Positions 1-64,000 of a stretch of DNA of 64,000 bases are shown one piece after another (the stretch's first letter is position 1; each line of letters opens with the position of its first letter). The position numbers were made by a program, and so were the translations under genes. Under the pieces are notes generated by a model. The model did no database searches. It had not been told where the DNA came from and worked only from the letters and a program-made list of their open reading frames with translations. The stretch is taken from NCBI GenBank assembly GCA_004322275.1, contig SCTA01000017.1:11595-75594 (forward strand). The letters are read 5' to 3'. The stretch comes from a bacterium (GTDB taxonomy: Bacteria; Desulfobacterota; Deferrisomatia; Deferrisomatales; BM512).

Positions 1-2
1 TC

Positions 3-755
3 TGGAAAAAGAACATGCTGATAAGCACCATCGCCGTCAGCGCCTTCGAGGACGTGGAGGTGGACGAGGAGGCGCTCGCCAAGCTGCGCGAGCGCGACGC
101 CCTGACCGCGATGATGGAGGAGCTTTCCGAATTCCTCCCCTCCGTCAAGGCCACCCTCATCGACGAGCGCGACAAGTACATGGCGGCGAAGATAAAAGGC
201 TCGGAAGGGCAGAACATCGTCGCCGTGGTCGGCGCTGGCCACATCCCCGGCATTTCGCGGCTTATCTACGAAGACATTCCCGACGCCGAGGTCGCGAAGC
301 TCGACGAAATACCCCCGAAGCCCCTTATCTCCGAAATACTTCCCTGGACGATACCGGCGCTCATCGTGGCGGTGTTGGTCGCCGGATTTTTCTTCGCCGA
401 CCCCGCCAAGCTGCAAAACGCTCTCTGGGCGCTGATTCTCGGCCCCGGAATACTCTCCGCCCTCGGCACGATAGCCGCTTTCGGCCACCCGGTTACGGTC
501 ATCAGCGCCTTTTTGTGCGCTCCGATAACGGTGCTCCACCCCGCCATAGGCGCGGGGATGGTGACCGGCGTGGTTCAGGCCTACGTCGGAAAGCCGAAGG
601 TCAAGGATCTGGAAAATCTCTGGGAGGAGCTTTCCCACTGGAAGGGCTGGTGGAAAAACCGGGTCAGCCGCATCTTCCTCGTCTTCATGTTCTCATCGTG
701 GGGGAGCGCGATGGGGGCGTTTATAGCCTTTAAGTGGCTTAAGGATTTGTTCTAA
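3..755 (+). CDS. TraB/GumN (PrgY-like) family protein, C-terminal part; the 5' end lies outside the window
   Basis: The frame stays open back to the window edge. The motif VAVVGAGHIPGI is followed by 3-4 hydrophobic helices, the typical TraB-family layout. Confidence 0.7.
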   Translation, partial: WKKNMLISTIAVSAFEDVEVDEEALAKLRERDALTAMMEELSEFLPSVKATLIDERDKYMAAKIKGSEGQNIVAVVGAGHIPGISRLIYEDIPDAEVAKLDEIPPKPLISEILPWTIPALIVAVLVAGFFFADPAKLQNALWALILGPGILSALGTIAAFGHPVTVISAFLCAPITVLHPAIGAGMVTGVVQAYVGKPKVKDLENLWEELSHWKGWWKNRVSRIFLVFMFSSWGSAMGAFIAFKWLKDLF

Positions 756-786
756 AACTTCACTATGTATCGTGAAGTCGGCTTCG

Positions 787-894
787 TCTTTTGCCGCGGG
801 GCTTCGTCGCTACTCGCTCGCGCTCCTTGACGTAGATACGCTACTGTCTGCGTCGCGCTCGCTGCGGGCTCCTTGCCCGGCGTCAAAATCCTTT
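787..894 (-). repeat. Diverged inverted copy of the intergenic repeat core
   Basis: The reverse complement reads ..caaggagcccgcagcgagcgcgacgcagacagtagcgtatctacg..gagcgcgagcgag.., alignable to the core of the copy at 919..1064. Confidence 0.6.
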
Positions 895-918
895 GCCGTG
901 TTTAAGACCTGCATTCCG

Positions 919-1064
919 GCATTATTGTTATACGTTGCTGGTGAAAACGCCGTCAGAAGCTCCGATTGCAAGGAGCCGCGCAGCGAAAGGACGAGGCAGT
1001 AGCAGCGCTACGGCGAGTCCTTGAGCGAGCACGCGACGCCGCAAGCGGACTTCTCACGGCGTTT
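919..1064 (+). repeat. Intergenic hairpin repeat, arm type I (direct-repeat partner of 2009..2154)
   Basis: This 146-nt copy is about 90 percent identical to 2009..2154 at a constant 1090-nt offset. The arms AAACGCCGTCAGAAG / CTTCTCACGGCGTTT are complementary. The core is gcagcgaaaggacgaggcagtagcagcgctacggcgagtccttgagcgag. Confidence 0.9.
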
Positions 1065-1069
1065 GTCCG

Positions 1070-1915
1070 TTACATCACCTCGAAATCGAAGGGGATCGTG
1101 TAGACCTTTCCCGCGCGCCTGAACTGCATCCAGAGCCGGTAACGGCCGGGGGAGGGGAAGGCGTGGGAGAAGATTATGCGCGAGCTTCCGGATGCCTGGT
1201 GATGCCCTCCGTGGCCCGAAGGTGTCTCGCTTTCGCCGGGGGACGCGAAATCTCCGTGGAGGTGCTCGGAAGCAGCGCTTTTTTCGCCGAAGAGCGCAAT
1301 GTGCGCTCCCGCGCCGAGATACGGCTCCAGATCGCCCACGGGCGCTCCGTTTTTCGAGAGATCGAAGGCGAATCGGACGGGGAAGCCGGATTTCGGCGTT
1401 TCGGGGCTTACCGAGAGCGATATTTCCGCATCGCCCGCCGCCGCCTTGCGGCGATAGTTCCAGCGGGTTTTCTCCTGCGCCGAACCCTTGACTTCAAGAG
1501 CCGATTCTTTGTGGACGGCGTTTCCTTCAAGCTGGAAATCCGAGCCCAGCCGGTATTTTCCCCCGGCGGGAAAGGTCATCCTGAGGTCGAACCTGCCCGT
1601 AGCTTTCAACTCCTCCGCACTGGCTCCGAAGTCCTCGGCGTGAAGGTGCTGGAACTCTTCGAGGTTGTCGCTGGCGAAAATGAAATGCGCCATCCGCTCG
1701 TGGCTGACCTCCATTCCCTTTGGCGGCTTCCCGCCTGGGTCAAGGATACGCACCGATATTCGGGCTTCTTTCCCGGCCTCGGGCGGCGACGGGACGGTTT
1801 CCACAGTGAAGAGATAAGCCGGGGGGCGTGAAGCTTCCGTGGAAGAAGCAAGGCAGAGCGCCGGGAAGAACGCACTCAGGGCGGCAAGAGTCGCAAAACA
1901 GCGAAAAAAACGCAT
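1070..1915 (-). CDS. Exported His-rich hypothetical protein (possible metal-binding Ig-like repeats)
   Basis: The internal Met gives the signal peptide MRFFRCFATLAALSAFFPALCLASS. Motifs HLHAEDF and HLHGDF recur in two similar halves, and a GHGGHH patch is present. I cannot assign a family with confidence. Confidence 0.55.
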   Translation of the reverse strand: MRFFRCFATLAALSAFFPALCLASSTEASRPPAYLFTVETVPSPPEAGKEARISVRILDPGGKPPKGMEVSHERMAHFIFASDNLEEFQHLHAEDFGASAEELKATGRFDLRMTFPAGGKYRLGSDFQLEGNAVHKESALEVKGSAQEKTRWNYRRKAAAGDAEISLSVSPETPKSGFPVRFAFDLSKNGAPVGDLEPYLGAGAHIALFGEKSAASEHLHGDFASPGESETPSGHGGHHQASGSSRIIFSHAFPSPGRYRLWMQFRRAGKVYTIPFDFEVM

Positions 1916-1974
1916 CTTTCCCCTTTTTCGGCGCGGACGGCGCCAGTTTGGACGGAACAAGACGGCGCGCAATG

Positions 1975-2005
1975 AAAAAGGCCACCCTGAAAGCGGCCTT
2001 TTTTT
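1975..2005. terminator. A/T-flanked hairpin between the phasin-like gene and the His-rich protein gene
   Basis: The sequence is AAAAAGGCC-11 nt loop-GGCCTTTTTTT. The GC part of the stem is weak. Confidence 0.4.
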
Positions 2006-2008
2006 AAT

Positions 2009-2154
2009 GCATTATTGTTATATGTTACTGGTGAAAACGCCGTCAGAAGCTCCGATTGCAAGGAGCCGCGCAGCGAAAGGACGAGGCAGTAGCAGCGCTA
2101 CGGCGAGTCCGGAAGCGAATCGCGACACCGCAAGCGGACTTCTCACGGCGTTTT
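2009..2154 (+). repeat. Intergenic hairpin repeat, arm type I
   Basis: This is the direct-repeat partner of 919..1064 and ends 3 nt from the stop codon of 2158..2475. Confidence 0.9.
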
Positions 2155-2157
2155 AGT

Positions 2158-2475
2158 CTAGTCCGTGCCCTCGTCCTCGTCGGGGGCCAGCCGCCTTTCC
2201 AGGTCTTCCACGCGGCAAACGAGTTCGTCGTACTCGGAGCGCTTGACGAAATCCACCTTCGCCATCAGTTCCCTGGCGTATTCCCCCGCCTTTGCCTCGA
2301 ATTCCTTGCGGGAGGCGTCGGCTTTTTCCATCAGTTCTTTCGCGAGCTTCTCCCCCTCTTCGCTCGACATGCGGCCCTGCTCGACGAGATCGTTTATGAT
2401 TACCCGCGCCTTTTGCTCGGAGAGGGTGAGCGCCCCTATGCCCGCGAGCATCGCCTTACGCATTATGTCCAGCAT
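2158..2475 (-). CDS. Phasin-like / PHA-granule regulator family small protein (COG3937-like)
   Basis: The sequence MLDIMRKAMLAGIGALTLSEQKA...SEEGEKL...VKRSEYDEL..RV..LE resembles phasin-family proteins. The start was chosen at the internal Met. Confidence 0.5.
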   Translation of the reverse strand: MLDIMRKAMLAGIGALTLSEQKARVIINDLVEQGRMSSEEGEKLAKELMEKADASRKEFEAKAGEYARELMAKVDFVKRSEYDELVCRVEDLERRLAPDEDEGTD

Positions 2476-2562
2476 GGAACATCTCTCCCTCCGTTCCCAA
2501 ATCAAGCTCTGGCTTTGTCGTCGCCATCCTGATTTATAAACGGAACTAACGTTTACATTCTA

Positions 2563-5211
2563 TCAACCGAGCTTCTTTGATACTTCGTCGTAAAAAGACT
2601 CAAGCGCTTCGTCTATCTTTGAAGGATCGCTCCCTCCGGCCTGCGCCAGTTCCGGCTTGCCCCCGCCCTTGCCGCCTACCAGCGCGGCGAGGGGGGCGAT
2701 AAGCTCTCCGGCCTTCAGCTTCGCGGTAAGGTCCGGGGTCACGCCTACGAGGATGACCGCCTTCCCGTCGGCTTCCGCGCCGAGGGCGAAGACGCCGCTT
2801 TTCAGCCTGTCTCTGAGGGTGTCGGCGAATTCGCGTATTCCCTTGGCGTCGGAAACGGGGGCGCGGGCGGAAAGTACGCTTATCCCCTTTATCTCCCTCT
2901 TGCCGGAAAGAATATCGCCGGAAGCGCCGCTTGCAAGTTTTCCGCGAAGGGCGGTTATCTCCCTTTCGAGGTCCCGAAGCTGCGCCTGTAGTTTCTTGAC
3001 CCTGTCGGGGGCGTCTTCGAGAGAGGCTTTCAGGGACTGGGCGACCTCTTCGAGGCTCTCTTCCACCTTCCAGAAGCGCTCCAGCGCCCTTTCGCCGGTC
3101 GCGCCCTCAATTCTGCGCACTCCCGCGGCGACGCCCGCTTCCGAAAGTATCTTGAAGGTGCCTATCTCTCCGGTGGACCCGGCGTGGGTTCCGCCGCAAA
3201 GCTCCGCCGAGACCTCTCCCATTCGCACGACGCGAACCGTGTCGGCGTATTTCTCCCCGAAGAGGGCGGTCACGCCGGTCTCGACCGCGACGCCGTATTC
3301 CTCCTCGGTGACCACCACCGGGTGGTTCTGGGCGGTCCAGCGGTTGACGATCTTTTCTACCTTGCGTATCTCTTCCTTTGTCATGGGGGCGAAGTGGCTG
3401 AAATCGAAGCGCATCCTGTCGGGGCCGACAAGCGAGCCCGCCTGCTTTACGTGGTCGCCGAGCACGTCCCGAAGGGCGGCCTGCAAAAGGTGAGTCGCGG
3501 AGTGGTTCTGCGCCGTGGCGAAGCGCGCGCCGGATTCAACCTTCGCCGAAGCCTCGTCCCCGGTCTTTAGCTCGCCCCGCGTCACGACGCCGTGAAGGAC
3601 GATGAGGTCGGGGAAGGGCTTTGTGGCGTTGTCTATGCGGACGTAAAAATCCTCGCCCTCAAGGCAGCCCCCGTCGCCCAGCTGGCCGCCGCTCTCGCCG
3701 TAGAAGGGGGATTCGGAAAGGGCTATCTCGACCTTAGCGCCGGTTCCGGCGCTGTCCGCGAGCTTGCCCTCGACGCCGATGGCCTTTACTTCGGCGCGGC
3801 TCTCCAGGGTTCCGTAGCCGGTGAAGGCGGTGATTACACCCTTGTCGCGCATCTCGCGGTAGAGGCCGCCTATCGTCTCCTCGCCGGAGCCCTTCCAGGC
3901 CCTTCTCGCCTTTTCCCTCTGCGCCTCCATCTCGCACTCGAAACCGGCCTCGTCAAGGAGTATCCCCCTGTCGCGCACTATGTCGGCGGTGAGATCCACC
4001 GGGAAGCCGAAGGTGTCGTAGAGGCGAAAAACCACCTCGCCCGAGAGCATCTTCGGCGTCTGCCCCTCCAGCTTCGCGACCTCACCCTCCAGAAGTTGAA
4101 GCCCCCTGTCGAGAGTCCTGATAAAACGCTCCTCCTCGTGGAGTATCACCCTCGCGACGTAGTCGCGCTTGTCCCGAAGGTCGGGGTAGCTCTCCTCCAT
4201 CGTGTCGATGACGACCTTGGCCGCCTTGTGGAAGAAGGGCTCGGTAAAGCCAAGGAGCCGCCCGTGGCGCATGGCGCGGCGCATCACCCGCCTGAGGACG
4301 TAGCCGCGCCCTTCGTTGGAGGGGAGGACGCCGTCGCCGATGAGGAAGACCGCGGAGCGGATGTGATCGGCGATAACGCGGAGGCTAACGTCGGATTCCT
4401 CTTTGTCGCCGTACCTGACCTTCGCGAGGGAGGCGGTGAAATCGATCATCGGGGAGAAGAGGTCGGAATCGTAGTTGTTGAGCTTTTTCTGGACAACCGA
4501 GGTCACGCGCTCCAGCCCCATGCCGGTGTCTATCGAAGGCTTGGGGAGGGGATTGAGCTTGCCGGAGGCGTCCCGCTCGAACTGCATGAAGACGAGGTTC
4601 CACAGCTCAAGGTAACGGTCGCAGTCGCACTGGGGGCCGCACGTATCCGGCTCGGGGCAGGGGTAGATGCCGGGCCCCTGATCGAAATGTATCTCGCTGC
4701 AGGGGCCGCAGGGGCCGGTGTCGCCCATCGCCCAGAAGTTGTCCTTCGCGCCGCAGCGCACTATGCGTTCGGCGGGGACCGGCGTAAGCTCCAGCCACAG
4801 CGCCATCGCCTCGTCGTCGTCGTCGTAGATCGTTACCCAGAGCCGTTCCGGATCGAGCCCGACTTCTTTTGTGAGAAATTCCCAGCCGAAGAGGATGGCG
4901 TCGCGCTTGAAGTAATCGCCGAAGCTGAAGTTTCCCAGCATCTCGAAGAAGGTGTGGTGGCGCGCCGTCCGCCCCACGTTTTCAAGGTCGTTGTGCTTGC
5001 CGGAAACGCGGAGGCATTTCTGACAGGAGGCCGCTCTCGTATAATCGCGCTTTTCAAGGCCGGTGAAAACGTCCTTGAACTGGTTCATCCCCGCGTTCGT
5101 AAAGAGCAGCGTGGGGTCGTTCTGGGGCACCAGCGACGAGCTTTGCACGACCCTGTGGCCCTTGCGCGAGAAATAATCCAGAAACAATTTCCGGATTGCG
5201 GCTCCGGTCAT
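2563..5211 (-). CDS. alaS: Alanine--tRNA ligase
   Basis: The protein is 882 aa. It has the class II core (FTNAGMNQFK), an editing domain with the HSATHLL and CGGTH motifs, and a C-terminal DHHA1-like tail. Confidence 0.97.
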   Translation of the reverse strand: MTGAAIRKLFLDYFSRKGHRVVQSSSLVPQNDPTLLFTNAGMNQFKDVFTGLEKRDYTRAASCQKCLRVSGKHNDLENVGRTARHHTFFEMLGNFSFGDYFKRDAILFGWEFLTKEVGLDPERLWVTIYDDDDEAMALWLELTPVPAERIVRCGAKDNFWAMGDTGPCGPCSEIHFDQGPGIYPCPEPDTCGPQCDCDRYLELWNLVFMQFERDASGKLNPLPKPSIDTGMGLERVTSVVQKKLNNYDSDLFSPMIDFTASLAKVRYGDKEESDVSLRVIADHIRSAVFLIGDGVLPSNEGRGYVLRRVMRRAMRHGRLLGFTEPFFHKAAKVVIDTMEESYPDLRDKRDYVARVILHEEERFIRTLDRGLQLLEGEVAKLEGQTPKMLSGEVVFRLYDTFGFPVDLTADIVRDRGILLDEAGFECEMEAQREKARRAWKGSGEETIGGLYREMRDKGVITAFTGYGTLESRAEVKAIGVEGKLADSAGTGAKVEIALSESPFYGESGGQLGDGGCLEGEDFYVRIDNATKPFPDLIVLHGVVTRGELKTGDEASAKVESGARFATAQNHSATHLLQAALRDVLGDHVKQAGSLVGPDRMRFDFSHFAPMTKEEIRKVEKIVNRWTAQNHPVVVTEEEYGVAVETGVTALFGEKYADTVRVVRMGEVSAELCGGTHAGSTGEIGTFKILSEAGVAAGVRRIEGATGERALERFWKVEESLEEVAQSLKASLEDAPDRVKKLQAQLRDLEREITALRGKLASGASGDILSGKREIKGISVLSARAPVSDAKGIREFADTLRDRLKSGVFALGAEADGKAVILVGVTPDLTAKLKAGELIAPLAALVGGKGGGKPELAQAGGSDPSKIDEALESFYDEVSKKLG

Positions 5212-5286
5212 TTGATCTCCCTTTCTTTACCGGGCCGCATTCAGGGCTCATTGCAAATGCGACTCGGTATGCCTGTTGATATATGG

Positions 5287-6441
5287 TTACTTTTTTTCTC
5301 CGGGTTTTTCGACCCCCGCCGGAGTGGCGGCGGCGGTGTCCTCGAAATTCTCCCACCTTGTGTCGCTCGTCGAACTTATGCCGGAAATCTTTAGCGCCAG
5401 GTCGTCCGGGTTGGAGGACTGGCGCATGGCTTCCTTGTAGGAAATGAGTTTGTTGCTGAGCAGCATCAGAAGCGACTGGTCGAAGGTCTGCATTCCGTAG
5501 GAGGTATACCCCTCCGATATCGCCTGCCGTATCTCCTTGGTCTTCTCCGGTATCTCTATGCACTCGCGTATCCTGCCGGTGGAGACCAGAACCTCTACCG
5601 CCGGGACGCGCCCGGCCCCGTCGATGCGCGTAACCAGCCGCTGGGAGACGATTCCCTTGATGATGGAGGCGAGCTGCAGGCGCACCTGCTTTTGCTGGTA
5701 GGGCGGAAAGACGGAGATGATGCGGTTTATCGTCTCGCCCGCGTCCACGGTGTGGAGGGTTGAAAGGACGAGGTGGCCCGTCTCGGCGGCGGTGAGCGCC
5801 GTCTCGATCGTCTCGAAATCGCGCATTTCGCCGACGAGAATAACGTCGGGGTCCTGCCGGAGGGCGCTTTTGAGCGCGCCGGAAAAGCTCAGGGTGTCAA
5901 ACCCCACCTCGCGCTGGTTGATTATCGATTTTTTGTCCCTGTGGAGGAACTCTATCGGGTCTTCGATGGTCATTATGTGGCGCGTGGCCGCGGCGTTTAT
6001 GTGGTCTATCATCGCCGCGAGGGTGGTCGATTTGCCGGAGCCGGTGGTGCCGGTAACCAGAATCAGCCCACGGGACTCCTCCGCGAGCTTTTCGACCACC
6101 TTCGGCAAAAAGAGCTGCCGGATGTTCTTTATTTCCGTGGGAATTACACGGAAGACCATGCCTATGGAGCCGCGCTGCTGGAAGATGTTCAGGCGGAAAC
6201 GCCCGAGCCCCGCCACCCCGTAACCCATGTCGATTTCCCGGTTCCGTTCAAAGACGTCCCGCTGGGTCTCGGTCATAAGTTCTGTCGCTAGGGCCGCCAG
6301 CATATCGGGCGTGAGACGCCCCGTCTCCCTGTGAGGAAAAAGCTGGCTGTTGCGCCGGAAGATAGGCGGAAGTCCGGCCTTGAAATGGATGTCGGAGGCG
6401 TTTGCCTCAACCGCCACTCGGAGGACTTCGTTCAGCTCCAT
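5287..6441 (-). CDS. pilT: PilT-family type IV pilus retraction-type ATPase (paralog 1)
   Basis: It has Walker A GTTGSGKST, Walker B ILVGEMRD and the His box GHLVLSTLHT. The N-terminal ASDIHF motif is also present. Confidence 0.88.
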   Translation of the reverse strand: MELNEVLRVAVEANASDIHFKAGLPPIFRRNSQLFPHRETGRLTPDMLAALATELMTETQRDVFERNREIDMGYGVAGLGRFRLNIFQQRGSIGMVFRVIPTEIKNIRQLFLPKVVEKLAEESRGLILVTGTTGSGKSTTLAAMIDHINAAATRHIMTIEDPIEFLHRDKKSIINQREVGFDTLSFSGALKSALRQDPDVILVGEMRDFETIETALTAAETGHLVLSTLHTVDAGETINRIISVFPPYQQKQVRLQLASIIKGIVSQRLVTRIDGAGRVPAVEVLVSTGRIRECIEIPEKTKEIRQAISEGYTSYGMQTFDQSLLMLLSNKLISYKEAMRQSSNPDDLALKISGISSTSDTRWENFEDTAAATPAGVEKPGEKK

Positions 6442-6444
6442 CCG

Positions 6445-7467
6445 TTACCCCTTTTCACCCGCCGGCTGGGCCGCTCCGGCGAAGCCGTAAACTTCCCGCA
6501 CCTTTTGTTCGACGGTTTTCACGATTTCAGGGTTTTCCTTCAGGAAACGCCGGGCGTTTTCCCTGCCCTGCCCTATCCTCGTCTCCTGATAGATGTACCA
6601 GGAACCCCGCTTCTCAACGATATCCTTTTCTACGGCGAGGTCAAGGACGTCGCCCTCCTTGCTTATGCCGGTGCCGTAGAGTATGTCGAACTCGGCCTTG
6701 CGGAAGGGCGGGGCGACCTTGTTCTTGACCACCGTGACCTTCGTCCTGCTCCCGACGGCCTCCTCGCCCTCCTTGAGGGAGCCGGTCCTCCTGATGTCGA
6801 GGCGCAGGGAGGCGTAAAACTTGAGGGCGTTGCCGCCGGTGGTGGTCTCAGGGTTCCCGAACATCACGCCGATCTTGTGGCGTATCTGGTTTATGAAGAT
6901 GAGGAGGGTGTTGGAGCGCGCCACCGTGGAGGTGAGCTTCCGGAGGGCCTGGCTCATCAGCCGGGCCTGCAGCCCCATGTGGCTGTCGCCCATCTCCCCT
7001 TCTATCTCGGCGCGGGGCACGAGTGCCGCCACCGAGTCGACCACCACTACGTCCACGGCGCCGCTACGGACTAGGACTTCCGTAATTTCGAGCGCCTGCT
7101 CGCCGCAATCGGGCTGGCTGACGAGAAGGTCCTCGACGTTTACCCCGAGCTTTTTCGCGTAGCCGATGTCGAGGGCGTGCTCGGCGTCGACGAAAGCCGC
7201 TATTCCGCCGTTTTTCTGCGCCTCGGCTATCGCGTGGAGCGCGAGTGTGGTCTTGCCGGAGGACTCGGGGCCGAATATCTCCATGACCCTGCCCTTCGGA
7301 TACCCGCCGACGCCCAGCGCCATGTCGAGCGAAAGGGAGCCGGTGGGAATCACCTCGATTCCCTTGGGCGTAGCGTTCTCGCCCATCCGCATTATCGAGC
7401 CCTTGCCGAACTGCTTCTCGATCTGGCCTATCGCCAGATTTACCGCTTCGTTTCTTTCCTTGCTCAT
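6445..7467 (-). CDS. recA: Recombinase RecA
   Basis: The motifs GPESSGKTT and [14 protein letters not shown] are present, with full-length similarity to RecA. Confidence 0.98.
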
Positions 7468-7487
7468 CGATGAATTTCCCTTTTCGT

Positions 7488-8054
7488 CTACCTTATCACC
7501 ACAGATACACGGGGTGTGTAGACAGCCCCCCCCGGCTGCAAATCACTCGTGTAAAGAATAACCTTTTCGACCCTCCACGAGGGCCCCTTGAAATCTTCCG
7601 CCGCCCCCAGCGCCTCTTTCACGCCGCCAAAGCGCTTTTCGCGCCTCACTCTGCCGATGGTGAGGTGAGGCTTGAAGGGCCTTCGCTCCGGCGTAAAGCC
7701 GAGCGGAAGCAGTCTTTTGTTTATTTCTTCCAGCAAGGCCGCCAGCGCCTTTACGTCGCCTCCGACCCCCGCGACCACCACTCTGGCCCTCTCGGGGAGG
7801 GGGAAAGCGCCCGCGCCCTCGGGATGAAGCTCGAAGGGGCCGCCGATGGCGAAACCTTCTTCGAGCGCCTTTCCTACGGCCTCGAACCTCTCCTCCTCTA
7901 TTTCGCCGAGGAAGAAGAGAGTCAGGTGTACGCTGTCCGTCTTCGTCCACTTAATGTCGCGCGCCAGCGGGCGAAGTTTTTTCTGGAGAACCTCCAGACT
8001 ATCCCTTACCGCGGGGGGCAATTCAAGGGCAATGAAGGAGCGGAGAAGTTTCAA
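7488..8054 (-). CDS. thpR: RNA 2',3'-cyclic phosphodiesterase (2'-5' RNA ligase family)
   Basis: It has two H-x-T-x motifs (HLTLFF and HLTIGR) at the spacing typical of the 2H phosphoesterase family. Confidence 0.85.
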
Positions 8055-8542
8055 CCCTTTCTCCTCCTTTTTTCAGCGAAAACCGCCAGCCTGAGGAGCA
8101 CCTCTCCGGCGGCGCGAGCCTGCACCGCCGCGCGGTCACCCGAAAGGGAAAGAAGCTCGCTCGTAAGCCCTTCCGGCCCGCCCCAGGCTATCCACACGGT
8201 CCCAACGGGCTTTTCCGGGGTTCCCCCGCCGGGCCCGGCTATGCCGGTGACGGAAGCGGCGACCGTCGCCCCGTGGCGCTCCAGAAGCCCCCTGGCCATC
8301 GCGAGGGCGCACTCTTCGGAGACCTCTCCGTAAAGCCGGAAGATCTCGCCGGACACTCCCAGAAGTTCGGCCTTGGCCCTTTGGGAGTAGGTGACGAGCC
8401 CCCTGTCGAAGTATTCGGAACTCCCCGCCACGCCGGTGATCCGGCTCGCGATAAGCCCCCCCGTGCACGATTCGGCGAGCGCCAGCGTCTCGCCGGCGCC
8501 CGTCAGCGCTCTTTTGATTCTCTCTTCGGGCGAAAGAGGCAT
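8051..8542 (-). CDS. pncC: CinA C-terminal domain protein (nicotinamide-nucleotide amidohydrolase PncC-like)
   Basis: The sequence LALAESCTGGLIA...GIAGPGGGT...KPVGTV matches the CinA/PncC family. It overlaps thpR by 4 nt. Confidence 0.85.
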   Translation of the reverse strand: MPLSPEERIKRALTGAGETLALAESCTGGLIASRITGVAGSSEYFDRGLVTYSQRAKAELLGVSGEIFRLYGEVSEECALAMARGLLERHGATVAASVTGIAGPGGGTPEKPVGTVWIAWGGPEGLTSELLSLSGDRAAVQARAAGEVLLRLAVFAEKRRRKG

Positions 8543-8551
8543 GACCCGCTC

Positions 8552-9013
8552 CTACGCCAGTACGCCCAGCCAGGAGAGCGCGAGCAGCGCCAGCCTGGTG
8601 TATATGCCCGAAACCACATCGTCCAGAAGTATGCCGGCCCCTCCGGAAACGCTCCTGTCGAACCAGTTCGCGGGCCAGATCTTGATTATATCAAAGAGGC
8701 GGAATAAAAAAAACGCGGTCAGGTAGGACGCGGGCGTCGGCTTAAGGAAAGCGGTGGCGAACAAGAAGCCGACTATCTCGTCGAAGACTATCCAACCGGG
8801 GTCCTTGGCCGCGCCGAAACCCTCCGCCGCCCCGCAGACGTAGATGCCGAAGGGCAAGGAGAGGATCAGAAGAACACAAAGAAGCCAGGGAGGGAGGAGC
8901 GTTCCGGCAAGGGCGAGGGGTATGGCGGGCAGGGTCCCGAAAGTCCCGGAGATGAAGGGGGCGTACCCCGTCCCGAAGCCGGAAGCCAGAAGCCTGACCG
9001 GAAAGGAAGCCAT
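8552..9013 (-). CDS. pgpA: Phosphatidylglycerophosphatase A
   Basis: The internal Met gives 153 aa with GFGTGYAPFISGTFGTL...VFDEIVG...RLFDIIKIWP. The longer 310-aa ORF adds Arg-rich junk. The start overlaps the stop of the upstream gene by 1 nt. Confidence 0.85.
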   Translation of the reverse strand: MASFPVRLLASGFGTGYAPFISGTFGTLPAIPLALAGTLLPPWLLCVLLILSLPFGIYVCGAAEGFGAAKDPGWIVFDEIVGFLFATAFLKPTPASYLTAFFLFRLFDIIKIWPANWFDRSVSGGAGILLDDVVSGIYTRLALLALSWLGVLA

Positions 9014-10461
9014 TACATCCCGGTTTTCTGGCACATCTTGACGAAAGCCTCGACGCATTTCGGATCGAGCTGGGTTCCGCAGCAGCGGATAAGCTCCTCG
9101 ACAGCCTTGTCGTGCGGCAGGCCGTTGCGGTAGGGGCGGTTGGAGGTCATCGCGTCGTAGGTGTCCGCGACCTGCATTATGCGCGCCCCAAGCGGTATCT
9201 CGTCGCCCGAGAGCCCCTCGGGGTAGCCCGAGCCGTCGAAGCGCTCGTGGTGGTGGTAAACGATCGGGACCACGTCGCGCAAAAAGGAGATGTTTTCTAG
9301 GATTCTCTTGCCCATGTGGGTGTGCGACTGGATTATCCGGTATTCGGCGGAGCTGAGCCTGCCGGGCTTGTTCAGTATCACGCCCGATATGCCGATTTTC
9401 CCTATGTCGTGGAGTATTCCCGCCTGCCGGAGGGTGTCGATGAACCTCTTGCTGCAGCCCATCTCGCCCGCGGTGGCCTCGCAAAGGCGGGTGACGTTCT
9501 CGGAGTGGCCGTGGGTGTAGGCGTCCTTCGCTTCCAGTGCGAGGGCGAGGGACTGGATGGTCTCCCGGAAGGCGTTTTCGAGGTCGGAATAGAGGAGGGC
9601 GTTTTCGATGCTGGTGGCGGCGCGCTCCCCGAGCACGAAGAGGGCCTTTTCCTCCCTCGGCAGAAAGACGCGCCGTTCGGAGCGGGAAAAGACGTTGAGC
9701 ATGCCCAGAAGCTCGTCCCCGCGCCGCAGGGGGACGGTAATCATCGAACCGATATGCCCCCCGCAGCCGTCGTTTATTATGCCTTCGAGCCCCGCGCCGG
9801 AGCGTTTGAAGGAGGCCTGCCCCTTCAGGAGAGGTTCGAGCGAGAGGGGGTTGGCGAAGGGCTTGTCCACGAACTGGCAGTCCCCGGTCACAAGCCTCCG
9901 CGCGAATTCCCTGGAGCCCGGCTGGCGGAAGAGTATTTCGGCCCCGTCGGCGTCAACCTCTTTAAGGGCCGTCTCGACGACTATCGAGAGTATTTCGTCG
10001 AGGGAGAGGCTCGAGGAGACCGCCTCGCTGAGCTTAAGCAGGGCGACCTGCTCCTTGAGGTGTATATTGTCGGTGGCGAGACGTATCTTTTCAAAGGCCC
10101 GGTCCACCACCTGCAAAAGCTCGCCGATCTTGAAGGGTTTTAGTATGTAATCGTAGGCGCCCTTTTTCAGGGCGTCGATGGCGGTCTCAACGGTGGCGTA
10201 GCCGGTCATTATGATAACGGTGGCGCTGGAGTTCTGGTTTTTTATCGCCGCCAGAAGGTCCAGCCCCGTCAGCCCCGGCATCTTGAGATCGGTGATGACG
10301 ATGTCGAACTGGTCGTTTTTATAGGCTTCTATGGCTTCGGCGGCGTTGTGGGCGGCCGTGGTGATATAGCCCCTGCCCTCCAGCACGTCGCCGAGGACCG
10401 TGGTTATGTCATGTTCGTCGTCCACGATAAGGATGCGGCCGATCAGAGTGCCATTTTCCAT
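9013..10461 (-). CDS. Response regulator with REC, GAF-like and HD-GYP domains (c-di-GMP phosphodiesterase type)
   Basis: The receiver domain shows ILIVDDE...DIVITDLKMPG. The HD-GYP signature is HDIGKI...HHHERFDGSGYPEGL. Confidence 0.9.
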   Translation of the reverse strand: MENGTLIGRILIVDDEHDITTVLGDVLEGRGYITTAAHNAAEAIEAYKNDQFDIVITDLKMPGLTGLDLLAAIKNQNSSATVIIMTGYATVETAIDALKKGAYDYILKPFKIGELLQVVDRAFEKIRLATDNIHLKEQVALLKLSEAVSSSLSLDEILSIVVETALKEVDADGAEILFRQPGSREFARRLVTGDCQFVDKPFANPLSLEPLLKGQASFKRSGAGLEGIINDGCGGHIGSMITVPLRRGDELLGMLNVFSRSERRVFLPREEKALFVLGERAATSIENALLYSDLENAFRETIQSLALALEAKDAYTHGHSENVTRLCEATAGEMGCSKRFIDTLRQAGILHDIGKIGISGVILNKPGRLSSAEYRIIQSHTHMGKRILENISFLRDVVPIVYHHHERFDGSGYPEGLSGDEIPLGARIMQVADTYDAMTSNRPYRNGLPHDKAVEELIRCCGTQLDPKCVEAFVKMCQKTGM

Positions 10462-10695
10462 AAGGAATAATCCTCGTTATCGTCAACCTGCCCAAATGAG
10501 CGATGAGCGAGCGGACATGATAATAGAGCCGTGAGACAAACGGAAGAGGCGGCGCAAATATACATGCTTTTTTTGTGTTATGCTCCTTTGCGGTACACCC
10601 CGGTTGCATTTCACACGTCTATTGGATTATCTATAACCATGCCCCCTGGGACCCGGCCGGGTCCGCTCCCCCGGGCTTCAGGAAAGAAGGATTTT

Positions 10696-12267
10696 ATGTT
10701 TTCACGCTTTGCAGCCCTTTTTTTGGCGCTCTCAATCTCCCTTCCCGCCTTTTCGGCGGAAAGCTGGAACACGCGGCTGGTCTACGGCTCCGGGATTTCG
10801 GGAGAAGTCCTTCCCTGCGGCTGAAAATCCGGCAGGCTCGGGGGTCTTGCCCGAAGAGCGTACAAGCTGAGCGTACTTCGCGCCGAAACACGCGATACCG
10901 TCTACCTCGAAGGCGGCGACGCCCTCTTTCATCAGGAGTTCAACCTGCCGGGAGGCGACGAGCGCGCCTGGCTCCGGGAGAGGGCGAAGGTCGTCGCCGG
11001 AGAGCTTGCCCGGATGAACCCCGCGGCGATGGGGGTGGGCAGGAAAGACCTCGCCGACGGCCTCGATTTTCTTGTCACCGTCGGAGCGGCCGAAAAACTT
11101 CCCCTCGTCTCCTCCAACATCCTCCTCCCCGGCGGCAAAAGACCCTTCCCGGCTTTCAGATACATAGACTGGGGAGGGAAAAGGGCCGCGGTCTTCAGCC
11201 TCACCTACGCCATGCCGGAGCGGGACAAGGAGATGGGGATAACCGTCACGGACTGGACGGCGGCGGCGAAAAGCACCCTTGAGGAGATAAAGGACGTGGA
11301 TTTCGTCATCCTTTTGACCGACATCGGCTTTGACGCGGAACACGAGCTGGCGAGAAAGGTCAAGGGAATCAACCTCATTATCGGCGGCGGCCCCGGCCAG
11401 CGGCTTCTAACCGACCCCGACAGGGTCGAAGACACCCTTTTGCTCCGCTCCTCCGACAGGGGCAGGCATCTCGGGGTGCTGGACCTGAATTCGGCGTCTA
11501 TCTCCAAGAACTGGAAGCTGCCCATAGGCCAGAGCCAGATAAGATCCATGAGAGCACAGCTCGAAACCATTTCAGGCAAAATAAAGAGCGAATCGGCAAA
11601 GCAGGACCCCGCCTCGAAAGAGGAGGTCGCCAAACTGAAAAAAGCCCAGGACGACATCAACAGGGCTCTTGAGAACGTAACCGCGGGCGCGGCGACCTAC
11701 AAACACAGCATAGCCGTTCTCGATTCCGCCGTCTCCGACGACCCCGCCACGGCGAAGGCGGTCTCGGCGCTGGGCCAAAGCCCCGCCGAGAAGCGAAGGG
11801 AAGAGGCGGCCAAAGCCGCGAAATCCCTGCCGCGCAACGAAAGTCAGGCGGGCAAAAAGCCTCCCTCTCTGGCCAAACCCCAGGCGGTCTTGGCCGGTTC
11901 CGAGCCCCCCGCCGGCCCGTACAGCACCGGCACCGTCCCCTGCCGCAAGTGCCATCAGAAAGAGTATTCGAGCTGGCTTCGGACCCCCCATTACCGCTCG
12001 GGGACCTCTTTAGCCAAAGAAAAGCCCAGCGGCGAGTGCTACTCCTGCCACTATTCGAGGCTCATCTTTACCACCGGGATAGCGATAGAGCAGATGGTCG
12101 GCTGCGAAGTCTGCCACGGCAAAGGCTCGCTGCACGAAGGGAAGGAGGGAATAGTCAGAAAGCCGGAGGAATCCCTCTGCCGCAAGTGCCACAGCGGCTT
12201 CCACGGCAAGAAGGATTTTGATTTTCAGAGGGCTTACGAATCAATCAGATGCGATCGGAAAGAGTAA
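10696..12267 (+). CDS. Secreted 5'-nucleotidase/metallophosphoesterase-like protein fused to a tetraheme cytochrome c, interrupted by an in-frame TGA at 10822-10824 (selenocysteine candidate or pseudogene)
   Basis: The signal peptide is MFSRFAALFLALSISLPAFSA. The same frame continues across the TGA (..GEVLPCG-TGA-KSGRLGGLARRA..) with no other stop until 12267. The C-terminus has 4 CXXCH motifs (CRKCH, CYSCH, CEVCH, CRKCH). Confidence 0.6.
10831..10851 (+). promoter_or_regulatory. Candidate SECIS-like hairpin downstream of the in-frame TGA
   Basis: GGCAGG-CUCGGGGGU-CUUGCC forms a 6-bp stem (one G.U) with a G-rich 9-nt loop, starting 7 nt after the TGA. This is a hand fold only. Confidence 0.3.
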
Positions 12268-12286
12268 AAACTGCTGCGGTCCGTTG

Positions 12287-12775
12287 TTATCCGGCGCGGA
12301 GGCTCCGTGCGATTCTCTCGACTATGGAGGTGGTGGATTTTCCTTCGACGAGGGGGATGGAAAGGACCTTGCCGCCCGCCTTTTCGACGGCTTCCCTGCC
12401 GACGATCGACTCGACGGGCCAGTCGCCTCCCTTCACGAGAAAATCGGGGAGAAGCGCCTCGATGAGCTTTAGGGGTGTGTCTTCGTCGAAGAGCACGACG
12501 TAATCCACCGAACGAAGCGCGCTAAGCACCGCCGCCCTCTCGCCCTCGTTCATTATGGGCCGTCCCGGCCCCTTCCCCTGCCTTTTCACCGAAGCGTCGG
12601 AGTTGAGACCTACGACGAGGATATCCCCCAGCGACCTTGCCTTGTCCAGATAGGTGACGTGGCCGGGGTGGATTATGTCGAAGCACCCGTTGGTAAAGAC
12701 GATCTTTTCGCCCGCTTTTCTTCGCGGCGCGATCTCCTCAAACACCCGCTCCAGCGGCACCGCTCCCTTAATCAT
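12287..12775 (-). CDS. D-glycero-beta-D-manno-heptose 1-phosphate adenylyltransferase (stand-alone RfaE/HldE domain II)
   Basis: The cytidylyltransferase motifs [17 protein letters not shown] and GGDW are present. The start was placed at the Met that makes an ATGA overlap with the upstream stop. Confidence 0.85.
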
Positions 12776-14658
12776 TCCACTACCCACGGCAGGTAGCCCG
12801 CGCGGTAGAGGAGGGGGAGCGCCTCGGCGGGAATCTTCGCCCTCGTCATGAATATCCTGCCCTGACCCCGCTCTTCGCCCGAGAGCTCCGGGTAGAGGGC
12901 CAGAGCAAGGGACGGCTGGTCTATTTCAAGCCCCTCCGCCTCGAAGGAGAGCGCCCCTTCGGAGGGAAGGCTGAGGGCGACCTGCCGGTGAACCACGCCG
13001 AGGAGGGAGAAAAGGTCCTCCGCCTTCTTGAGAGGGTCGCCCGCTTCCGGCCAGGCGAAGGTGAAGTACCCCGAACGAAGGAGGATGGATTCGGCGTTCG
13101 CGGGCTTTTCCGGCGCGACGGCGTATTTCATCGCGCCGTATTCAAAGACGAGCTTGGGCCGTATCGTGTAGGAGACTCCGTTGTCGAGCCTGCAGGTGAC
13201 GGCGGGCTTTAGCCTGTTGGCGACGCCGATCATGCTGAGCAGCTCGGCCGCTCCCTCTACCGACGGGGCAAAGGAGACGGTTGCCGCATGGGTCAGGGGG
13301 GACCTGGCCTCCTCGCTTTCGCGCACTCCCCCGAGGCTGTGAAGGACGTAGCCCCGGGACTTTACGAGGCGCACGAGTCCGGGGTCTATGGAGGCACCTT
13401 CGGAGAAGATGAGATGCATCCCTCCCTCCCATTTTGCCTCGGGAGAGGGGGCGACGGCCCACTTCGCGCGGACCCGGAGGCTGGTTTTGTCGGCCAGAGA
13501 GACGGAGCGGGCGCCCTCCGACAGCTCGTGAAACTTAAGCTGTTTCAGAACGGCCCCGAGAAAATCTTCCGGCGCGTAGGCTCCCGGCAATAATACCTCG
13601 TAGCCCCACGCGCCCTTTATCGCCTCCGCCATCTGCGCGGAGAGCTTCGCTCCTGCGTCGATGATCACCTTTCCCCCGTCGGGTCCCGAAATCACCGGAA
13701 AATCCTTCGCTTCGAGGCGGATCGAGCGGCCCCGGGAGACGGGTATGTACCTTTCGCCCTCCCTGTCGATGCTACACCCCAGCTTTTCAAGGAGCCCGAG
13801 CACCGGCAGGTATCTTTCGATCTGTGCTTCCGGGGCCGGGGGAGGCGTTTGCGCGGCTGTTGCCGGCGCGGGTGGAGCCTGTGCGGGCGCTTCTGACGCT
13901 TCCTCCTTCGCGGCCTTCGGCGGGGCCGCTTCAACGGGCGAAACGGCAACCGGGGCGGCGGCGGGAGGTTCGGGTTTCGCCTGTTTGGCCGAAGGCGAAG
14001 GGGCTGGCGCTGGCGCTGCCGGAACCGCGGCGATTGCCGGGGCGGGTGCGGCGGCGGGCACAGCCTCCGCCGGTTTTACAGCCAGTAGCTCCTCGGGAAA
14101 GACCAGCACCTGACCGACCAGAAGGAGGTTCACGTCCTTTAAGGAAGGGTTGGCATTCTTGACCTTCTGGAGCGCCTCCTTGACCTGGTATTTGTCAATC
14201 CCGAAATCCCTCGTGAGAATTGTCCAGAGAGTTTCACCCTTCTTGACGGTATGGCTCGCCTTTTTCTGTTTGGGTGCGGGCGCGGGAGGAGGAGGCGCCA
14301 CGGCAGGCAAAGCTGGCGGGGATACTCCCGCCTCCACCTTGAAGGGAACCCTTACCAGCTGTCCGGCGGGGGGCCTCTCGGGGTCGACGCCGGGATTGAG
14401 ATCCCTGAAGACCTCGGTGAAAAAGGGGATGTCGCCCTGCCCTATGCCGTAGTCATCCCTGAGGATGGCTTTTATCGACTCGCCTTTGTCCACCGTGCGG
14501 GTTTCGGCGAAAATCTTCTCGCCCCGGGGCGTATTCTGGATATGGAGGGTTTTTTTGAATTTTATGCGAGCGCCTTCGGGCGGAGGCTTCTCCGCCGCAT
14601 TCGCCCACACCGCAGGGACCAGAAGCGCTAAAAGAGCGAATAAAGCGCGTCTTTTCAC
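12772..14658 (-). CDS. Secreted LysM-repeat protein with Pro/Ala-rich linkers and a large uncharacterised C-terminal domain
   Basis: It has a signal peptide and two LysM-like segments ([18 protein letters not shown]...VGQVLVFP and [18 protein letters not shown]...AGQLVRVP). A long PAPAPA linker follows. Confidence 0.75.
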
Positions 14659-16352
14659 TCGCCAAGCCAGATCGTCTTGATAAAGCAGGGGCCCCCGATG
14701 AAGATATCATCCTCGAAGGGGATGATTTGCGCCCAGGTCGCCGCCGCGGTGAGGGTGGCCACGGTATCGGCCTCGCTACGGAAATACTCTACCGTGATCG
14801 GCACGCCCTCGGCGGTGGAGGTTACGGGAAAGAGGAGAGGATTCGGCGTCGGGGTGACCGAGGGATCGACATCCGAGAAGGTGAAGCCGAAGTTTATCGG
14901 CGCCATCCTCCCGTTTGCGTCGAAGACAGCGTCCACCCTCGCGGACTTTGCCGCGACCGTAATCTTTATGTAGCCTCCCGTGCCGGGATCGACATCGACG
15001 AGGGAAACTATCGCGGTTTTCCCGATTCCGATAAAGCGCGTGGCGTTGAGGGACAAAAAGCGCGAGATGAAGCCGCGAACCCCGACGTCGCTGCCGAGCC
15101 AGGCGTTTTCGCCCTTGTCCACCAGCAGAGAGCCGTAATTCTGAAATGCCTCGTTGGAAACCCCCTCGATGGCGCTGCTCCTTTTGAAGATGTGCCTCCA
15201 CCCGCTGCCGACGGTAGTGCAATCGGCGGCGCCCGGATCGTCATAGTAATCGTCGGCGGGGTCTTCCCAGTTTCCGGGGTAGCAGACGCGCTGGTCGAAG
15301 ACCCCGGCATCCGGAACCTGAAAAAAAGCGAAGCCGGTCGTGGCGAGCCAGACGACGCCGTCGGTGGGGCTTACGTCTATGTCGTTTATGTTAAACCCCG
15401 AGTCGTCGTAAACGCCCGGATCGGGAAAGAAATCCGCGACGAAGTTTCTCGTCCATTCACCGCCGGAGAAGGTGTATTTGACTATCGTGCGCTTCCTGGC
15501 GTCTTCGGTAGCGTCCGCGTTTTTCTGCACGACGTAAAGCTCGTTTCCCACGACCCGTATGGCCCCGATGAGGCTGTTGGAGAAGGGCTTGCCGATTATC
15601 TGCGGACTTTGTCCCAGCGCCGGATCGAGGTAGAAAAGCCATTTGCCCCCGTCTACCGTGGTTCCGTCGGGCCAGGTGTAGAAAATGGCGCTCGAAACCC
15701 CGGTAATCGGCGTGGCGTCGACTACTGCGGCGGTGCGCGTGGTTTCGGGAGAGGGAGCGGTATAGGGGCTTGCGGCCGTCGGCTGCGGCGTCTCTCCCGT
15801 CGTGAGGTCCAGTTCGTAGACTCCGTTCTCCGAGGCGGCCCAGACCCTCTTGGACCCGTCCGTGGCCAGATCGTGCACCTCGACATCGGTTTCTCCGTCA
15901 AGCTCGATAAGAGGACGCAGATCCACCCTGTCGGTGTACCTGCCCCACTGAAGGCCCGCGTTGCCGCCGGGATCGTCCGAGGAGAAGAAAAAGAATTCGT
16001 CGGTCTTGAATTTGGCGAAGACTATGGCGCTGGTGTTGTTGCTGAGAAGGTAATCATCCGGGTAGGCGCTCTTGTTGATGGGGAAGGCGGTGGAGAACCG
16101 CGTCAGGGTGTCGCCTTCGATCCTCAGGGCGGCGAGGCCCCCTCCTTCGGTGGAGAGCCAGACGTTGTTTGCCTTGTCCGCCGAGAATTTCGTAACGTTT
16201 GAAATTCCCACCGGCAGCCGCAGATCGGCGTTGATTTCCGCGAAGACGTTTTTGGCGAATTTCGGCTCGCCGAAATCTCCCAGCGCGGCTCTGGCAACCG
16301 GCGCGATAAGAACAAAAAGCAAAGCCGCTGTAATCAGGTGACGGTGTTTCAT
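14655..16352 (-). CDS. Secreted hypothetical protein with propeller-like repeats
   Basis: The signal peptide is MKHRHLITAALLFVLIAPVARA. Segments resembling two-component-regulator propeller repeats recur (NNVWLSTEGGGLAAL, KRVWAASENGVYEL, GVVWLATTGFAFF, ENAWLGSDVGVRGF). It overlaps the LysM gene by 4 nt. Confidence 0.6.
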   Translation of the reverse strand: MKHRHLITAALLFVLIAPVARAALGDFGEPKFAKNVFAEINADLRLPVGISNVTKFSADKANNVWLSTEGGGLAALRIEGDTLTRFSTAFPINKSAYPDDYLLSNNTSAIVFAKFKTDEFFFFSSDDPGGNAGLQWGRYTDRVDLRPLIELDGETDVEVHDLATDGSKRVWAASENGVYELDLTTGETPQPTAASPYTAPSPETTRTAAVVDATPITGVSSAIFYTWPDGTTVDGGKWLFYLDPALGQSPQIIGKPFSNSLIGAIRVVGNELYVVQKNADATEDARKRTIVKYTFSGGEWTRNFVADFFPDPGVYDDSGFNINDIDVSPTDGVVWLATTGFAFFQVPDAGVFDQRVCYPGNWEDPADDYYDDPGAADCTTVGSGWRHIFKRSSAIEGVSNEAFQNYGSLLVDKGENAWLGSDVGVRGFISRFLSLNATRFIGIGKTAIVSLVDVDPGTGGYIKITVAAKSARVDAVFDANGRMAPINFGFTFSDVDPSVTPTPNPLLFPVTSTAEGVPITVEYFRSEADTVATLTAAATWAQIIPFEDDIFIGGPCFIKTIWLGE

Positions 16353-16577
16353 CTGCTACTCCACAGGCGGGGGCGCCGCCCAGCATCCAGCCGGAATTTT
16401 TTTTAAAACTCGCGCCGTGAAGGTATTTGCGGCGCAATGAGGTAATATAGCACGCAAAATCGCGCCCTTTCAAGCGGTAGCGTCTTGCCTAACAAACCTG
16501 AACATGTTAGAAAAAGCCGGTAATTCCAGCAATTCATAATGGGCCTTGGCCCAGGTCAAAGCCCCGGAGGTTTATTT

Positions 16578-17861
16578 ATGGATCACTCACGCTCTTTACA
16601 GCTCTTTTTAAGGGCGCAGGAACTCATTCCCGGCGGCGTCAACAGCCCCGTGCGCGCCTTTCGCGCCGTGGGAGGCAACCCGCCCTTCATAGCCAGCGCC
16701 AAGGGCTCGAAGATCTACGACGTGGACAAAAACGGCTACATCGACTACGTCGGCTCCTGGGGCCCGATGATCCTCGGCCACTCCCACCCCGCCGTCGTCG
16801 AGGCGACCAAAAAGGCGATGGACAACGGCGCGTCCTTCGGCGCTCCGACCGAGCTTGAGGTTACGATGGCCGAGCTCGTAATAGAGTGCGTGCCCTCGGT
16901 GGAGATGGTGCGCATGGTCAGCTCCGGCACGGAGGCGACCATGAGCGCCATCCGCGTGGCGAGGGGCTACACCGGCAGGGACAAGATTATAAAGTGCGAG
17001 GGGTGCTATCACGGCCACGAAGACTCCTTTCTCGTAAAGGCCGGCAGCGGGCTGATGACCTTCGGCGTGCCCACCAGCCCCGGCGTTCCCAAAGACGTTT
17101 CCAAAAACACCCTCACCGTTCCCTACAACAATCTCGAAGCCCTCGAAGAGGTGATAAAGGCCAACCCCGGCGAGATCGCCTGCTTCATCGTCGAGCCTGT
17201 TCCCGGCAACATGGGCTGCATCGTGCCCCTGGAGGGCTATCTCGAAGGTGTCCGCCGGATAACCGAGAGGGAAGGCATAGTGCTCATCTTCGACGAGGTG
17301 ATGAGCGGCTTTCGCGTCTCCCTCGGCGGAGCGCAGGAGAGATTCGGCGTAACCCCCGACATGACCACCCTCGGCAAGATAATCGGCGGCGGCCTCCCCG
17401 TCGGCGCCTTCGGCGGCAAAAAGCAGTTGATGAAAAAGGTCTCTCCCGTCGGCCCCGTCTATCAGGCCGGGACCCTTTCGGGCAACCCCCTGGCGATGAC
17501 CGCCGGAATCGCGACCTTAAAAGAACTCATGAAGCCGGGCGTTTACGCCGAGCTGGAGAAAAAATCGGCCCGCCTCGAAGCCGGGCTGGTAAAAGCTACG
17601 GCAAGTCACGGCCTGCCCTCCTGTTTTGCAAGGGTCGGCGCGATGTTCACCTCCTTCTTCCAGGAGGGGCCGGTTATCGACTACGCCTCCGCCCTCGACA
17701 GCGACACGGAGAGGTTCGGAAAATTTTTCATGGGGATGCTCGAACGCGGCGTGTATCTGGCCCCGAGCCAGTACGAGGCAGGGTTCATGAGCCTCGCCCA
17801 CAGCGACGAAGACATAGACCGCACCATCGAGGCCGCAAACGAGGTTTGCGCGGGCCTTTAA
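16578..17861 (+). CDS. hemL: Glutamate-1-semialdehyde 2,1-aminomutase
   Basis: The sequence [12 protein letters not shown]...DEVMSGFR...LGKIIGGG is full-length HemL-like. The start is at the internal Met MDHSRS. Confidence 0.95.
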
Positions 17862-17874
17862 ACCGGCATTTCGC

Positions 17875-17900
17875 GGGGATTCCCGGCGGGAATCCCCTTG
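17875..17900 (+). terminator. Hairpin after hemL
   Basis: GGGGATTCCC-GGC-GGGAATCCCC forms a 10-bp stem. Only a weak T tract follows (TTGGG). Confidence 0.45.
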
Positions 17901-17949
17901 GGAGAGTGTTTCCGCCGGTCCTTAAAATTCATTATTTTAAACCCCGTCC

Positions 17950-17981
17950 TTGACGCGGTTTAGCGCCTCGTGCTATAGAAT
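17950..17981 (+). promoter_or_regulatory. Candidate sigma70-type promoter of the atp(Z/I)BE operon
   Basis: TTGACG is followed by an 18-nt spacer and TATAGAAT, about 58 nt upstream of the first atp ORF. Confidence 0.45.
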
Positions 17982-18038
17982 GGCCGGTTTTCGATGCGGC
18001 GTTTTATTATGCGCCCTCGGGAAGATGGATAGAAACCG

Positions 18039-18296
18039 ATGCCCAAAAAACCTATCGAGGAAGCCAGAGGGTGGACTAAATATAGCGCCATCGGGCTTGA
18101 AATGGGCTTTTCGGTAATAATAGGGTTGGTAATCGGCTCTTTTTTGGACGAGTACTTCCACACCTATCCATGGCAGACCCTCTTTTGGCTGATCTGCGGA
18201 ACCGCCGCCGGCATGCGCGCGCTCTATCGCGCGGCCAAGGGTATCGAAAGGGAGGAATCCGCCGAAAAGGACCGGAAAAATGACCGAGAGGGATAA
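18039..18296 (+). CDS. AtpZ/AtpI family small membrane protein
   Basis: The 85-aa protein has two TM helices (GLEMGFSVIIGLVIG, LFWLICGTAAG) and sits at the head of the atp operon. Confidence 0.7.
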   Translation: MPKKPIEEARGWTKYSAIGLEMGFSVIIGLVIGSFLDEYFHTYPWQTLFWLICGTAAGMRALYRAAKGIEREESAEKDRKNDREG

Positions 18297-18753
18297 GGGC
18301 GGGGACCCCTCGTTTGCGCCGGTCGATGAAAATCAGGGCGATTTTTCTCCGGAGGAGCTGGATTTCGACGACGGAGAAGACGAAGGCGGAGATATCGGCG
18401 GCCCGGTAAACATACGCCGTATCGAACTCTTCAACGTCCTTCTGGTCATCGTCGTAACCCTGGTGGTATCCCTCTTCTGGAGCGGAGATATCGCCTTCGC
18501 GGTCATAGTCGGCGGCGTGCTGATGGCGGCCAGCTTCAGGATAATCGCCTCGGTGATGACCGCTGTTTTCGGCAAGGGCGGCGGCAGCATAGTCCACGTC
18601 GCCACTTACTGGCTGAAGTTTACGCTCATGATGCTTTTAACGGGCGCTGCGATACTGGTATATGATCTGGACGTGGGAGGGCTTTTGATCGGCTTTTCGC
18701 AGATCGTTCCCGCGATAGTTTTGGAAACCGTATGGAAACTGGCCAAAAAATAA
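18280..18753 (+). CDS. ATP synthase protein I-like membrane protein
   Basis: It has four predicted hydrophobic helices and lies between atpZ and atpB. The family assignment rests on position only. Confidence 0.5.
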   Translation: MTERDKGGDPSFAPVDENQGDFSPEELDFDDGEDEGGDIGGPVNIRRIELFNVLLVIVVTLVVSLFWSGDIAFAVIVGGVLMAASFRIIASVMTAVFGKGGGSIVHVATYWLKFTLMMLLTGAAILVYDLDVGGLLIGFSQIVPAIVLETVWKLAKK

Positions 18754-18775
18754 CGGCTTTGGAGGACTCGTCAAG

Positions 18776-19588
18776 ATGAGCGCTGGCGGCGATATAATCT
18801 GGACCTCGTTTATTCCCGGGCTTAACTGGGTGGAAACGCACTTTGCGGAAAAACCCGAGGGAGAGGCGCACGAAGCGCCCAAGCACGTCGAGGGCACCGA
18901 AGCCCCGGCTCCCGCTCCCGCCCACGCGGGCGAGCCCGCCCACCACGTTTCGACGAGCATTCTCATCGGAGTTCTCCTCATCGTGCTCGCGCTGGTCGCG
19001 AAGATGTCGATAAAATCGGGAGAGCTTTCCGACGAAGACCTTGTTCCCGACTCGAAGCTGAGCATCCGGAACATAATGGAGCTTCTGGTCCAGTCTATCT
19101 GCAAGATAATGGAGGACTCGATGGGCGAAGTGTGGCCCAAATTCCTCCATCTCGTAGGGGCGCTCGCCCTCTTCATCCTCTTCTCAAATCTCTCGGGCCT
19201 CATTCCCGGCTTTTTGCCCCCCACCGAATCGGTCAACACCACCTTCGCCCTCGGCCTGACGGTGTTTATCGCAACCCATTACTACGGCTTCAAGGAGCAC
19301 GGCATCGCCTACCTGAAGCATTTCATGGGGCCCTTCTGGTGGCTCGCGCCCCTTATGGCGCCCATCGAAATAATCTCCCATCTGGCGCGCCCGCTCAGCC
19401 TCGGCCTTCGTCTCGCGGGCAACATCACCGGCGACCACAAGGTCGGCGCCATCTTCTTCGGCCTCGCGGCTATCGGCGTGCCGGTCTTCGCCCTCATGCT
19501 CGGCGTTTTCGTTTCGATAGTTCAGTCGTTCGTCTTCTGCCTCCTGACGATGGTCTACATTTCCGGCGCCATCGCTCACGAGCATTAA
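18776..19588 (+). CDS. atpB: F0F1 ATP synthase subunit a
   Basis: The conserved LSLGLRLAGNITGDH region, containing the essential Arg, is present in a multi-TM protein. Confidence 0.92.
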   Translation: MSAGGDIIWTSFIPGLNWVETHFAEKPEGEAHEAPKHVEGTEAPAPAPAHAGEPAHHVSTSILIGVLLIVLALVAKMSIKSGELSDEDLVPDSKLSIRNIMELLVQSICKIMEDSMGEVWPKFLHLVGALALFILFSNLSGLIPGFLPPTESVNTTFALGLTVFIATHYYGFKEHGIAYLKHFMGPFWWLAPLMAPIEIISHLARPLSLGLRLAGNITGDHKVGAIFFGLAAIGVPVFALMLGVFVSIVQSFVFCLLTMVYISGAIAHEH

Positions 19589-19658
19589 AAAAAATTACCC
19601 CGGCGCCTAACTTTTTGCGCCATTTGCAGTAAAATCTTAAGAAAAGGAGGTGAAAACC

Positions 19659-19967
19659 ATGTTCAAGCGCATTCTGTTCTCCGTGGCCCTCGTCGCCATG
19701 GCCATGCCCGCCTTCGCCGCTGACGGCGCAGCCACCGACATGACCAAGGGCATCATCGCCCTCGCAGCAGGCATCACCATCGCCACCGCCGTCGCATTCG
19801 GCGCGCTGGGCCAGTCCCGCGGTCTTTCCGCGGCACTCGAAGGCATCGCCCGCAACCCCGCCGCCAGCGGCAAGCTGGTCACCCCGATGATCATCGGTCT
19901 CGCTCTTATCGAGTCGCTGGTCATTTACGCTCTCGTTATCGCATTCATGATCGTCGGAAAGATGTAA
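19659..19967 (+). CDS. atpE: F0F1 ATP synthase subunit c with a signal-like N-terminal extension
   Basis: AAGGAGG lies 8 nt before the ATG. The hairpin core is GALGQS...ARNP...GLALIESLVIYALV. The N-terminal extension is MFKRILFSVALVAMAMPAFA-AD. Confidence 0.92.
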   Translation: MFKRILFSVALVAMAMPAFAADGAATDMTKGIIALAAGITIATAVAFGALGQSRGLSAALEGIARNPAASGKLVTPMIIGLALIESLVIYALVIAFMIVGKM

Positions 19968-20029
19968 TCGGACTATCCTTAGCGAGTTTGCTTTAAGGAT
20001 TCTGATAATACTCAGTTACGAGAAGTTCT

Positions 20030-20060
20030 CGGCGGGGCGTTTGCCCCGCCTTTTTCTTTT
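20030..20060 (+). terminator. Rho-independent terminator after atpE
   Basis: The GGCGGGGCG-TTTG-CCCCGCC hairpin is followed by TTTTTCTTTTT. Confidence 0.8.
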
Positions 20061-20154
20061 TATCCCCCCGGCCTCTCATTAATCCGTGACGCAAATTCTC
20101 CGTTCTGGTAAAAATATCCGCCATTGAGTCAATTTCTTGCCCGAAGGATGGAAG

Positions 20155-21447
20155 ATGAGATATTTCAACGAGAGATTCGAGGTCATGGCCCGCGGGGAGA
20201 TGAGGGATTTCCAGAACAAAAAGCTCGCCGAGACGGTCAGGTGGGTCTACGAGAGGGTCCCCTTTTACAAAAAGGCGCTCGACGAACGCGGAGTCAAGCC
20301 GGGGGATATCCGCTCGGTCGAAGATATCAGCCTTCTGCCCTTTACCGTCAAGACCGACCTTCGCGACAACTATCCCTTCGGCATGTGCGCGGTCCCGATG
20401 AAGGATCTTGTGCGCATCCACGCCTCCTCGGGCACTACGGGCAAGCCGATAACCGGCCCCTACACCCTCGAAGACCAGGAGCAGTGGGCCGAGTGCATGG
20501 CTCGCACCCTCTGGGCTTCCACGGTGAGACCGGAGAACATCGTCCAGATCTCTTACGGAATGGGCCTCTTCACCGGCGGCCTGGGATTTCTTCTCGGGGC
20601 GATGAAGATCGGCTGCTGCGTCGTTCCCCCCGGCTCGGGCATGACGGAGCGGCAGCTTCTCCTTATGGAGGACTTCGGGGCTCACGTCCTTTGCTGCACC
20701 CCCACCTACGCCCTGACCATAGCCGAGAGGGCGGAGCAGCTAGGCATAGACCTGCACGCCCTGCCCCTTCGGGCGGGGTGCTTCGGCGCGGAGCCGTGGA
20801 CGGTCGAGATGAGGGGGGATATCGAAAAGAGGATGGGGATAACGGCTTACGAGGCTTACGGGTTGACGGAGATGATGGGGCCCGGCGTCGGCTTCTCCTG
20901 CGAGCACTACAACATCCATATCAACGAAGACCACATCTTCCCCGAAATAGTAGATCCCGAGACGCTAAAGCCCCTTCCCATCGGCGAGAAGGGCGAGCTT
21001 ATCTTCACCGCCATACAGCGCAGGGCGATGCCGCTTCTCCGCTACCGCACGAGGGACATAACCAGCCTTCGCCAGACCACCTGCGAATGCGGAAGAACCC
21101 TCGTCGTCATGGACAAGATACTCGGCCGCTCCGACGACATGGTGATCATCTCCGGCGTCAACGTCTTCCCCAGCCAGATAGAATCGCAGATTCTCGAAAT
21201 AGGCCTTCTGGAGCCCCACTACCTCCTTCGCGTCTCCAAGAAGGGGTATCTCGACAGGCTGAAGGTGGAGGTCGAGGCGAAGCCGGAGGTTTACGCCGCC
21301 GGGCCGGAAACTGTCGCGAAGCTCGCCAAAACCCTTGAATCCCGCATCCACAACGTAATCGGGATCACCGCTCCGGTGACGGTCGTTCCCGCCGGGACGA
21401 TCGCCAGAAGCGAGGGCAAGGCCAAGAGGGTTATCGACGAGAGGTAA
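20155..21447 (+). CDS. paaK: Phenylacetate--CoA ligase family protein (paralog 1)
   Basis: The sequence LPFTVKTDLRDNYPFGM...RIHASSGTTGKP...YGLTEMMGPGV matches the PaaK/F390-synthetase family. Confidence 0.88.
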   Translation: MRYFNERFEVMARGEMRDFQNKKLAETVRWVYERVPFYKKALDERGVKPGDIRSVEDISLLPFTVKTDLRDNYPFGMCAVPMKDLVRIHASSGTTGKPITGPYTLEDQEQWAECMARTLWASTVRPENIVQISYGMGLFTGGLGFLLGAMKIGCCVVPPGSGMTERQLLLMEDFGAHVLCCTPTYALTIAERAEQLGIDLHALPLRAGCFGAEPWTVEMRGDIEKRMGITAYEAYGLTEMMGPGVGFSCEHYNIHINEDHIFPEIVDPETLKPLPIGEKGELIFTAIQRRAMPLLRYRTRDITSLRQTTCECGRTLVVMDKILGRSDDMVIISGVNVFPSQIESQILEIGLLEPHYLLRVSKKGYLDRLKVEVEAKPEVYAAGPETVAKLAKTLESRIHNVIGITAPVTVVPAGTIARSEGKAKRVIDER

Positions 21448-21620
21448 AAAAAATGGAGAAGCTCGGCGCTGCTCTCCGGGGGGGCAAAGAGCGTATGCGG
21501 TTCCGAACTTCTCCGAACTTTTCGTTGATGTAAACTTGCCTGCCAATAGCCGCTCTGTCAAGGGCGGCTGTTAAATATTTATTTATAATTTTCCCGCCCG
21601 ACGAACCGGAATCTGCGATA

Positions 21621-21650
21621 TTGACAACCCGCGCCGGTTCCGGCTTAAAT
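21621..21650 (+). promoter_or_regulatory. Candidate sigma70-type promoter upstream of etfB
   Basis: TTGACA is followed by an 18-nt spacer and TTAAAT. This would leave a 5' UTR of roughly 180 nt with several small hairpins. Confidence 0.3.
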
Positions 21651-21835
21651 GAGCCGAAATTCACAAACCCTTGGATATGATTTATCCGTAAATAGGCCTC
21701 CGTTAATCGCGACGGATTTTGAGAGCGATTTTGTCGCGAAGACTGAGCAAAACCGGAGGCGTAGTTTTTCTACGTCGAGGATTTTGCGATTGATGAGCGG
21801 CGAAAGCGGGCCAAAAGCCGGATGCGAGGAAATCC

Positions 21836-22606
21836 ATGAAGGTCTTGGTTCCGGTAAAGAGAGTGCAGAACCCCGAGGTAAAGGTTCGCCTTGCTCCCGG
21901 CGGGTTATCCGTAGACTCCTCGAACGTCAACTTCATCCTCAATTCCTTCGACGAGTACGCGGTCGAGGAGGCGGTGAGGATAGTGGAAAAGGAGGGCGGC
22001 GAGGTGGTTCTGGTGTCCATCGGACTTCCCGAGTGCGAAGAGACCCTTCGCGCCGGGCTGGCGCTCGGGGGCGACAGGGGGTGGCTCGTCGAGTGTTCCG
22101 AACCACCCGACAGTTTCGGCGTCGCCTCTATACTGGCCGCCGTATATAACGAGGAAAAGCCCGATCTCGTCGTCGCCGGAAAGCAGTCTGTCGACACCGA
22201 CAACGGGCAGGCGGCCCAGATGCTCGCCGCGCTTCTCGGCCTGCCGCAGGCCATAAACGCCTGCAAGGTCGAGCTTCTGGGCAAAAGGGCGAGAGTATCG
22301 CGGGAGATCGACGGCGGCATCGAGGTGAAGGAGGTTCCCCTCCCCGCCGTGATAACCGCGGACCTTAGGCTGAACCAGCCCCGCTACGCCTCTCTTCCCG
22401 CGATAATGAAGGCGAAGAGAAAAGAGCTTAAAAAGACCACCCCCGCCGCTTTGGGAGTGGAGTTGACGAACTCGGTCACGATCCTTTCCTTCGCCGAGCC
22501 GCCCGAAAGAGCGCCGGGAAGAATGGCAAGGAGCGTCGGGGAATTCGCCGAAGCGCTTGCGGCTGCGGCGAAAACCCTTAAAAGATCCGGGAGTCAAATT
22601 CCATGA
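21836..22606 (+). CDS. etfB: Electron transfer flavoprotein subunit beta
   Basis: The sequence MKVLVPVKRV...NSFDEYAVEEA...VVAGKQSVDTDNGQ is EtfB-like. Confidence 0.9.
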   Translation: MKVLVPVKRVQNPEVKVRLAPGGLSVDSSNVNFILNSFDEYAVEEAVRIVEKEGGEVVLVSIGLPECEETLRAGLALGGDRGWLVECSEPPDSFGVASILAAVYNEEKPDLVVAGKQSVDTDNGQAAQMLAALLGLPQAINACKVELLGKRARVSREIDGGIEVKEVPLPAVITADLRLNQPRYASLPAIMKAKRKELKKTTPAALGVELTNSVTILSFAEPPERAPGRMARSVGEFAEALAAAAKTLKRSGSQIP

Positions 22607-23556
22607 CGATACTGGCCGTAGCCGAACAGCATGAGGGCAAGGCGGCGCACTCCGGGCTCTGCGCGATTTTCGCCGCGCAAAAACTCGCAGCCCAAAAAGG
22701 TTCGCCCTTCGACCTCCTCGTCCCCGGCGCAGGGGCTTTTGCCTGCGCTAAGGAACTTGGAGCCTTTGGCGCGTCTAACGTCTTCTACGCCAAAGCGGGG
22801 GAAGGAGAAACCTTCACTGCGGAGGGCTGGGCCGGGACGATAGCCCGGCTCGTTGGCGAACGCGGCTACAGCGCCGTAATCGCGGCGGCGACCTCCGAGT
22901 CCAAGGATTACCTGCCGAGGGTCGCGGGACTCCTTCGCGCCGGGATGGTGAGCGAGGCGGTGGGGTTCGAGGAGGGGGCGTACCTTCGCCATATGTTCGC
23001 CGGAAGCGTAGTAGCCAGGGTCGCGGTAAACACCGCCGTCGCCGTCGTGACCATCCGCGAGGCCGCCTTCGAGCCCGTGTCTCCCTCGGGAGGAGCTTCC
23101 GCCCTCCTTGAAATTTCCTTTGCTCTCCCGCCGGAGGGAGTGGCCGTTATCGAGCGGCGCATGCACGCCTCCTCCCGCTCCTCCCTGACCGAGGCCAAAA
23201 TCGTCGTCGGCGCGGGAAGGGGGATAAAAAACGAGGCGGGGCTGAGAATCGTGGAGGAGCTGGCCGACCTTCTCGGCGCTTCAATAGGCGCGAGCAGGGC
23301 GACGGTGGACGAGGGGCTCTTGCCGAACGACCTCCAGATAGGCCAGACCGGCAAGGTAATCGCCCCGGAACTTTACCTCGCCTGCGGCGTCTCCGGCGCG
23401 ATACAGCACACCGCCGGGGTAAAGGACTCCAAAATAATCGCGGCGATAAACAAGGACCCGGAAGCGCCGATCTTCGGCATTGCGGACGTCGGACTCGTGG
23501 CGGATTTCGCGGTTGCGGGGCCGGAACTGGTTTTAAAACTCAAAGAGCTTCTGTAA
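22603..23556 (+). CDS. etfA: Electron transfer flavoprotein subunit alpha
   Basis: The FAD-binding C-terminal region is IGQTGKVIAPELYLACGVSGAIQHTAG. It overlaps etfB by 4 nt. Confidence 0.9.
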   Translation: MTILAVAEQHEGKAAHSGLCAIFAAQKLAAQKGSPFDLLVPGAGAFACAKELGAFGASNVFYAKAGEGETFTAEGWAGTIARLVGERGYSAVIAAATSESKDYLPRVAGLLRAGMVSEAVGFEEGAYLRHMFAGSVVARVAVNTAVAVVTIREAAFEPVSPSGGASALLEISFALPPEGVAVIERRMHASSRSSLTEAKIVVGAGRGIKNEAGLRIVEELADLLGASIGASRATVDEGLLPNDLQIGQTGKVIAPELYLACGVSGAIQHTAGVKDSKIIAAINKDPEAPIFGIADVGLVADFAVAGPELVLKLKELL

Positions 23557-23615
23557 AAAGCTCTGGTGTATACTTAGCTCCGAAACCGCTAACGGCAGTA
23601 TTTTGGGAATTTAAA

Positions 23616-25547
23616 ATGGCCAACGGTCTCGACGCCGCCCTCGTCCTCGTAAGTTTCACTTTTTTTGTCGAAGGCGTGAGGCGGCGGCTTAAAAAAATCA
23701 GCATCGGCCTGCCTTCCGGTCAGGAATCCTCCGGCGGCCTTTCCTTCCGCGAATTTTTGCGGGAGGTCTTCGGCCACGCGAAGGTTTTGCGCGAACCCCA
23801 GGGAGTACATCATTACCTCTTTTTTCTCGGCTTTCTGGTTCCTCTCGCTTTCGTGGCGCTGGTCCAGCTCTCCTTCGCCGTTCCCGCGCCCGCCGCCCGC
23901 TTCGTCTCCCTCTTTCTGGAGATTACCGGCGTCCTCGGCCTTTACGGGCTCTCGCGCCTCTTTTTCAGAAGATACCTGGCCAGGCCGCCGGAGCTTAAAA
24001 GCGGGCCGGAGGATTTCGCCCTCCTCACCTTTTTCGGCTTCCTCTTCAAGAGCGGCTTTTTCGTCGAGGCGGGCAGGCTCGCGCTGGCGCCCTCCGAAAG
24101 CGCGCTCTGGTCGCCGGTCGGGCACCTGCTTTCTCTCCCCCTCGGCTTTCTTTCGCAGGACGCAAAGCTGGAGTTCCTTCGCCTCCTCTGGAGGCTCCAC
24201 CTCTTCGCCGCCCTCGCCGGGATAGCCCTCCTGCCCTACGGAAAGATGGGCCACGCGGTCTACGGGGCCATGAACCTCCTCTGGTACGGGAAGAGGCCGA
24301 AGGCCTTCCCGACCCCCGACCTCGAAGGAAGCGAGTATTTCGGCGCGGGCCACATCTCGAAGCTCACCCGAAAAAACCTGCTCAACATTTCCTCCTGCGT
24401 GCGCTGCGGCAGGTGCGAGAAGGTCTGCCCCGCCAACTTCACCGGAAAGCCCCTGAGCCCTCAGAAAGTCGTGAACGACCTTAACGCGCGGCTGAACGGG
24501 GAAGCTGCCGGGATTATGCGAGGAGGGGAGGAGAATATCGGCTCCCCCCTCGTCGGCGAAGGGGCGATACTGGAAGAAACCCTCTGGAGCTGCACGGCAT
24601 GCCTCCACTGTGTCGAAGCCTGCCCTCTGGCCGTGAACCCGCTCTACAAGATTATAGAGATGCGCCGCTTCGAGGTGCTTATGGAGGGGCGCATGCCCCC
24701 CGAGCTCATCACCTTCAACAGAAACCTCGAAAAGAACTTCAACCCCTGGGGCATCGGCTGGTCGAAGCGCGAGGAGTGGTTAGAGAGGCGAGGGCTCCCG
24801 GTTCCGATAGCCAAAAAGGGCGAGCAGTACGATGTATTGCTCTTTCTGGGGTGCGCCGGGGCCTTCGACGACAGGTACCAGCGCGCCGTGGCCTCTCTTG
24901 TGCGGATATTGGCGCTTGCCGGGGTGAAATTCGCTGTTCTGGGCAACGCGGAGAAATGCTGCGGCGAGCCCGCCCGCGTAACCGGCAACGAATACCTGTT
25001 CCAGACGCTGGCGCGGGAGAACATCGAAAACATAAAGGCTCTGGGCGTAAGGACCGTCGTCACCGCCTGCCCCCACTGCCAGAAGACTCTTTCGGCCGAC
25101 TACGCGGATTTGGGCGGAGATTTAAAGGTCGTTCACCACTCAAACTACCTTTCCGGTCTCCTCGAAAGCAAAAAACTTTCGCTCAAAACCCCGCTCGAAG
25201 GCACCGCCACTCTTCACGACTCCTGCTACCTTTCCCGCTACTTCTGCAATATCGAGAAGCCCCGGCGCATCGTCTCCGCCTCGGGCCTTACCCTCAGGGA
25301 AATGGAGAAGCGGGGGGAGAAAACCTTCTGCTGCGGAGGGGGAGGAGGAAGGATGTGGATGGAGGACAAGGGAACCCGGATCGGGGACGCGCGGGCAAAA
25401 GAAGCGCTGGAGACGGGGTGCTCCATAATCGCCACCTCCTGCCCCTTTTGCCTCTCGATGCTTACCGACGGGGTGAAGGCAGCGGGAAAGGAAGGCGAAG
25501 CCGAGGTGCTCGACCTGGCGGAAATCCTCGAAAGGGCGCTGACATGA
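23616..25547 (+). CDS. Membrane-bound (Fe-S)-binding oxidoreductase with 2x[4Fe-4S] and CCG (HdrD/GlpC-like) domains
   Basis: The N-terminal half has about 5-6 hydrophobic helices. Ferredoxin-type motifs are CVRCGRCEKVCP and CTACLHCVEACP. There are two Cys-rich CCG-type segments (CCGEP..., FCCGGGGG). Confidence 0.85.
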   Translation: MANGLDAALVLVSFTFFVEGVRRRLKKISIGLPSGQESSGGLSFREFLREVFGHAKVLREPQGVHHYLFFLGFLVPLAFVALVQLSFAVPAPAARFVSLFLEITGVLGLYGLSRLFFRRYLARPPELKSGPEDFALLTFFGFLFKSGFFVEAGRLALAPSESALWSPVGHLLSLPLGFLSQDAKLEFLRLLWRLHLFAALAGIALLPYGKMGHAVYGAMNLLWYGKRPKAFPTPDLEGSEYFGAGHISKLTRKNLLNISSCVRCGRCEKVCPANFTGKPLSPQKVVNDLNARLNGEAAGIMRGGEENIGSPLVGEGAILEETLWSCTACLHCVEACPLAVNPLYKIIEMRRFEVLMEGRMPPELITFNRNLEKNFNPWGIGWSKREEWLERRGLPVPIAKKGEQYDVLLFLGCAGAFDDRYQRAVASLVRILALAGVKFAVLGNAEKCCGEPARVTGNEYLFQTLARENIENIKALGVRTVVTACPHCQKTLSADYADLGGDLKVVHHSNYLSGLLESKKLSLKTPLEGTATLHDSCYLSRYFCNIEKPRRIVSASGLTLREMEKRGEKTFCCGGGGGRMWMEDKGTRIGDARAKEALETGCSIIATSCPFCLSMLTDGVKAAGKEGEAEVLDLAEILERALT

Positions 25548-26335
25548 CACGGCGCAGAGTTCTCCTTTTTTTGCTCCCTGCCTTTTTCATCGGTGCGCCG
25601 GTCTTTGCCGGGACCATGTCACAGGATTGCCTCGACAACTGCCACGGCGAGGAGTCGCTTCAAAGCGCCGATGCGGCGAGATCCCTCTTCGTGGACCTGC
25701 AAGGTTTCGAGAAATCGGTCCACGGGGCTGCCGGTCTCGGCTGCGCCGACTGCCACCACCCCGAGGAGCCCTCCGTCCACCCCTCCGGCGACAAGCTGAA
25801 GGCGGACTGCGAGGAATGCCACGAAAAACAGGGGGCCGGGTACAGCTCGACCGTCCACGCCTCGCAGGAGGAGGGGCCGTACTGTTCCGGCTGCCACACC
25901 TCTCACTCCGTGCTCCCTCCCCAAGACTCCGCTTCGACCGTAAACGCCGGGAATCTCCACCTCGTCTGCGAAAGGTGCCACGAGTGGGGCGGCTCTGGAG
26001 ACCCTGGCGCCGCTTTCACCAGCTGGAAACTCTCGGGCCACCCGAAGGGAGACCTCTCGGAGGTTTACGAGGAAAAGCGGTGCCTCTCCTGCCATCAGGG
26101 GGCGGCCGCCCACGGCGAGGAAAATCTCACCGGCCAGAAGTGCCCCGAGTGCCACCTTACGGGGGTAGAGGCGGAGAACGGCGAGGGGTTTCACTTCCGC
26201 ACTGACGAGGAAGCTTCCCTGCTGCCCTTCGCGATGGTGATACTCTACCGTATCGTCCTCTTCTCGGCCGTTTTCGGCGCGCTTTTTCTCTCCGGCAGGG
26301 GAATCTTCCGGCGGCGCGCGAAAAAGAACGGCTGA
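25544..26335 (+). CDS. Multiheme cytochrome c with N-terminal signal and C-terminal membrane anchor
   Basis: It has six CXXCH motifs (CADCH, CEECH, CSGCH, CERCH, CLSCH, CPECH) plus one CX3CH (CLDNCH). The C-terminal hydrophobic helix is LLPFAMVILYRIVLFSAVFGALFL. It makes an ATGA overlap with the upstream gene. Confidence 0.8.
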   Translation: MTRRRVLLFLLPAFFIGAPVFAGTMSQDCLDNCHGEESLQSADAARSLFVDLQGFEKSVHGAAGLGCADCHHPEEPSVHPSGDKLKADCEECHEKQGAGYSSTVHASQEEGPYCSGCHTSHSVLPPQDSASTVNAGNLHLVCERCHEWGGSGDPGAAFTSWKLSGHPKGDLSEVYEEKRCLSCHQGAAAHGEENLTGQKCPECHLTGVEAENGEGFHFRTDEEASLLPFAMVILYRIVLFSAVFGALFLSGRGIFRRRAKKNG

Positions 26336-26450
26336 AAGTTTTATAGGGGTTGTAAATTCCCCATGGAAACTAAATACTTTCAACCTTAAATTACACAGGC
26401 CCGCCTGCGTCGCGTCGTTGACAGGGCAGCGGGAAGGGCCATTCTTTCAA

Positions 26451-26545
26451 CCGGCAAACTATTTCGGCGAAGGGCAAGGAGTCCGCAGGGCGCGCGGTCG
26501 CAGGCAGTATCGTCTATACGCCAAGACCCGCGCCCGAGAAACGAC
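26451..26545 (+). repeat. Second repeat module (B-type)
   Basis: The sequence ccggcaaactatttcggcgaagggcaaggagtccgcagggcgcgcggtcgcaggcagta..cgcccgagaaacgac is nearly identical to 57325..57416. Confidence 0.85.
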
Positions 26546-26585
26546 GCAGCCGTTCGTCGAAAGAGAAAGCCGGGGCGGGAATACG

Positions 26586-27533
26586 ATGAAATACGCGGAA
26601 AAAGCGCTCCTCGGCGACCAGCTCGCGGGAGCGAGGCTTATAAGGCTCCTCGAAGAGGGCTACCCCGAGGGCGTCGAGGAGCTGAAGCACCTCTACCCCC
26701 ATACCGGCAGAGCTTTCATCCTCGGCATCACCGGCCCCCCCGGAGCGGGCAAATCGACCCTGGTCGACAAGATCATAGGCGAGTTCCGCAAAAGGGATAT
26801 GAAGGTGGGAGTTATCGCGATAGACCCCTCCAGCCCCTTTTCCGGCGGCGCGATACTGGGCGACCGCATAAGGATGCAGCGCCACTCCTCCGACCCCGGC
26901 GTCTTTGTCCGCTCGATGGCGACGCGCGGCCATCTCGGCGGCCTCTCGCGGGCTACCTTCGAGGGCACCCTCGTCCTTGACGCGATGGGGTACGACGTTG
27001 TGCTTATCGAGACGGTGGGCGTCGGTCAGGACGAGGTGGAGGTGGTGGACCTCGCCCACACCACGGCGGTGGTGAACCTGCCCGGCATGGGCGACGACAT
27101 ACAGGCGATGAAGGCGGGCATTCTCGAAATCGGCGACCTCTTCATCGTCAACAAGGCGGACAAGCCCGGCGCTGACGACGTGGTCCGCCAGCTTACAGTC
27201 ATGCTTGAGATGCGAAAGAGCGGGGCGGGAGTCTGGGTTCCGCCGGTGCTAAAGACGATCGCCTCGCAGAACGTCGGGATTGAGGAAGTGGTGGACGGCT
27301 TTCTGGCCCACCGCGCCTTCATGGAGAAGACGGGGGGACTCGCCGCCAAGATGGAGGAACGCAGGAACCATTTCTTCCGTGAACTGCTCAAGGAAATGGC
27401 CTACGAGAAAATTAAGGAAACCCTTACGGGCACAACCTGCTACGAGGAGACCCTCGCGGCCCTCAGAGCCCGGAAAATCGACCCCTATACCGCCGCCGAC
27501 AGGCTTCTCGCCTCCTTCACCGGGCAAAGATAA
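26586..27533 (+). CDS. meaB: Methylmalonyl-CoA mutase-associated G3E GTPase (MeaB/ArgK)
   Basis: The sequence GITGPPGAGKSTL...GGAILGDRIRM...IETVGVGQDE...VNKADK matches this family. The start is at the internal Met downstream of the repeat. Confidence 0.9.
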   Translation: MKYAEKALLGDQLAGARLIRLLEEGYPEGVEELKHLYPHTGRAFILGITGPPGAGKSTLVDKIIGEFRKRDMKVGVIAIDPSSPFSGGAILGDRIRMQRHSSDPGVFVRSMATRGHLGGLSRATFEGTLVLDAMGYDVVLIETVGVGQDEVEVVDLAHTTAVVNLPGMGDDIQAMKAGILEIGDLFIVNKADKPGADDVVRQLTVMLEMRKSGAGVWVPPVLKTIASQNVGIEEVVDGFLAHRAFMEKTGGLAAKMEERRNHFFRELLKEMAYEKIKETLTGTTCYEETLAALRARKIDPYTAADRLLASFTGQR

Positions 27534-27551
27534 CCGGCGCGCGCTACGGAC

Positions 27552-28328
27552 TTACATCTCCAGCACTTCCTTGAGGAACATCACCATCTCCGCCCAGGAG
27601 CGCTCGTCGGCGGTCTTGTTATAGCCGAGGCTGGGCATGCCCACCGCGTCGGAGGCGGGGTTGGTGAAGCTGTGCTTCGCCTTGCCATAGACGTTGACCT
27701 GCCACTCGGCCCCGCTGTCCGCCATCTCCTTCAAAAAGCCGTCGAACTGCGCCGGGGTGATGAAAGTGTCCGCCCCGCCGTGGCAGACCAGCACCTTCGC
27801 CTTTATGTTTTTTCCCGCCGGTTCACCCACCGGGGCCAGCGAGCCGTGGAAGCTGACCACTCCGCGAAGATCAAGACCCGCCCGCGCCGCCGTCAGGACC
27901 GTCGTTCCCCCGAAACAGTAGCCTATGGCCGCTATCTTGCCGGTATCCACCGAAGGGTCGCCCGTCAGGAAATCCATGCCCGCCTTGAAGCGCGCCATGC
28001 CGAGCGCCGGGTTTTTGCCGACTTTCCCCGACATCTCTCCGGCTACCTTGGGGTCGGTGGTGGTCATGCCGTCGCCGTACATGTCCACGGCGAGGGCGAC
28101 GTAGCCCAGTTCCGCCACCTTGCGCGCGCGCATTTTCGCGTAACCGTTAAGCCCCCACCACTCGTGGACGACCAGCACTCCGGGGCGCTTTCCCGCGCCT
28201 TCGGGTTTCGCGAGGTAACCCTTGAGGGTCACGCCATCCGCGGTGTAGGAGACCTCCCGGGTCTCTACCGCTCCGAAGGCAAGAGAAGCACAAAAGACGA
28301 GAAGTATAAGGGAAATGAGGGTTCGCAT
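27552..28328 (-). CDS. Dienelactone hydrolase family protein, secreted
   Basis: It has a signal peptide and the sequence VVHEWWGLN...GYCFGG...HG..D of the alpha/beta-hydrolase DLH family. Confidence 0.85.
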   Translation of the reverse strand: MRTLISLILLVFCASLAFGAVETREVSYTADGVTLKGYLAKPEGAGKRPGVLVVHEWWGLNGYAKMRARKVAELGYVALAVDMYGDGMTTTDPKVAGEMSGKVGKNPALGMARFKAGMDFLTGDPSVDTGKIAAIGYCFGGTTVLTAARAGLDLRGVVSFHGSLAPVGEPAGKNIKAKVLVCHGGADTFITPAQFDGFLKEMADSGAEWQVNVYGKAKHSFTNPASDAVGMPSLGYNKTADERSWAEMVMFLKEVLEM

Positions 28329-28398
28329 CGCGCTCTCCTTTGACTGGAGATGTGAATTTCAAACAAAAATATTTCCTGCCATGCCTGAAGAGGTTACT

Positions 28399-28426
28399 GA
28401 AAACGGGGCTCGCAGCAGTTTTCAAG
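28399..28426 (+). repeat. Solo right-arm fragment of the type II repeat
   Basis: The sequence gaaaacggggctcgcagcagttttcaag matches the right arm of 32546..32672 and 46401..46528. Confidence 0.6.
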
Positions 28427-28490
28427 AACTTCTTAAAAGTTACTTCCGCGAAGGGGAACTGTCAAAACAGGAGAGAGCCCGGATTTTGGG

Positions 28491-28517
28491 CAAAAAAAGA
28501 GGGGCTCCGTGAGCCCC
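28491..28517 (-). terminator. Orphan Rho-independent terminator (minus strand)
   Basis: On the minus strand, GGGGCTC-ACG-GAGCCCC is followed by TCTTTTTTT. It lies about 580 nt downstream of the nearest minus-strand CDS. Confidence 0.55.
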
Positions 28518-28749
28518 GAGGGAGGAGTTGCGTATACCGCAACCTGAATATACCTCTTCGCCCTCCTCTCTACAAGTAAAATAAAACGGCGTTATTAAAA
28601 TAAAAGGTTGATTTTAAGCCGCGTGCCCTTGTGATTATGAGTTACTTTCACAATTACAAAACCTCGTTAGCGCAAGCGAAACACACGCGCTCAATTGCAG
28701 TGTGAGGATTTAAAAACGGGGGAGATGTTCGGAAAATTCGCGGTGAGAC

Positions 28750-29084
28750 CATTTCGGCGAAGTCCAGGGAGTCCGCAGGGCGCGTACTGAAAAACAAAGT
28801 GGTTTTAATCGGGCGAGTTCACAGGCGCGGTTTTCCGTCTCCGGCGAGGAATCCCACAGCTATGGCGAGTTTTTGCCAACTCCGTCCGGCAAACTATTTC
28901 GGCGAAGGGCAAGGAGTCCGCGGGGCGCAGTTTGAAACGCAGTGGTTCTAATCGGCGCGTTCACAGGCGCGGTTTTTCCGCTCCCGGCGAGGAATCCCGC
29001 AGCGAGAGGGCGAGACAGTAGCAGCGCTACGGCGAGCCCTTGAGCGAGGACATGACGAAGCCGGGGGCGGAAAGGATGCGCCGG
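28750..29084 (+). repeat. Composite repeat array: two B-like/linker units of about 145 nt in tandem, the second fused to a full type III core element (about 28973..29084)
   Basis: The string atttcggcga at 28751 recurs at 28896, and ccggcgaggaatccc at 28841 recurs at 28984. The core is gagagggcgagacagtagcagcgctacggcgagcccttgagcgagg. Confidence 0.85.
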
Positions 29085-29095
29085 ATGGAAGCTTC

Positions 29096-29980
29096 CTAGG
29101 AGACGATCAGCTGGTGGGCGTTGCAGTGGTGGAACAAATGATGACTCACCGAGTCGAAAAACCTCCCGGCGATGTCGCTGACTTCCGGCCGCCCGACGAT
29201 CACGAAATCGTAGGATTCCTCCTCCCGGACCTTGCAGGCCAGCGCCGCCGCGTCCCCCTCCAGCACCTCGGTGGCTGCGACATGCCCGGATACCGCGAGC
29301 TTTTTCACGTACCCCTGCAGCATCTCCTCGCCTTCGCGGTGAGCCTTTTGAAGTGTTTCGTAGCGCTCTTCGGCGCTCATGCCGTCCACCCCGAGTTCCT
29401 TGAGGTCGATGGTGTAGAGGAGGGTTACCATTACGGTTTCGGGCGAGTTCAGCTTCTCCAGGAATTTTACGCATCTTTCGGAGACGGGCGATTTGTCCAC
29501 GGCGCAGAGGACTTTGAGCTTGCCGTCTTTCGCGATGGATTCGGGGGGAGGGCCGTATTGCTTTACCACGAGAATCGGTTTTCGGACCACCCTGATAAGT
29601 TCGCTGGAGACGGTGCCGACAAGCACCTCCCAAAGATCGCTGCGCACCTTCGACCCGAGAACGAGAAGATCGTATTTGTTAGCTATCTTGGAGATTGTCC
29701 CTTCAGGTCTGCCCTCAAAGATTTTTATTTCGGGGTCGATGCCGATTTTTTTGAGTTTATCGACCCCTTTCCCGACCTCGATCCTCGCCGCCGCCCTTTC
29801 GCGCTCCATGAGGGCGCCCGAGACGGGCTCCGGCGCGAGGAGATAGCGGAACCAGCCGGGGTAAAGAGCGTGCGCAAGGGTAATCTCTCCGCCGGTCGCC
29901 AAAGCTATCCGGCCCGCCGCCTCCACTCCGGCGAGCGCCTCTTCCGTGCCGTCCACGGGAACGATGATCCTGAGGGGCAT
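29096..29980 (-). CDS. Universal stress protein, tandem UspA domains
   Basis: Two Usp-like halves are present (MPLRIIVPVDG..., KVLCAVDKS...), each ending with G..GR/GS-type ATP-binding-like segments. Confidence 0.8.
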   Translation of the reverse strand: MPLRIIVPVDGTEEALAGVEAAGRIALATGGEITLAHALYPGWFRYLLAPEPVSGALMERERAAARIEVGKGVDKLKKIGIDPEIKIFEGRPEGTISKIANKYDLLVLGSKVRSDLWEVLVGTVSSELIRVVRKPILVVKQYGPPPESIAKDGKLKVLCAVDKSPVSERCVKFLEKLNSPETVMVTLLYTIDLKELGVDGMSAEERYETLQKAHREGEEMLQGYVKKLAVSGHVAATEVLEGDAAALACKVREEESYDFVIVGRPEVSDIAGRFFDSVSHHLFHHCNAHQLIVS

Positions 29981-30329
29981 GGGTTCCTCCCGGCAAAGGT
30001 CACTTACTTCTTTTGAAGTAAGCCAGATTGCTGACAAACTTCGTCTTTTCTCCGATTGACTTCGTCAGGCTCGAAAAACGATCCTCGAAATACCTTCCAG
30101 TATTCCTCCGGTCTTTTTTCTCGCCTTCCTCGTTCTCGAAAAAAATACTATGTTTGTCGCAATCTTAAGCCTGTTGACCTGGTGTACCCTTGCTGTTCTG
30201 TTTTTGTGTGCGGAAAACTTCTCTTTCGCCACAAATGACTTTGTCAACAGTCTGAAGCTCTTTTGAAGTAAGCCTCACTTTGGAGCCCCGTCAAGGAAAC
30301 CACGCAAAAGAACCCGAACGGCACAGCCG

Positions 30330-31607
30330 TCAGACGTTGCGGTTGTCTATTATTCTGCGCGCCTTTATCTCGATGGGCCCGAATTCGCAGGGATCGGCCA
30401 ATTTCGCGGTGATCTCGATACCGAGCTTCACTTCGAGATTTCGGCGGAATTTATCCAGCCCCTCCTCTGCGCCTTCTCCGGTCAGACCGACCAGGGTGGT
30501 GACGGTATCGACGCCCTTTTCGCGGTTTATGATTATGCGGTACTCGGGGAGCCTGCCGAGGGTGCTCAGGAGGACCTCTTCTATCTGGGAGGGGAAGACC
30601 TTCGCCCCGCGCATGACGACGATGTCGTCGTTTCTGCCGAGGATCGGGCGCATGCGGGTCCCGGTCCTTCCGCAGGGGCAGCTTCCCGGCATTAGCTGGG
30701 TCAGGTCGCCGGTGCGGTAGCGTATCATCGGGAAGGCTTCCTTGGTGAGGGTGGTGACCACCAGTTCGCCCATCTCGCCGGGCGGGACGGGCTGCAGAGT
30801 CACCGGGTCGATTATCTCGGCCAGAAAGTGATCCTCGGCGAGGTGGAGGCCGTTCTTTTCCAGGCATTCGCCCGCTACTCCGGGCCCCATTATCTCGGAG
30901 AGGCCGTAGTTGTCGGTGGCGGTTATCCCGAGACCGTCTTCCAGTTCCTGACGCACCCGCTCCGACCACGGCTCCGCGCCGAAGAGCCCCCACTTGAGAG
31001 AGAGGCTTGCCCTGGGGATGCCGGACCTCTGAATCTCCTCCAGTATCTGGAGCGCGATGGAGGGGGGGCAAAGGAGGGCGGTGGATTTGAAGTCCTGCAT
31101 TATCTTGATCTGGAGGGGAATTTTAGCGTGGGCCGTGGGAATGACGGAGACCCCGAGCCTCTCGGCGCCGTAGGTCAGCCCGAAACCGCCGGTGAAGAGG
31201 CCGTAGGAGAAGGCTATCTGCGCCACGTCGTCCTTTGTTACCCCTCCGGCGACCAGTATGCGCGCGGTGAGGGTCCCCCAGGTCTTCAGGTCGTTGCGAG
31301 AATAGCCGACGGCGACGAAGGAGCCGGTGGTGCCGGAGGAGGCGTGGATGCGGACCACGTCCCTAAGAGGCGTGGCGAAGTGGCCGTAGGGGTAGTTGGC
31401 GCGAAGGTCCTCCTTGGTGGTGAAGGGCACCCGGGAGAGGTCGGAGAGGCTCTTGATGTCCGTCGGCTCTATCCCGAGGGAGTCGAACTCCTTCCTGTAG
31501 AAAGGGACGTGGGCGTAGACGCGGTTGAGCGTCGCCTGGAGCCGTTCAAGCTGGAGATCGGTGAGCTCTTCCCTGTCCAGGCACTCTTTTTCCGGTTCCC
31601 AGTACAT
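30330..31607 (-). CDS. Phenylacetate--CoA ligase family protein (paralog 2)
   Basis: The sequence VPFTTKEDLRANYPYGHF...RIHASSGTTG...YGLSEIMGPGV matches the same family as 20155..21447. Confidence 0.88.
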   Translation of the reverse strand: MYWEPEKECLDREELTDLQLERLQATLNRVYAHVPFYRKEFDSLGIEPTDIKSLSDLSRVPFTTKEDLRANYPYGHFATPLRDVVRIHASSGTTGSFVAVGYSRNDLKTWGTLTARILVAGGVTKDDVAQIAFSYGLFTGGFGLTYGAERLGVSVIPTAHAKIPLQIKIMQDFKSTALLCPPSIALQILEEIQRSGIPRASLSLKWGLFGAEPWSERVRQELEDGLGITATDNYGLSEIMGPGVAGECLEKNGLHLAEDHFLAEIIDPVTLQPVPPGEMGELVVTTLTKEAFPMIRYRTGDLTQLMPGSCPCGRTGTRMRPILGRNDDIVVMRGAKVFPSQIEEVLLSTLGRLPEYRIIINREKGVDTVTTLVGLTGEGAEEGLDKFRRNLEVKLGIEITAKLADPCEFGPIEIKARRIIDNRNV

Positions 31608-31626
31608 TTGCCTCTCCTTTTAATGT

Positions 31627-31749
31627 GCCAAAATTGCCTTAAGCCCCGTTTACTGCGTCGCGTGCTCGCTCAAGGGCTCGCCGTAGCGCTGCTACTGCCT
31701 CGCCCTCTCGCTGCGCGGCTCCTTGTGACCGGGGCTCAGAGCAATTTTC
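31627..31749 (-). repeat. Intergenic hairpin repeat, arm type II, between livF and paaK paralog 2
   Basis: The reverse complement carries the core ...gcagcgagagggcgaggcagtagcagcgctacggcgagcccttgagcgagcacgcgacg... flanked by complementary AAAATTGC..AGCCCCG arms. Confidence 0.9.
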
Positions 31750-31760
31750 ACCTCCCGGTT

Positions 31761-32489
31761 TTACTCGTGCTGTTCTCCGCCGAGGTAAGCGCGCTGCACG
31801 TCGCGGTTCACCAGCAGCTCAGCCGCGCTCCCCTCCAGAACCACCTTCCCGGTTTCAAGAACGTAGCCCCGGTCCGCGATCCGAAGGGCCGCTTTGGCGT
31901 TCTGCTCGACGAAGAGTATGGTAAGCCCCCTCTCGCGCCGGAGCCCCTCTACGTACTGGAAGATCTCTCGTATCACCTTGGGAGCCAGACCCATCGAGGG
32001 CTCGTCGAGAATCAGCACCTTCGGGCGCGACAGGAGCGCCCTTCCGATGGCCAGCATCTGCTGCTCGCCCCCCGAAAGGGTTCCCGCGACCTGCTTTCGC
32101 CTCTCGGCGAGGCGGGGGAAGAGTCCGAAGACCTCGTCCACCTCTTTCCTGATCGCCGCCGAGGTCCGGAAATTAAAGCGGTGGTAGGAACCGAGCAGGA
32201 GGTTGTCCTCCACCGAAAGCGGCTTGAAGACGCGCCGGCCTTCGGGGACGTGGGCTATCCCCTCGCTTACTATCCTGTCGGGCCGCGAGCCGGTAATCTT
32301 CTTCCCGTCGAGAAATATCTCCCCGCTTCCGGGGCGTATTAGGCCGGAGATAGTCGCCAGAAGGGTGGTCTTTCCCGCGCCGTTGGACCCGATGAGGGCC
32401 ACGATCTCCCTGGGCGCGACGTGAATGGTCGCGTTTCTAAGCGCGTGGACCATCCCGTAAAAGACGTCGAGATTCTTTACCCTTAACAA
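31761..32489 (-). CDS. livF: Branched-chain amino acid ABC transporter ATP-binding protein LivF-type
   Basis: It has Walker A GSNGAGKTT, the signature LSGGEQQML and Walker B ILILDEPS. Confidence 0.92.
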   Translation of the reverse strand: MLRVKNLDVFYGMVHALRNATIHVAPREIVALIGSNGAGKTTLLATISGLIRPGSGEIFLDGKKITGSRPDRIVSEGIAHVPEGRRVFKPLSVEDNLLLGSYHRFNFRTSAAIRKEVDEVFGLFPRLAERRKQVAGTLSGGEQQMLAIGRALLSRPKVLILDEPSMGLAPKVIREIFQYVEGLRRERGLTILFVEQNAKAALRIADRGYVLETGKVVLEGSAAELLVNRDVQRAYLGGEQHE

Positions 32490-32545
32490 TTTTTACCACC
32501 TGACCGGATTAATGCATGGCTGTTTTTCTGTGAATTCAGGAGGTT

Positions 32546-32672
32546 GCCAAAAACATCGCGAGAAGCCCCGGTTACAAGGAGACGCGGAGCGAGAAGCGAG
32601 GCATAACCGGGTGTTAGGCGAGCTTCGAGTGAGCACGCGACGCAGTAAACGGGGCTCGCAGCAGTTTTTGGC
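32546..32672 (+). repeat. Intergenic hairpin repeat, arm type II with a divergent centre, between livG and livF
   Basis: The arms GCCAAAAAC..GAGAAGCCCCGG and CGGGGCTCGCAGCAGTTTTTGGC are complementary. The central cagtagcagcgctac is replaced by cataaccgggtgtta. Confidence 0.85.
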
Positions 32673-32679
32673 ATCCTCC

Positions 32680-33450
32680 TTAGTCCTCGCCCAGATAGGC
32701 CGCGATGACTTGTGGATTCTTCTGGACTTCCGCCGGGGTCCCTTCCGCGATGACCTCGCCGAAATTGAGCACCAGAATCATGTCGGAGACGTTCATCACC
32801 AGTTCCATGTCGTGCTCGACCATCACCACGGTGATTCCGCCGTCCACTATCTTCCTGACGAGGCTGCCGAGGGCGGAGGTCTCCTTCATGTTTAGCCCTG
32901 CGGCGGGCTCGTCGAGAAGGAGCACCTTCGGCCCGGCGGCGAGCGCCCGGGCTATCTCCACGAGGCGAAGGGAGCCGTAGGGGAGCGCCGAAGCGGAGGA
33001 CTCTATCTTGTCGGCAAGCCCTACGAACTCCAGCCACCTCTGGGCTTCCTCGCGGAGCGCCTTTTCGCGCCCGAAGTAGCGCGGGGTGCGGACAAGGGAA
33101 TCAAAGAGGGAGTAGCCGCCGTGCAGGTGGCAACCGGTGAGGACGTTGTCCATGATCGACATGTTCTGGAAGACTTCGAGATGCTGGAAAGTCCTCACTA
33201 TCCCGGCCTTCGCGACCTCGTGGGTCGCCCGCCCGGAGATATCTTTCCCCTCAATGGCTATCGAGCCGGTCTGGGGCTTGTAAAAACCGGTGATGACGTT
33301 GAAAAGCGAGGTCTTGCCTGCGCCGTTTGGTCCGATTATGGCGTGAAGGTCGCCCTTTTTCACCGCGAAATCCACCTCCGAGAGGGCGCAAAGGCCGCCG
33401 AAGGCGAGGGAGATTCCCTTTCCCGAGAAAAACGCGGACTCCGCGCTCAC
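32680..33450 (-). CDS. livG: Branched-chain amino acid ABC transporter ATP-binding protein LivG-type
   Basis: The motifs GPNGAGKTS, LPYGSLRLVEIARAL and LLLDEPAAG are present. The GTG start was chosen because it overlaps the livM stop (GTGA). Confidence 0.88.
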   Translation of the reverse strand: MSAESAFFSGKGISLAFGGLCALSEVDFAVKKGDLHAIIGPNGAGKTSLFNVITGFYKPQTGSIAIEGKDISGRATHEVAKAGIVRTFQHLEVFQNMSIMDNVLTGCHLHGGYSLFDSLVRTPRYFGREKALREEAQRWLEFVGLADKIESSASALPYGSLRLVEIARALAAGPKVLLLDEPAAGLNMKETSALGSLVRKIVDGGITVVMVEHDMELVMNVSDMILVLNFGEVIAEGTPAEVQKNPQVIAAYLGED

Positions 33451-34442
33451 CCGGCCCCCTCCCGCTTTGAGAAGAGCCCGATGCGCCGGAAGACCTTCAC
33501 GAACAGGGAGGCAATCCTGTGTATCGCCTCGGCCAGCCCGCCGGGTAAAAAGATCATGCAAAGGACCAGTATCGCTCCGTAGATCACGATGTCGAAATTT
33601 TCGACCATGCGCAAAAATTCGGGCAGCGTAGTGAGAAAGAGCGCCCCCGCCAGCGAACCCCAGAGGCTCGCCATGCCGCCGAGCACGACCATCGTCACGA
33701 GCTGCACCGAAAAGGGGAAGCCGAAGGTCCCCGGCGAGACGAAGGTGACGTAATGGGCGTACAGGACCCCGGCCACGGCGGCGTAAAGGGCGCTGACCAC
33801 GAAGATGAAGAGCTTGTACCCAGCGACGTTTATCCCCAGCGCCGAGGCCCCGGCCTCGCTGGTGTGGATGGCCCGTAGCGCCCTGCCGTTTCGCGAAAGC
33901 ATTATGTGCTGCGAAAGGAGGAAGATGAGAAAGGCTATCCCCCAGATGAGGTAGTAGAACTCCAGGTCTTTTACCGGTTTCCAGCCGAGCATTACGGGCT
34001 TGGGTATTCCCGAGAATCCCGAGGGGCCGCCGGTTATGGCGGTGGCCTCGTTGAAGAGTATGTAGACGATGATGCCGAAGCCGAGGGTTCCCATCGCGAG
34101 GTAATGGCCCTTCAGCTTCAGGGTCGGCCTCCCGATAAGCCAGGCCACGCCCCCGACGAGAAAGACTGCCGCCGCCGCCGCCCCCAGGAAAGGCCAGCCG
34201 TGGGTGGCGGTGAGGATTCCGCTGGTATAGGCGGCAAGGCCGAAAAAGGCGGCGTGGCCGAGCGATATCTGCCCCGCGTAGCCCAAAAGGAGATTGAGGC
34301 CGATAGCGAGAATGGAGTTGAGGCCCGCGAAGATAAGCACCGTCAGGTAATAATCGTTCGGCAGCGTTTTGGGCATGACGAGAATGGCCAGGGCGAAAAA
34401 CATGAGGCCGACAATCCTCCGGCTGAAAAAACCCGGGCCCAT
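33447..34442 (-). CDS. livM: Branched-chain amino acid ABC transporter permease LivM-type
   Basis: This is a multi-TM permease with the GQISLGHAAFFG motif. Confidence 0.9.
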   Translation of the reverse strand: MGPGFFSRRIVGLMFFALAILVMPKTLPNDYYLTVLIFAGLNSILAIGLNLLLGYAGQISLGHAAFFGLAAYTSGILTATHGWPFLGAAAAAVFLVGGVAWLIGRPTLKLKGHYLAMGTLGFGIIVYILFNEATAITGGPSGFSGIPKPVMLGWKPVKDLEFYYLIWGIAFLIFLLSQHIMLSRNGRALRAIHTSEAGASALGINVAGYKLFIFVVSALYAAVAGVLYAHYVTFVSPGTFGFPFSVQLVTMVVLGGMASLWGSLAGALFLTTLPEFLRMVENFDIVIYGAILVLCMIFLPGGLAEAIHRIASLFVKVFRRIGLFSKREGAG

Positions 34443-35324
34443 CTAGACGCGCTCTCCCATCTTCTTGCCGAAAAGGCCGGAAGGGCGGACGAAGAGGAGT
34501 CCGAGGAGGAGGACGAAGGCTATCGCGTCCTTGTAACCTGAGGAGAAGAGCCCCGCGCCGAGCGATTCAATCACGCCAAGGAGCACTCCCCCGGCCACAG
34601 CTCCGAAGGGGTTGCCGAGGCCGCCGAGGATGCACCCGGCGAACCCCTTGAGACCCAACAGTATCCCCACGTCGTAGGAGGTGAGGGTTATGGGGGCGAG
34701 AATGACGCCCGCTATCGCGCCGGACATCGCCGAAAAAGCGAAGGAGAGGGTCACCATCGTCCCGACGTTTATTCCCATCAGCGAGGCGGCCCTCGCGTCG
34801 TAGGAACAGGCCAGCATCGCCTTTCCGGTGATGGTCAGCTCGAAAAACAGCTTCATCGCGATAAGGACGAGAATCGCGGTCCCCACCACCCAGAGGTTCT
34901 GGGGGAGTATGGCCGCGTCCAGGAAGAGTATCGGCGAGCCGCCGGTGAAGGGCGGAAGGGAGAAGGTGTCCTTCCCGAAGAGGAGCATGGCCCCTCCCCT
35001 AAGAAGGATGGAGATTCCTATGGTGATGATTACGAGGTGTATCGGCGACCGGTGGCGGACGGGCTGTATGGTGAGCCTGTCGATGAGAACTCCTATCGCC
35101 GTCACTATGGCCACCGCCGCTACCACGGCGAGCGGCAGGGGGAGCCCCCACCACTGCATGGCGAAAACGGCCAGCATTCCGCCCAGCATGACGAATTCTC
35201 CCTGGGCGAAATTGATTATCTCCGTGGTGTTGTAAATGACGGTGAATCCCAGCCCGGCCAGGCCGTACGTGGAACCCACCGTCACACCGGAAATAAGGTA
35301 TTGAAGAATCTGTCCCTGGGTCAC
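34443..35324 (-). CDS. livH: Branched-chain amino acid ABC transporter permease LivH-type
   Basis: This is a multi-TM permease with the NFAQGEFVMLG motif. Confidence 0.9.
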   Translation of the reverse strand: MTQGQILQYLISGVTVGSTYGLAGLGFTVIYNTTEIINFAQGEFVMLGGMLAVFAMQWWGLPLPLAVVAAVAIVTAIGVLIDRLTIQPVRHRSPIHLVIITIGISILLRGGAMLLFGKDTFSLPPFTGGSPILFLDAAILPQNLWVVGTAILVLIAMKLFFELTITGKAMLACSYDARAASLMGINVGTMVTLSFAFSAMSGAIAGVILAPITLTSYDVGILLGLKGFAGCILGGLGNPFGAVAGGVLLGVIESLGAGLFSSGYKDAIAFVLLLGLLFVRPSGLFGKKMGERV

Positions 35325-35342
35325 AAAGTTCCTGACTTCTTG

Positions 35343-36491
35343 CTACTTCATCATCCGCCAGTCGCCGCCGGTGATTTTTACCATAACAAAGGCCTCGTCC
35401 GTAAGGCCGTTATGATCCGGGGCGGAGAGATTGAACTCGCCCGCGGTGCCGTAGACCTTCCGGACCTTTTCGAGACCGTCCCTGATTGCGGCGGGCTCTG
35501 TGGAACCGGAAATCTTCACCGCTTCGGCTATCAGGAGGACGGCGTCCCGGACGTGGCCGCCGAAGGTGGAGACCTCCTGCTTGAAATTAGTCTCATAATT
35601 CTTTTTATATGTCGAGAGAACCTTTTTCTGGGGATGGTCTCCGGCGACCTGGTCCTCGACGATGAGCCTGCCCGCGGGCAGCATCACGCCCTCGGCGCTC
35701 TCGGCTCCGGCAAGTTCTATGAATTTCTTCGAGGCCACGCCGTGGCTCATATAGAGGGGGGTCTTAATGCCTAGCTGGACGCGGTTTCTCGTGACGACCG
35801 CCGGGCCGGGGTTGGTTCCCCAGCAGACGATCGCCTGCGCGGCGGTGCCCTTTATCTTGGTGAGCTGGGCGGTCATGTCGGTGTCCTTGGGCCCGAAGAC
35901 CTCGTCGGCGACGATCTCGATTCCCATCTCTTTGGCGATGGACAGAAGCTCTTCGCGGCCTGCCGCGCCGAAGCCGTCGGAGGCGGTGATTATCGCCAGC
36001 TTGCTTATGCCGGAACCCTGCGCGTGCTTGTAAATCTTCCTCACGGCGGGCTCGTCGCTGGGCGCGGTCTTGAAGACCCACTTCTTGACCGGCGAGGTGA
36101 TTTTCTTCGCGGCGGCGCAGGAGACCAGAGGTATCCCCGCCTCCTCGGCCTTGGGAACCACGGCGAGGGTGTTGCCGGTGGTGCTCGGCCCGACGATTAC
36201 AGCGACCTTGTCCATCTTTACCAGCCGGTCGAAGGCGGTCACCGCCTTTGTCGCGTCGGTCTCGTCGTCGTAGATTATGAACTCTATCTTCGCGCCGTTG
36301 ATTCCACCGGCGGCGTTGATCGCCTCTTCCACCATTTTCGCTGTGTTTTTCTCAGGCTCCCCTATGAAGGAGGCGGGGCCGGTGGCCGAGAAAATTCCGC
36401 CTATCTTTATCGTGTCGGCGGCGTTGGCGGCGGCAAAAATCGCAAGGACGCAAACTCCCGCCAGAAAATACCGGGAAAAATATTTTTTCAT
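35343..36491 (-). CDS. ABC transporter periplasmic amino-acid-binding protein (LivK/LivJ family), copy 1
   Basis: The signal peptide is MKKYFSRYFLAGVCVLAIFAAANA. The sequence TIKIGGIFSATGPASFIG shows the type I periplasmic binding fold. Confidence 0.88.
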   Translation of the reverse strand: MKKYFSRYFLAGVCVLAIFAAANAADTIKIGGIFSATGPASFIGEPEKNTAKMVEEAINAAGGINGAKIEFIIYDDETDATKAVTAFDRLVKMDKVAVIVGPSTTGNTLAVVPKAEEAGIPLVSCAAAKKITSPVKKWVFKTAPSDEPAVRKIYKHAQGSGISKLAIITASDGFGAAGREELLSIAKEMGIEIVADEVFGPKDTDMTAQLTKIKGTAAQAIVCWGTNPGPAVVTRNRVQLGIKTPLYMSHGVASKKFIELAGAESAEGVMLPAGRLIVEDQVAGDHPQKKVLSTYKKNYETNFKQEVSTFGGHVRDAVLLIAEAVKISGSTEPAAIRDGLEKVRKVYGTAGEFNLSAPDHNGLTDEAFVMVKITGGDWRMMK

Positions 36492-36597
36492 TTTTATCCT
36501 CCGGAGAAGCGGTATGCGAGAAAGAAAGAGCGCCGGTGCGGGGAACAAAAAAGAATCCGGGAACCCGGCCTGGACCGGGCTCCCGGCGCTTTGACGG

Positions 36598-37749
36598 TTA
36601 TTTCTGCATCTGCCAGTTGCCGCCCACGATCTTGACCATTACGAAGGCGTCTTCGTTAAGGCCGTTGTGATCTTCCGGGGAGAGGTTGAATTCTCCAGCG
36701 GTGCCGTAGAACTTTTTCACCTTTTCAAGCGCGTCGCGGATGGCGGCGGGCTCGGTGGAATTGGCGAGCTTTATCGCCTCGACCACCAGCATGAGGGAAT
36801 CGTAGGCGTGGCCGCCGAAGGTCGAGACATCCTGCTTGAAGGTCTCTTCGTAATTCTTCTTGTAGGTGGAGATTACCTTCTTCTGGGGGTGGTCGTCGGC
36901 TACCTGGCCCTCGACGATAAGCCTGCCCGCGGGGAGCATTATCCCTTCGGCGTTTTCAGCCCCGGCCAGCTCGATGAACTTCTTCGAGGCCACGCCGTGG
37001 CTCATGTAGAGGGGAATGGAGATGCCGAGCTGTACGCGGTTGCGGGCGATGACGGCGGGGCCGGGGTTGGTGCCCCAGCAGATTATCGCCTGCGCGTCGG
37101 TGCCCTTTATCTTCGTAAGCTGGGCGGTCATGTCGGTGTCTTTGGGCCCGAAAACCTCGTCGGCGACGATGTCGAGCCCGGCCGTCTTGGCGATCGCGAG
37201 AAGCTCCTCGCGTCCGGCGGCTCCGAAAGCGTCGGAAGCGGAGATGATGGCGATTTTGGTTATGCCCGCGCCCTTGGCGTGGTTGTATATGCGCCTGACC
37301 GCGAGGTCGTCGCTCTGGGGGCTCTTGAAGACCCACTTTTTGACGGGGGAGACTATCTTTTTGGCGGCGGCGGCGGAAAAGAGGGGTATCTGCGACTCTT
37401 CGGCCTTGGGCACGATGGCGAGGGTGCTGCCGGTGGTGCTGGGGCCTATAACCGCGACAACCTGATCTTTTTTGGCGAGGCGGTCGAAGGCGGTGACGGC
37501 CTTTGTCGCGTCGGTCTCGTCGTCGTAAACGATGACTTCAACGTTTTTGCCGAGAAGTCCGCCGCTCTTGTTTATCTGCTCTTCCAGCATCTTCGCGGTG
37601 TTTTTCTCGGGCTCGCCGAGGAAGGACGCGGGACCGGTGACGGAAAAGATCGCGCCGATGCGAATGGGGTCCGCCGCCAGCGCGGTGGTAGCCGATACGG
37701 CCAGAAGCCCGAGTCCCGCACAGAAAATTCTTGAAAGCCTTCCTGTCAT
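36598..37749 (-). CDS. ABC transporter periplasmic amino-acid-binding protein (LivK/LivJ family), copy 2 (close paralog of copy 1)
   Basis: It has a signal peptide, and long identical peptide runs are shared with copy 1 (for example GPKDTDMTAQLTKIKGT.AQAI.CWGTNPGPAV). Confidence 0.88.
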   Translation of the reverse strand: MTGRLSRIFCAGLGLLAVSATTALAADPIRIGAIFSVTGPASFLGEPEKNTAKMLEEQINKSGGLLGKNVEVIVYDDETDATKAVTAFDRLAKKDQVVAVIGPSTTGSTLAIVPKAEESQIPLFSAAAAKKIVSPVKKWVFKSPQSDDLAVRRIYNHAKGAGITKIAIISASDAFGAAGREELLAIAKTAGLDIVADEVFGPKDTDMTAQLTKIKGTDAQAIICWGTNPGPAVIARNRVQLGISIPLYMSHGVASKKFIELAGAENAEGIMLPAGRLIVEGQVADDHPQKKVISTYKKNYEETFKQDVSTFGGHAYDSLMLVVEAIKLANSTEPAAIRDALEKVKKFYGTAGEFNLSPEDHNGLNEDAFVMVKIVGGNWQMQK

Positions 37750-37930
37750 TGCTGTCTCCTTTCCAAGGGTTTTCGTTAAACCAAAAAAACTTGCCGCTTT
37801 ACGGGTCCGGCGCAAAGGCGGAAAAAACCTTCCATTCCCCGCCCCCGCCGCCTTTAAAGCGGCGTTTTAAAAACACCACGAAAATCAGGGGGTCAATCTA
37901 CCATGAGTCGCATTGACTGGCCAATAATAA

Positions 37931-37970
37931 ATAAAAAGCCCGCAAGCATTGAGAAAAAATGCTGCGGGCC
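37931..37970 (-). terminator. Rho-independent terminator after iorB
   Basis: On the minus strand, GCCCGCAGCATT-loop-AATGCTTGCGGGC is followed by TTTTTATTTATT. Confidence 0.75.
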
Positions 37971-38004
37971 TGGCCTCTTCCGGGAACCGAAAAGTTTTAT
38001 CAGA

Positions 38005-38583
38005 TCAAACGGCGCTTCTTCCCAGTTCAAAGGCCTTGAGGTTAAGGGCGAGAACCTTCGGGGGGACGCTGCGCTCTACCGCCTTTTTCCACAGCTCTTC
38101 CGGTATGGCGTCGAAGAGCCGTGAAAGCGCTCCGACAAGCACGACGTTGGCCGCCCTCTTGTTTCCCGCCTTTTCGGCGAGCTCCCCCGCGTCAACGGCT
38201 ATGCGCCTCTTGCCGTAGGTTCCCAGCTTCTCCACTACGTCCTCGGGGTATTTCGCGAAGCCCGCCGAGACCGTCGAGGGGTTTATCCTCTCGGTGGCGA
38301 AGATTATCACGCCCTCCTCCCTGACGTTGTGGGCGTAGCGCAGGGCCTCCAGCGGCTCGAAACCGACGAGGATGTCGCACTCGCCCTCGGGCACGATGGG
38401 CGAGCGTACGTTTTCGCCGATGCGGACGTGGCTGACCACCGAGCCGCCGCGCTGGCTCATGCCGTGAACCTCGCTCTGCTTTATGTCGAGCCCGGCGAGG
38501 AGGGCGACTTCGGAGAGGACTTTGCTGGCGAGGAGAACTCCCTGTCCTCCGACGCCGCCGAGCAGGATATTGGTTGTCTTCAT
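38005..38583 (-). CDS. iorB: Indolepyruvate:ferredoxin oxidoreductase subunit beta
   Basis: This 192-aa protein shows LLGGVGGQGVLLAS...EVHGMSQRGG, matching the 2-oxoacid:ferredoxin oxidoreductase gamma-type domain as in IorB. Confidence 0.88.
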   Translation of the reverse strand: MKTTNILLGGVGGQGVLLASKVLSEVALLAGLDIKQSEVHGMSQRGGSVVSHVRIGENVRSPIVPEGECDILVGFEPLEALRYAHNVREEGVIIFATERINPSTVSAGFAKYPEDVVEKLGTYGKRRIAVDAGELAEKAGNKRAANVVLVGALSRLFDAIPEELWKKAVERSVPPKVLALNLKAFELGRSAV

Positions 38584-38612
38584 ATCTTTAAACCATCCTT
38601 TACGGTTGGGTT

Positions 38613-40370
38613 TTAACGAATAATCGCTTCTGCTTTACAGACTTGAGCACAGACCGTGCATCCCGTGCAGAAATTCGGGTCGATGGCCGCGAAGGTTTCT
38701 TCCCCCTTTTGCATCATGGAAACGGCGATGCAGCCGACGCCTATGCACCTCTTGCAGCCGGTGCACTTCTCCGCAAGAACCCTCATCGGCTCGCCCTTGA
38801 CGCGGTACTGGAGGACGCAGGGGTCCTTGGTGATGACGGCCGAGGGCTCGGGCTTTTCCAGCTCTTCCCGGAAGACGGCTTCGAGGGCCTTGAGGTCGTA
38901 GGCGCTCACCACGCGGACGTTCTCCGGCTTGACTCCGAGAGCGATGACCAGCTTTTCGAGGTCGATGGCGGGGGACTCGACTCCGGAGACCGAATGGCCG
39001 GAGCCGGGGTTCTCCTGCCCGCCGGTCATGGCGGTTATCCGGTTATCCTGTATGGCGACGACGGCATTGCCCCGGTTCCAGATGAGATCGATAAGGCCCG
39101 TTACGCCGGAGTGGAAGAAGGTCGAATCGCCGATGACCGCGACCACCTTGTTTTTGTAGTCTTCGGACTCTCCGATTACCTTCGAGATGCCGTGGGCCAT
39201 CGTTATCGAGGCGCCCATGCAAAGGCAGGTGTGCATCGACTCCAGAGGCGGCAGGGCGGCGAGGGTGTAGCACCCGATGTCCCCGGAGACGAAGACCTTG
39301 AGCTTTTTGAGGACCGCGAACACGCCCCGGTGGGAGCAGCCGGGACAGAGCACCGGCGGCCTCACGGGAAGCCCCTCGGCGGGTGCTTTTTTCTTCGGCT
39401 CTACGCCGGTGAGAAGGGCGGTCACGCAGGAGGGCTCCAACTCGCCCAGTATCGGGAAGAGGTCCTTGCCGTGGTCTACCCTCACTCCGAGAAGGCGTAT
39501 CTGCTCTTCAAGGAAGGGGTCGAGCTCCTCGACTACGATAAGCTTCTTTACCTTGGAGGCGAAATCGCGGATGAGTTTCGCGGGGAGGGGCCAGGTCATG
39601 CCAAGTTTTAAGAAACTCGCCCCCGGAAGGGCTTCCTTCGCGTACTGGTAGGTAATGCCGGAGGAAATTATGCCGATGTGGGTATCGCCCCACTCGACCC
39701 GGTTGAGCGGCGAGGTCTCGGCGAGCTGGGCGATCTTTTTCAGCCTCTCCTCGATTAGCGGGTGCCTCTGCCTCGCGTGGCCGGGAAGCATGACGTATTT
39801 TCTGGTGTTGCGGTCGATCTCGCCGGTAGAGGGATATTCCTCCCGCTCGCCAAGCTCGACCACCGACTTGGAGTGCGAGATGCGGGTGGTGGTGCGAAAG
39901 AGGACCGGGGTGTCGAAAGCCTCCGAGATGTCTAAGGCGGCCTTAAGAAAATCCTTGGCCTCCTGCGAATCGGAGGGCTCCAGCATCGGCAGCTTGGCGA
40001 ATTTGGCGAAGTTGCGGTTGTCCTGCTCGTTCTGGCTGGAGTGCAGGTTCGGGTCGTCGGCGCTGATCAGCACGAGGCCGCCTTTTACGCCGGTGTAGAC
40101 GGCGGTGAAGAGCGGGTCGGCGGCGACGTTCACCCCGACGTGCTTCATCGAGACGAGGGTGCGCGCGCCCGCCATCGAAGCGCCCACCCCGCATTCGAGG
40201 GCGGTCTTTTCGTTCGGCGACCACTGGGAATAGATCTCGCCGGGGTACCTGGCGGAAATGGTTTCAAGTATCTCGGTCGAGGGCGTGCCGGGGTAGGCGG
40301 CGGCGAAGGTGACTCCCGCCTCGTACGCGCCTCGCGCTATCGCTTCGTTTCCGGAAAGAACCTCTTTCAT
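38613..40370 (-). CDS. iorA: Indolepyruvate:ferredoxin oxidoreductase subunit alpha
   Basis: It has a TPP-binding region (GDSTFFHSG) and two C-terminal ferredoxin motifs (CTGCKRC, CTGCTVCAQVC). The ATG is preceded by AAGGAG, and a TTG 5 codons upstream is the alternative start. Confidence 0.9.
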   Translation of the reverse strand: MKEVLSGNEAIARGAYEAGVTFAAAYPGTPSTEILETISARYPGEIYSQWSPNEKTALECGVGASMAGARTLVSMKHVGVNVAADPLFTAVYTGVKGGLVLISADDPNLHSSQNEQDNRNFAKFAKLPMLEPSDSQEAKDFLKAALDISEAFDTPVLFRTTTRISHSKSVVELGEREEYPSTGEIDRNTRKYVMLPGHARQRHPLIEERLKKIAQLAETSPLNRVEWGDTHIGIISSGITYQYAKEALPGASFLKLGMTWPLPAKLIRDFASKVKKLIVVEELDPFLEEQIRLLGVRVDHGKDLFPILGELEPSCVTALLTGVEPKKKAPAEGLPVRPPVLCPGCSHRGVFAVLKKLKVFVSGDIGCYTLAALPPLESMHTCLCMGASITMAHGISKVIGESEDYKNKVVAVIGDSTFFHSGVTGLIDLIWNRGNAVVAIQDNRITAMTGGQENPGSGHSVSGVESPAIDLEKLVIALGVKPENVRVVSAYDLKALEAVFREELEKPEPSAVITKDPCVLQYRVKGEPMRVLAEKCTGCKRCIGVGCIAVSMMQKGEETFAAIDPNFCTGCTVCAQVCKAEAIIR

Positions 40371-40581
40371 TTCAACTCCTTGCAAGGGAGAACCTTGCTT
40401 GCTCTCTCACTCGCTGGCACCGGAGGGCGTGGGAACGAAAACCCTTGCCTGAACCGTCTAATATGACTAAACCGGGAAATAGTCGCCTGAAACGGCGAAA
40501 AATGCAACCCCCCGGCCTTCAATTAACCCCCTGGGAAAGGGCGCGTTGCCGGGGACGCCGGGTTTATGCTACTTTCGGGGG

Positions 40582-41223
40582 ATGCAGACACTCTTTTTGT
40601 GCGAAATCTTCCTCTCCATACAGGGCGAATCCCACTTTGCCGGGTACCCCTGCGCCTTCGTCCGCCTCTCGGGGTGCAATCTCGAATGCTCTTTTTGCGA
40701 CACCCGCTACGCCTTCGGGGAAGGGGAGGAGCTTCCCGTCGAAGAGGTGGCCCGAAGGGCGCTCGAACTAAAGGCCCCCTACGTCGAGGTGACGGGAGGA
40801 GAGCCCCTCCTACAGCCCGGAACGCCGGAGCTGCTGCGCCTTCTGGTGCGGGGCGGCGCGAAGGTGCTACTCGAAACCAACGGCAGCCTTCCCCTTGACG
40901 AGGTGCCGGAGGAGGTCCACGTCATCATGGACCTGAAAACCCCCGGCTCGGGGATGGCGGACAGGAACCTGTGGGAGAACCTCGAAAGGCTCAAGGGAGA
41001 GGACGAGGTAAAGATCGTCCTCACCTCGGAGGAGGACTACCTCTGGGCTCTTGAAGTTATCAGAAACCGGATCGCGGGGCGCTGCCGGGTCAGCCTCTCG
41101 CCGGTGGTCGAAACCCTGCCCCCCGCGCTCCTCGCCGAATGGATGGTGCGCGACAGGCTCGACGCCCGCCTCCAGTTACAGCTTCACAGAATCATCTGGC
41201 CGGAGCGGGAACGCGGGGTTTAA
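40582..41223 (+). CDS. queE: 7-carboxy-7-deazaguanine synthase (radical SAM)
   Basis: The sequence IFLSIQGESHFAGYPCAFVRLSGCNLECSFCDT contains the CX14CX2C QueE-type cluster motif. Confidence 0.88.
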   Translation: MQTLFLCEIFLSIQGESHFAGYPCAFVRLSGCNLECSFCDTRYAFGEGEELPVEEVARRALELKAPYVEVTGGEPLLQPGTPELLRLLVRGGAKVLLETNGSLPLDEVPEEVHVIMDLKTPGSGMADRNLWENLERLKGEDEVKIVLTSEEDYLWALEVIRNRIAGRCRVSLSPVVETLPPALLAEWMVRDRLDARLQLQLHRIIWPERERGV

Positions 41224-42191
41224 CACCTCTTCTTTTTCAGCACCGAAACAACTCCGAAGAGCGCCTTTGCGATTCTCTCGAAATCCTCGGGTATGGGGGA
41301 GCATATCTCCATCTCCGCGCCGCTGGCGGGGTGGTTGAAGGCGACCTTGTAGGCGTGGAGCATCTGACGCGGTATCTCAAGCTCCTCCTCGCCTATCCTC
41401 ACCCTCGGAGCGCCGCCGTAGAGGGCGTCGCCCAGTATCGGAAAGCCCCTCGCGGAGAGCTGCAACCGTATCTGGTGCATCCTGCCGGTCTTGGGGCGGC
41501 ATTCGACGAGGGCGCAGCCGTTGGCCACGGCGAGGGTGGTGAAGGAGGTCTCCGTCCGCATCCCGCCGCTTGCGACCGAGGCCACCCTTCCGCCGGGAAC
41601 CTCCTTGATGTGGCGCACGTCGTCGAATTTTTCCGGCGGCTTGCCCGAGACTATGGCGAAATAGGTCTTGTCCACCATCCTCTTGCGGAATTCCTCAAGA
41701 ATGCTTCTCGTCGCCTCGTCGTTTATCCCGAAGAGGAGAACGCCGGTGGTGTCCTTGTCGAGGCGGTGGAGGAGCTTTAGCTTCGCTCCGTAAGCCTTCT
41801 TTGCGAGAAGCTCCGCCGTGAGCCTACCGGGGTCCATTGTGACGCCGGAGGGGATGAAGGAGGGCTTGTCTACGGCCAGAAAGTGCTCGTCGCGGTAGAG
41901 AAGCTTTATCTCCGGCGGCTTTCTCTTTTCCTCGGGGGGATCGAAGCGCACCTCTATCCTCTCGCCGGGGACGACCTCGTGGGAGGCCATTATCTCGATC
42001 TTTCCGTTCACCGAGACCTTCGACTGGTCGATCAGCTTTTTCGCCTGTTTCCTGCTGAGGCCGTCAAAAACGCCGATCATGTAGATGTCGAGGCGCTGCC
42101 CCCCCTCCCTCGGGCCGACAATCTCTCTTTTGAGGCGCGGATCGCCCTTTGAACTTTTTTCACTTCTTTTCGCCATCGTTTTTGCCGCCAT
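41220..42191 (-). CDS. RluA-family pseudouridine synthase with S4 domain
   Basis: The catalytic HRLDKDTTGVLL motif is present. An S4-like N-terminus follows a Lys-rich leader. Confidence 0.85.
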   Translation of the reverse strand: MAAKTMAKRSEKSSKGDPRLKREIVGPREGGQRLDIYMIGVFDGLSRKQAKKLIDQSKVSVNGKIEIMASHEVVPGERIEVRFDPPEEKRKPPEIKLLYRDEHFLAVDKPSFIPSGVTMDPGRLTAELLAKKAYGAKLKLLHRLDKDTTGVLLFGINDEATRSILEEFRKRMVDKTYFAIVSGKPPEKFDDVRHIKEVPGGRVASVASGGMRTETSFTTLAVANGCALVECRPKTGRMHQIRLQLSARGFPILGDALYGGAPRVRIGEEELEIPRQMLHAYKVAFNHPASGAEMEICSPIPEDFERIAKALFGVVSVLKKKRC

Positions 42192-42340
42192 CTTTCTTTA
42201 GCGACTCCCGCACTTTTGCGTCCGCCGGGAGCAATCAGTAAAATTATCGTCTATTTCGTTTGGGACGATTGAAATACCCGCCCAATTCCGTATGATGAAG
42301 GGTGACGACTTTTCAGGCAATCACCCCCGAGGAGAAGCAG

Positions 42341-43438
42341 ATGGACAAGGACGTCTTTCACAAAATACTCACACTCGCCCACCAGTCGCACGCCAGCGAT
42401 ATTCATTTCAAGGTCGGCGCCCCCATACTCCTTCGCGTCAACGGCCAGCTCATGGAGGCCAAGAGCCCTGTGCTTTCAAAGGACGACACGGTTTCGATAG
42501 CCGAGACGATACTCGAAGACATCTACCCGCCGGTAAACCCCAAGGAGCTTCGCGAGTGGGACGGCTCCTACTCTCTGGCGGGGGTGAGCCGCTTTCGAGT
42601 AAACATCTACAAGCAGAGAAACTCCCTCGCCCTCGTCCTTCGCACCATCCCCTTCGACATCCCCACCGTGGAAGCGCTCGGGCTGCCGCCGGTCCTTAAA
42701 AAGATAGCCGAGGAGGAGCGCGGACTGGTCCTCGTCACCGGCGTCACCGGCTGCGGAAAATCCTCTACCCTCGCTGCGATGATAAACCACGTCAACGAGA
42801 ACCGCAAATGCCACATCCTCACCATCGAGGATCCGATCGAGTTCATGCACAAAAACAAGAAGGCGTCGATAAGCCAGCGCGAGATAGGCCTCGACACCGC
42901 CGATTTCAACATAGCCCTTCGCGCCGCGCTCCGTCAGGACCCGGACATAATCCTCGTCGGCGAGATGCGCGACACCGAGACGATAGACACAGCCCTTCGC
43001 GCCTCCGAGACCGGACACCTCGTCTTCTCCACCGTGCATACCACCGACGCCCAGAAGACCATCAACCGCCTCATCGGCGTCTTCCCGGCCGAGAAGCAGT
43101 CCCTCGTGCGCCTTCGCCTCGCCGAGAACCTCGTCGCCACGATAAGCCAGCGCCTCGTCCCCCTCAAGGAGGGCAAGGGAAGGCTTCCCGTCTGCGAGAT
43201 ACTCAGGATGACCAAGACCGTGGAGGAGTGCATCAAGGACCCTATGAAGACTTTCCACATGAAGGACGTGCTGGAGCAGGGCCACGACACCTACCAGACC
43301 CAGTCCTTCGACCAGGCGGTTATGTGGCTCTTCAAGGACAACAAGATATCCTACGAGACCGCGATCTCCGCCGCCACCAACCCCAGCGACTTCGAGCGCC
43401 AGGTCATGCTAGACACCGGCGGGGTAAGGCCGGAGTAA
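42341..43438 (+). CDS. PilT-family ATPase (paralog 2)
   Basis: The motifs ASDIHFKVGAP, GVTGCGKSS, ILVGEMRD and GHLVFSTVHT are present. A GTG at 42302 is an alternative start. Confidence 0.88.
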   Translation: MDKDVFHKILTLAHQSHASDIHFKVGAPILLRVNGQLMEAKSPVLSKDDTVSIAETILEDIYPPVNPKELREWDGSYSLAGVSRFRVNIYKQRNSLALVLRTIPFDIPTVEALGLPPVLKKIAEEERGLVLVTGVTGCGKSSTLAAMINHVNENRKCHILTIEDPIEFMHKNKKASISQREIGLDTADFNIALRAALRQDPDIILVGEMRDTETIDTALRASETGHLVFSTVHTTDAQKTINRLIGVFPAEKQSLVRLRLAENLVATISQRLVPLKEGKGRLPVCEILRMTKTVEECIKDPMKTFHMKDVLEQGHDTYQTQSFDQAVMWLFKDNKISYETAISAATNPSDFERQVMLDTGGVRPE

Positions 43439-43440
43439 AA

Positions 43441-44010
43441 ATGGACGCGGGTGAAATCCTGTACGCAAAAAACCGCGAGGAATGGCGCGGCTGGCTGGAG
43501 GCGAATCACCGGACGAAAAACGAAATCTGGCTGCTGAACTATAAAAAACACACCGGCAAGCCAAGCGTTCCATATACTGACGCGGTTGAAGAGGCGATCT
43601 GCTTCGGCTGGATTGACGGGAAGGTAAAGAGCCTCGACGAAGAAAAATACATCCAGCGCTACACCCCTCGGAAATCAAAAAGTTCCTGGTCCGAGATCAA
43701 CATCGAAAGAGCGGAGAAAATGATCTCGGAAAAAAAGATGTCGGACCGGGGTCTTGAGACGTACAGGGAGGGGATGAAGTTAAACAACATCGTCCCCTCA
43801 AGCAAAAGCTTCTCCCTTCCCCCCGGCCTCGGGGAAGCGTTGGCCGAAAATCCTGAGGCCCTGAGTAATTTCAATGGATTCGCCCCCTCGTCGCAACTGG
43901 CGTTCGTCTACTGGGTCAACACTGCAAAAACACCGGAGACCCGCCGGAAGAGAATCGCAAAAACCGTGGAGCTTTCCGCGCAAAACAAGAAGTTCGGGGA
44001 AGAGAAGTAA
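43441..44010 (+). CDS. YdeI/OmpD-associated family protein
   Basis: The sequence EWRGWLEANH...EIWLLNYKK...EAICFGWIDG...RYTPRK is typical of the YdeI (DUF1801-related) family. Confidence 0.7.
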   Translation: MDAGEILYAKNREEWRGWLEANHRTKNEIWLLNYKKHTGKPSVPYTDAVEEAICFGWIDGKVKSLDEEKYIQRYTPRKSKSSWSEINIERAEKMISEKKMSDRGLETYREGMKLNNIVPSSKSFSLPPGLGEALAENPEALSNFNGFAPSSQLAFVYWVNTAKTPETRRKRIAKTVELSAQNKKFGEEK

Positions 44011-44028
44011 AAATACGCCCCGCCTTTC

Positions 44029-45165
44029 CTACCCTCCGATCTTGTCCTTTACCCAGTCTTTCCAGCCTTTGGAGGAGGCGACTTTTTCGGTTTCGGCTTT
44101 GGGGAAGGTGGCGAGAAGCTCTTCGAGCTGCTTTTTGTGGGTCTTTGAGAGCCCCGCGGGGGTGCGGACGAAGACGTGGAGGTAGAGGTCGCCCCTAGCG
44201 TGCTTGCGGTGGAGCATGGGGATTCCGCGCCCCTTTATCTTCCGCATCTCGCCCGACTGGACGCCCTCTTCAAACTTTATCTTCACCGGTTCGCCCTCGG
44301 GCCCTTCGGTCTCAATCTGCCCGCCCTTAAGGGCGGTTAAAAGATCTATGTAGAGGGGGCCGTAGAGGTCGAGTCCGCGCCTGTCGAAGCGGTCGTTCTC
44401 CTCTTCGTGGAGCGAGATGTAGAGATCGCCCGGCATTCCCTCTGGTATCTGCTCGCCTTCGCCTTCGAGGCGGATTCTCTGCCCCGTCTCGATGCCGGGA
44501 GGGAAATCGACGTTCACCACCTTCTCTATCCTCGTCATTCCCCCGCCCTTGCACTCCTCGCAGGGTTTTTTTATCTTTTTGCCGTGGCCGTTGCATTCGG
44601 AGCAGGGGCCGGAGGTCTGGAAGGTTGCGAAACCCTGACGAATGACGCGGGTGACCGACCCCCTGCCTTTGCAGACGGCGCACACCTCCACGTCTTCCGG
44701 GGTCGCCGCGCCGCTGCCGTGGCACTCGGGGCAGGGGGCGGGCTTTTTTACCTTAATCTTGCGCGAGCCGCCCTCTATGACCTCTTTTAAATTGACGGAA
44801 ATCTCGTGGTGGAGGTCCCTGCCGCGCCGCTGCCTTCCCTGCCCGCCGCCGAAACCCATCTGGCCGAAGATGTCTCCGAAGATATCGCCGAAGGCGCTGA
44901 AGATGTCGGAAGAGTCGCCGAAACCGTGGTGCATCCCCTTCTGGTTGAGCCCCTCGACGCCGTGGAGATCGTACATCTGGCGCTTCTGGCTGTCGGAGAG
45001 GACCTCGTAGGCCTCGGCGCACTTTTTGAAAGCCTCCTCGGCCTCGCTGTCGCCGGGGTTGCGGTCGGGGTGGTACTTCATCGCCTGCTTGCGGTAGGCC
45101 TTTTTTATCTCGTCGGCGGTACAGCTCCGCTCGACCCCGAGAATCTCGTAATAATCCATCGCCAT
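44029..45165 (-). CDS. dnaJ: Molecular chaperone DnaJ
   Basis: It has a J domain (DYYEILGV...HPDRNPG), a G/F region and four CxxCxGxG zinc motifs. Confidence 0.95.
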
Positions 45166-45321
45166 TTCGTAGCGCCTGCAAATGTCAAGGGTGGACGGGC
45201 GAAAACCGCCCGGAAGGATGTGTTTAAATAAGGATTATTTGGCTATATGTCAAGCCGTTGCGAAAATTCCGGGGATTTTAACAGGAATTGGAGCGTCAAA
45301 AGGCAGTTTGTTCTTTAACCT

Positions 45322-45501
45322 CCGGCAAACTATTTCGGCGACCCGCCTTCGCTAAAGCTACGGCGCGGCAAGGCGCATTTACCGGCGCGTTTTTCCGTTT
45401 CCGGCGAGGAATCCCGCAGCGAGAGGGCGAGGCAGTAGCAGCGCTACGGCGAGCTCTTGAGCGAGGACATGACGACGCCGGGGGCGGAAATAACGCGCCG
45501 G
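45322..45501 (+). repeat. Composite repeat: B left arm + C module + type III core element (about 45391..45501)
   Basis: The sequence runs ccggcaaactatttcggcga..ccgccttcgctaaagctacggcg..ttttccgtttccggcgaggaatcccgcagcgagagggcgaggcagtagcagcgctacggcgag... It ends 2 nt from the dapF stop. Confidence 0.9.
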
Positions 45502-45503
45502 AT

Positions 45504-46325
45504 TTAGAGGTAAAATTCGCCTTCAAAGACAGTTGCAGCCGGCCCGGTCATGAATACATGGTTCGACTCCGCCTCCCAGTTTATCTTCAGCGTCCCGCCG
45601 TCGAGGATCACCTCCGATTCCCTTTCAGCCCTCCCGGTCCAGAAGGCGGCTACCGCCGTGGCGCAGGCCCCGGTGCCGCAGGCCAGCGTCTGCCCCGAGC
45701 CGCGCTCCCAGACGCGCATGCGAAGGCGCGTGCGGGAAAGCGCCTCCACAAATTCGACGTTGGTGCGTCGGGGGAAGAAGGGGTGGTTTTCTATCTGCGG
45801 CCCCATTTCGGCCACGGGGTATCTTTCGGCGTCGTCCACGAAGATTACGGCGTGGGGGTTGCCCATCGAAACGCAGGTAACGAGGACGCTGGTGTCGCCG
45901 AGGAGGAGGGGGTACTCCTTCACCACGCCGTCGGCGTCCACGGGTATCCGGCGGCCTTCAAGCTCCGGCTCGCCCATGTCCACCTCGACGAGGTCGCCGT
46001 AGAGCTTGCAGACCTGGAGTCCCGCGAGGGTCTCCACCCTTGCCTCGTCGCCGGTTATGAGGCCGTTGTCCTTTAGGTAGAGGGCGAAGCAGCGTATCCC
46101 GTTCCCGCACATCTCCACCTGGGAGCCGTCGGCGTTTATTATCTCCATCCTGTAATCGGCGACCTCCGAATCCCGGAGGAGGAGCACCTGATCGCACCCT
46201 ATCCCGAAATGACGATCGGCGAGTCTTTGCGCCAGCTCCGTCCAGTTTCCCGGATCGCTTTCGCGGCAGTCCACGAGTACGAAGTCGTTTCCGAGGCCGT
46301 GCATTTTGGTGAATTTGAGCTTCAT
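45504..46325 (-). CDS. dapF: Diaminopimelate epimerase
   Basis: The sequence KMHGLGNDFV...MCGNGIRC...ACGTGACA contains both catalytic Cys motifs. Confidence 0.95.
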   Translation of the reverse strand: MKLKFTKMHGLGNDFVLVDCRESDPGNWTELAQRLADRHFGIGCDQVLLLRDSEVADYRMEIINADGSQVEMCGNGIRCFALYLKDNGLITGDEARVETLAGLQVCKLYGDLVEVDMGEPELEGRRIPVDADGVVKEYPLLLGDTSVLVTCVSMGNPHAVIFVDDAERYPVAEMGPQIENHPFFPRRTNVEFVEALSRTRLRMRVWERGSGQTLACGTGACATAVAAFWTGRAERESEVILDGGTLKINWEAESNHVFMTGPAATVFEGEFYL

Positions 46326-46400
46326 CCGTTCCTTTCCCGAAATTTCATGGCGGCTTGACCAGAAAATCTTACTGGTCGATACTTAACATCCATGACTCTG

Positions 46401-46528
46401 TTGAAAAACGTCGTGAGAAGCCACGGTTTCAAGGAGACGCGGAGCGAGAGGGCGAGACAGAGCAGCGCTACGGCGAGCCCTTGAGCGAGCGCGCGACGCC
46501 GAAAACGGGGCTCGCAACAGTTTTTCAA
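46401..46528 (+). repeat. Intergenic hairpin repeat, arm type II, in the divergent dapF/rluD region
   Basis: The arms TTGAAAAACGTCGTGAGAAGCCACGG and CGGGGCTCGCAACAGTTTTTCAA are complementary. The core carries cagagcagcgctac. Confidence 0.9.
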
Positions 46529-46582
46529 GATCATTCTATACTTTCGCGGGAAATTATTGAAATCCCTTTGAGGGCGGTAAAA

Positions 46583-47566
46583 TTGGAAAAACGTCAGATA
46601 ATCGAAATAACCGCCCAGGCGGACTACCCGCGCCTCGACAGCTTTCTCGCCGGGGAACGCCCCGAGCTCAGCCGCTCCCGCATTCACAAGCTAATAGCCG
46701 GGGGGCTGGTAACCTTTGGGGGCAGGGTTCTTCGCCCCTCGCGAAAAGTCGCGCGCGGCGAGACCTTCCGCGTCGAGCTGCCGGAGCCGGAGCCCTCCTC
46801 CGCCCTTCCCGAGGAGCTGGCCCTCGACGTTCTCTACGAGGACGAGGATATCATCGCCATCGCCAAGCCGAGGGGGCTGGTGGTCCACCCCTCGCCGGGC
46901 CACCCCTCGGGCACGGTGGTCAACGCCCTTCTGCACCGCGTGGGGGACCTCTCCGGCATAGGGGGGGTGCTCCGGCCGGGTATCGTCCACCGCCTCGACA
47001 AGGACACCAGCGGCGTCCTTCTGGTGGCTAAAAACGACGCGGCGCACCGCTCCTTGCAGGAGAAGTTCAAGAGCCGGGAGATGGAGAAGGTCTACCTCGC
47101 CGTGGTGCTGGGAAATCTCTCGGGGGAAGGGGTCATCGACGCGCCGATAGGCAGGCACCCCGCCGACCGCAAGAAGATGGCGGTAAACGCACCCCGCTCG
47201 CGAAGCGCCCTGACCCGGTGGAAGGCCCTGATTCCGCTGAAAGGGGCGACTCTGCTTGAGGTCGTTATCGAGACCGGGAGAACTCACCAGATAAGGGTTC
47301 ATCTGGCCTCGACGGGCCATCCGGTGGTTGGAGACCCGCTCTACGGGGGCGTAAAAAGGGCGAAGGGGATAGCGGACTATGAAGCCAGGAGGAGGCTTTC
47401 TTCCGAAAAGATGCAGGCGCTTCACGCCTGGAAGCTCTCTTTTCGCCACCCCTCGGACGGCAGGGAGATAACCCTTACCGCGCCTCTTCCTTCAGAGCTG
47501 GCAGCTCTGATACGGGCTCTTGGTGGGGAAGGGTGGCCCCTTGAAGACCCGAAAGAAGCGCGGTAA
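46583..47566 (+). CDS. rluD: 23S rRNA pseudouridine synthase RluD-type
   Basis: It has an S4 domain (RLDSFLA...SRSRIHKLI) and the catalytic HRLDKDTSGVLL motif. The start is uncertain. I placed it at a TTG after a GAGGGCGG RBS-like site because the upstream ORF extension is made of repeat sequence. Confidence 0.8.
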   Translation: MEKRQIIEITAQADYPRLDSFLAGERPELSRSRIHKLIAGGLVTFGGRVLRPSRKVARGETFRVELPEPEPSSALPEELALDVLYEDEDIIAIAKPRGLVVHPSPGHPSGTVVNALLHRVGDLSGIGGVLRPGIVHRLDKDTSGVLLVAKNDAAHRSLQEKFKSREMEKVYLAVVLGNLSGEGVIDAPIGRHPADRKKMAVNAPRSRSALTRWKALIPLKGATLLEVVIETGRTHQIRVHLASTGHPVVGDPLYGGVKRAKGIADYEARRRLSSEKMQALHAWKLSFRHPSDGREITLTAPLPSELAALIRALGGEGWPLEDPKEAR

Positions 47567-48293
47567 AGGAGCCGACCGAAACCTCGCTCAGTATCTTCAC
47601 CATCAGGCGGCGGTCGTCGTCGGAAAACCAGATATACATGTGGGCGTCGGGGCTCTTGCCGAAAATCCCCTTTATCCCCTTCATCTGGGGCTCTACCTTG
47701 ACCGTTTTGAATTCGCCCAGCGGGGTCTTCACCTTCTCCCGGCCGAGGACTTTAAGGGTGCCGTCAACGACGCTCTTGCCGTCCGCTATCTTGAAGGGAA
47801 AAGTCCGCCCCTCTTCGGGGAGGGTGACGAGGCGGAAATAATAGATCATCGAGAGGGGGTCGCGGACATCGGGGGGAATCTCAAGGGTTTTCTTCAGCTT
47901 CCCGTCCTTGTAGTACTTTGACTCTGCGCCCGCGAACTCCACCCGCCGCTCAACCTCGTCGCCCCACCCTTCCTTGCCGGAGGTGGTGAAGAGAGTGGAA
48001 CCGAAATCGGCGGGATTTATGTTGGATTCGTATTTCACGTTCAGGGGGTAAAGGATGCCGACGCCGGAATTGGTCTTGGCGATGGCGTTGAAACGAATCT
48101 GTCCGGACTCGCCGGATTTTACGGTAAGCTTCGCGGTGCCCGCCGCCACTCCCGACCAGCTTACGTCGTACCTGGCCTCCTCCCCGATGAAAGAGGCGGC
48201 CTTTTCCTCCGGCGCTGAACAAAACGCTTCTGGGGCCGGGAAAAAAGCTGTAAAAAGAATGAGAGCGAAGATGAGGATATTTCTTTGGAGCAT
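47475..48293 (-). CDS. DUF3108-like secreted protein
   Basis: The internal Met gives the signal peptide MLQRNILIFALILFTAFFPAPEAFC. The beta-rich body (YDVSW.GV.AG...) resembles DUF3108. The upstream 222 codons of the ORF are Arg/Gly-rich junk. Confidence 0.65.
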   Translation of the reverse strand: MLQRNILIFALILFTAFFPAPEAFCSAPEEKAASFIGEEARYDVSWSGVAAGTAKLTVKSGESGQIRFNAIAKTNSGVGILYPLNVKYESNINPADFGSTLFTTSGKEGWGDEVERRVEFAGAESKYYKDGKLKKTLEIPPDVRDPLSMIYYFRLVTLPEEGRTFPFKIADGKSVVDGTLKVLGREKVKTPLGEFKTVKVEPQMKGIKGIFGKSPDAHMYIWFSDDDRRLMVKILSEVSVGSFTALLSGLQGATLPHQEPVSELPALKEEAR

Positions 48294-48341
48294 CGGACAA
48301 TAATACACAAATCCGGATGGTTTGAAATAGAGGGGGTTGTC

Positions 48342-49010
48342 ATGGCGCCGGTTCTCGCCGGTTTTTCGGGGCTGGTCCACGGCTTCACCACGCGCTCCTT
48401 CGGCGATTTCAAGGCTCCCGGCATTCCCGAAACCCTCGCCCGCGGCGAGAAGATGAACCGGCTTCGCCTGCTCCGGCAGGTTCACGGGGTACGTCTCGTC
48501 TCGCCTTTCGACGAGGAAAAGAAGCCCTCGGCGGACGGCTGGACGGGCGTACCCCCCGCCGGAATCCTCCTCGGAGTGAAGACCGCGGACTGCCTTTCCG
48601 TGCTTCTCTATGATGAAACCAGCGGCATCACCGCAGCGGTGCATGCGGGGTGGCGAAGCGCCGTCGCGGGGATTTGCGCTATTGCGGTCAGGGAAATGGA
48701 GAGGGAGAGCGCGCGGCCATCGTCGATTGTCGCCGCCCTCGGCCCCTCCATCGGACCCTGCTGCTTCGAGGTCGGCCCCGAGGTCGCCCTCGCGGGGGCG
48801 AAACGGCCAGAGTGTTTCCGTGCTGGCGAAGCCGGCAAATTCTTCTTCGACCTTCCGGGCTACTGCGCCGGGGAGCTCTCCGAGGCGGGGCTTTCGCCGG
48901 GCAATATCTCCACCCTCGGCCTCTGCACCAGATGCGAAGAAAAGCTGTTCTTTTCTCACCGCAGGGGCGACGCGGGGAGGATGTGCTCCTATATCGGGAG
49001 GCTTCGATGA
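48342..49010 (+). CDS. pgeF: Peptidoglycan editing factor PgeF (YfiH/DUF152, laccase-domain protein)
   Basis: The sequence HGFTTR...QVHG...TADCL...HAGWRS...GPSIGPCCFEV...CT.C....FSHRR matches the family. Confidence 0.85.
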   Translation: MAPVLAGFSGLVHGFTTRSFGDFKAPGIPETLARGEKMNRLRLLRQVHGVRLVSPFDEEKKPSADGWTGVPPAGILLGVKTADCLSVLLYDETSGITAAVHAGWRSAVAGICAIAVREMERESARPSSIVAALGPSIGPCCFEVGPEVALAGAKRPECFRAGEAGKFFFDLPGYCAGELSEAGLSPGNISTLGLCTRCEEKLFFSHRRGDAGRMCSYIGRLR

Positions 49011-49672
49011 TACGCCGGATGCCCGAAACCCCCATAAAGCGGGTCGGCCTGACCGGCTCCATAGCCACCGGCAAGTCTCTCGCGGCCTCCTTCTTCGAGG
49101 AGCTCGGAGTCACCGTCATAGACGCCGATCTGCTCGCGAGGAAGGTAGTGGAACCGGGAACCCCGGCGCTTGGCGAGATTGTGAAGAGGTTCGGCCCCAA
49201 AGTCCTTCTGAAGGACGGCTCTCTCGACAGGGCTGCCCTCGGGAAGCTGATTTTCCCGGACGAAAAGGCCCGGAGCGACCTGAACGCCATTATCCACCCG
49301 CGGGTGGCGAGGGAAGCCGAACTGGAGTTTTCCCGCGCTTTCGCGGCCGACCCGGATTCCTTCGTGGTATACAACGTACCCCTCCTCTACGAGACCGGGA
49401 TGGAGAAGGGTTTCGATCTCGTCGTGGTTGTAGTGGCCAGCCCCTCGACGCAGCTCGAAAGGCTCACCACCCGCGACGGTTTTACGCTTTTTGAAGCGCG
49501 CGAAAGAATCGCGTCACAGATGGACATTTTCAAGAAGGCGGGGCTTGCCGGGGCGGTGCTCGAAAACGAAGGCTCGGTGGAGGAGCTCCGGCTGCAGGTC
49601 GCCGCGCTCGCGGCCGCCATACGCGGCCACAATGACAAAACGCGAAAAGACTTGACAAATCGCCATTCTTAA
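49007..49672 (+). CDS. coaE: Dephospho-CoA kinase
   Basis: The sequence VGLTGSIATGKS...IDADLLAR...IHPRV matches CoaE. It makes an ATGA overlap with pgeF. Confidence 0.9.
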   Translation: MIRRMPETPIKRVGLTGSIATGKSLAASFFEELGVTVIDADLLARKVVEPGTPALGEIVKRFGPKVLLKDGSLDRAALGKLIFPDEKARSDLNAIIHPRVAREAELEFSRAFAADPDSFVVYNVPLLYETGMEKGFDLVVVVVASPSTQLERLTTRDGFTLFEARERIASQMDIFKKAGLAGAVLENEGSVEELRLQVAALAAAIRGHNDKTRKDLTNRHS

Positions 49673-49904
49673 CGATACTTAGAATCACACGAAAAATTTA
49701 GCCCTGCCTCAAGCATTTTCCACGCCTCGCATTTTGGGTAATTGAAAATACAACTTACAGCCGTCCACAAGTCTCAATTTACCGCAGACTTCTGATAAAA
49801 AACCGGAGCCGCAAACTCCTTGCAAATGCTTGTCCTCCAACCAGATTCAACCCTTTAAACCCACATCCTGAGGGAAACCCAAGTCCCGCCGGAGCACCCA
49901 ATTC
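49673..49904 (+). promoter_or_regulatory. C-rich, G-poor leader region upstream of rho (possible rut-like autoregulatory leader)
   Basis: By hand count there are roughly 53 C and 24 G in 49741-49900, in an otherwise G+C-balanced genome. The region sits immediately upstream of the rho ATG. Confidence 0.4.
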
Positions 49905-51152
49905 ATGCATCTTCAAGAACTCAAGAACAAACCCATAAACGAACTGATCGAGATGGGCGACACCTTCCAGATAGAGGGCGCGTCGAGGCTGCGGAAGGCG
50001 GACCTCATCTTCGCCCTGCTTCGGGCCCAGACCGAGCAGAACGGAAACATCTTCGGCGAGGGAGTCCTCGAACTGCTCCCGGACGGCTTCGGCTTTCTGC
50101 GCTCGCCCGATTACAGCTATCTGCCGGGGCCCGACGACATCTACGTCTCCCCCAGCCAGATACGCCGCTTCGGCCTCCGCACGGGAGACACCGTAAACGG
50201 GCAGATACGCCAGCCCAAGGAATCGGAGAGGTATTTCGCGCTCCTCAAGGTCTCCACGATAAACGGAGACACCCCCGAGCAGGCCCGCCACAGACTCCTC
50301 TTCGACAACCTCACCCCGATCTACCCCAACAGAAGAATAAAGCTCGAAGTGCAGCCCACCCGCTACACCATGCGGGTGATGGATCTGGTCTCCCCCGTGG
50401 GCATGGGGCAGCGCGGCCTCATCGTCGCCCCCCCGCGCACCGGCAAGACCGTTCTTCTGCAGGAAATATCCAATTCCATTACCCAGAACCACCCCGACGT
50501 AGTCCAGATAGTCCTTCTCATCGACGAGCGCCCCGAGGAAGTCACCGACATGCAGCGCTCCGTCAAGGGCGAGGTCATCTCCTCCACCTTCGATGAACAG
50601 GCCCAGCGCCACGTACAGGTCGCCGAGATGGTCATCGAGAAGGCCAAAAGGCTCGTCGAGCATGGCAAGGACGTAGTCATCCTCCTCGATTCCATAACCC
50701 GTCTCGCCCGCGCCTACAACACCGTCGTCCCCCACTCCGGAAAGATTCTCTCCGGCGGCGTCGATTCCAACGCCCTCCACAAGCCCAAGCGCTTCTTCGG
50801 CGCGGCCAGAAACATTGAAGAGGGCGGCAGCCTCACCATCATCGCCACCGCGCTCGTGGACACCGGCTCCAGGATGGACGAAGTCATCTTCGAGGAGTTC
50901 AAGGGCACCGGCAACATGGAGCTGGTACTCGACAGAAAGCTCGCCGACAGGCGCGTCTTCCCCGCCATCGACATCCAGAAATCAGGCACCAGAAAAGAAG
51001 ACCTCATACTGGAGCCGATGGAACTCAACCGCATCTGGATACTGCGCAAAGTCCTCTCCGCCCTCAACCCGCAGGACGCGATGGAATTTCTGCTCGACAA
51101 GATGAAGGGGACCAAATCGAATCAGGAGTTTTTCGACACCATGAGCACATAA
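49905..51152 (+). CDS. rho: Transcription termination factor Rho
   Basis: The sequence [11 protein letters not shown]...[15 protein letters not shown]...[10 protein letters not shown] is full-length Rho. Confidence 0.97.
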
Positions 51153-51223
51153 AACTGCTGCGCGGCTCCTCGCATCCGGACCGCTCGCAACGTTTTATTT
51201 CTTACCTGAATATGTTCCAGGAT

Positions 51224-51256
51224 TGAAAAAGGCCGCTCAATGAGCGGCCTTTCTTG
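51224..51256. terminator. Bidirectional hairpin terminator between rho and the convergent cytochrome gene
   Basis: The sequence is AAAAA-GGCCGCTCA-A-TGAGCGGCC-TTTCTT. Confidence 0.75.
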
Positions 51257-51291
51257 TTGTATGAGTGCAATAGGCCGAGAACCCATCCTGC

Positions 51292-52848
51292 CTAATGACA
51301 AGCATTACAAAGTGCATTGTCATTGTGGTACCGCACCCGGAGCATGTCGTTGTCGGGGACCCTCGTCAAGTCTACGGCGCCGGTGGTGAAGAAGATCAGG
51401 TCGGTCCCGTGGGGATTGTGGCAGGTGACGCACATCACCCGGTCGGTCTCCCCCTGGTTGCCAACGTAGCGCGCCACGGGTAGGACGACGAAGGGGACGG
51501 GCCGGGGCGGCGGGGGCTGCGTGGTGTCGCCGGGCTTTCCTCCCCAGAAGTCGACGAAATAGTCGACGTCGCCGGAAGCGTTGGCGGCCCCGTAGGCGGA
51601 TTGGGAATATCTCCATTCATAAAGCTCCACCCAGGAGGTGCTTTCATCGACGTCCGTCATGATTTCCTGGCCCGGTGCAGGTTCTATCGGCTCCGCTTCC
51701 CCAGGGTAACTTCCCCAGAAACTCGGGTGATGGATGAGCGCGCCCTTAACAGCCGGGCCCGGATATATTGCTGCGCTGTGACAACTGTTGCAGAGCCCGG
51801 CGGCGGAGTGGGTCTCGTCTTCGAGAACCGTGTTCACGAGGCGGTGAAGGTTTTGTGCGGCCGGAGGAAAATGGGGGGCCGAGTTGTCGTGGCAGGCCTC
51901 GCAGGTGAGGGGAGTCGTCCCCGCCCCGCTGTCCCTGAAGGGATCCTCTTGCTCAATCCCGGCGTCGCCGTGGCCGCCCCGTGAGAAACCGCTGACGGTG
52001 CCGAAGTAGTTTGCGGCCACGCCTTTGGCGGGGCCGCCGCCCGCCTTAGAGTCGTAGACTGTGGTCCCACCGTCCTTCTGCAACTTAATGTCCGGAGCGT
52101 CGCCGGGGTGCACCGGGTCGTAGCCGTGGCAGCCGCCGCAGACGAAGGAACGGCCCAGTGGATCGTAGACCGAGGAGGCGTCGCCATCATCGGCGTATTC
52201 GGCCCGGGTGTAGTCCCACAGAAGGCGGGGACGGCTGGGGAATCCGGCTGAGAGCCGGTCATAGCCGTTCGAGTAGGGGGCGGTATCCGTGGCTGCGACG
52301 TTATAGGGTACGCCGGGCCCGTGGCAGTCCACCTGGGCGCACTCCTGAGGTTCGCCACCGGCAATTACTCCCGTCCCCAGGGTTTGGCCGTTGTAGGAAC
52401 CCGATGCTGCGAAGTGGCCTCGTCCGTCGGCGAGGAGTACACGCGAGCGCGCGGAAGCGTCCCACGCCCAGGCTGCGTTTTTGTTCCGCCCCGAGGAGTT
52501 GTGAGTAGCCGCGCGACCCGCTCCGGCGCCGTGACAGGGCGAGCACAGGTCGTCGGCTGACGGGGTCGCGTTCGCCTCCCGGAAGCGCGCCAGCAAAAAA
52601 TCGACGTGGATCTTGTGCGCCCCTCCGCCGCTGGGATAGTTCTCCACCCTCTCGGCTCCCGCCACGCCCGCAGCCTCGCCCGGGGCGACCGGAGGGACGC
52701 CATGACAGTCGCCGCACTCCGGAAGGGCGGCCCCAGGGCCGTATGAGCCAACGTCGGAGCAACCTCCCCCGGCGACGCACAGGAACGCCATAACCCCAAA
52801 GGCCGAACCTATCCTGGGGAGAACTTGGGCAATATGCTTGATTACCAT
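51292..52848 (-). CDS. Lipoprotein-type multiheme cytochrome c with a CX4CH motif
   Basis: The internal Met gives a signal with a lipobox-like AGGGC. There are seven CXXCH motifs (CGDCH, CSPCH, CGGCH, CEACH, CNSCH, CVTCH, CNACH) plus CAQVDCH (CX4CH). The last heme motif is at the extreme C-terminus. Confidence 0.75.
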   Translation of the reverse strand: MVIKHIAQVLPRIGSAFGVMAFLCVAGGGCSDVGSYGPGAALPECGDCHGVPPVAPGEAAGVAGAERVENYPSGGGAHKIHVDFLLARFREANATPSADDLCSPCHGAGAGRAATHNSSGRNKNAAWAWDASARSRVLLADGRGHFAASGSYNGQTLGTGVIAGGEPQECAQVDCHGPGVPYNVAATDTAPYSNGYDRLSAGFPSRPRLLWDYTRAEYADDGDASSVYDPLGRSFVCGGCHGYDPVHPGDAPDIKLQKDGGTTVYDSKAGGGPAKGVAANYFGTVSGFSRGGHGDAGIEQEDPFRDSGAGTTPLTCEACHDNSAPHFPPAAQNLHRLVNTVLEDETHSAAGLCNSCHSAAIYPGPAVKGALIHHPSFWGSYPGEAEPIEPAPGQEIMTDVDESTSWVELYEWRYSQSAYGAANASGDVDYFVDFWGGKPGDTTQPPPPRPVPFVVLPVARYVGNQGETDRVMCVTCHNPHGTDLIFFTTGAVDLTRVPDNDMLRVRYHNDNALCNACH

Positions 52849-52901
52849 TACGCTTCTGTCCGGGTTCGGGTGGAATGGGGCGGAATTCATTAAGAAAGCT
52901 C

Positions 52902-52933
52902 GCACATGAGTGGAATCATTTCAGCTCATGTGC
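52902..52933. promoter_or_regulatory. Perfect 9-bp inverted repeat upstream of the lipoprotein cytochrome gene (candidate operator)
   Basis: GCACATGAG-N14-CTCATGTGC lies 54-85 nt upstream of the chosen start at 52848. Confidence 0.3.
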
Positions 52934-53261
52934 TCGAAGATATTCTTTTCACAGCTATGCATACAATAAAATTTACCTTCGAGTCCAAAAACATTCCGTT
53001 AATTCGTTTTTGACGAGCCTTCACTTCGCCCTCCCCGTGGCCCGTAGGTGACGCAGGGAGCGGAGGTGGAAAGGGCGGCGGGGGGGTCTTAGTGAGCGTA
53101 GCGAACGGGTGCCCCGTACGGCCCAGCCAGAACGAAGTGGTCGCGCTTTTAAAGCGCGAGCGACGAGTCCGGGCTGTGTTTTGGGCCACCTTTTGCTCAC
53201 TCAAATGGTGGCTTGGAGCGCGAGGCAAGGCCTCGCAAGTTGTAGCTGGTCTCCTACATCT

Positions 53262-53290
53262 AAAAAGGCCGCTCATCGAGCGGCCTTTTA
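53262..53290. terminator. Hairpin terminator after 53309..53767, near-identical to the one at 51224
   Basis: The sequence is AAAAA-GGCCGCTC-ATC-GAGCGGCC-TTTT. Confidence 0.7.
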
Positions 53291-53308
53291 ATGTTCTCTT
53301 CATATTTT

Positions 53309-53767
53309 TCAATCCCCCCAGACTGCGAGGCCGGTGTTGGTGAGGAGGTAGAATTCGTCGTCGAGGATGCGGCGGTTGAGTTCTATTTCTTCGGCCACCC
53401 GGCGAAGCAGCGTCCTTTCCTCGCCGGTTTTCGCTCTAGCGGCTTCCCGGATTTTTTCGCCGCTTTCTTTTTCGAGGGCGATATCCGCCTCAAGCGCGGC
53501 AAGGGCGTCGGCGTGCGCCGTTTTTGCCTCCATTGCGGCAAAATCCACGGCAGTTTCCACCATGCCGGAATCGCTCTCTTCATAGACCGGAGTCAGGCGT
53601 TTTTTCAGAAGTTCGGCGTTGTGTCCGTGAAACTCCGCGAGCTCCCGGAACATCGCGGCCCCCTTGGGGTTGTCGGTGAGTCTGGCCGATTCGGCGTTTC
53701 GGCGCGCGGCTCTTTCTTCCTCGCGGATCGCCGTTTCCAGCTCCCGCGGGATCTCTTTTCTGGCCAT
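53309..53767 (-). CDS. Hypothetical Glu/Ala-rich helical protein
   Basis: The internal Met is preceded by GGAGGA. The 152-aa product has no motif I can assign. Confidence 0.5.
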   Translation of the reverse strand: MARKEIPRELETAIREEERAARRNAESARLTDNPKGAAMFRELAEFHGHNAELLKKRLTPVYEESDSGMVETAVDFAAMEAKTAHADALAALEADIALEKESGEKIREAARAKTGEERTLLRRVAEEIELNRRILDDEFYLLTNTGLAVWGD

Positions 53768-54017
53768 TGTAAACTCCTCCAATGAAGTCCCGGAGTTCCC
53801 GCGCTGCCTGCTTCGCTCCTTTCTCCTTTTGGTCCCTGAGCTGGAAACTCCGGGGAATTCGCGATCCCGGGGAATCGCCGGAAGAAACATTGTGAAGTAT
53901 TGCACTAATTAAGTAGTACTGCACTATTTTGGGGGTGTCAACCGGAAAAAAGAGCCGGGAGGGCGCTTTTATTCTTCGGGGGCGAGAGGTTTTTACGCTT
54001 CCGGGAACTGGCGGCGC

Positions 54018-54431
54018 TTAAAACAGGAGCTCCGCGATTTCCCGGACGCTGCGCACGAGCTGTCCGTGGCCGCTGTGGAGGTAGACGCCGAGCTGGGCGA
54101 TGAGATCGACCGCGAAGGCGAACTGGGCGAGGGCGAAACCGGCTATTGTGAACTGGCTTACGCTGACGACGCCTATTCCGAATTGGGAGAGGGTGAAGAT
54201 TCCGGCGGCGAACTGGCCTATGGCTATTATTCCCCTTGCGGGCACCGGCATACGGTTCGCCCGGTACTTGAAGGAGACGTGGACGAGCGGCATTCCCATG
54301 AAGGTTCTTTGGCTCTTGTACTCGAAGCCGTAGCCGTCCCACTTTTCCCTGGCCGGGTAGGGGGCTCCGCACTGGGGGCACATGAAGGCGTTTTCCGAAA
54401 CCGTGCGCCCGCACTCCCGGCAGGTTTTCAT
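54018..54431 (-). CDS. Zinc-ribbon domain membrane protein
   Basis: The N-terminal zinc ribbon is CRECG..x..CPQCG. Repeated hydrophobic xQF segments follow (GQFAAGIF, SQFGIGVV, SQFTIAGF, AQFAFAV). The ATGA overlap with the upstream kinase stop suggests translational coupling. Confidence 0.6.
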   Translation of the reverse strand: MKTCRECGRTVSENAFMCPQCGAPYPAREKWDGYGFEYKSQRTFMGMPLVHVSFKYRANRMPVPARGIIAIGQFAAGIFTLSQFGIGVVSVSQFTIAGFALAQFAFAVDLIAQLGVYLHSGHGQLVRSVREIAELLF

Positions 54432-57142
54432 GCCGGCTGGGTCCCGTCGAGCACTTCGCGGATCTTGGCGCCGAGGGTTTTGAGGGAGAAGGGCTTTGAG
54501 AGGAAATTGACGCCTTCGTCGATAACTCCCCTGTGGGCTATCACGTTGGCGGTGTAGCCGGACATGAAGAGGCATTTAAGGCCAGGCTGTATGGCGGATA
54601 TCTTCTCGTAGAGCTCTTTTCCGTTCATTTCGGGCATTACCACGTCGGTTACGAGCAGGCCGATTGCGCCTTTGTTCTCTTCGGCGAGCCTGAGCGCCTC
54701 CGCAGGGCTTCCGGCGGCCAGCACGCGGTAGCCGAGCGAGGCGAGAATCCGCCTGCCGAGGCCGAGTATCGCTTCTTCGTCCTCGACGAGGAGAATCGTC
54801 TCGCTGCCCCCCAGGGTTACACTGCCGGGTTCCGCCGCAGTTTCGGCTTTTGCCAGCGTCCGGGGCAGGTAGATGCGGAAGGTGGTGCCGAGGCCGGGCT
54901 CGCTGTAGACGTTTATGAAGCCGCCGTTCTGCTTGACTATGCCGTAGACGGTGGAAAGGCCGAGCCCCGTGCCCTTGCCGCGTTCCTTGGTGGTGAAGAA
55001 GGGGTCGAAGATTTTCGCCAGTTCCTCTTTTTTCATGCCCGCGCCGCTGTCGCTGACGGCGAGAAGGACGTACTCTCCCGGCATGAAGCCCGCGTGGCCT
55101 TCGCAGTACTGTTCGTCCAGAGTCACGTTGTCGGTCTCGATCTCTACCTTGCCGACCCCCTGTATAGCGTCCCGGGCGTTGGTGACGAGATTCGCCATTA
55201 GCTGGTCTACCTGCGAGGGGTCGATTTTAACCCTCCAGAGGTCTTTCCCCGGCTTCCATTCGAGGTAGATGTCTTCGCCGATAAGCCGGCGGAGCATTTT
55301 CTGCATCGGCTCTATCGTATCGTTCAGGTCGAGCACCTTCGGAGCCACCGTCTGCTTGCGGGCGAAGGCAAGAAGCTGGCGGGTTATTTCCGCCGAGCGC
55401 TTCGCGGCCTTTTGTATCTCCTCAAGGTCCTCCCGTAGCGGATTTTGGGGCTCTATCTGCTCCAGCGCGAATTCGGCGTGGCCGAGAATGACCCCCAGCA
55501 TGTTGTTGAAATCGTGGGCGACGCCCCCCGCGAGCTGGCCGACCGATTCTATCTTCTGGGACTGAAGCAGCTGGCCCTCCAGCTTGGCCCGCTCCGCCTC
55601 CATGCGCTTTATTTCGCTGAGGTCGCGAAAAAAGCCCAGAGTGGCGGTCCCCTCGGGCAACTGTATCATGGCGATGTCGATCAGGAAGGGGAAAGTGGTT
55701 CCGTCCCGCCTGATGCCCGTGGTTTCATAGGCGTTTGGCACCTCTTCGCCCCTTTCGCGCCGTTTGTTGCGATCGATCAGTTCAGCGTGGGCTTCTTTCG
55801 GCAAAAGAGCGGTTATCGGGACGTTGACAAGTTCTTCCGGGCTGTCGTAGCCGAAGAGACGGGCATGGGCCGGGTTCACGAGGACGTGTTTTTGTCCTCT
55901 CGCTATGCCGATGCCCACCGGAGCGCCCTCGAAGATGGCGCGGAATCTCTCCTCGCTGGTCAGCAGGGCCTTTTCGGCCCTCTCCATGCGCTTTCTCTGA
56001 ACGAGCAGCGCGCCTATGAGCAAGGACTGAGCGATAAAGACGACAAAACCAAAAATTATAAATCCCTTGTACTGGTCCCAGAGAAGCGGGGGCCGGTCGA
56101 TGAAGACGCTCTCTTCGGGGAGGTTTTTCGGGTGGCCTCCCCACCGCTCGATCTGCTTCCAGTCGAAGACGGGAACCGCCCTGTTGTCGGCTACCGTCAC
56201 GGGCTTTTCGAGGACAAGTTTTTTGCCGAGGATGTCCAGCGCGCCGACGGCGGTTGTTTCGCCGAGGTCCTTTACGCTTATCACCGAGCCGCCGATGCCG
56301 CCGTTGGTGAGGTTGAAGTCGTAGAGCCCGAAGACGGGGGCGTTGGCCGCCCTGGTAATCATCCCCTCGACCTCGTAGGCGAGGGTTGCGCGGCCGTTCG
56401 TATCCTTGTTGTACTGGGTGAAGATGATTACGGAGAAGGGGGGGAGGGTTGAAACCCGGTGGAGCATCTCCGGAAGGGAGAGGCCTGTGGTGTATTCCTG
56501 CTCCACCTTCCCCTGCCAGGGCTGGGCGGTCTTTGACGCCTCGGAAGCCATCTTCCTGTCGGCCTCGCTCGCTCCGGAAACGAAGACCACCCGCCGGGTG
56601 GAAGGGAAAAGCTCGAACGCCCGCTCAAGGGTTCCCTTTATGTCGAAGTGCGCCACCTGGCAGAGGAATTTTCGCCCCGCAGCCTCTTCTTCGGAGGGCG
56701 GGGGCGCCTGCACGGTGATTACCGGAGCGGAGGGAGCCAGCTCTTTTCCTTCCCGCAGCAGAAACCACAGCGCGGGCTGCTGCACGGTGACGACAAGATC
56801 GAACTTCCTGGAGGAGTACTTCTCCCTTAGCAGGGAAAGCAGCTTTTGCGGGTACTCCCTGTCCTCCTGATGTCGCCCCAGATCCAGAAACTCGGAATAG
56901 ACGTCGTTTGCGCTTACCCCCCCCTTGCTGAGAGCGGTGAAAAAACCCTCGTTGAAAATCCTCACTCCCTGGCCCCCGTGGCCGTAGGAGTAAAGAAGGA
57001 GGATGCTTTTGGGGGCGGCTTCGGGTGAACCGGCGTGCTGCGCCCTTGCCCGAGCGGGGCAGGCGAAGTGCGCGCAGAGTAAAAGCAGCGTCGCCGCGAG
57101 AGCGAAAATACGCCTTGCCGACGCCATCCGGTAGTCACTCAT
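54428..57142 (-). CDS. Hybrid sensor histidine kinase/response regulator (periplasmic binding-protein-like sensor, PAS, HisKA, HATPase, REC)
   Basis: It has a signal/TM segment, then a second TM ([21 protein letters not shown]). The H box is VAHDFNNML, the G boxes are GTGLGLS, and the C-terminal receiver shows ILLVEDE...[11 protein letters not shown]. Confidence 0.9.
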
Positions 57143-57230
57143 TCTTCAAGCTTCCCACTGACCAAAGAACCCCTTTGAAGTGTCCGCAAGACGGCTATTC
57201 TACGAAAGAGTTTACGGCGCGGCCTTCGTA

Positions 57231-57589
57231 TCCGGCGAGGAATCCCGCAGCACCCGCCTTCTCTAAGGCTACGGCGGGGCAGGGCTTCCCGCCAGTTTGA
57301 TGCCGGTTTTTCGCTACGCTCAAACCGGCAAACTATTTCGGCGAAGGGCAAGGAATCCGCAGGGCGCGCGGTCGCAGGCAGTAGCGTGACTACGACGGGA
57401 GCGCCCGAGAAACGACCCCCGGTAAAAGATTCCGAGGGCAGGCTTCGCCCTTCGCTGAAACAGCCTCCCGGCGGCGGCTTTTCCGTTCCCGGCGAGGAAT
57501 CCCGGAGCGAGAGGGCGAGACAGTAGCAGCGCTACGGCGAGCCCTTGAGCGAGGACATGACGACGCCGGGGACGGAAAGGATGCGCCGG
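57231..57589 (+). repeat. Composite repeat array between the two kinase genes (A-left fragment, C, B, B-right arm, full type III element about 57479..57589)
   Basis: It shares long identical strings with 26451.., 45322.. and 28973... It ends 5 nt from the stop of 57595..61131. Confidence 0.9.
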
Positions 57590-57594
57590 ACCCC

Positions 57595-60500
57595 CTAGCT
57601 GTCGAGAACCTCACGAACCTTCAACCCCAAAGTCTTCAGCGAAAAAGGCTTCTGCAGAAAGCTCACTCCTTCGTCCAGTACTCCCCTGTGGGCTATTACG
57701 TCTGCGGTGTAGCCCGACATGAAGAGGCATCGAAGCCCCGGCTGGATGGCCAAAATCTTTTCGTAGAGTTCCTTGCCGTTGATCTCGGGCATCACCACGT
57801 CGGTGACTAGAAGGTCTATGGACCCGGCGTTTTCCTCGGCCAGCCTTATGGCCCTGGCCGGGCTGTTGGCCGCCAGCACGCGGTACCCGAGAGCCGTCAG
57901 GCTTCTCTTGCCCAGGTTAAGTATAGCCTCTTCGTCCTCTACGATCAGCACCGTCTCCCTGCCGCCCTTCGGAGCTTCGGCGTATTCGCAGAAATTATCC
58001 GACACGTCGGCGTGCGCCTTGGGGAAATAGATGCGGAAGGTGCTGCCGAGGCCGGGCTCGCTGTAGACGTTTATGAAGCCGCCGTTCTGCTTGACTATGC
58101 CGTAGACGGTCGCCAGGCCGAGGCCGGTGCCCTGGCCGACGTCTTTGGTGGTGAAAAAGGGGTCGAATATTCTGGTGAGCTTGTCTTTTTCTATGCCGCA
58201 GCCGTCGTCGGTGACGGTGAGGAGGACGTACTCTCCGGAGGTAAAGCCGGGGTGCCCTTCGCAGTAATGGCTGTCGAGCACCACGTTGTTCGTCTCTATG
58301 CTTACGTTTCCCGCGCCCGATATGGCGTCGCGGGCGTTGGTCAGTAGGTTCGCCAGAAGCTGGTCTACCTGCGAGGGGTCGATCTTCACCCTCCAGAGAC
58401 CGCTTCCCGGCTTCCAGTTGAGCGCTATGTCCTCGCCGATGAGGCGGCGGAGCATCTTCAGCATCCCCGAGACGGTGTCGTTCAGGTCGAGCACCTTCGG
58501 GGCCACGGTCTGCTTGCGGGCGAAGGCCAGAAGCTGGCGGGTGATGTCCGCCGACCGCTTCGCCGCCTTTTCGATCTCCTCCAGGCTCTCCCGGAGCGGA
58601 TTTTGGGGCTCGACCTGCTCCAGGGCAAGTTCGGTGTGGCCGAGAATTACTCCCAGCATGTTGTTGAAATCGTGGGCGACGCCTCCCGCGAGGCGGCCTA
58701 CCGATTCTATCTTCTGCGCCTGCAGAAGCTGGGACTGGAGGCGGTCCTTCTCCTCCTCGGAGCGCTTTTGCTCGGAGATGAAGCGCGCCTGCAGGACGTT
58801 CTGGTAGGCCATTGTGGAGATCTGTTTCGCCAGAGTGTAAAGGGTCTGCGCGACCCTGCGGAACTGCTCCTGCGACATCGGGGGGACTTCCCTGAAGGCC
58901 TCGATGAAACCCTCCTCGTCGGCCCCTATATCTCGCGCGTACTCCCGCATCTTCTCTTCGGTCTGCGATTCGTCCCTGACCTGCCCGATCAGCCAGTTGG
59001 CAACGTGCCTTCCGCCGACGGTTATGCTCGCGCCCGCGTCCCACAGCCCGCCGCTGAGACAGGGCCGCACCGTCGGCCCGGTGGCGTTGGCGCCTCCGAT
59101 TACCGCGTCCGAGCGGTAGCAGCTGGACAGTCCCTTTTCGGTCTTGCGGATTATCTCCGAACAGAGCCGGGTGAAGTTGCTGGGCCGGGTGAGGGGTTTT
59201 CCCTCGGGGTCGGTTATTATCGAGGCCACCCCGGCGGCGCTGGCGAACTGATCCTGTAATTTCTGCATCTCTTCGATATTGAGGAGTTCTTCAAACCCTA
59301 TGCCCTCCGCCTCGTCCAGCGGACGGGTCAGCTCTTCCATCCGGCTCTTTAAGGACAGCTCGGCGCGCTTCCTTTCGGTCACGTCACGAAAGACGCAGGC
59401 AAACTGCCCCTCCTTCGGCCGGTAGGCGAAGACCTCGAAATACTTGTCCAGTTCGCCGCTGTAGTTCTCGAACTGGGCGGGCTCCCCGGTAAGGGCGACC
59501 TTCCCGTAAAGCTCTATCCAGTAGGATTCGGTTCCGGGGAGCACTTCCAGCACCCGCTTCCCCAGTATTTTTTCCGCGCTCAGCCCGGTCTGGCGCTCGA
59601 AGGCGGGGTTTACCGACAAGAAGCGGTAATCGGCAGGACGCCCGTCTTCGTCGAGAACTATCTCGTGAATCGCGAAGCCGTCGAGCATGCCGTTGAAAAG
59701 GCCCCGGTAACCCGCCTCGCTCTCCTCTATCTTTTTCTGGGCCTCGTATTCCTGCGACTGGTCCCGGAAGACCAGCACCACGCCGGTTATCCTGCCCTCT
59801 TCGTCATGGATCGGCGCGGCGCTGTCGGCGATAGGCCTTTCGGTGCCGTCGCGGGAGGAAAGAACGGTGTGGTTGGCGAGCCCCACGATCCGCCCGTTGC
59901 GCACTACTTCGCGGACGGGATTCTCGACGGCCTTCCGCGTCTCCTGATTGAAGATGAAAAAGACCTCTTCGAGGGGCTTTTGGTACGCCTCCTCCTTACG
60001 CCAGCCGGTTAGCTCCTCGGCCACACCGTTGAGCAGCTCGACGCGGCCTTCGGCATCGGTGGTGATTACTCCGTCCCCTATGCTCATCAGGGTCGTGCCG
60101 TATCTCGCCTCGCTCTCCCTCTTGGCCTTTTCCGAGGCGAAGAGAACCCGGTACTGCGCCTTGGCGTTTCGCTCCCACACCGTCCTGACGGCGACGGCGA
60201 CGAAAACGCCGGTCCCCGCGAGCATGAAGAGAATGAGAGCCGAGCGGAACTGCCACTCGGCGAAGGCCTCGCTCATGTCCACCTTGGTGACCATGTGCCA
60301 GGCGGTGCCGGGAACCGGATTTAAAACGGAGAGCACCGGGACGCCGCGGTAGTCAATCCCCTGAAAGACCCCCTCCCTCCCCAGCACGGCCTGGACAGCG
60401 GGCAAATTCTCTCGCGTGAGGGGTATCCGGAACTTGAGGGCCGTACCGGTCCGGTGGCGAAGCTCGTTGAGGTAGAGGACGTCTTCGCCGTCGCGGCGCA

Positions 60501-61131
60501 CCAGCAGCGTCTCGGAGGAATCGCTCGGCACCGGCCAGCTCTGGATAAGGGGGTAGAGGAACTGGTTCGCGTCGTTTTGCAGGATGAGAAGGCCTATATA
60601 CCTCTGCGCTCCCTTCTCCTCGGTAAAAAGCGGCGCGACTACGCTGAGGTGGGGGTGTTGTCCGTCGTCCTCCGTGTGAATCTGCGTGAGAAAGGGCCTT
60701 CGCTGGGCGATGGCTTCCTGAATGGCGGGGAGGGCGATATCGTGGACGTGGCCCGGGTTGCCGCTCAGGGTGAAGACAACCTTGCCGGTTGAATCGGTTA
60801 AAAAGATGTCGTTGTAGGCATAGTGCATCTGCATCGCCCGAAGGCTCTGGCGGAGGTCTTCCGTCATCGCCTCCCGGCGGGGATTTTCAATCCAGCGCGC
60901 TATGGACTCACAATAGTAAGGGCTGTTCATGAAGAGCACGGCCTCGCTCAGCCTGTCCTCCCGCCAATGTACTATCTGGTCCACTTTCAAGCTGGCGATG
61001 GACTGGAGTTTTGCCTCCGTCTCCGCCCTGAGCTGGCGCTCCTGGGCGCGGTAGAACAAATAACCTCCCCCCAGAACAACCGCCATAGATATGGTAAAGA
61101 TCAAAGTCAGCCAGCGGGGATATTTGGCCAT
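57595..61131 (-). CDS. Hybrid sensor histidine kinase/response regulator (Cache-like periplasmic domain, multiple PAS, PocR-like domain, HisKA, HATPase, REC)
   Basis: Two TM segments flank a periplasmic domain of about 270 aa. The PocR-like segment is [20 protein letters not shown]...[30 protein letters not shown]. The H box is VAHDFNNML and a receiver lies at the C-terminus. Confidence 0.9.
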
Positions 61132-61270
61132 GAACGCCGTCCTCCAATTGCAAGGCTGAACAACTGCCAGCTTGATAAAAAACAATAGCCGGAAACACGG
61201 TTTGTCTAACCGCGCCTACGGGTTTTAAATACATCCATTCTCAATATCTTGTCCAGCAATTCTCTTTTTG

Positions 61271-61458
61271 CCCGCGCCCGGGAAACGACCCTTCTTCGCT
61301 CTACAAGCTACGGCCAGACGCAGCTTTGGAGTTTTTACAAGGCGCGGCTTTTCGTTCCCGGCGAGGAATCCCGCAGCGAAAGGGCGAGACAGTAGCAGCG
61401 CTACGTGGAGCCCTTGAGCGAGGACATGACGACGCCGGGGACGAAAAGGATGCGCCGG
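61271..61458 (+). repeat. Composite repeat (B-end/C-like fragment + type III element about 61348..61458)
   Basis: The sequence runs cgcccgggaaacgaccc..ctacaagctacggcc.., then cttttcgttcccggcgaggaatcccgcagcgaaagggcgagacagtagcagcgctacgtggagcccttgagcgagg. It ends 6 nt from the pirin stop. Confidence 0.9.
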
Positions 61459-61464
61459 ACAATA

Positions 61465-62322
61465 TTATTTAATGAAAGTCCCGTTCCTGTACTCCTCAAA
61501 AGCAACCTCCAGCTCCTCCTCGGTATTCATCACTATCGGCCCGCCCCAGGCCACAGGCTCGCGTAGCGGTTTTCCGGAAAAGAGCAAGAAACGAAGGGAC
61601 GGCGACAGGGGAGTTGCTTCTATCGGACCGCCTTCATGACCGTAAAGAATCAGGCTCTCCGGCCCGGCGCTTGTTTTTCCCCCGCTCCCCTCCGCTTCGC
61701 CGAAAACGCCCTCTCCCGAAAGGACGTAAACGCCCACGGTGTGCCCCTCTTTGACCCTTTGGACGAAAACGCCTCCCTCCACGGAAACGTCCATGTACAG
61801 TGGGTCGATTACTATATCCCGCACCGGCCCCCATACTCCGCCGGCCTCTCCGCTGATTATCCTCGCCCTCGCTCCTCCGGGGAGCCGCACTTCGGGTATC
61901 GTGGCCGCCTTTATGTCCCGGTAGCGCGGGTTCATCATCTTTTGCGAAGCGGGGAGATTGGCCCAGAGCTGAAAGCCCCACAAAAGCCCGGACCCGGTCT
62001 TTTTGGGCATCTCCTGATGTATCACGCCGCTCCCGGCGGTCATCCACTGCACGTCGCCGGGGCCGATCGCCCCGCTGTTGCCGAGGGAGTCGCCGTGCTC
62101 GACGCGCCCTTCGAGTATGTAGGTTATGGTCTCGATGCCACGGTGGGGATGCCAGGGAAATCCCGCCACGTAGTCCAGGGGATTTTGCGAGTGGAAATCG
62201 TCCAGCAAAAGGAAGGGGTCGAAGAGAGGAACCTGGTGGTATCCGAAAGCTCTTTTCAGGTGAACGCCCGCCCCCTCTACTGTGGGCCGGCTCTTGAACA
62301 ATCCGGTTATCTTCCGCGCCAT
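61465..62322 (-). CDS. Pirin family protein
   Basis: The sequence GFPWHPHRGIETITYILEGRVEHGDSLGN is the bicupin pirin signature. Confidence 0.92.
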   Translation of the reverse strand: MARKITGLFKSRPTVEGAGVHLKRAFGYHQVPLFDPFLLLDDFHSQNPLDYVAGFPWHPHRGIETITYILEGRVEHGDSLGNSGAIGPGDVQWMTAGSGVIHQEMPKKTGSGLLWGFQLWANLPASQKMMNPRYRDIKAATIPEVRLPGGARARIISGEAGGVWGPVRDIVIDPLYMDVSVEGGVFVQRVKEGHTVGVYVLSGEGVFGEAEGSGGKTSAGPESLILYGHEGGPIEATPLSPSLRFLLFSGKPLREPVAWGGPIVMNTEEELEVAFEEYRNGTFIK

Positions 62323-62405
62323 CTTTCCGCCTCCTTCCGCTTTGGTTCTCCCTTAATTCTAGTCCGGCTGCGCGCTTACGCCATTGACTCCGGCTGTTTT
62401 TCCAA

Positions 62406-62435
62406 ACAAAAAAGCCCCGCTCGGGCGAGCGGGGC
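62406..62435 (-). terminator. Rho-independent terminator after the small cytochrome c gene
   Basis: On the minus strand, GCCCCGCTC-GCCC-GAGCGGGGC is followed by TTTTTTG. Confidence 0.75.
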
Positions 62436-62460
62436 TTCAGATTTAAAAAGTGCTTCCGTG

Positions 62461-62964
62461 TTACTGCTTTTTGGGAACGGAGACGGTCGGGATGGTCGGT
62501 TTGGACTCCGCGGGGGCGGAGACGGTCTTGAATTCCTTCATGTCGACCTTCTCCTGATGGCACATCGCGCAGAACTTGCCGAGCTCGCCGGCCTTCTTAA
62601 CGTCTCCCTGGAGGTACTTGTAGCTGGGGTTGGAGGGATGGGGATCGTGGCAGCTTGAGCAGCCCATAGTTCCGTCGGCGCGGAGCAGGTCGGCGGGCAC
62701 CTTCACCTTTACCGGCTTTCCGCCCACGGGGTGAGTGGCGGAAATGATTATGGGCATTATGCCCTCTTCCTTGTTGTGGCAGCCGAGGCAGAGGGGAATG
62801 TCGCTCTTCTCGCCTTCGCCCTTCGGGGCGACTCCGATTATCGCTTTGCCCTTGGCGTAGTGGAGAGAGTGGCAATCCGTGCAGTTGTTGTCGTGGGGGC
62901 CGAAAGCCAGAGCGTACCCGGAGGCCATGACTACAGCCGCCGCCAGCAGAATCTTCGTTTTCAT
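62461..62964 (-). CDS. Periplasmic tetraheme cytochrome c
   Basis: It has a signal peptide and four CXXCH motifs (CTDCH, CLGCH, CSSCH, CAMCH) in 167 aa. Confidence 0.8.
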   Translation of the reverse strand: MKTKILLAAAVVMASGYALAFGPHDNNCTDCHSLHYAKGKAIIGVAPKGEGEKSDIPLCLGCHNKEEGIMPIIISATHPVGGKPVKVKVPADLLRADGTMGCSSCHDPHPSNPSYKYLQGDVKKAGELGKFCAMCHQEKVDMKEFKTVSAPAESKPTIPTVSVPKKQ

Positions 62965-63094
62965 TTTATGTTTTCTCCCTTGAAAAGTTATGAACGGCGT
63001 CTGCAGCCGTAAAATTCACGTAAAAAAATCCGAAGGGAAGGTTATAGCCTTACCTGGAGAAAGTTCAAGGCTCATAAGTTCGGCGTGGAATTTT

Positions 63095-63751
63095 TTATCG
63101 GCTCTGCTCCGCCCCGGCGGCCGTTTTTTCTTCCTTCACCACAAGATAGCCCCCCTCCGGGGCGTTCCGGGCGAGGCGCGCGATGATTCCGGCCGCGTTC
63201 GATTCCCCGCGGTTTACGTAGCAGGGCTTTGACTCCCGCCCGAACTCGACGGTTTCGGAAGATTCGGGAATCCCGGCGAAGAGAAGGCGGCTTTCGGGCC
63301 ACCTCTTGCTCGGCTTGAAGGTGTATCTTTCGGCGAACCGGGCCGCTCCTTCCGTTATCTTTCTGGCCAGACCCGGCTCGCAGGGCTCGAAGACGACGGT
63401 GTCGTGAAAGATGTTGGGCTTGACCCTCGACTGGTAGTCCTCGGGGGCAAGGCCCGGCAGAACCGCAGCGTCCTTTATGCCGAGGCAAAGGGTGTCTACG
63501 TACCAGCCTCCGACGAGGAGCTTGCCGTCGGGAAGGGTGCGCGCCAGCAGGATGTGGGCAAGCCCCCTTTCGCGCCAGCCTTCGCTTATCACGCACTCGA
63601 AGACGGGGTAATCGGAAGCGTTCGCCAGAAGCTCCGAAAGTCCGGTGTTTTCGGACGCGGACCGCTGGCGGGCCTTTTGCTCCCTGATCTCTATTTCCCT
63701 TTTCTTCCTCTTTTCGGCGGCCTTCTGGCGCTGGCGAGGGTCCTTTGCCAT
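63095..63751 (-). CDS. Hypothetical protein with a Lys/Arg-rich N-terminus
   Basis: The internal Met MAKDPRQRQKAAEKRKKRE gives a coherent 218-aa ORF. No recognisable motif is present. Confidence 0.45.
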   Translation of the reverse strand: MAKDPRQRQKAAEKRKKREIEIREQKARQRSASENTGLSELLANASDYPVFECVISEGWRERGLAHILLARTLPDGKLLVGGWYVDTLCLGIKDAAVLPGLAPEDYQSRVKPNIFHDTVVFEPCEPGLARKITEGAARFAERYTFKPSKRWPESRLLFAGIPESSETVEFGRESKPCYVNRGESNAAGIIARLARNAPEGGYLVVKEEKTAAGAEQSR

Positions 63752-63964
63752 TTTTACTCCTTTGGATTTTACGGACAAACTCTCAGGGGCAAGAGGATAG
63801 ACGCATTTGCCTTTGCGGGTCAACGCGCCTTCGCCAAAAAAACAAACCGCTTGATAGAACCGGACCACTCTGATACCCTCTAGTCCTGTATGGTCTTTCC
63901 AGGCGGGATTTAATAAAATTCTTTAATTACGATAGCTTACATATTCCGGCCTTGGCTTCGGAAG

Positions 63965-63996
63965 ATATCCACAATTGTGGACAACGCTGTGGATAA
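63965..63996. promoter_or_regulatory. Cluster of three DnaA boxes at the window edge (oriC or dnaA promoter region)
   Basis: The boxes are ATATCCACA (63965-73), TTGTCCACA on the minus strand (63976-84) and a perfect TTATCCACA on the minus strand (63988-96). An AT-rich stretch at 63905-63950 precedes them. Confidence 0.6.
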
Positions 63997-64000
63997 TTCC

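Follow-up and report, generated by a model that had tools for sequence, protein, structure and literature searches.

The 64,000-nt stretch of bacterial DNA analysed here (the window) carries, next to housekeeping genes that are functionally unrelated to one another, a dispersed family of hairpin-forming repeats in which one core is embedded in different self-complementary arms. The core 19-mer GTAGCAGCGCTACGGCGAG is met there eight times at up to three mismatches against 0.04 expected, and a covariance model trained on cross-phylum copies and then run on the window returned 12 matches with E <= 6e-5, separated by a clear gap from the next one at E = 0.005. The 12 core-bearing copies, 94-146 nt each, are spread over 10 intergenic regions, ten being on the plus and two on the minus strand, and are strictly intergenic, lying between called genes and without protein-family matches (Table 1). 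The initial annotation proposed at least 11 core loci with three arm types. Types I-III are as described there, while the copies number 12 and the arm types four, all built around one central module of ~50 nt: the supposed extra "module B" is actually a fourth arm type surrounding a variant core. Nested arrays combining B and C with truncated copies are indeed present.

Table 1. Core-bearing copies and fragments of the repeat family in the window (positions from the first nucleotide; fold given as kcal/mol; z)
Element	Position	Strand	Match centre (near)	Fold	Covariance score	Structure and context
Degenerate copy, variant core GTAG-CGTAT-CTAC	787-880	-	835	weak; z -0.9	29.4 bits, E 2.5e-5 (802-868)	31 nt past stop of plus-strand TraB-family gene
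Type I	919-1064	+	1008	-59.9; -4.85	48.3 bits	26-nt left extension 919-944 and hairpin 945-1064; arms AAACGCCGTCAGAAG / CTTCTCACGGCGTTT; ends 5 nt before stop at 1070
Type I	2009-2153	+	2098	-56.3; -5.27	41.4 bits	hairpin 2035-2153; 4 nt before stop 2158
Type B, variant apex GTAT-CGTCT-ATAC	26449-26573	+	26516	-53.6; -4.54	35.5 bits, E 7e-7	complete hairpin; ends ~12 nt upstream of meaB start codon (26586)
Lone fragment	28381-28423	+				type II right arm (repeat-family comparison)
Nest of truncated pieces	28739-28955	+				type B left fragment 28739-28810; type III left half 28812-28860, cut after CCCACAGC; type B left half 28884-28955
Type III	28969-29086	+	29027	-60.3; -4.91	50.3 bits	10 nt before Usp gene stop 29096
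Type II	31627-31750	-	31686	-59.4; -4.5	51.1 bits	fills the gap from livF-like stop (31761; 10 nt away) to ribosome-binding site of next gene
Type II, covarying apex TAAC-CGGGT-GTTA	32537-32679	+	32612	-51.3; -4.1	28.7 bits	hairpin 32546-32672, inverted repeat reaching AGGAGG/CCTCCT; 7 nt from stop at 32680 (0 counting this extension); flanks on minus strand (mRNA sense) TAA (livG-like stop, 32680-32682) and TGA, on plus strand TCA left and TTA right
Type B fragment and module C	45321-45372	+				type B left end 45321-45340; module C 45341-45372, small hairpin with AAGCTACGGCG
Type III with flanks	45377-45506	+	45444	-59; -4.23	51.9 bits	hairpin 45382-45501; perfect direct repeat ATTTA (45377-45381, 45502-45506), the right one containing dapF stop (TTA, 45504-45506); 1 nt from stop (0 counting the duplication)
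Type II, decayed, apex minus one base	46401-46525	+	46468	z -1.1	30.9 bits	2 mismatches to core; in divergent dapF / pseudouridine-synthase promoter region
Nest	57203-57440	+				type III left half 57203-57251, cut after CCCGCAGC; module C 57252-57283; type B copy (next row)
Type B, apex GTAG-CGTGA-CTAC	57323-57440	+	57390	no overall hairpin fold	28 bits	right-truncated
Type III	57474-57590	+	57532	-61.9; -5.58	51.1 bits	4 nt before PocR histidine kinase stop 57595
Type III, GGCGAG to GTGGAG	61343-61459	+	61401	-59.2; -4.98	32.3 bits	5 nt before pirin stop 61465

The hairpin proper measures ~120 nt, and the arms of every type are self-complementary out to their ends on folding. Long hairpins are formed by 9 of the 12 copies (-51 to -62 kcal/mol, z from -4.1 to -5.6); those at 787-880, 46401 and 57323 are degraded. 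The central module reads AG-Y-C GTAGC AGC GCTAC GG CGAG and is closed by tandem G·A pairs, its apical part consisting of an 8-bp stem capped by an AGC loop, with sequence on either side of the same strand rich in purines and poor in T; GTAG and CTAC vary least, also when variant cores are included. Pairing persists while the arms change, as had been claimed: among seven Comamonadaceae copies, three of them positional orthologues, 22 of 44 pairs are altered on both sides, and 91% of cells are paired compared with 77% after shuffling and 32-39% after sliding. One strand folds better by ~11 kcal/mol in 95% of 109 copies, and the non-Watson-Crick appositions are mostly G·T (10) and G·A (15) versus two each of A·C and C·T. 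The loop varies in sequence and in length (3-6 nt) while the stem covaries, and in a close relative of type III the apex reads GTAAT-GAAA-ATTAC, with a GNRA-type loop. Given the compensatory changes and the strong one-strand bias, the central module seems to be under selection for its structure as a single strand.

As in the initial annotation, eight copies are docked to the stop codon of a minus-strand gene, here at distances of 0-10 nt, and the two placed by it inside the liv operon do lie between liv ABC-transporter genes. Estimated from the free room of each intergenic region, the chance of docking so close is ~0.03-0.4 per locus with a product of ~3e-7. TTA/TAA triplets occur 6.3 times per 100 nt in the zone of the stop plus 12 nt, 2.5 times in other intergenic DNA and 1.05 times in genes; by itself this 2.6-fold excess of TWA close to stops would not suffice for 8/10 docked, and six of the eight docked copies stand 4-10 nt off the stop, not on it. 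The weaker-folding complementary strand would enter mRNA in 10 of the 12 copies. Flanks of the copies are devoid of promoter-like signals, and the type I stem is followed by only 3-4 T. The role of intrinsic (Rho-independent) terminator was rejected, since no terminator-like site, a G+C-rich hairpin with a U-tract directly behind it, appeared at the five element copies in the scanned regions 700-2300 and 45100-46750. The strand that enters mRNA and the lack of a terminator-like tail disfavor a function at RNA 3' ends, and a TWA/YTAR target coinciding with stop codons accounts better for the docking.

Target-site duplications at the window's own loci are few: one perfect (ATTTA), one near-perfect (TAA/TGA) and none clear for other copies. 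Spacers dapF-dnaJ and rluD-dapF occupy 338-374 nt versus 120-160 nt in relatives, where the element is absent and the covariance model gave no match at the dapF loci. The two nearest relatives to hand, L123 and L122, share 68-75% DapF identity, at which exact empty-site junctions are not alignable; L123 lacks the element at both sites flanking dapF, and L122, whose contig stops 6 nt after the dapF stop, lacks it at the rluD-dapF site. No transposase gene is present in the window or recurs beside copies elsewhere. Termini of the window elements (CCGGCGCG..., AGGAGGTTGCC..., AAACGCCG...) are not IS1182-like and have no match among insertion-sequence ends in the plasmid collection.

Beyond the window, the exact 19-mer has at least 120 occurrences in about ten phyla (contigs of one genome per species); many of these lie at the end of a contig, and genome bins contain several each. 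It is absent from 2.9 million viral contigs, and a single query of plasmids with the 66-nt Comamonas core region gave chance matches only. In several lineages the 19-mer lies inside MITEs of 160-320 bp with terminal inverted repeats, uniform in length (180, 160, 175 and 177 bp), sharply bounded and accompanied by duplications of CTAG, YTAR or TTA/TAA, all of them stop-codon-like. CTAG flanks several copies in Gemmatimonadota and Myxococcota, TTAG/CTAA (YTAR) is found at 5 of 10 Lentisphaerota loci and TTA...TTA at 11 of 16 loci of a Desulfobacterota group. Stop codons stand at fixed distances from the apex (91, 89-90, 79-81 and 55-58 nt), which is the element boundary. The Gemmatimonadota terminal repeat GAGCCTGTCCGAGTAA coincides with the end of insertion sequences annotated as IS1182-family (ISMno8-like), which encode DUF772 and DDE_Tnp_1 domains and have CTAG...CTAG flanks of their own; an autonomous element with the same terminal repeats was found for this subfamily, not for the arm types of the window. 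Orientation relative to neighboring genes is about random across phyla. In Comamonas the copies are few and positionally conserved, as one would expect of a functional element that has been retained rather than of a transposon still active.

Taken together, these data make it probable that the window repeats are MITE-like non-autonomous mobile DNA, i.e. imperfect palindromes of ~120 bp forming four arm subfamilies around one shared center. The arm types are best read as MITE-like subfamilies, an outcome that the initial annotation had named as telling against its structured-element idea, because same-core relatives are plainly mobile MITEs with IS1182-family ends; its choice between selection on structure and copy-paste turns out to be a false one, since the constraint on the core is real whatever the MITE origin. 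Their movement, now or in the past, would depend on an IS1182/IS5-type DDE transposase acting in trans and making staggered cuts at targets of the T(A/T)A type, triplets that in a 60% G+C genome are expected to be concentrated at and just after stops. Insertion into or beside a stop codon would be harmless, since the duplication rebuilds the stop, and together with selection against hitting promoters this would leave copies close to the ends of genes. Selection would in turn preserve the central module as a fold specific to one strand, presumably a hairpin of RNA or single-stranded DNA with a conserved factor bound.

Several observations weigh against the MITE reading. Cut-and-paste DDE transposition leaves unexplained why the fold is strand-specific, why the apex is constant across phyla and why the copies in the window are biased 10:2 between strands; the non-IS1182 ends, the scarcity of duplications, the offset of six docked copies from the stop, the modest TWA enrichment, the missing transposase and the positional conservation in Comamonas also count against it. 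We entertain, tentatively, that the apical module has a function of its own as a single-stranded motif, recognized by a conserved protein or even acting as a catalytic or regulatory RNA, spread across at least 10 phyla via at least two vehicles, IS1182-type MITEs and hairpin repeats without such ends, and retained at fixed loci in some hosts (Comamonas). If true, few structured elements still undescribed in bacteria would have a wider distribution.

That the elements are structured RNA in the first place, serving as 3'-UTR or intercistronic stabilizers, processing sites or small RNA genes kept by selection with mobility being incidental, appears rather unlikely. The compensatory changes, found also between positional orthologues of three Comamonas species, the one-strand G·U/G·A bias and the GNRA-type loop agree with it, as do the covarying apex stems of G. 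metallireducens (GTGGC/GCCAC, GTACC/GGTAC), the annotation of that sister family as "predicted regulatory short RNAs" and docking at stops, which recalls mRNA 3'-end protection of the REP type. Nevertheless, random orientation to adjoining genes, their unrelated functions, the weaker strand in most mRNAs and flanks without promoter-like or terminator-like signals are hard to reconcile with an RNA role, no Rfam model matches at any threshold tried, and the hallmarks of DNA transposons in relatives are clear. REP/REPIN-like behavior, in which a single-copy HUH tyrosine transposase (RAYT) would recognize the GTAG...CTAC apex and act on the hairpins as single-stranded DNA, is improbable. It would account for the constancy of these letters in variant cores too and for the strand-specific fold expected of a single-stranded DNA substrate; the mosaic nests recall BIMEs, and the chromosomal confinement and inheritance at orthologous positions, at least in Comamonas, are as in REPINs. 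However, GTAG is here the apical stem of a 120-nt hairpin and in REPs lies 0-2 nt 5' of the hairpin foot, REP and IS200-type mobility proceeds without duplications while relatives have CTAG/TWA duplications and DDE-type terminal repeats, and no Y1 transposase is among recurrent neighbors. Least plausible is that the repeats carry an operator recognized as duplex DNA, or a target of a nucleoid or bending protein: the perfect 5+3+5 palindrome (13 bp, GTAGC N3 GCTAC) is constant across phyla and central protein sites have precedents in other MITE-like repeats, namely IHF in Correia elements and CcrM sites in Caulobacter CIR repeats, but a dimeric operator would not tolerate a varying loop with a covarying stem, the purine-rich, T-poor flanks are not two-fold symmetric, and the long arms pair with compensatory changes.

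Among known systems, the ERIC/BIME/REP-like logic noticed initially is upheld. ERIC/IRU and Correia (CREE) repeats are MITE-like imperfect palindromes of 100-160 bp that lie close to the ends of genes in both orientations and whose transcripts form hairpins, ERIC having a highly conserved central inverted repeat; they are known only from Enterobacteriaceae/Vibrio and from Neisseria, respectively, and have TA duplications. They are not known to have a G·A-rich strand-specific core, and their likeness to the window family is by description, with no sequence relationship seen. [quoted passage not shown] Integron attC sites were rejected, for they combine conserved R/L end boxes with a variable center, opposite to the constant center and variable ends here, and the flanking genes are housekeeping ones, not cassette arrays. 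REP/BIME/REPIN-RAYT systems share mosaic intergenic arrays, a GTAG motif, strand-specific folding and apparent vertical inheritance. By definition (PMC6006769) a REP hairpin spans 20-65 nt and has GT[AG]G placed 0-2 nt 5' of its foot; REPs, 20-40 nt long with GTAG outside the foot and without duplications, differ from the window elements, in which GTAG belongs to the apex stem, and no RAYT is among the recurrent neighbors. Closer are MITEs of the IS1182/IS5 superfamily, bacterial counterparts of Tourist/Harbinger MITEs, which are likewise small, non-coding, hairpin-forming, multicopy and intergenic, the same-core relatives having IS1182-family terminal repeats with CTAG, YTAR or TWA duplications; duplication of CTAG has been reported for IS5 (PMC10379815), and duplications of 3 bp are produced by canonical Harbinger elements (PMC12730594). 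The differences are that here the center is conserved, with a constant apex and ends varying by lineage and subfamily, and that the window ends are not IS1182-like and have no partner transposase found.

The family had been proposed as undescribed, which holds for Rfam: at gathering thresholds there are no matches in the window and none over an element in 18 loci from other phyla, and in E-value mode, with cut-offs of 10 for the window stretch and 1 for 12 loci, no element is matched, the matches away from elements being microRNA-precursor hairpin models and one weak sRNA. It does not hold for the literature, where the central palindrome was noted once before, among "predicted short RNA elements" of the 2009 G. 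metallireducens genome paper (PMC2700814). Its "Group 1 predicted regulatory short RNAs", Gmet_R1001-R1024, were presented as alignments only, with no mobility, duplications or spread beyond four Desulfobacterota genomes reported (Aklujkar et al., 2009; PMC2700814). They are ~113 nt long, intergenic and multicopy, share the central palindrome GRCGTAGCGCTGCTACGCC, identical over 13 nt (GTAGCGCTGCTAC is the reverse complement of GTAGCAGCGCTAC in the window), and possess similar inner arms (CCCGCAGGAGAG... / ...AGCGACGAGGAC). Their apex, however, is followed by GCC-CACAAG and not by GGCGAG, and the three nucleotides flanking the palindrome on each side differ from those of the window (CA...GG CGAG). 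Judged by sequence, the window family would be a sister of Gmet_R1001-R1024 rather than the same family.

The repeat family in the window is genuine. Repeat finding recovered the families listed in the initial annotation, the core 19-mer GTAGCAGCGCTACGGCGAG has eight matches at no more than three mismatches against 0.04 expected, and a covariance model derived from cross-phylum copies and run over the window with filters off returned exactly 12 matches at E ≤ 6e-5 (10 on the plus and two on the minus strand), the next one appearing at E = 0.005. Three arm types (I, II and III) had been proposed to surround the core, and they are present in the window as described; the "module B" listed beside them is indeed a repeat, yet represents a fourth kind of arms with a variant core between them instead of an extra module. 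Module C is a separate small hairpin containing AAGCTACGGCG. On folding, nine of the 12 copies adopt hairpins of about 120 nt (−51 to −62 kcal/mol, z from −4.1 to −5.6), the other three being decayed or truncated. Both type I copies have 26 nt in common beyond the hairpin on one side and may go back to a larger unit that was duplicated. The two solo left halves of type III share one cut point, which falls after CCCRCAGC and directly before GAGAGGGCGAG of the core, suggesting a recurrent break or recombination point, and the nests holding truncated copies (Table) are typical of transposon landing pads.

Table. Coordinates of repeat elements and of other features discussed in the text
Feature	Sequence	Coordinates	Remark
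Type B copy	window	26449-26573	folds as complete hairpin
Type III copy	window	45382-45501	
Type II inverted-repeat ends	window	32537-32545 and 32671-32679	AGGAGG / CCTCCT
Variant apex	window	at 32600	TAAC-CGGGT-GTTA
Solo type III left half	window	28812-28860	
Solo type III left half	window	57203-57251	
Nest with truncated copies	window	28739-29086	
Nest with truncated copies	window	45321-45501	
Nest with truncated copies	window	57203-57590	
A-run, G+C hairpin, T-run	window	1975-2001	AAAAAGGCCGC...GCGGCCTTT
A-run, G+C hairpin, T-run	window	51226-51252	
A-run, G+C hairpin, T-run	window	53262-53289	
Hybrid histidine kinase gene	window	54428-57142	
Hybrid histidine kinase gene	window	57595-61185	
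ORF beside liv permease genes	window	35343-36548	~400 aa
ORF beside liv permease genes	window	36598-37815	~400 aa
Asymmetric Gemmatimonadota element	locus L060	5179-5500	
Covariance-model match	locus L060	5382-5443	
Copy directly 3′ of 5S rRNA gene	locus L032	~5777	
Copy against 3′ end of tmRNA gene	locus L014	~7350	
Copy just 5′ of tRNA gene	locus L130	~2540	

Other features of the window were recorded alongside. The neighboring hybrid histidine kinase genes contain 300-nt stretches 74-79% identical and are thus paralogues, with a repeat nest lying between them; the adjacent ORFs at the liv permease genes, 74% identical across 300 nt, are probably duplicated substrate-binding proteins. The three A-run/hairpin/T-run motifs (AAAAAGGCCGC...GCGGCCTTT) look like bidirectional intrinsic terminators not related to the repeat family.

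An exact scan with the 19-mer over one genome per GTDB species matched at least 120 blocks, and hosts among the matches listed, judged by record titles, include Gemmatimonadota (with Longimicrobiales), Myxococcota, several Desulfobacterota, Bdellovibrionota (with Oligoflexales), Lentisphaerota, Comamonadaceae and other Burkholderiales, Salinisphaera, Rhodothermales, Sumerlaeota, two Bacillota bins and one Actinomycetes bin. A typical copy was also seen on a contig labelled as a Thermoplasmatota archaeon bin (L095), which may reflect bin contamination instead of an archaeal host. Many matches lie at contig ends and several fall in a single genome, as expected of repeats. A metagenome scan with one type III 20-mer as query gave one true relative, L130. 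The 19-mer is absent from 2.9 million viral contigs, and a single plasmid query with a 66-nt Comamonas core region yielded chance matches only, so that carriage by phages or plasmids was rejected. [quoted passage not shown]

In the central module, constraint acts on the fold of a single strand. Among seven Comamonadaceae copies, 22 of the 44 pairs of a hand-drawn three-way structure show changes on both sides, and 91% of cells are paired versus 77% after shuffling and 32-39% with the partners slid. Three of these copies, each from a different Comamonas species, occupy one locus flanked by genes for a MoxR-type AAA protein and a DUF5682 protein, and two more share a site after purH; compensatory changes in copies at orthologous sites indicate that pairing was kept through vertical descent. 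In 95% of 109 copies the fold of the purine-rich strand is more stable than that of its complement by about 11 kcal/mol, a gap that is still about 9 kcal/mol once the apex is left out. G·U pairs total 454 versus 296, and the non-Watson-Crick positions of the Comamonadaceae helices comprise 10 G·T and 15 G·A versus two A·C and two C·T. Since the apex flanks on either side of the same strand are 62-66% purine and almost free of T, they do not constitute a DNA palindrome. Judged by eye, the apex would pair C-G-A-G with C-G-A-G, placing tandem G·A pairs between bounding C-G pairs. This segment is lengthened in Gemmatimonadota to CGACGACGAG / CGAGGAGGAG and is wholly Watson-Crick (CTCG/CGAG) in one Salinisphaera copy, and the apex stem is retained though altered in GTAAT-GAAA-ATTAC (L130), in type B (GTAG-CGTGA-CTAC) and in the variant at 32600. 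In one alignment of copies (A2), the L130 row has wrong coordinates and is disregarded. A test of the 6-bp helix beside the core over 50 lineages was moderately positive (4.2 vs 3.4 pairs), and no stronger because many lineages have G·A pairs there.

For the relatives, the MITE reading, according to which the copies are non-autonomous repeats of DDE transposons, is secure. Alignment of copies together with their flanks revealed sharp edges and uniform lengths: elements of one Desulfobacterota group measure 180 bp, those of Lentisphaerota 160 bp, of Myxococcota 175 bp and of Bdellovibrionales 177 bp, and Gemmatimonadota elements measure 220-320 bp. Inverted repeats form the ends and direct repeats the flanks: TTA...TTA at 11 of 16 Desulfobacterota loci, TTAG, CTAA or TTAA in Lentisphaerota, and CTAG in Gemmatimonadota and Myxococcota. 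The Gemmatimonadota end, CTAG followed by GAGCCTGTCCGAGTAA..., equals the ends of annotated IS1182-family elements from Methylobacterium plasmids, which are 1.47 kb long, encode a 444-aa transposase (DUF772 and DDE_Tnp_1) and are bounded by GAGCCTGTCCGAGTAA / TTACTCGGAC(A/G)GGCTC within CTAG...CTAG, and GAGCTTGTCCGTAAATAAG, the Desulfobacterota end, belongs to this type as well. The module thus travels, in several phyla, inside IS1182/IS5-type MITEs; CTAG is the reported duplication of IS5 (PMC10379815), and the related Harbinger elements generate 3-bp duplications (PMC12730594). Two peculiarities were observed in passing. Gemmatimonadota elements (L060 and other loci) are asymmetric, with a second, degenerate core lying inverted, GACGTAGCTACGGC. 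On the deposited top strand of the 180-bp Desulfobacterota elements (16 blocks: L026, L034, L041, L045, L057, L064, L066, L068, L089, L091, L098, L099, L102, L103, L110, L115), TTA occupies the left flank in 14 and the right flank in 12 of the 16, in either element orientation, where arbitrary contig orientation would predict a split near 50:50, and GC skew is positive in 12 of these blocks.

Confidence in the same assignment for the window is lowered by its ends (CCGGCGCG..., AGGAGGTTGCCAAAAAC..., AAACGCCGTCAGAAG...), which are not IS1182-like and find no matching end, hence no partner insertion sequence, in the plasmid collection, by the lack of a transposase in the window and of a recurrent one beside copies elsewhere, and by the 26-nt extension of type I. 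When about 2,800 ORFs from 120 loci were clustered all against all in search of a mobilising gene, the clusters were confined to ABC ATPases, histidine kinases and orthologues of local occurrence. We nevertheless lean, with some reserve, towards filing the window family as MITE-like intergenic hairpins.

The initial annotation placed the hairpins next to stop codons, and this docking holds: eight of them end 0-10 nt from the stop of the upstream gene, for which we calculate a chance probability of about 0.03-0.4 per locus given the free intergenic room (product ~3e-7). The neighbors, by gene calls and Pfam, are housekeeping genes (AlaRS, MeaB, Usp, LivG/F-like ABC ATPases, DapF, DnaJ, histidine kinases, pirin). 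The type III copy next to dapF has a perfect ATTTA direct repeat on both flanks, the right-hand one including the dapF stop; the liv-operon copy of type II has TAA, the livG stop, and TGA on its two sides when read on the mRNA strand, abutting the AGGAGG/CCTCCT inverted repeat. As a separate observation, these ends amount to a Shine-Dalgarno-like hexamer and its complement, AGGAGG standing immediately 3′ of the livG stop on the mRNA strand. Constant distances from apex to ORF end that match the element boundary (91 and 89-90 nt in Desulfobacterota, 79-81 nt in Gemmatimonadota) identify the flanking triplet there as the stop codon of the neighbor; in Comamonadaceae the distance is 55-58 nt and the stop lies 2-8 nt past the element end. 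Docking appears to be due mostly to a stop-codon-like insertion target: the triplet would be TAA, TAG or their complements, and insertion inside a stop codon would be harmless because the duplication rebuilds it. Target choice contributes without being the whole cause, since the stop-plus-12-nt zone exceeds other intergenic DNA only 2.6-fold in TTA/TAA density and the remaining six docked copies sit 4-10 nt off; selection against insertions close to promoters may account for the remainder. Copies L032, L014 and L130 adjoin RNA genes, so docking is not confined to the ends of protein genes. The window comes from an uncultured lineage of Desulfobacterota, and the best named relatives of its DapF belong to Deferrisomatales (64-68% identity). 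In two relatives whose DapF is 68-75% identical, the equivalent spacers span 120-160 nt without the element, consistent with insertion in the window's lineage. If the stop-codon-target reading is right, it offers a simple mechanical reason why some bacterial repeats hug stop codons, gene ends being safe landing pads.

Cut-and-paste by a DDE enzyme does not need a strand-specific fold, and the purine-rich strand might instead be transcribed into a folded RNA, or the fold could be a hairpin of single-stranded DNA present during replication or repair, or a site bound by a host or transposon factor. Recognition of GTAG...CTAC by an HUH transposase, as in the REP/RAYT system, fits the letters of the apex and is contradicted by the position of GTAG and by the duplications. 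A purely cis-acting role in mRNA is unlikely because orientation relative to neighboring genes is nearly random across phyla (crude ORF calls make this estimate noisy, and the 200-nt cut-off biases asymmetric Gemmatimonadota elements), because the weaker strand is in the mRNA for 10 of the 12 window copies, and because neither promoter-like nor terminator-like signals were seen beside the five copies in the two regions scanned (700-2300 and 45100-46750). SECIS or another recoding signal was dismissed, as the stops include TAA and TAG besides TGA and the majority of repeats lie antisense to their gene; attC sites, intrinsic terminators and REPs were rejected on their defining features, and the Chunjie MITE for its A+T richness and 9-bp direct repeats.

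Among described RNA families, Rfam release 15 has no gathering-score match in the window and none overlapping an element at 18 loci from other phyla; in E-value mode there were likewise none at the elements, the matches being microRNA-precursor hairpin models and one weak sRNA match. The family is best filed as a known kind, MITE-like, in a new variant whose more interesting part is the strand-specific central module found across phyla: MITEs normally keep their ends constant and not the middle, whereas here the centre stays constant. That Comamonas, Gemmatimonadota, Lentisphaerota and a low-G+C Bacillota bin have this apex in common implies either a partner acting in trans or an undescribed function, directly testable since several core-bearing hosts are in culture. 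[quoted passage not shown] Common to that family and the window's are the 13-nt palindrome and some portions of the inner arms; the bases adjacent to the apex differ. In the Geobacter family the apex stem covaries (GTGGC/GCCAC, GTACC/GGTAC) and loop lengths vary. The window family is best filed as a sister of these Geobacter repeats ("group 1 short RNA"), and, if the MITE reading is right, a set of mystery multicopy sequences of Geobacter genome papers becomes linked to a transposon family.

Follow-up and report, generated by a model that had tools for sequence, protein, structure and literature searches.

A secreted tetraheme protein of the UshA-like CxU family whose in-frame TGA almost certainly encodes selenocysteine

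Relation to described families

The closest described relatives of the gene analyzed here form the UshA-like CxU selenoprotein family, for which the 2008 GOS selenoproteome survey (PMC2398784) listed 76 selenocysteine (Sec) and 92 Cys sequences; the family was also catalogued in a 2022 review (PMC9312934), and is listed as NCBIfam model NF041198 in a 2026 review (PMC13188914). The UshA-like CxU family is therefore already catalogued, and the selenoprotein finding itself is not new. To our knowledge the family has been the subject of bioinformatic descriptions only and has never been studied experimentally. The gene considered here lies at 10696-12267 in the window (the whole 64-kb stretch of DNA that was analyzed), and contains an in-frame TGA at 10822-10824; on the evidence of the DNA and its homologs, this TGA almost certainly encodes selenocysteine in a four-heme, secreted member of the family. 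We put at about 0.93 the probability that 10696-12267 constitutes a single gene, coding for a periplasmic selenoprotein of the UshA-like CxU (PCGU) family, with the mechanism proposed below.

Read through the TGA, with U scored as C, residues 7-510 of the protein align with positions 4-518 of the 519 in NF041198 (UshA_like_PCGU, 'UshA-like (seleno)protein'; E 2.2e-79), at a score of 267.4 bits, under the curated cutoff of 275. Relatives in which the motif is followed by GGLARR score in the same range (window 267, L001 268, L011 263 and L016 273 bits), whereas core members of the GGLSKK type score far higher (L012 575 and L018 569 bits) and are about 25-30% identical to the window protein. The narrow and consistent sub-cutoff scores across the GGLARR-type sequences indicate that these form a sister clade. 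Members of NF041198 are collinear with the window protein: they have a signal peptide and P-C-G-U followed by GGL(A/S)(R/K)(R/K), they share with it a UshA-type domain that is degenerate, then a helical linker and, at the C-terminus, a 4 x CXXCH module, and they carry the TGA at the identical codon, with GGUCU at +22 to +26. By its architecture, its motif and its predicted recoding the window gene is thus a member of the family, in a sister clade that falls narrowly outside the NCBI equivalog model.

Other described systems resemble parts of the protein. A second UshA-derived selenoprotein family gives a weak local match (residues 180-274, E 5e-15; 55.6 bits against a cutoff of 140), but its motif is CxxU rather than CxU, and its model of 262 positions is without a heme module. 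Escherichia coli UshA, CD73, bacterial 5'-nucleotidases and SoxB (calcineurin-like dimetal phosphoesterases, all periplasmic or secreted) are homologous to the N-terminal domain; in contrast to these, the window protein combines a Cys-Gly-Sec motif with a tetraheme module and has lost the metal ligands except GD. Cytochrome c554 and small multiheme cytochromes of the NrfB type have four CXXCH motifs in common with the heme module, which here is fused C-terminally to a selenoprotein domain, whereas those proteins are stand-alone electron carriers.

Gene layout and conservation of the TGA codon

The features of the reading frame are as follows.

10696-12267, plus strand: predicted selenoprotein coding sequence (CDS), 523 residues plus stop, with Sec as residue 43
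10681-10691, plus strand: purine-rich ribosome-binding region GGAAAGAAGGA, 4 nt 5' of the ATG, read from the sequence
10696-10758, plus strand: Sec-type signal peptide MFSRFAALFLALSISLPAFSA, predicted cleavage after FSA, by inspection
10816-10824, plus strand: Cys41-Gly42-Sec43 (TGC GGC TGA), the predicted CxU motif, from the sequence and homologs

The frame that opens with the ATG at 10696 encodes MFSRFAALFLALSISLPAFSA|ESWNTRLVYGSGISGEVLPCG before the TGA at 10822-10824; this N-terminal piece comprises 42 codons and ends in ES...GEVLPCG, with LPCG-TGA at 10810-10824. Past the TGA, which is the single in-frame stop of the open reading frame (ORF), 480 sense codons extend to the TAA at 12265-12267, and the chance of 481 open codons is approximately 2e-5 given the all-frame stop frequency of the window (0.022). 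The earliest ATG, GTG or TTG 3' of the TGA in the same frame is at 11014. The initial annotation, which described a 42-codon ORF with a ribosome-binding site and signal peptide ending at this TGA, an open frame after it and no start codon before 11014, matches the sequence in each of these respects.

Gene calling splits the CDS into a 42-residue ORF and a 417-residue ORF (11014-12267), and JGI gene calling splits an ortholog from a JGI metagenome (L004, approximately 81% identity) identically. Taken at face value, the calls for the locus and its relatives describe two products, namely a secreted 42-residue peptide and an independent cytochrome whose translation starts with the ATG at 11014. 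Start codons are missing from the 63 codons that separate the TGA from 11014, and still this stretch is conserved at the protein level (GGLARR...YLEGGDALF) and forms part of the same UshA-type domain as the downstream part. The downstream product would also be without a signal peptide although its hemes need to be attached in the periplasm; the signal peptide available to the heme domain lies only upstream of the UGA, in the full-length precursor. In addition, the called starts scatter among relatives, from query residue 5 to residue 114, and such differences mark them as gene-calling artefacts. We consider two separate products very improbable on this evidence, and the single gene interrupted by a recoded TGA is the reading that we retain.

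An exhaustive HMMER scan with the post-TGA protein returned 3786 relatives at E <=1e-3, 867 of them at E <=1e-10. TGA directly follows P-C-G in 13/13 loci with truncated-looking gene calls (about 25-81% identity), and a hydrophobic N-terminal leader lies 5' of the PCG-TGA in every one of these Sec-form loci (13/13). They include L004 and a second ortholog, L001 (MAG SRXB01000007.1, 52% identity), both of which have TGA at the same codon with the flanking peptide conserved on either side and share the gene order of the window; the order kept in orthologs is RR-GAF-HD-GYP, selenoprotein gene, hldE-II, LysM. They also include nine representatives with truncated-looking calls whose DNA was checked (9/9 with the in-frame TGA after P-C-G and an upstream signal peptide), and an Acidobacteriota MAG (L002, 30% identity), again with PCG-TGA and an upstream signal peptide. 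At least 34 representative clusters begin at (M/L)GGLS(K/R)KA, exactly four codons past the Sec position, as expected when gene callers stop at the TGA. The orthologs L016 and L017 come from the assemblies GCA_030591565.1 and GCA_024277875.1. Word-indexed protein searches, with the single sequence or with an alignment, yielded 5-6 matches only and were swamped by heme-motif candidates, and a scan of metagenome contigs with a three-sequence alignment returned heme-domain look-alikes only.

Among full-length homologs, 19/21 have CxC, in most cases as EPCGC, and it is the second Cys that aligns with the TGA. Alternation of Sec and Cys at one position is the classic selenoprotein signature. The initial annotation had named a CGC-like motif at this site in homologous Geobacter-type proteins and asked what homologs align at residue 43; the motif is borne out by the full-length proteins, and the comparison at residue 43 gave Cys in these and TGA in the truncated-looking loci.

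In a single sequence, one in-frame stop in an otherwise intact gene looks the same whether it arose from a nonsense mutation in a pseudogene, from a sequencing or assembly error for TGC or TGT, or from recoding. The TGA stands, however, at the identical codon in each of 13 independent assemblies, which stem from different projects and phyla; the reading frames are intact, and there are clear signs of selection on the protein both before and after the TGA, so that a pseudogene or an error is effectively refuted.

That the organism reads TGA as Trp or Gly under an alternative genetic code has nothing in its favor beyond the TGA itself. TGA is an ordinary stop in the window: etfB, an HdrD-like gene and livM all end with it at the lengths expected of them, and internal stops number zero in 18 conserved window genes (internal TGA in 0/18). 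These observations refute a recoded genome, and the window offers no other convincing read-through candidate. The conservation of the TGA, the Cys in homologs, the translated stretch past the TGA and the standard code together exclude assembly error, pseudogene, two genes and a recoded genome.

The RNA region downstream of the TGA

In the SECIS of E. coli, the apical loop contains G23 and U24, and the bases that contact SelB are U17 and G23 (PMC8659212). General criteria for bacterial SECIS elements (bSECIS) call for an apical loop of 3-9 nt, a stem of 4-16 bp, a G within the first two loop positions, 16-37 nt from the UGA to the loop and a minimum free energy (MFE) of <= -7.5 kcal/mol (PMC13188914). 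The corresponding features of the window gene are listed below.

10831-10854, plus strand: putative SECIS region, with two mutually exclusive registers (A/A2 and B)
10831-10851, plus strand: register A/A2, the hairpin of the initial annotation (A -7.8 kcal/mol, A2 -6.7 kcal/mol)
10838-10842 paired with 10850-10854, plus strand: register B, with loop GGUCUUG at 10843-10849 (-8.1 kcal/mol)
10843-10847, plus strand: invariant GGUCU at +22 to +26, counting from the U in UGA, in 13/13 Sec-form loci

Register B has a 5-bp stem and a 7-nt loop starting with GG, 18 nt after the UGA, at -8.1 kcal/mol, values that agree with the bSECIS criteria. The hairpin of the initial annotation does exist at -7.8 kcal/mol, but its register pairs G23 and U24, and sequences of the core clade cannot form it (+12 to +16 kcal/mol). 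The MFE structure of the core clade is instead a hairpin like that of register B, with GGUCU in its loop. The pairing partners around the loop differ between the clade of the window protein and the core clade, and what all loci have in common is a loop exposing the GGU at 10843-10845. The broader claim of the initial annotation, that a SECIS-like element follows the TGA, is supported by this common loop and by register B.

The window gene has U, G and U at +17, +23 and +24 (10838, 10844 and 10845). Like the SECIS of E. coli fdhF, the element would lie directly 3' of the UGA, within the coding region, with U17, G23 and U24 at equal distances and with G23 and U24 in an apical loop. It differs from fdhF in the sequence and length of the stem (here 4-5 bp, closed in register B by a loop of 7 nt), a bulge at U17 is not demonstrable, and SelB binding is a prediction in an ambiguous register.

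Codon choice is the strongest RNA-level evidence for a SECIS. For the Gly at +22 to +24, 13/13 Sec-form loci use GGU, whereas GGU makes up 0-33% of the other Gly codons in Sec-form genes and 2% of those in the window gene; multiplied naively, these frequencies give approximately 1e-15, a figure inflated by kinship among the loci. A Cys-form control (L020, a single locus) has TGC and then GGG GGG CUC at the GGU site.

Other analyses of the RNA were less informative. Rfam returned no SECIS or other relevant family, either over the whole window at the gathering threshold or over 10780-10920 at E <=10. Single-sequence MFE folds of 60 nt around the TGA were no more stable than shuffles, and three orthologs gave inconsistent folds. 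Covariation counts found zero double (compensatory) changes in register A or B, with columns constrained by the peptide GGLARR, and RNAalifold kept just two invariant G-C pairs. For the three closest orthologs, synonymous-site conservation past the TGA came to 7/11, against a background of 52% (p ~0.33). We conclude that a probable SECIS presenting G23 and U24 lies within 10831-10854, with the exact pairing left between the two registers.

Among about 50 window ORFs scanned against NCBIfam, selA, selB and selD were not found, and ARAGORN found zero tRNAs, hence no tRNA-Sec, within the 64-kb window. The ORFs scanned are housekeeping and regulatory genes (among them traB, alaS, pilT, recA, pgpA, an RR-GAF-HD-GYP regulator, hldE domain II, hemL, atpB, paaK, etfBA, an HdrD-like gene, meaB, livHM, iorAB, queE, an rluD-like gene, dnaJ, dapF and rho, together with two hybrid histidine kinases). 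A second read-through candidate, on the minus strand with a TGA at 30067, was rejected; there the frame 5' of the TGA is junk, and the start of a UspA-like protein lies 3' of it.

The UGA could in principle be read through without selenocysteine, by a near-cognate tRNA that inserts Trp, Cys or Arg in a genome devoid of Sec machinery. Such a reading would accord with the lack of sel genes and tRNA-Sec in the window and with a SECIS whose exact structure is not proven by covariation, but the absence of sel genes says little because the window is just 64 kb. The position alternates with Cys across what is a curated selenoprotein family, and a rare GGU fixed in 13/13 loci at the position of E. coli G23 and U24 is unexplained by leaky read-through. 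We judge non-Sec read-through quite unlikely. Insertion of Sec in place of a Cys, as the initial annotation proposed, is in agreement with the NF041198 match, the conserved TGA, the CxC of the full-length homologs and the SECIS-like element.

Domain architecture and proposed function

The full-length protein divides into three parts.

10768-11520, plus strand: degenerate metallophosphoesterase domain of the UshA/5'-nucleotidase type (approximately residues 25-275), from PDB profile matches and alignments
11521-11910, plus strand: helical low-complexity linker (approximately residues 276-405), from the end of the 5'-nucleotidase matches and a predicted structure, at moderate confidence
11911-12264, plus strand: cytochrome c554-like tetraheme module, from PF13435, PDB matches and four CXXCH motifs
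11941-11955 (CRKCH), 12037-12051 (CYSCH), 12103-12117 (CEVCH) and 12178-12192 (CRKCH), plus strand: the CXXCH motifs

A Pfam scan detected the heme module alone (PF13435, Cytochrome_C554; 25.4 bits, above the cutoff of 20.8), with no match to 5_nucleotid_C in the 523-residue protein. A profile of the family compared with PDB chains matched the N-terminal domain of 5'-nucleotidases, YfkN, UshA and SoxB (E 1e-27 to 1e-14) and, in separate C-terminal matches, cytochrome c554 (1bvb, E 6e-17) and the multiheme protein 6i5b; the 5'-nucleotidase matches stop at profile positions 236-306, and the cytochrome matches lie beyond. These matches, the ligand losses described next and the location of all four C-terminal CXXCH motifs fit the degenerate 5'-nucleotidase/metallophosphoesterase-like domain and four heme motifs of the initial annotation.

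We took as the mark of an active dimetal phosphoesterase the motifs DxH, GD, GNH[ED], His and GHxH together with a C-terminal substrate-binding domain. Relative to 2z1a, 7d0v and 5h7w, GNHEFD has become GRKDLA and GGH has become GGG (GGGP), the His of LSHLG/LGHSG is replaced by Asp (LTDIG), and the motif I region reads YGSGISGE, with GD the sole surviving ligand motif. The window protein has thus lost most of its ligand motifs, and the C-terminal substrate-binding domain is absent. The predicted linker takes the place of the C-terminal substrate-binding domain of true 5'-nucleotidases, and the Cys41-Gly-Sec43 motif, as placed by alignment, is in the loop after the former motif I of the 5'-nucleotidase-type fold. 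Judged by these motifs, the window protein is not a functional 5'-nucleotidase, and a nucleotidase annotation should be avoided; relatives are named 2',3'-cyclic-nucleotide phosphodiesterase/5'-nucleotidase by JGI. The AlphaFold model of a Cys-form homolog (P0002) has a mean pLDDT of 63 and shows long helices in the segment equivalent to the linker (moderate confidence), whereas its CGC loop and heme module are below 50, too poor to place the motif.

By analogy with the family and with the established bacterial Sec pathway, the UGA at 10822-10824 would be decoded as selenocysteine by SelB-GTP-Sec-tRNA(Sec), with SelB recruited, again by analogy, by the short downstream hairpin that would hold G23 and U24 (10844 and 10845) in its apical loop. 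The 523-residue precursor would then be exported by the Sec translocon, and its four hemes would be attached at the CXXCH motifs in the periplasm. More speculatively, Cys41-Gly-Sec43 may constitute a redox center of the selenenylsulfide type that exchanges electrons with the hemes; such a center, coupled to the hemes, would mean that the protein acts as a periplasmic oxidoreductase and not as a phosphoesterase. It is possible, though we advance the idea only tentatively and hold it to be the less probable outcome, that the protein represents a new kind of periplasmic selenoenzyme, built on a dead metallophosphoesterase scaffold whose dimetal site has been replaced by a Cys-Gly-Sec center wired to four c-type hemes. 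If that were true, its chemistry would have no characterized precedent; candidate substrates would include, for example, inorganic sulfur, selenium or some other redox-active compound of the periplasm.

The current picture of selenoprotein biology is unchanged by the finding. Its consequences lie in annotation, in which this gene and dozens of its relatives are split into a tiny ORF and an N-terminally truncated 'nucleotidase', with boundaries and function both wrong, and in the curated NF041198 cutoff, which narrowly misses the whole GGLARR clade. The fixed, rare GGU at +22 to +24 provides a simple and testable SECIS signature for the family. More broadly, a widespread family that joins a predicted Cys-Gly-Sec motif and four hemes on a repurposed phosphoesterase fold is a reasonable target in the search for new periplasmic redox chemistry.

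Hairpin and near-terminal cysteine of the selenoprotein

Among single sequences, L017, an ortholog with 76% GC, supports register B (window 10838-10842 paired with 10850-10854, loop GGUCUUG) most clearly: GAGCGGC pairs with GCCGCUC to add a lower stem of 7 bp to its GGU-loop hairpin, giving an extended structure (L017 1423-1467) of -24.3 kcal/mol. We found a weaker form of this extended hairpin in the homologous locus L015 (-13.7 kcal/mol).

At the other end of the window gene, a single residue of the selenoprotein C-terminus is considered:
12250-12252: Cys519, in ...IRCDRKE

This Cys (IRCD), 4-5 residues before the C-terminus, is invariant within the window's clade, and two core-clade members have a comparable near-terminal Cys (LLNCPPA, LIRCPAS); it is missing in several homologs that carry Cys at the Sec position. 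Cys519 could be a resolving partner of Sec, or could be unrelated to it.

Gene neighborhood

Within its clade, the selenoprotein gene is flanked by a conserved gene order (window 8552-14658; 890-7054 in the homologous locus L001; also L016 and L017):
Upstream: pgpA-like gene
Upstream, 9013-10461, minus strand, divergently transcribed: RR-GAF-HD-GYP response regulator
Downstream, 12287-12787, convergent: hldE domain II
Downstream, 12772-14658: Pro-rich LysM-type protein

The upstream regulator in L016 and L017 is of another response regulator type (PatA_N/TPR/DnaJ). The core-clade loci (L012, L018) differ on the downstream side, where a DHH/DHHA2 phosphoesterase is found instead. No obvious functional partner or operon for the selenoprotein gene emerged from the neighborhoods compared (window, L001, L016, L017, L012 and L018).

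Other genes and read-through candidates in the window

The sole other sizeable read-through candidate in the window, the TGA at 30067 (29096-30247, minus strand), was rejected as a Sec codon: its upstream frame is of low quality, and a tandem UspA-like protein begins downstream of the TGA. Elsewhere, at 21836-25547, the genes etfB and etfA precede one for an HdrD/TfrB-like iron-sulfur protein of 643 amino acids, whose N-terminus is membrane-like and which matches NF045663 ('diclust_near_Sec') weakly and far below threshold; there is no sign of Sec in this gene group, which adjoins paaK and has the look of a membrane oxidoreductase module linked to ETF. Two large hybrid histidine kinases lie in tandem, both with CckA-like kinase cores and receiver domains:
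54428-57142, minus strand: 904 amino acids
57595-61185, minus strand: 1196 amino acids, with a PAS domain

Automatic gene calls across the family

Automatic gene callers divide the window selenoprotein gene into two pieces:
10696-10824: first piece
11014-12267: second piece

This two-piece annotation, a 42-68-amino-acid open reading frame plus a truncated product, is systematic (L011-L019, L012, L004 and the window): 34 or more representative clusters, formed at 50% identity, start exactly at (M/L)GGLS(K/R)KA. The JGI product names for fragments of split selenoprotein genes are wrong on both boundaries and function.
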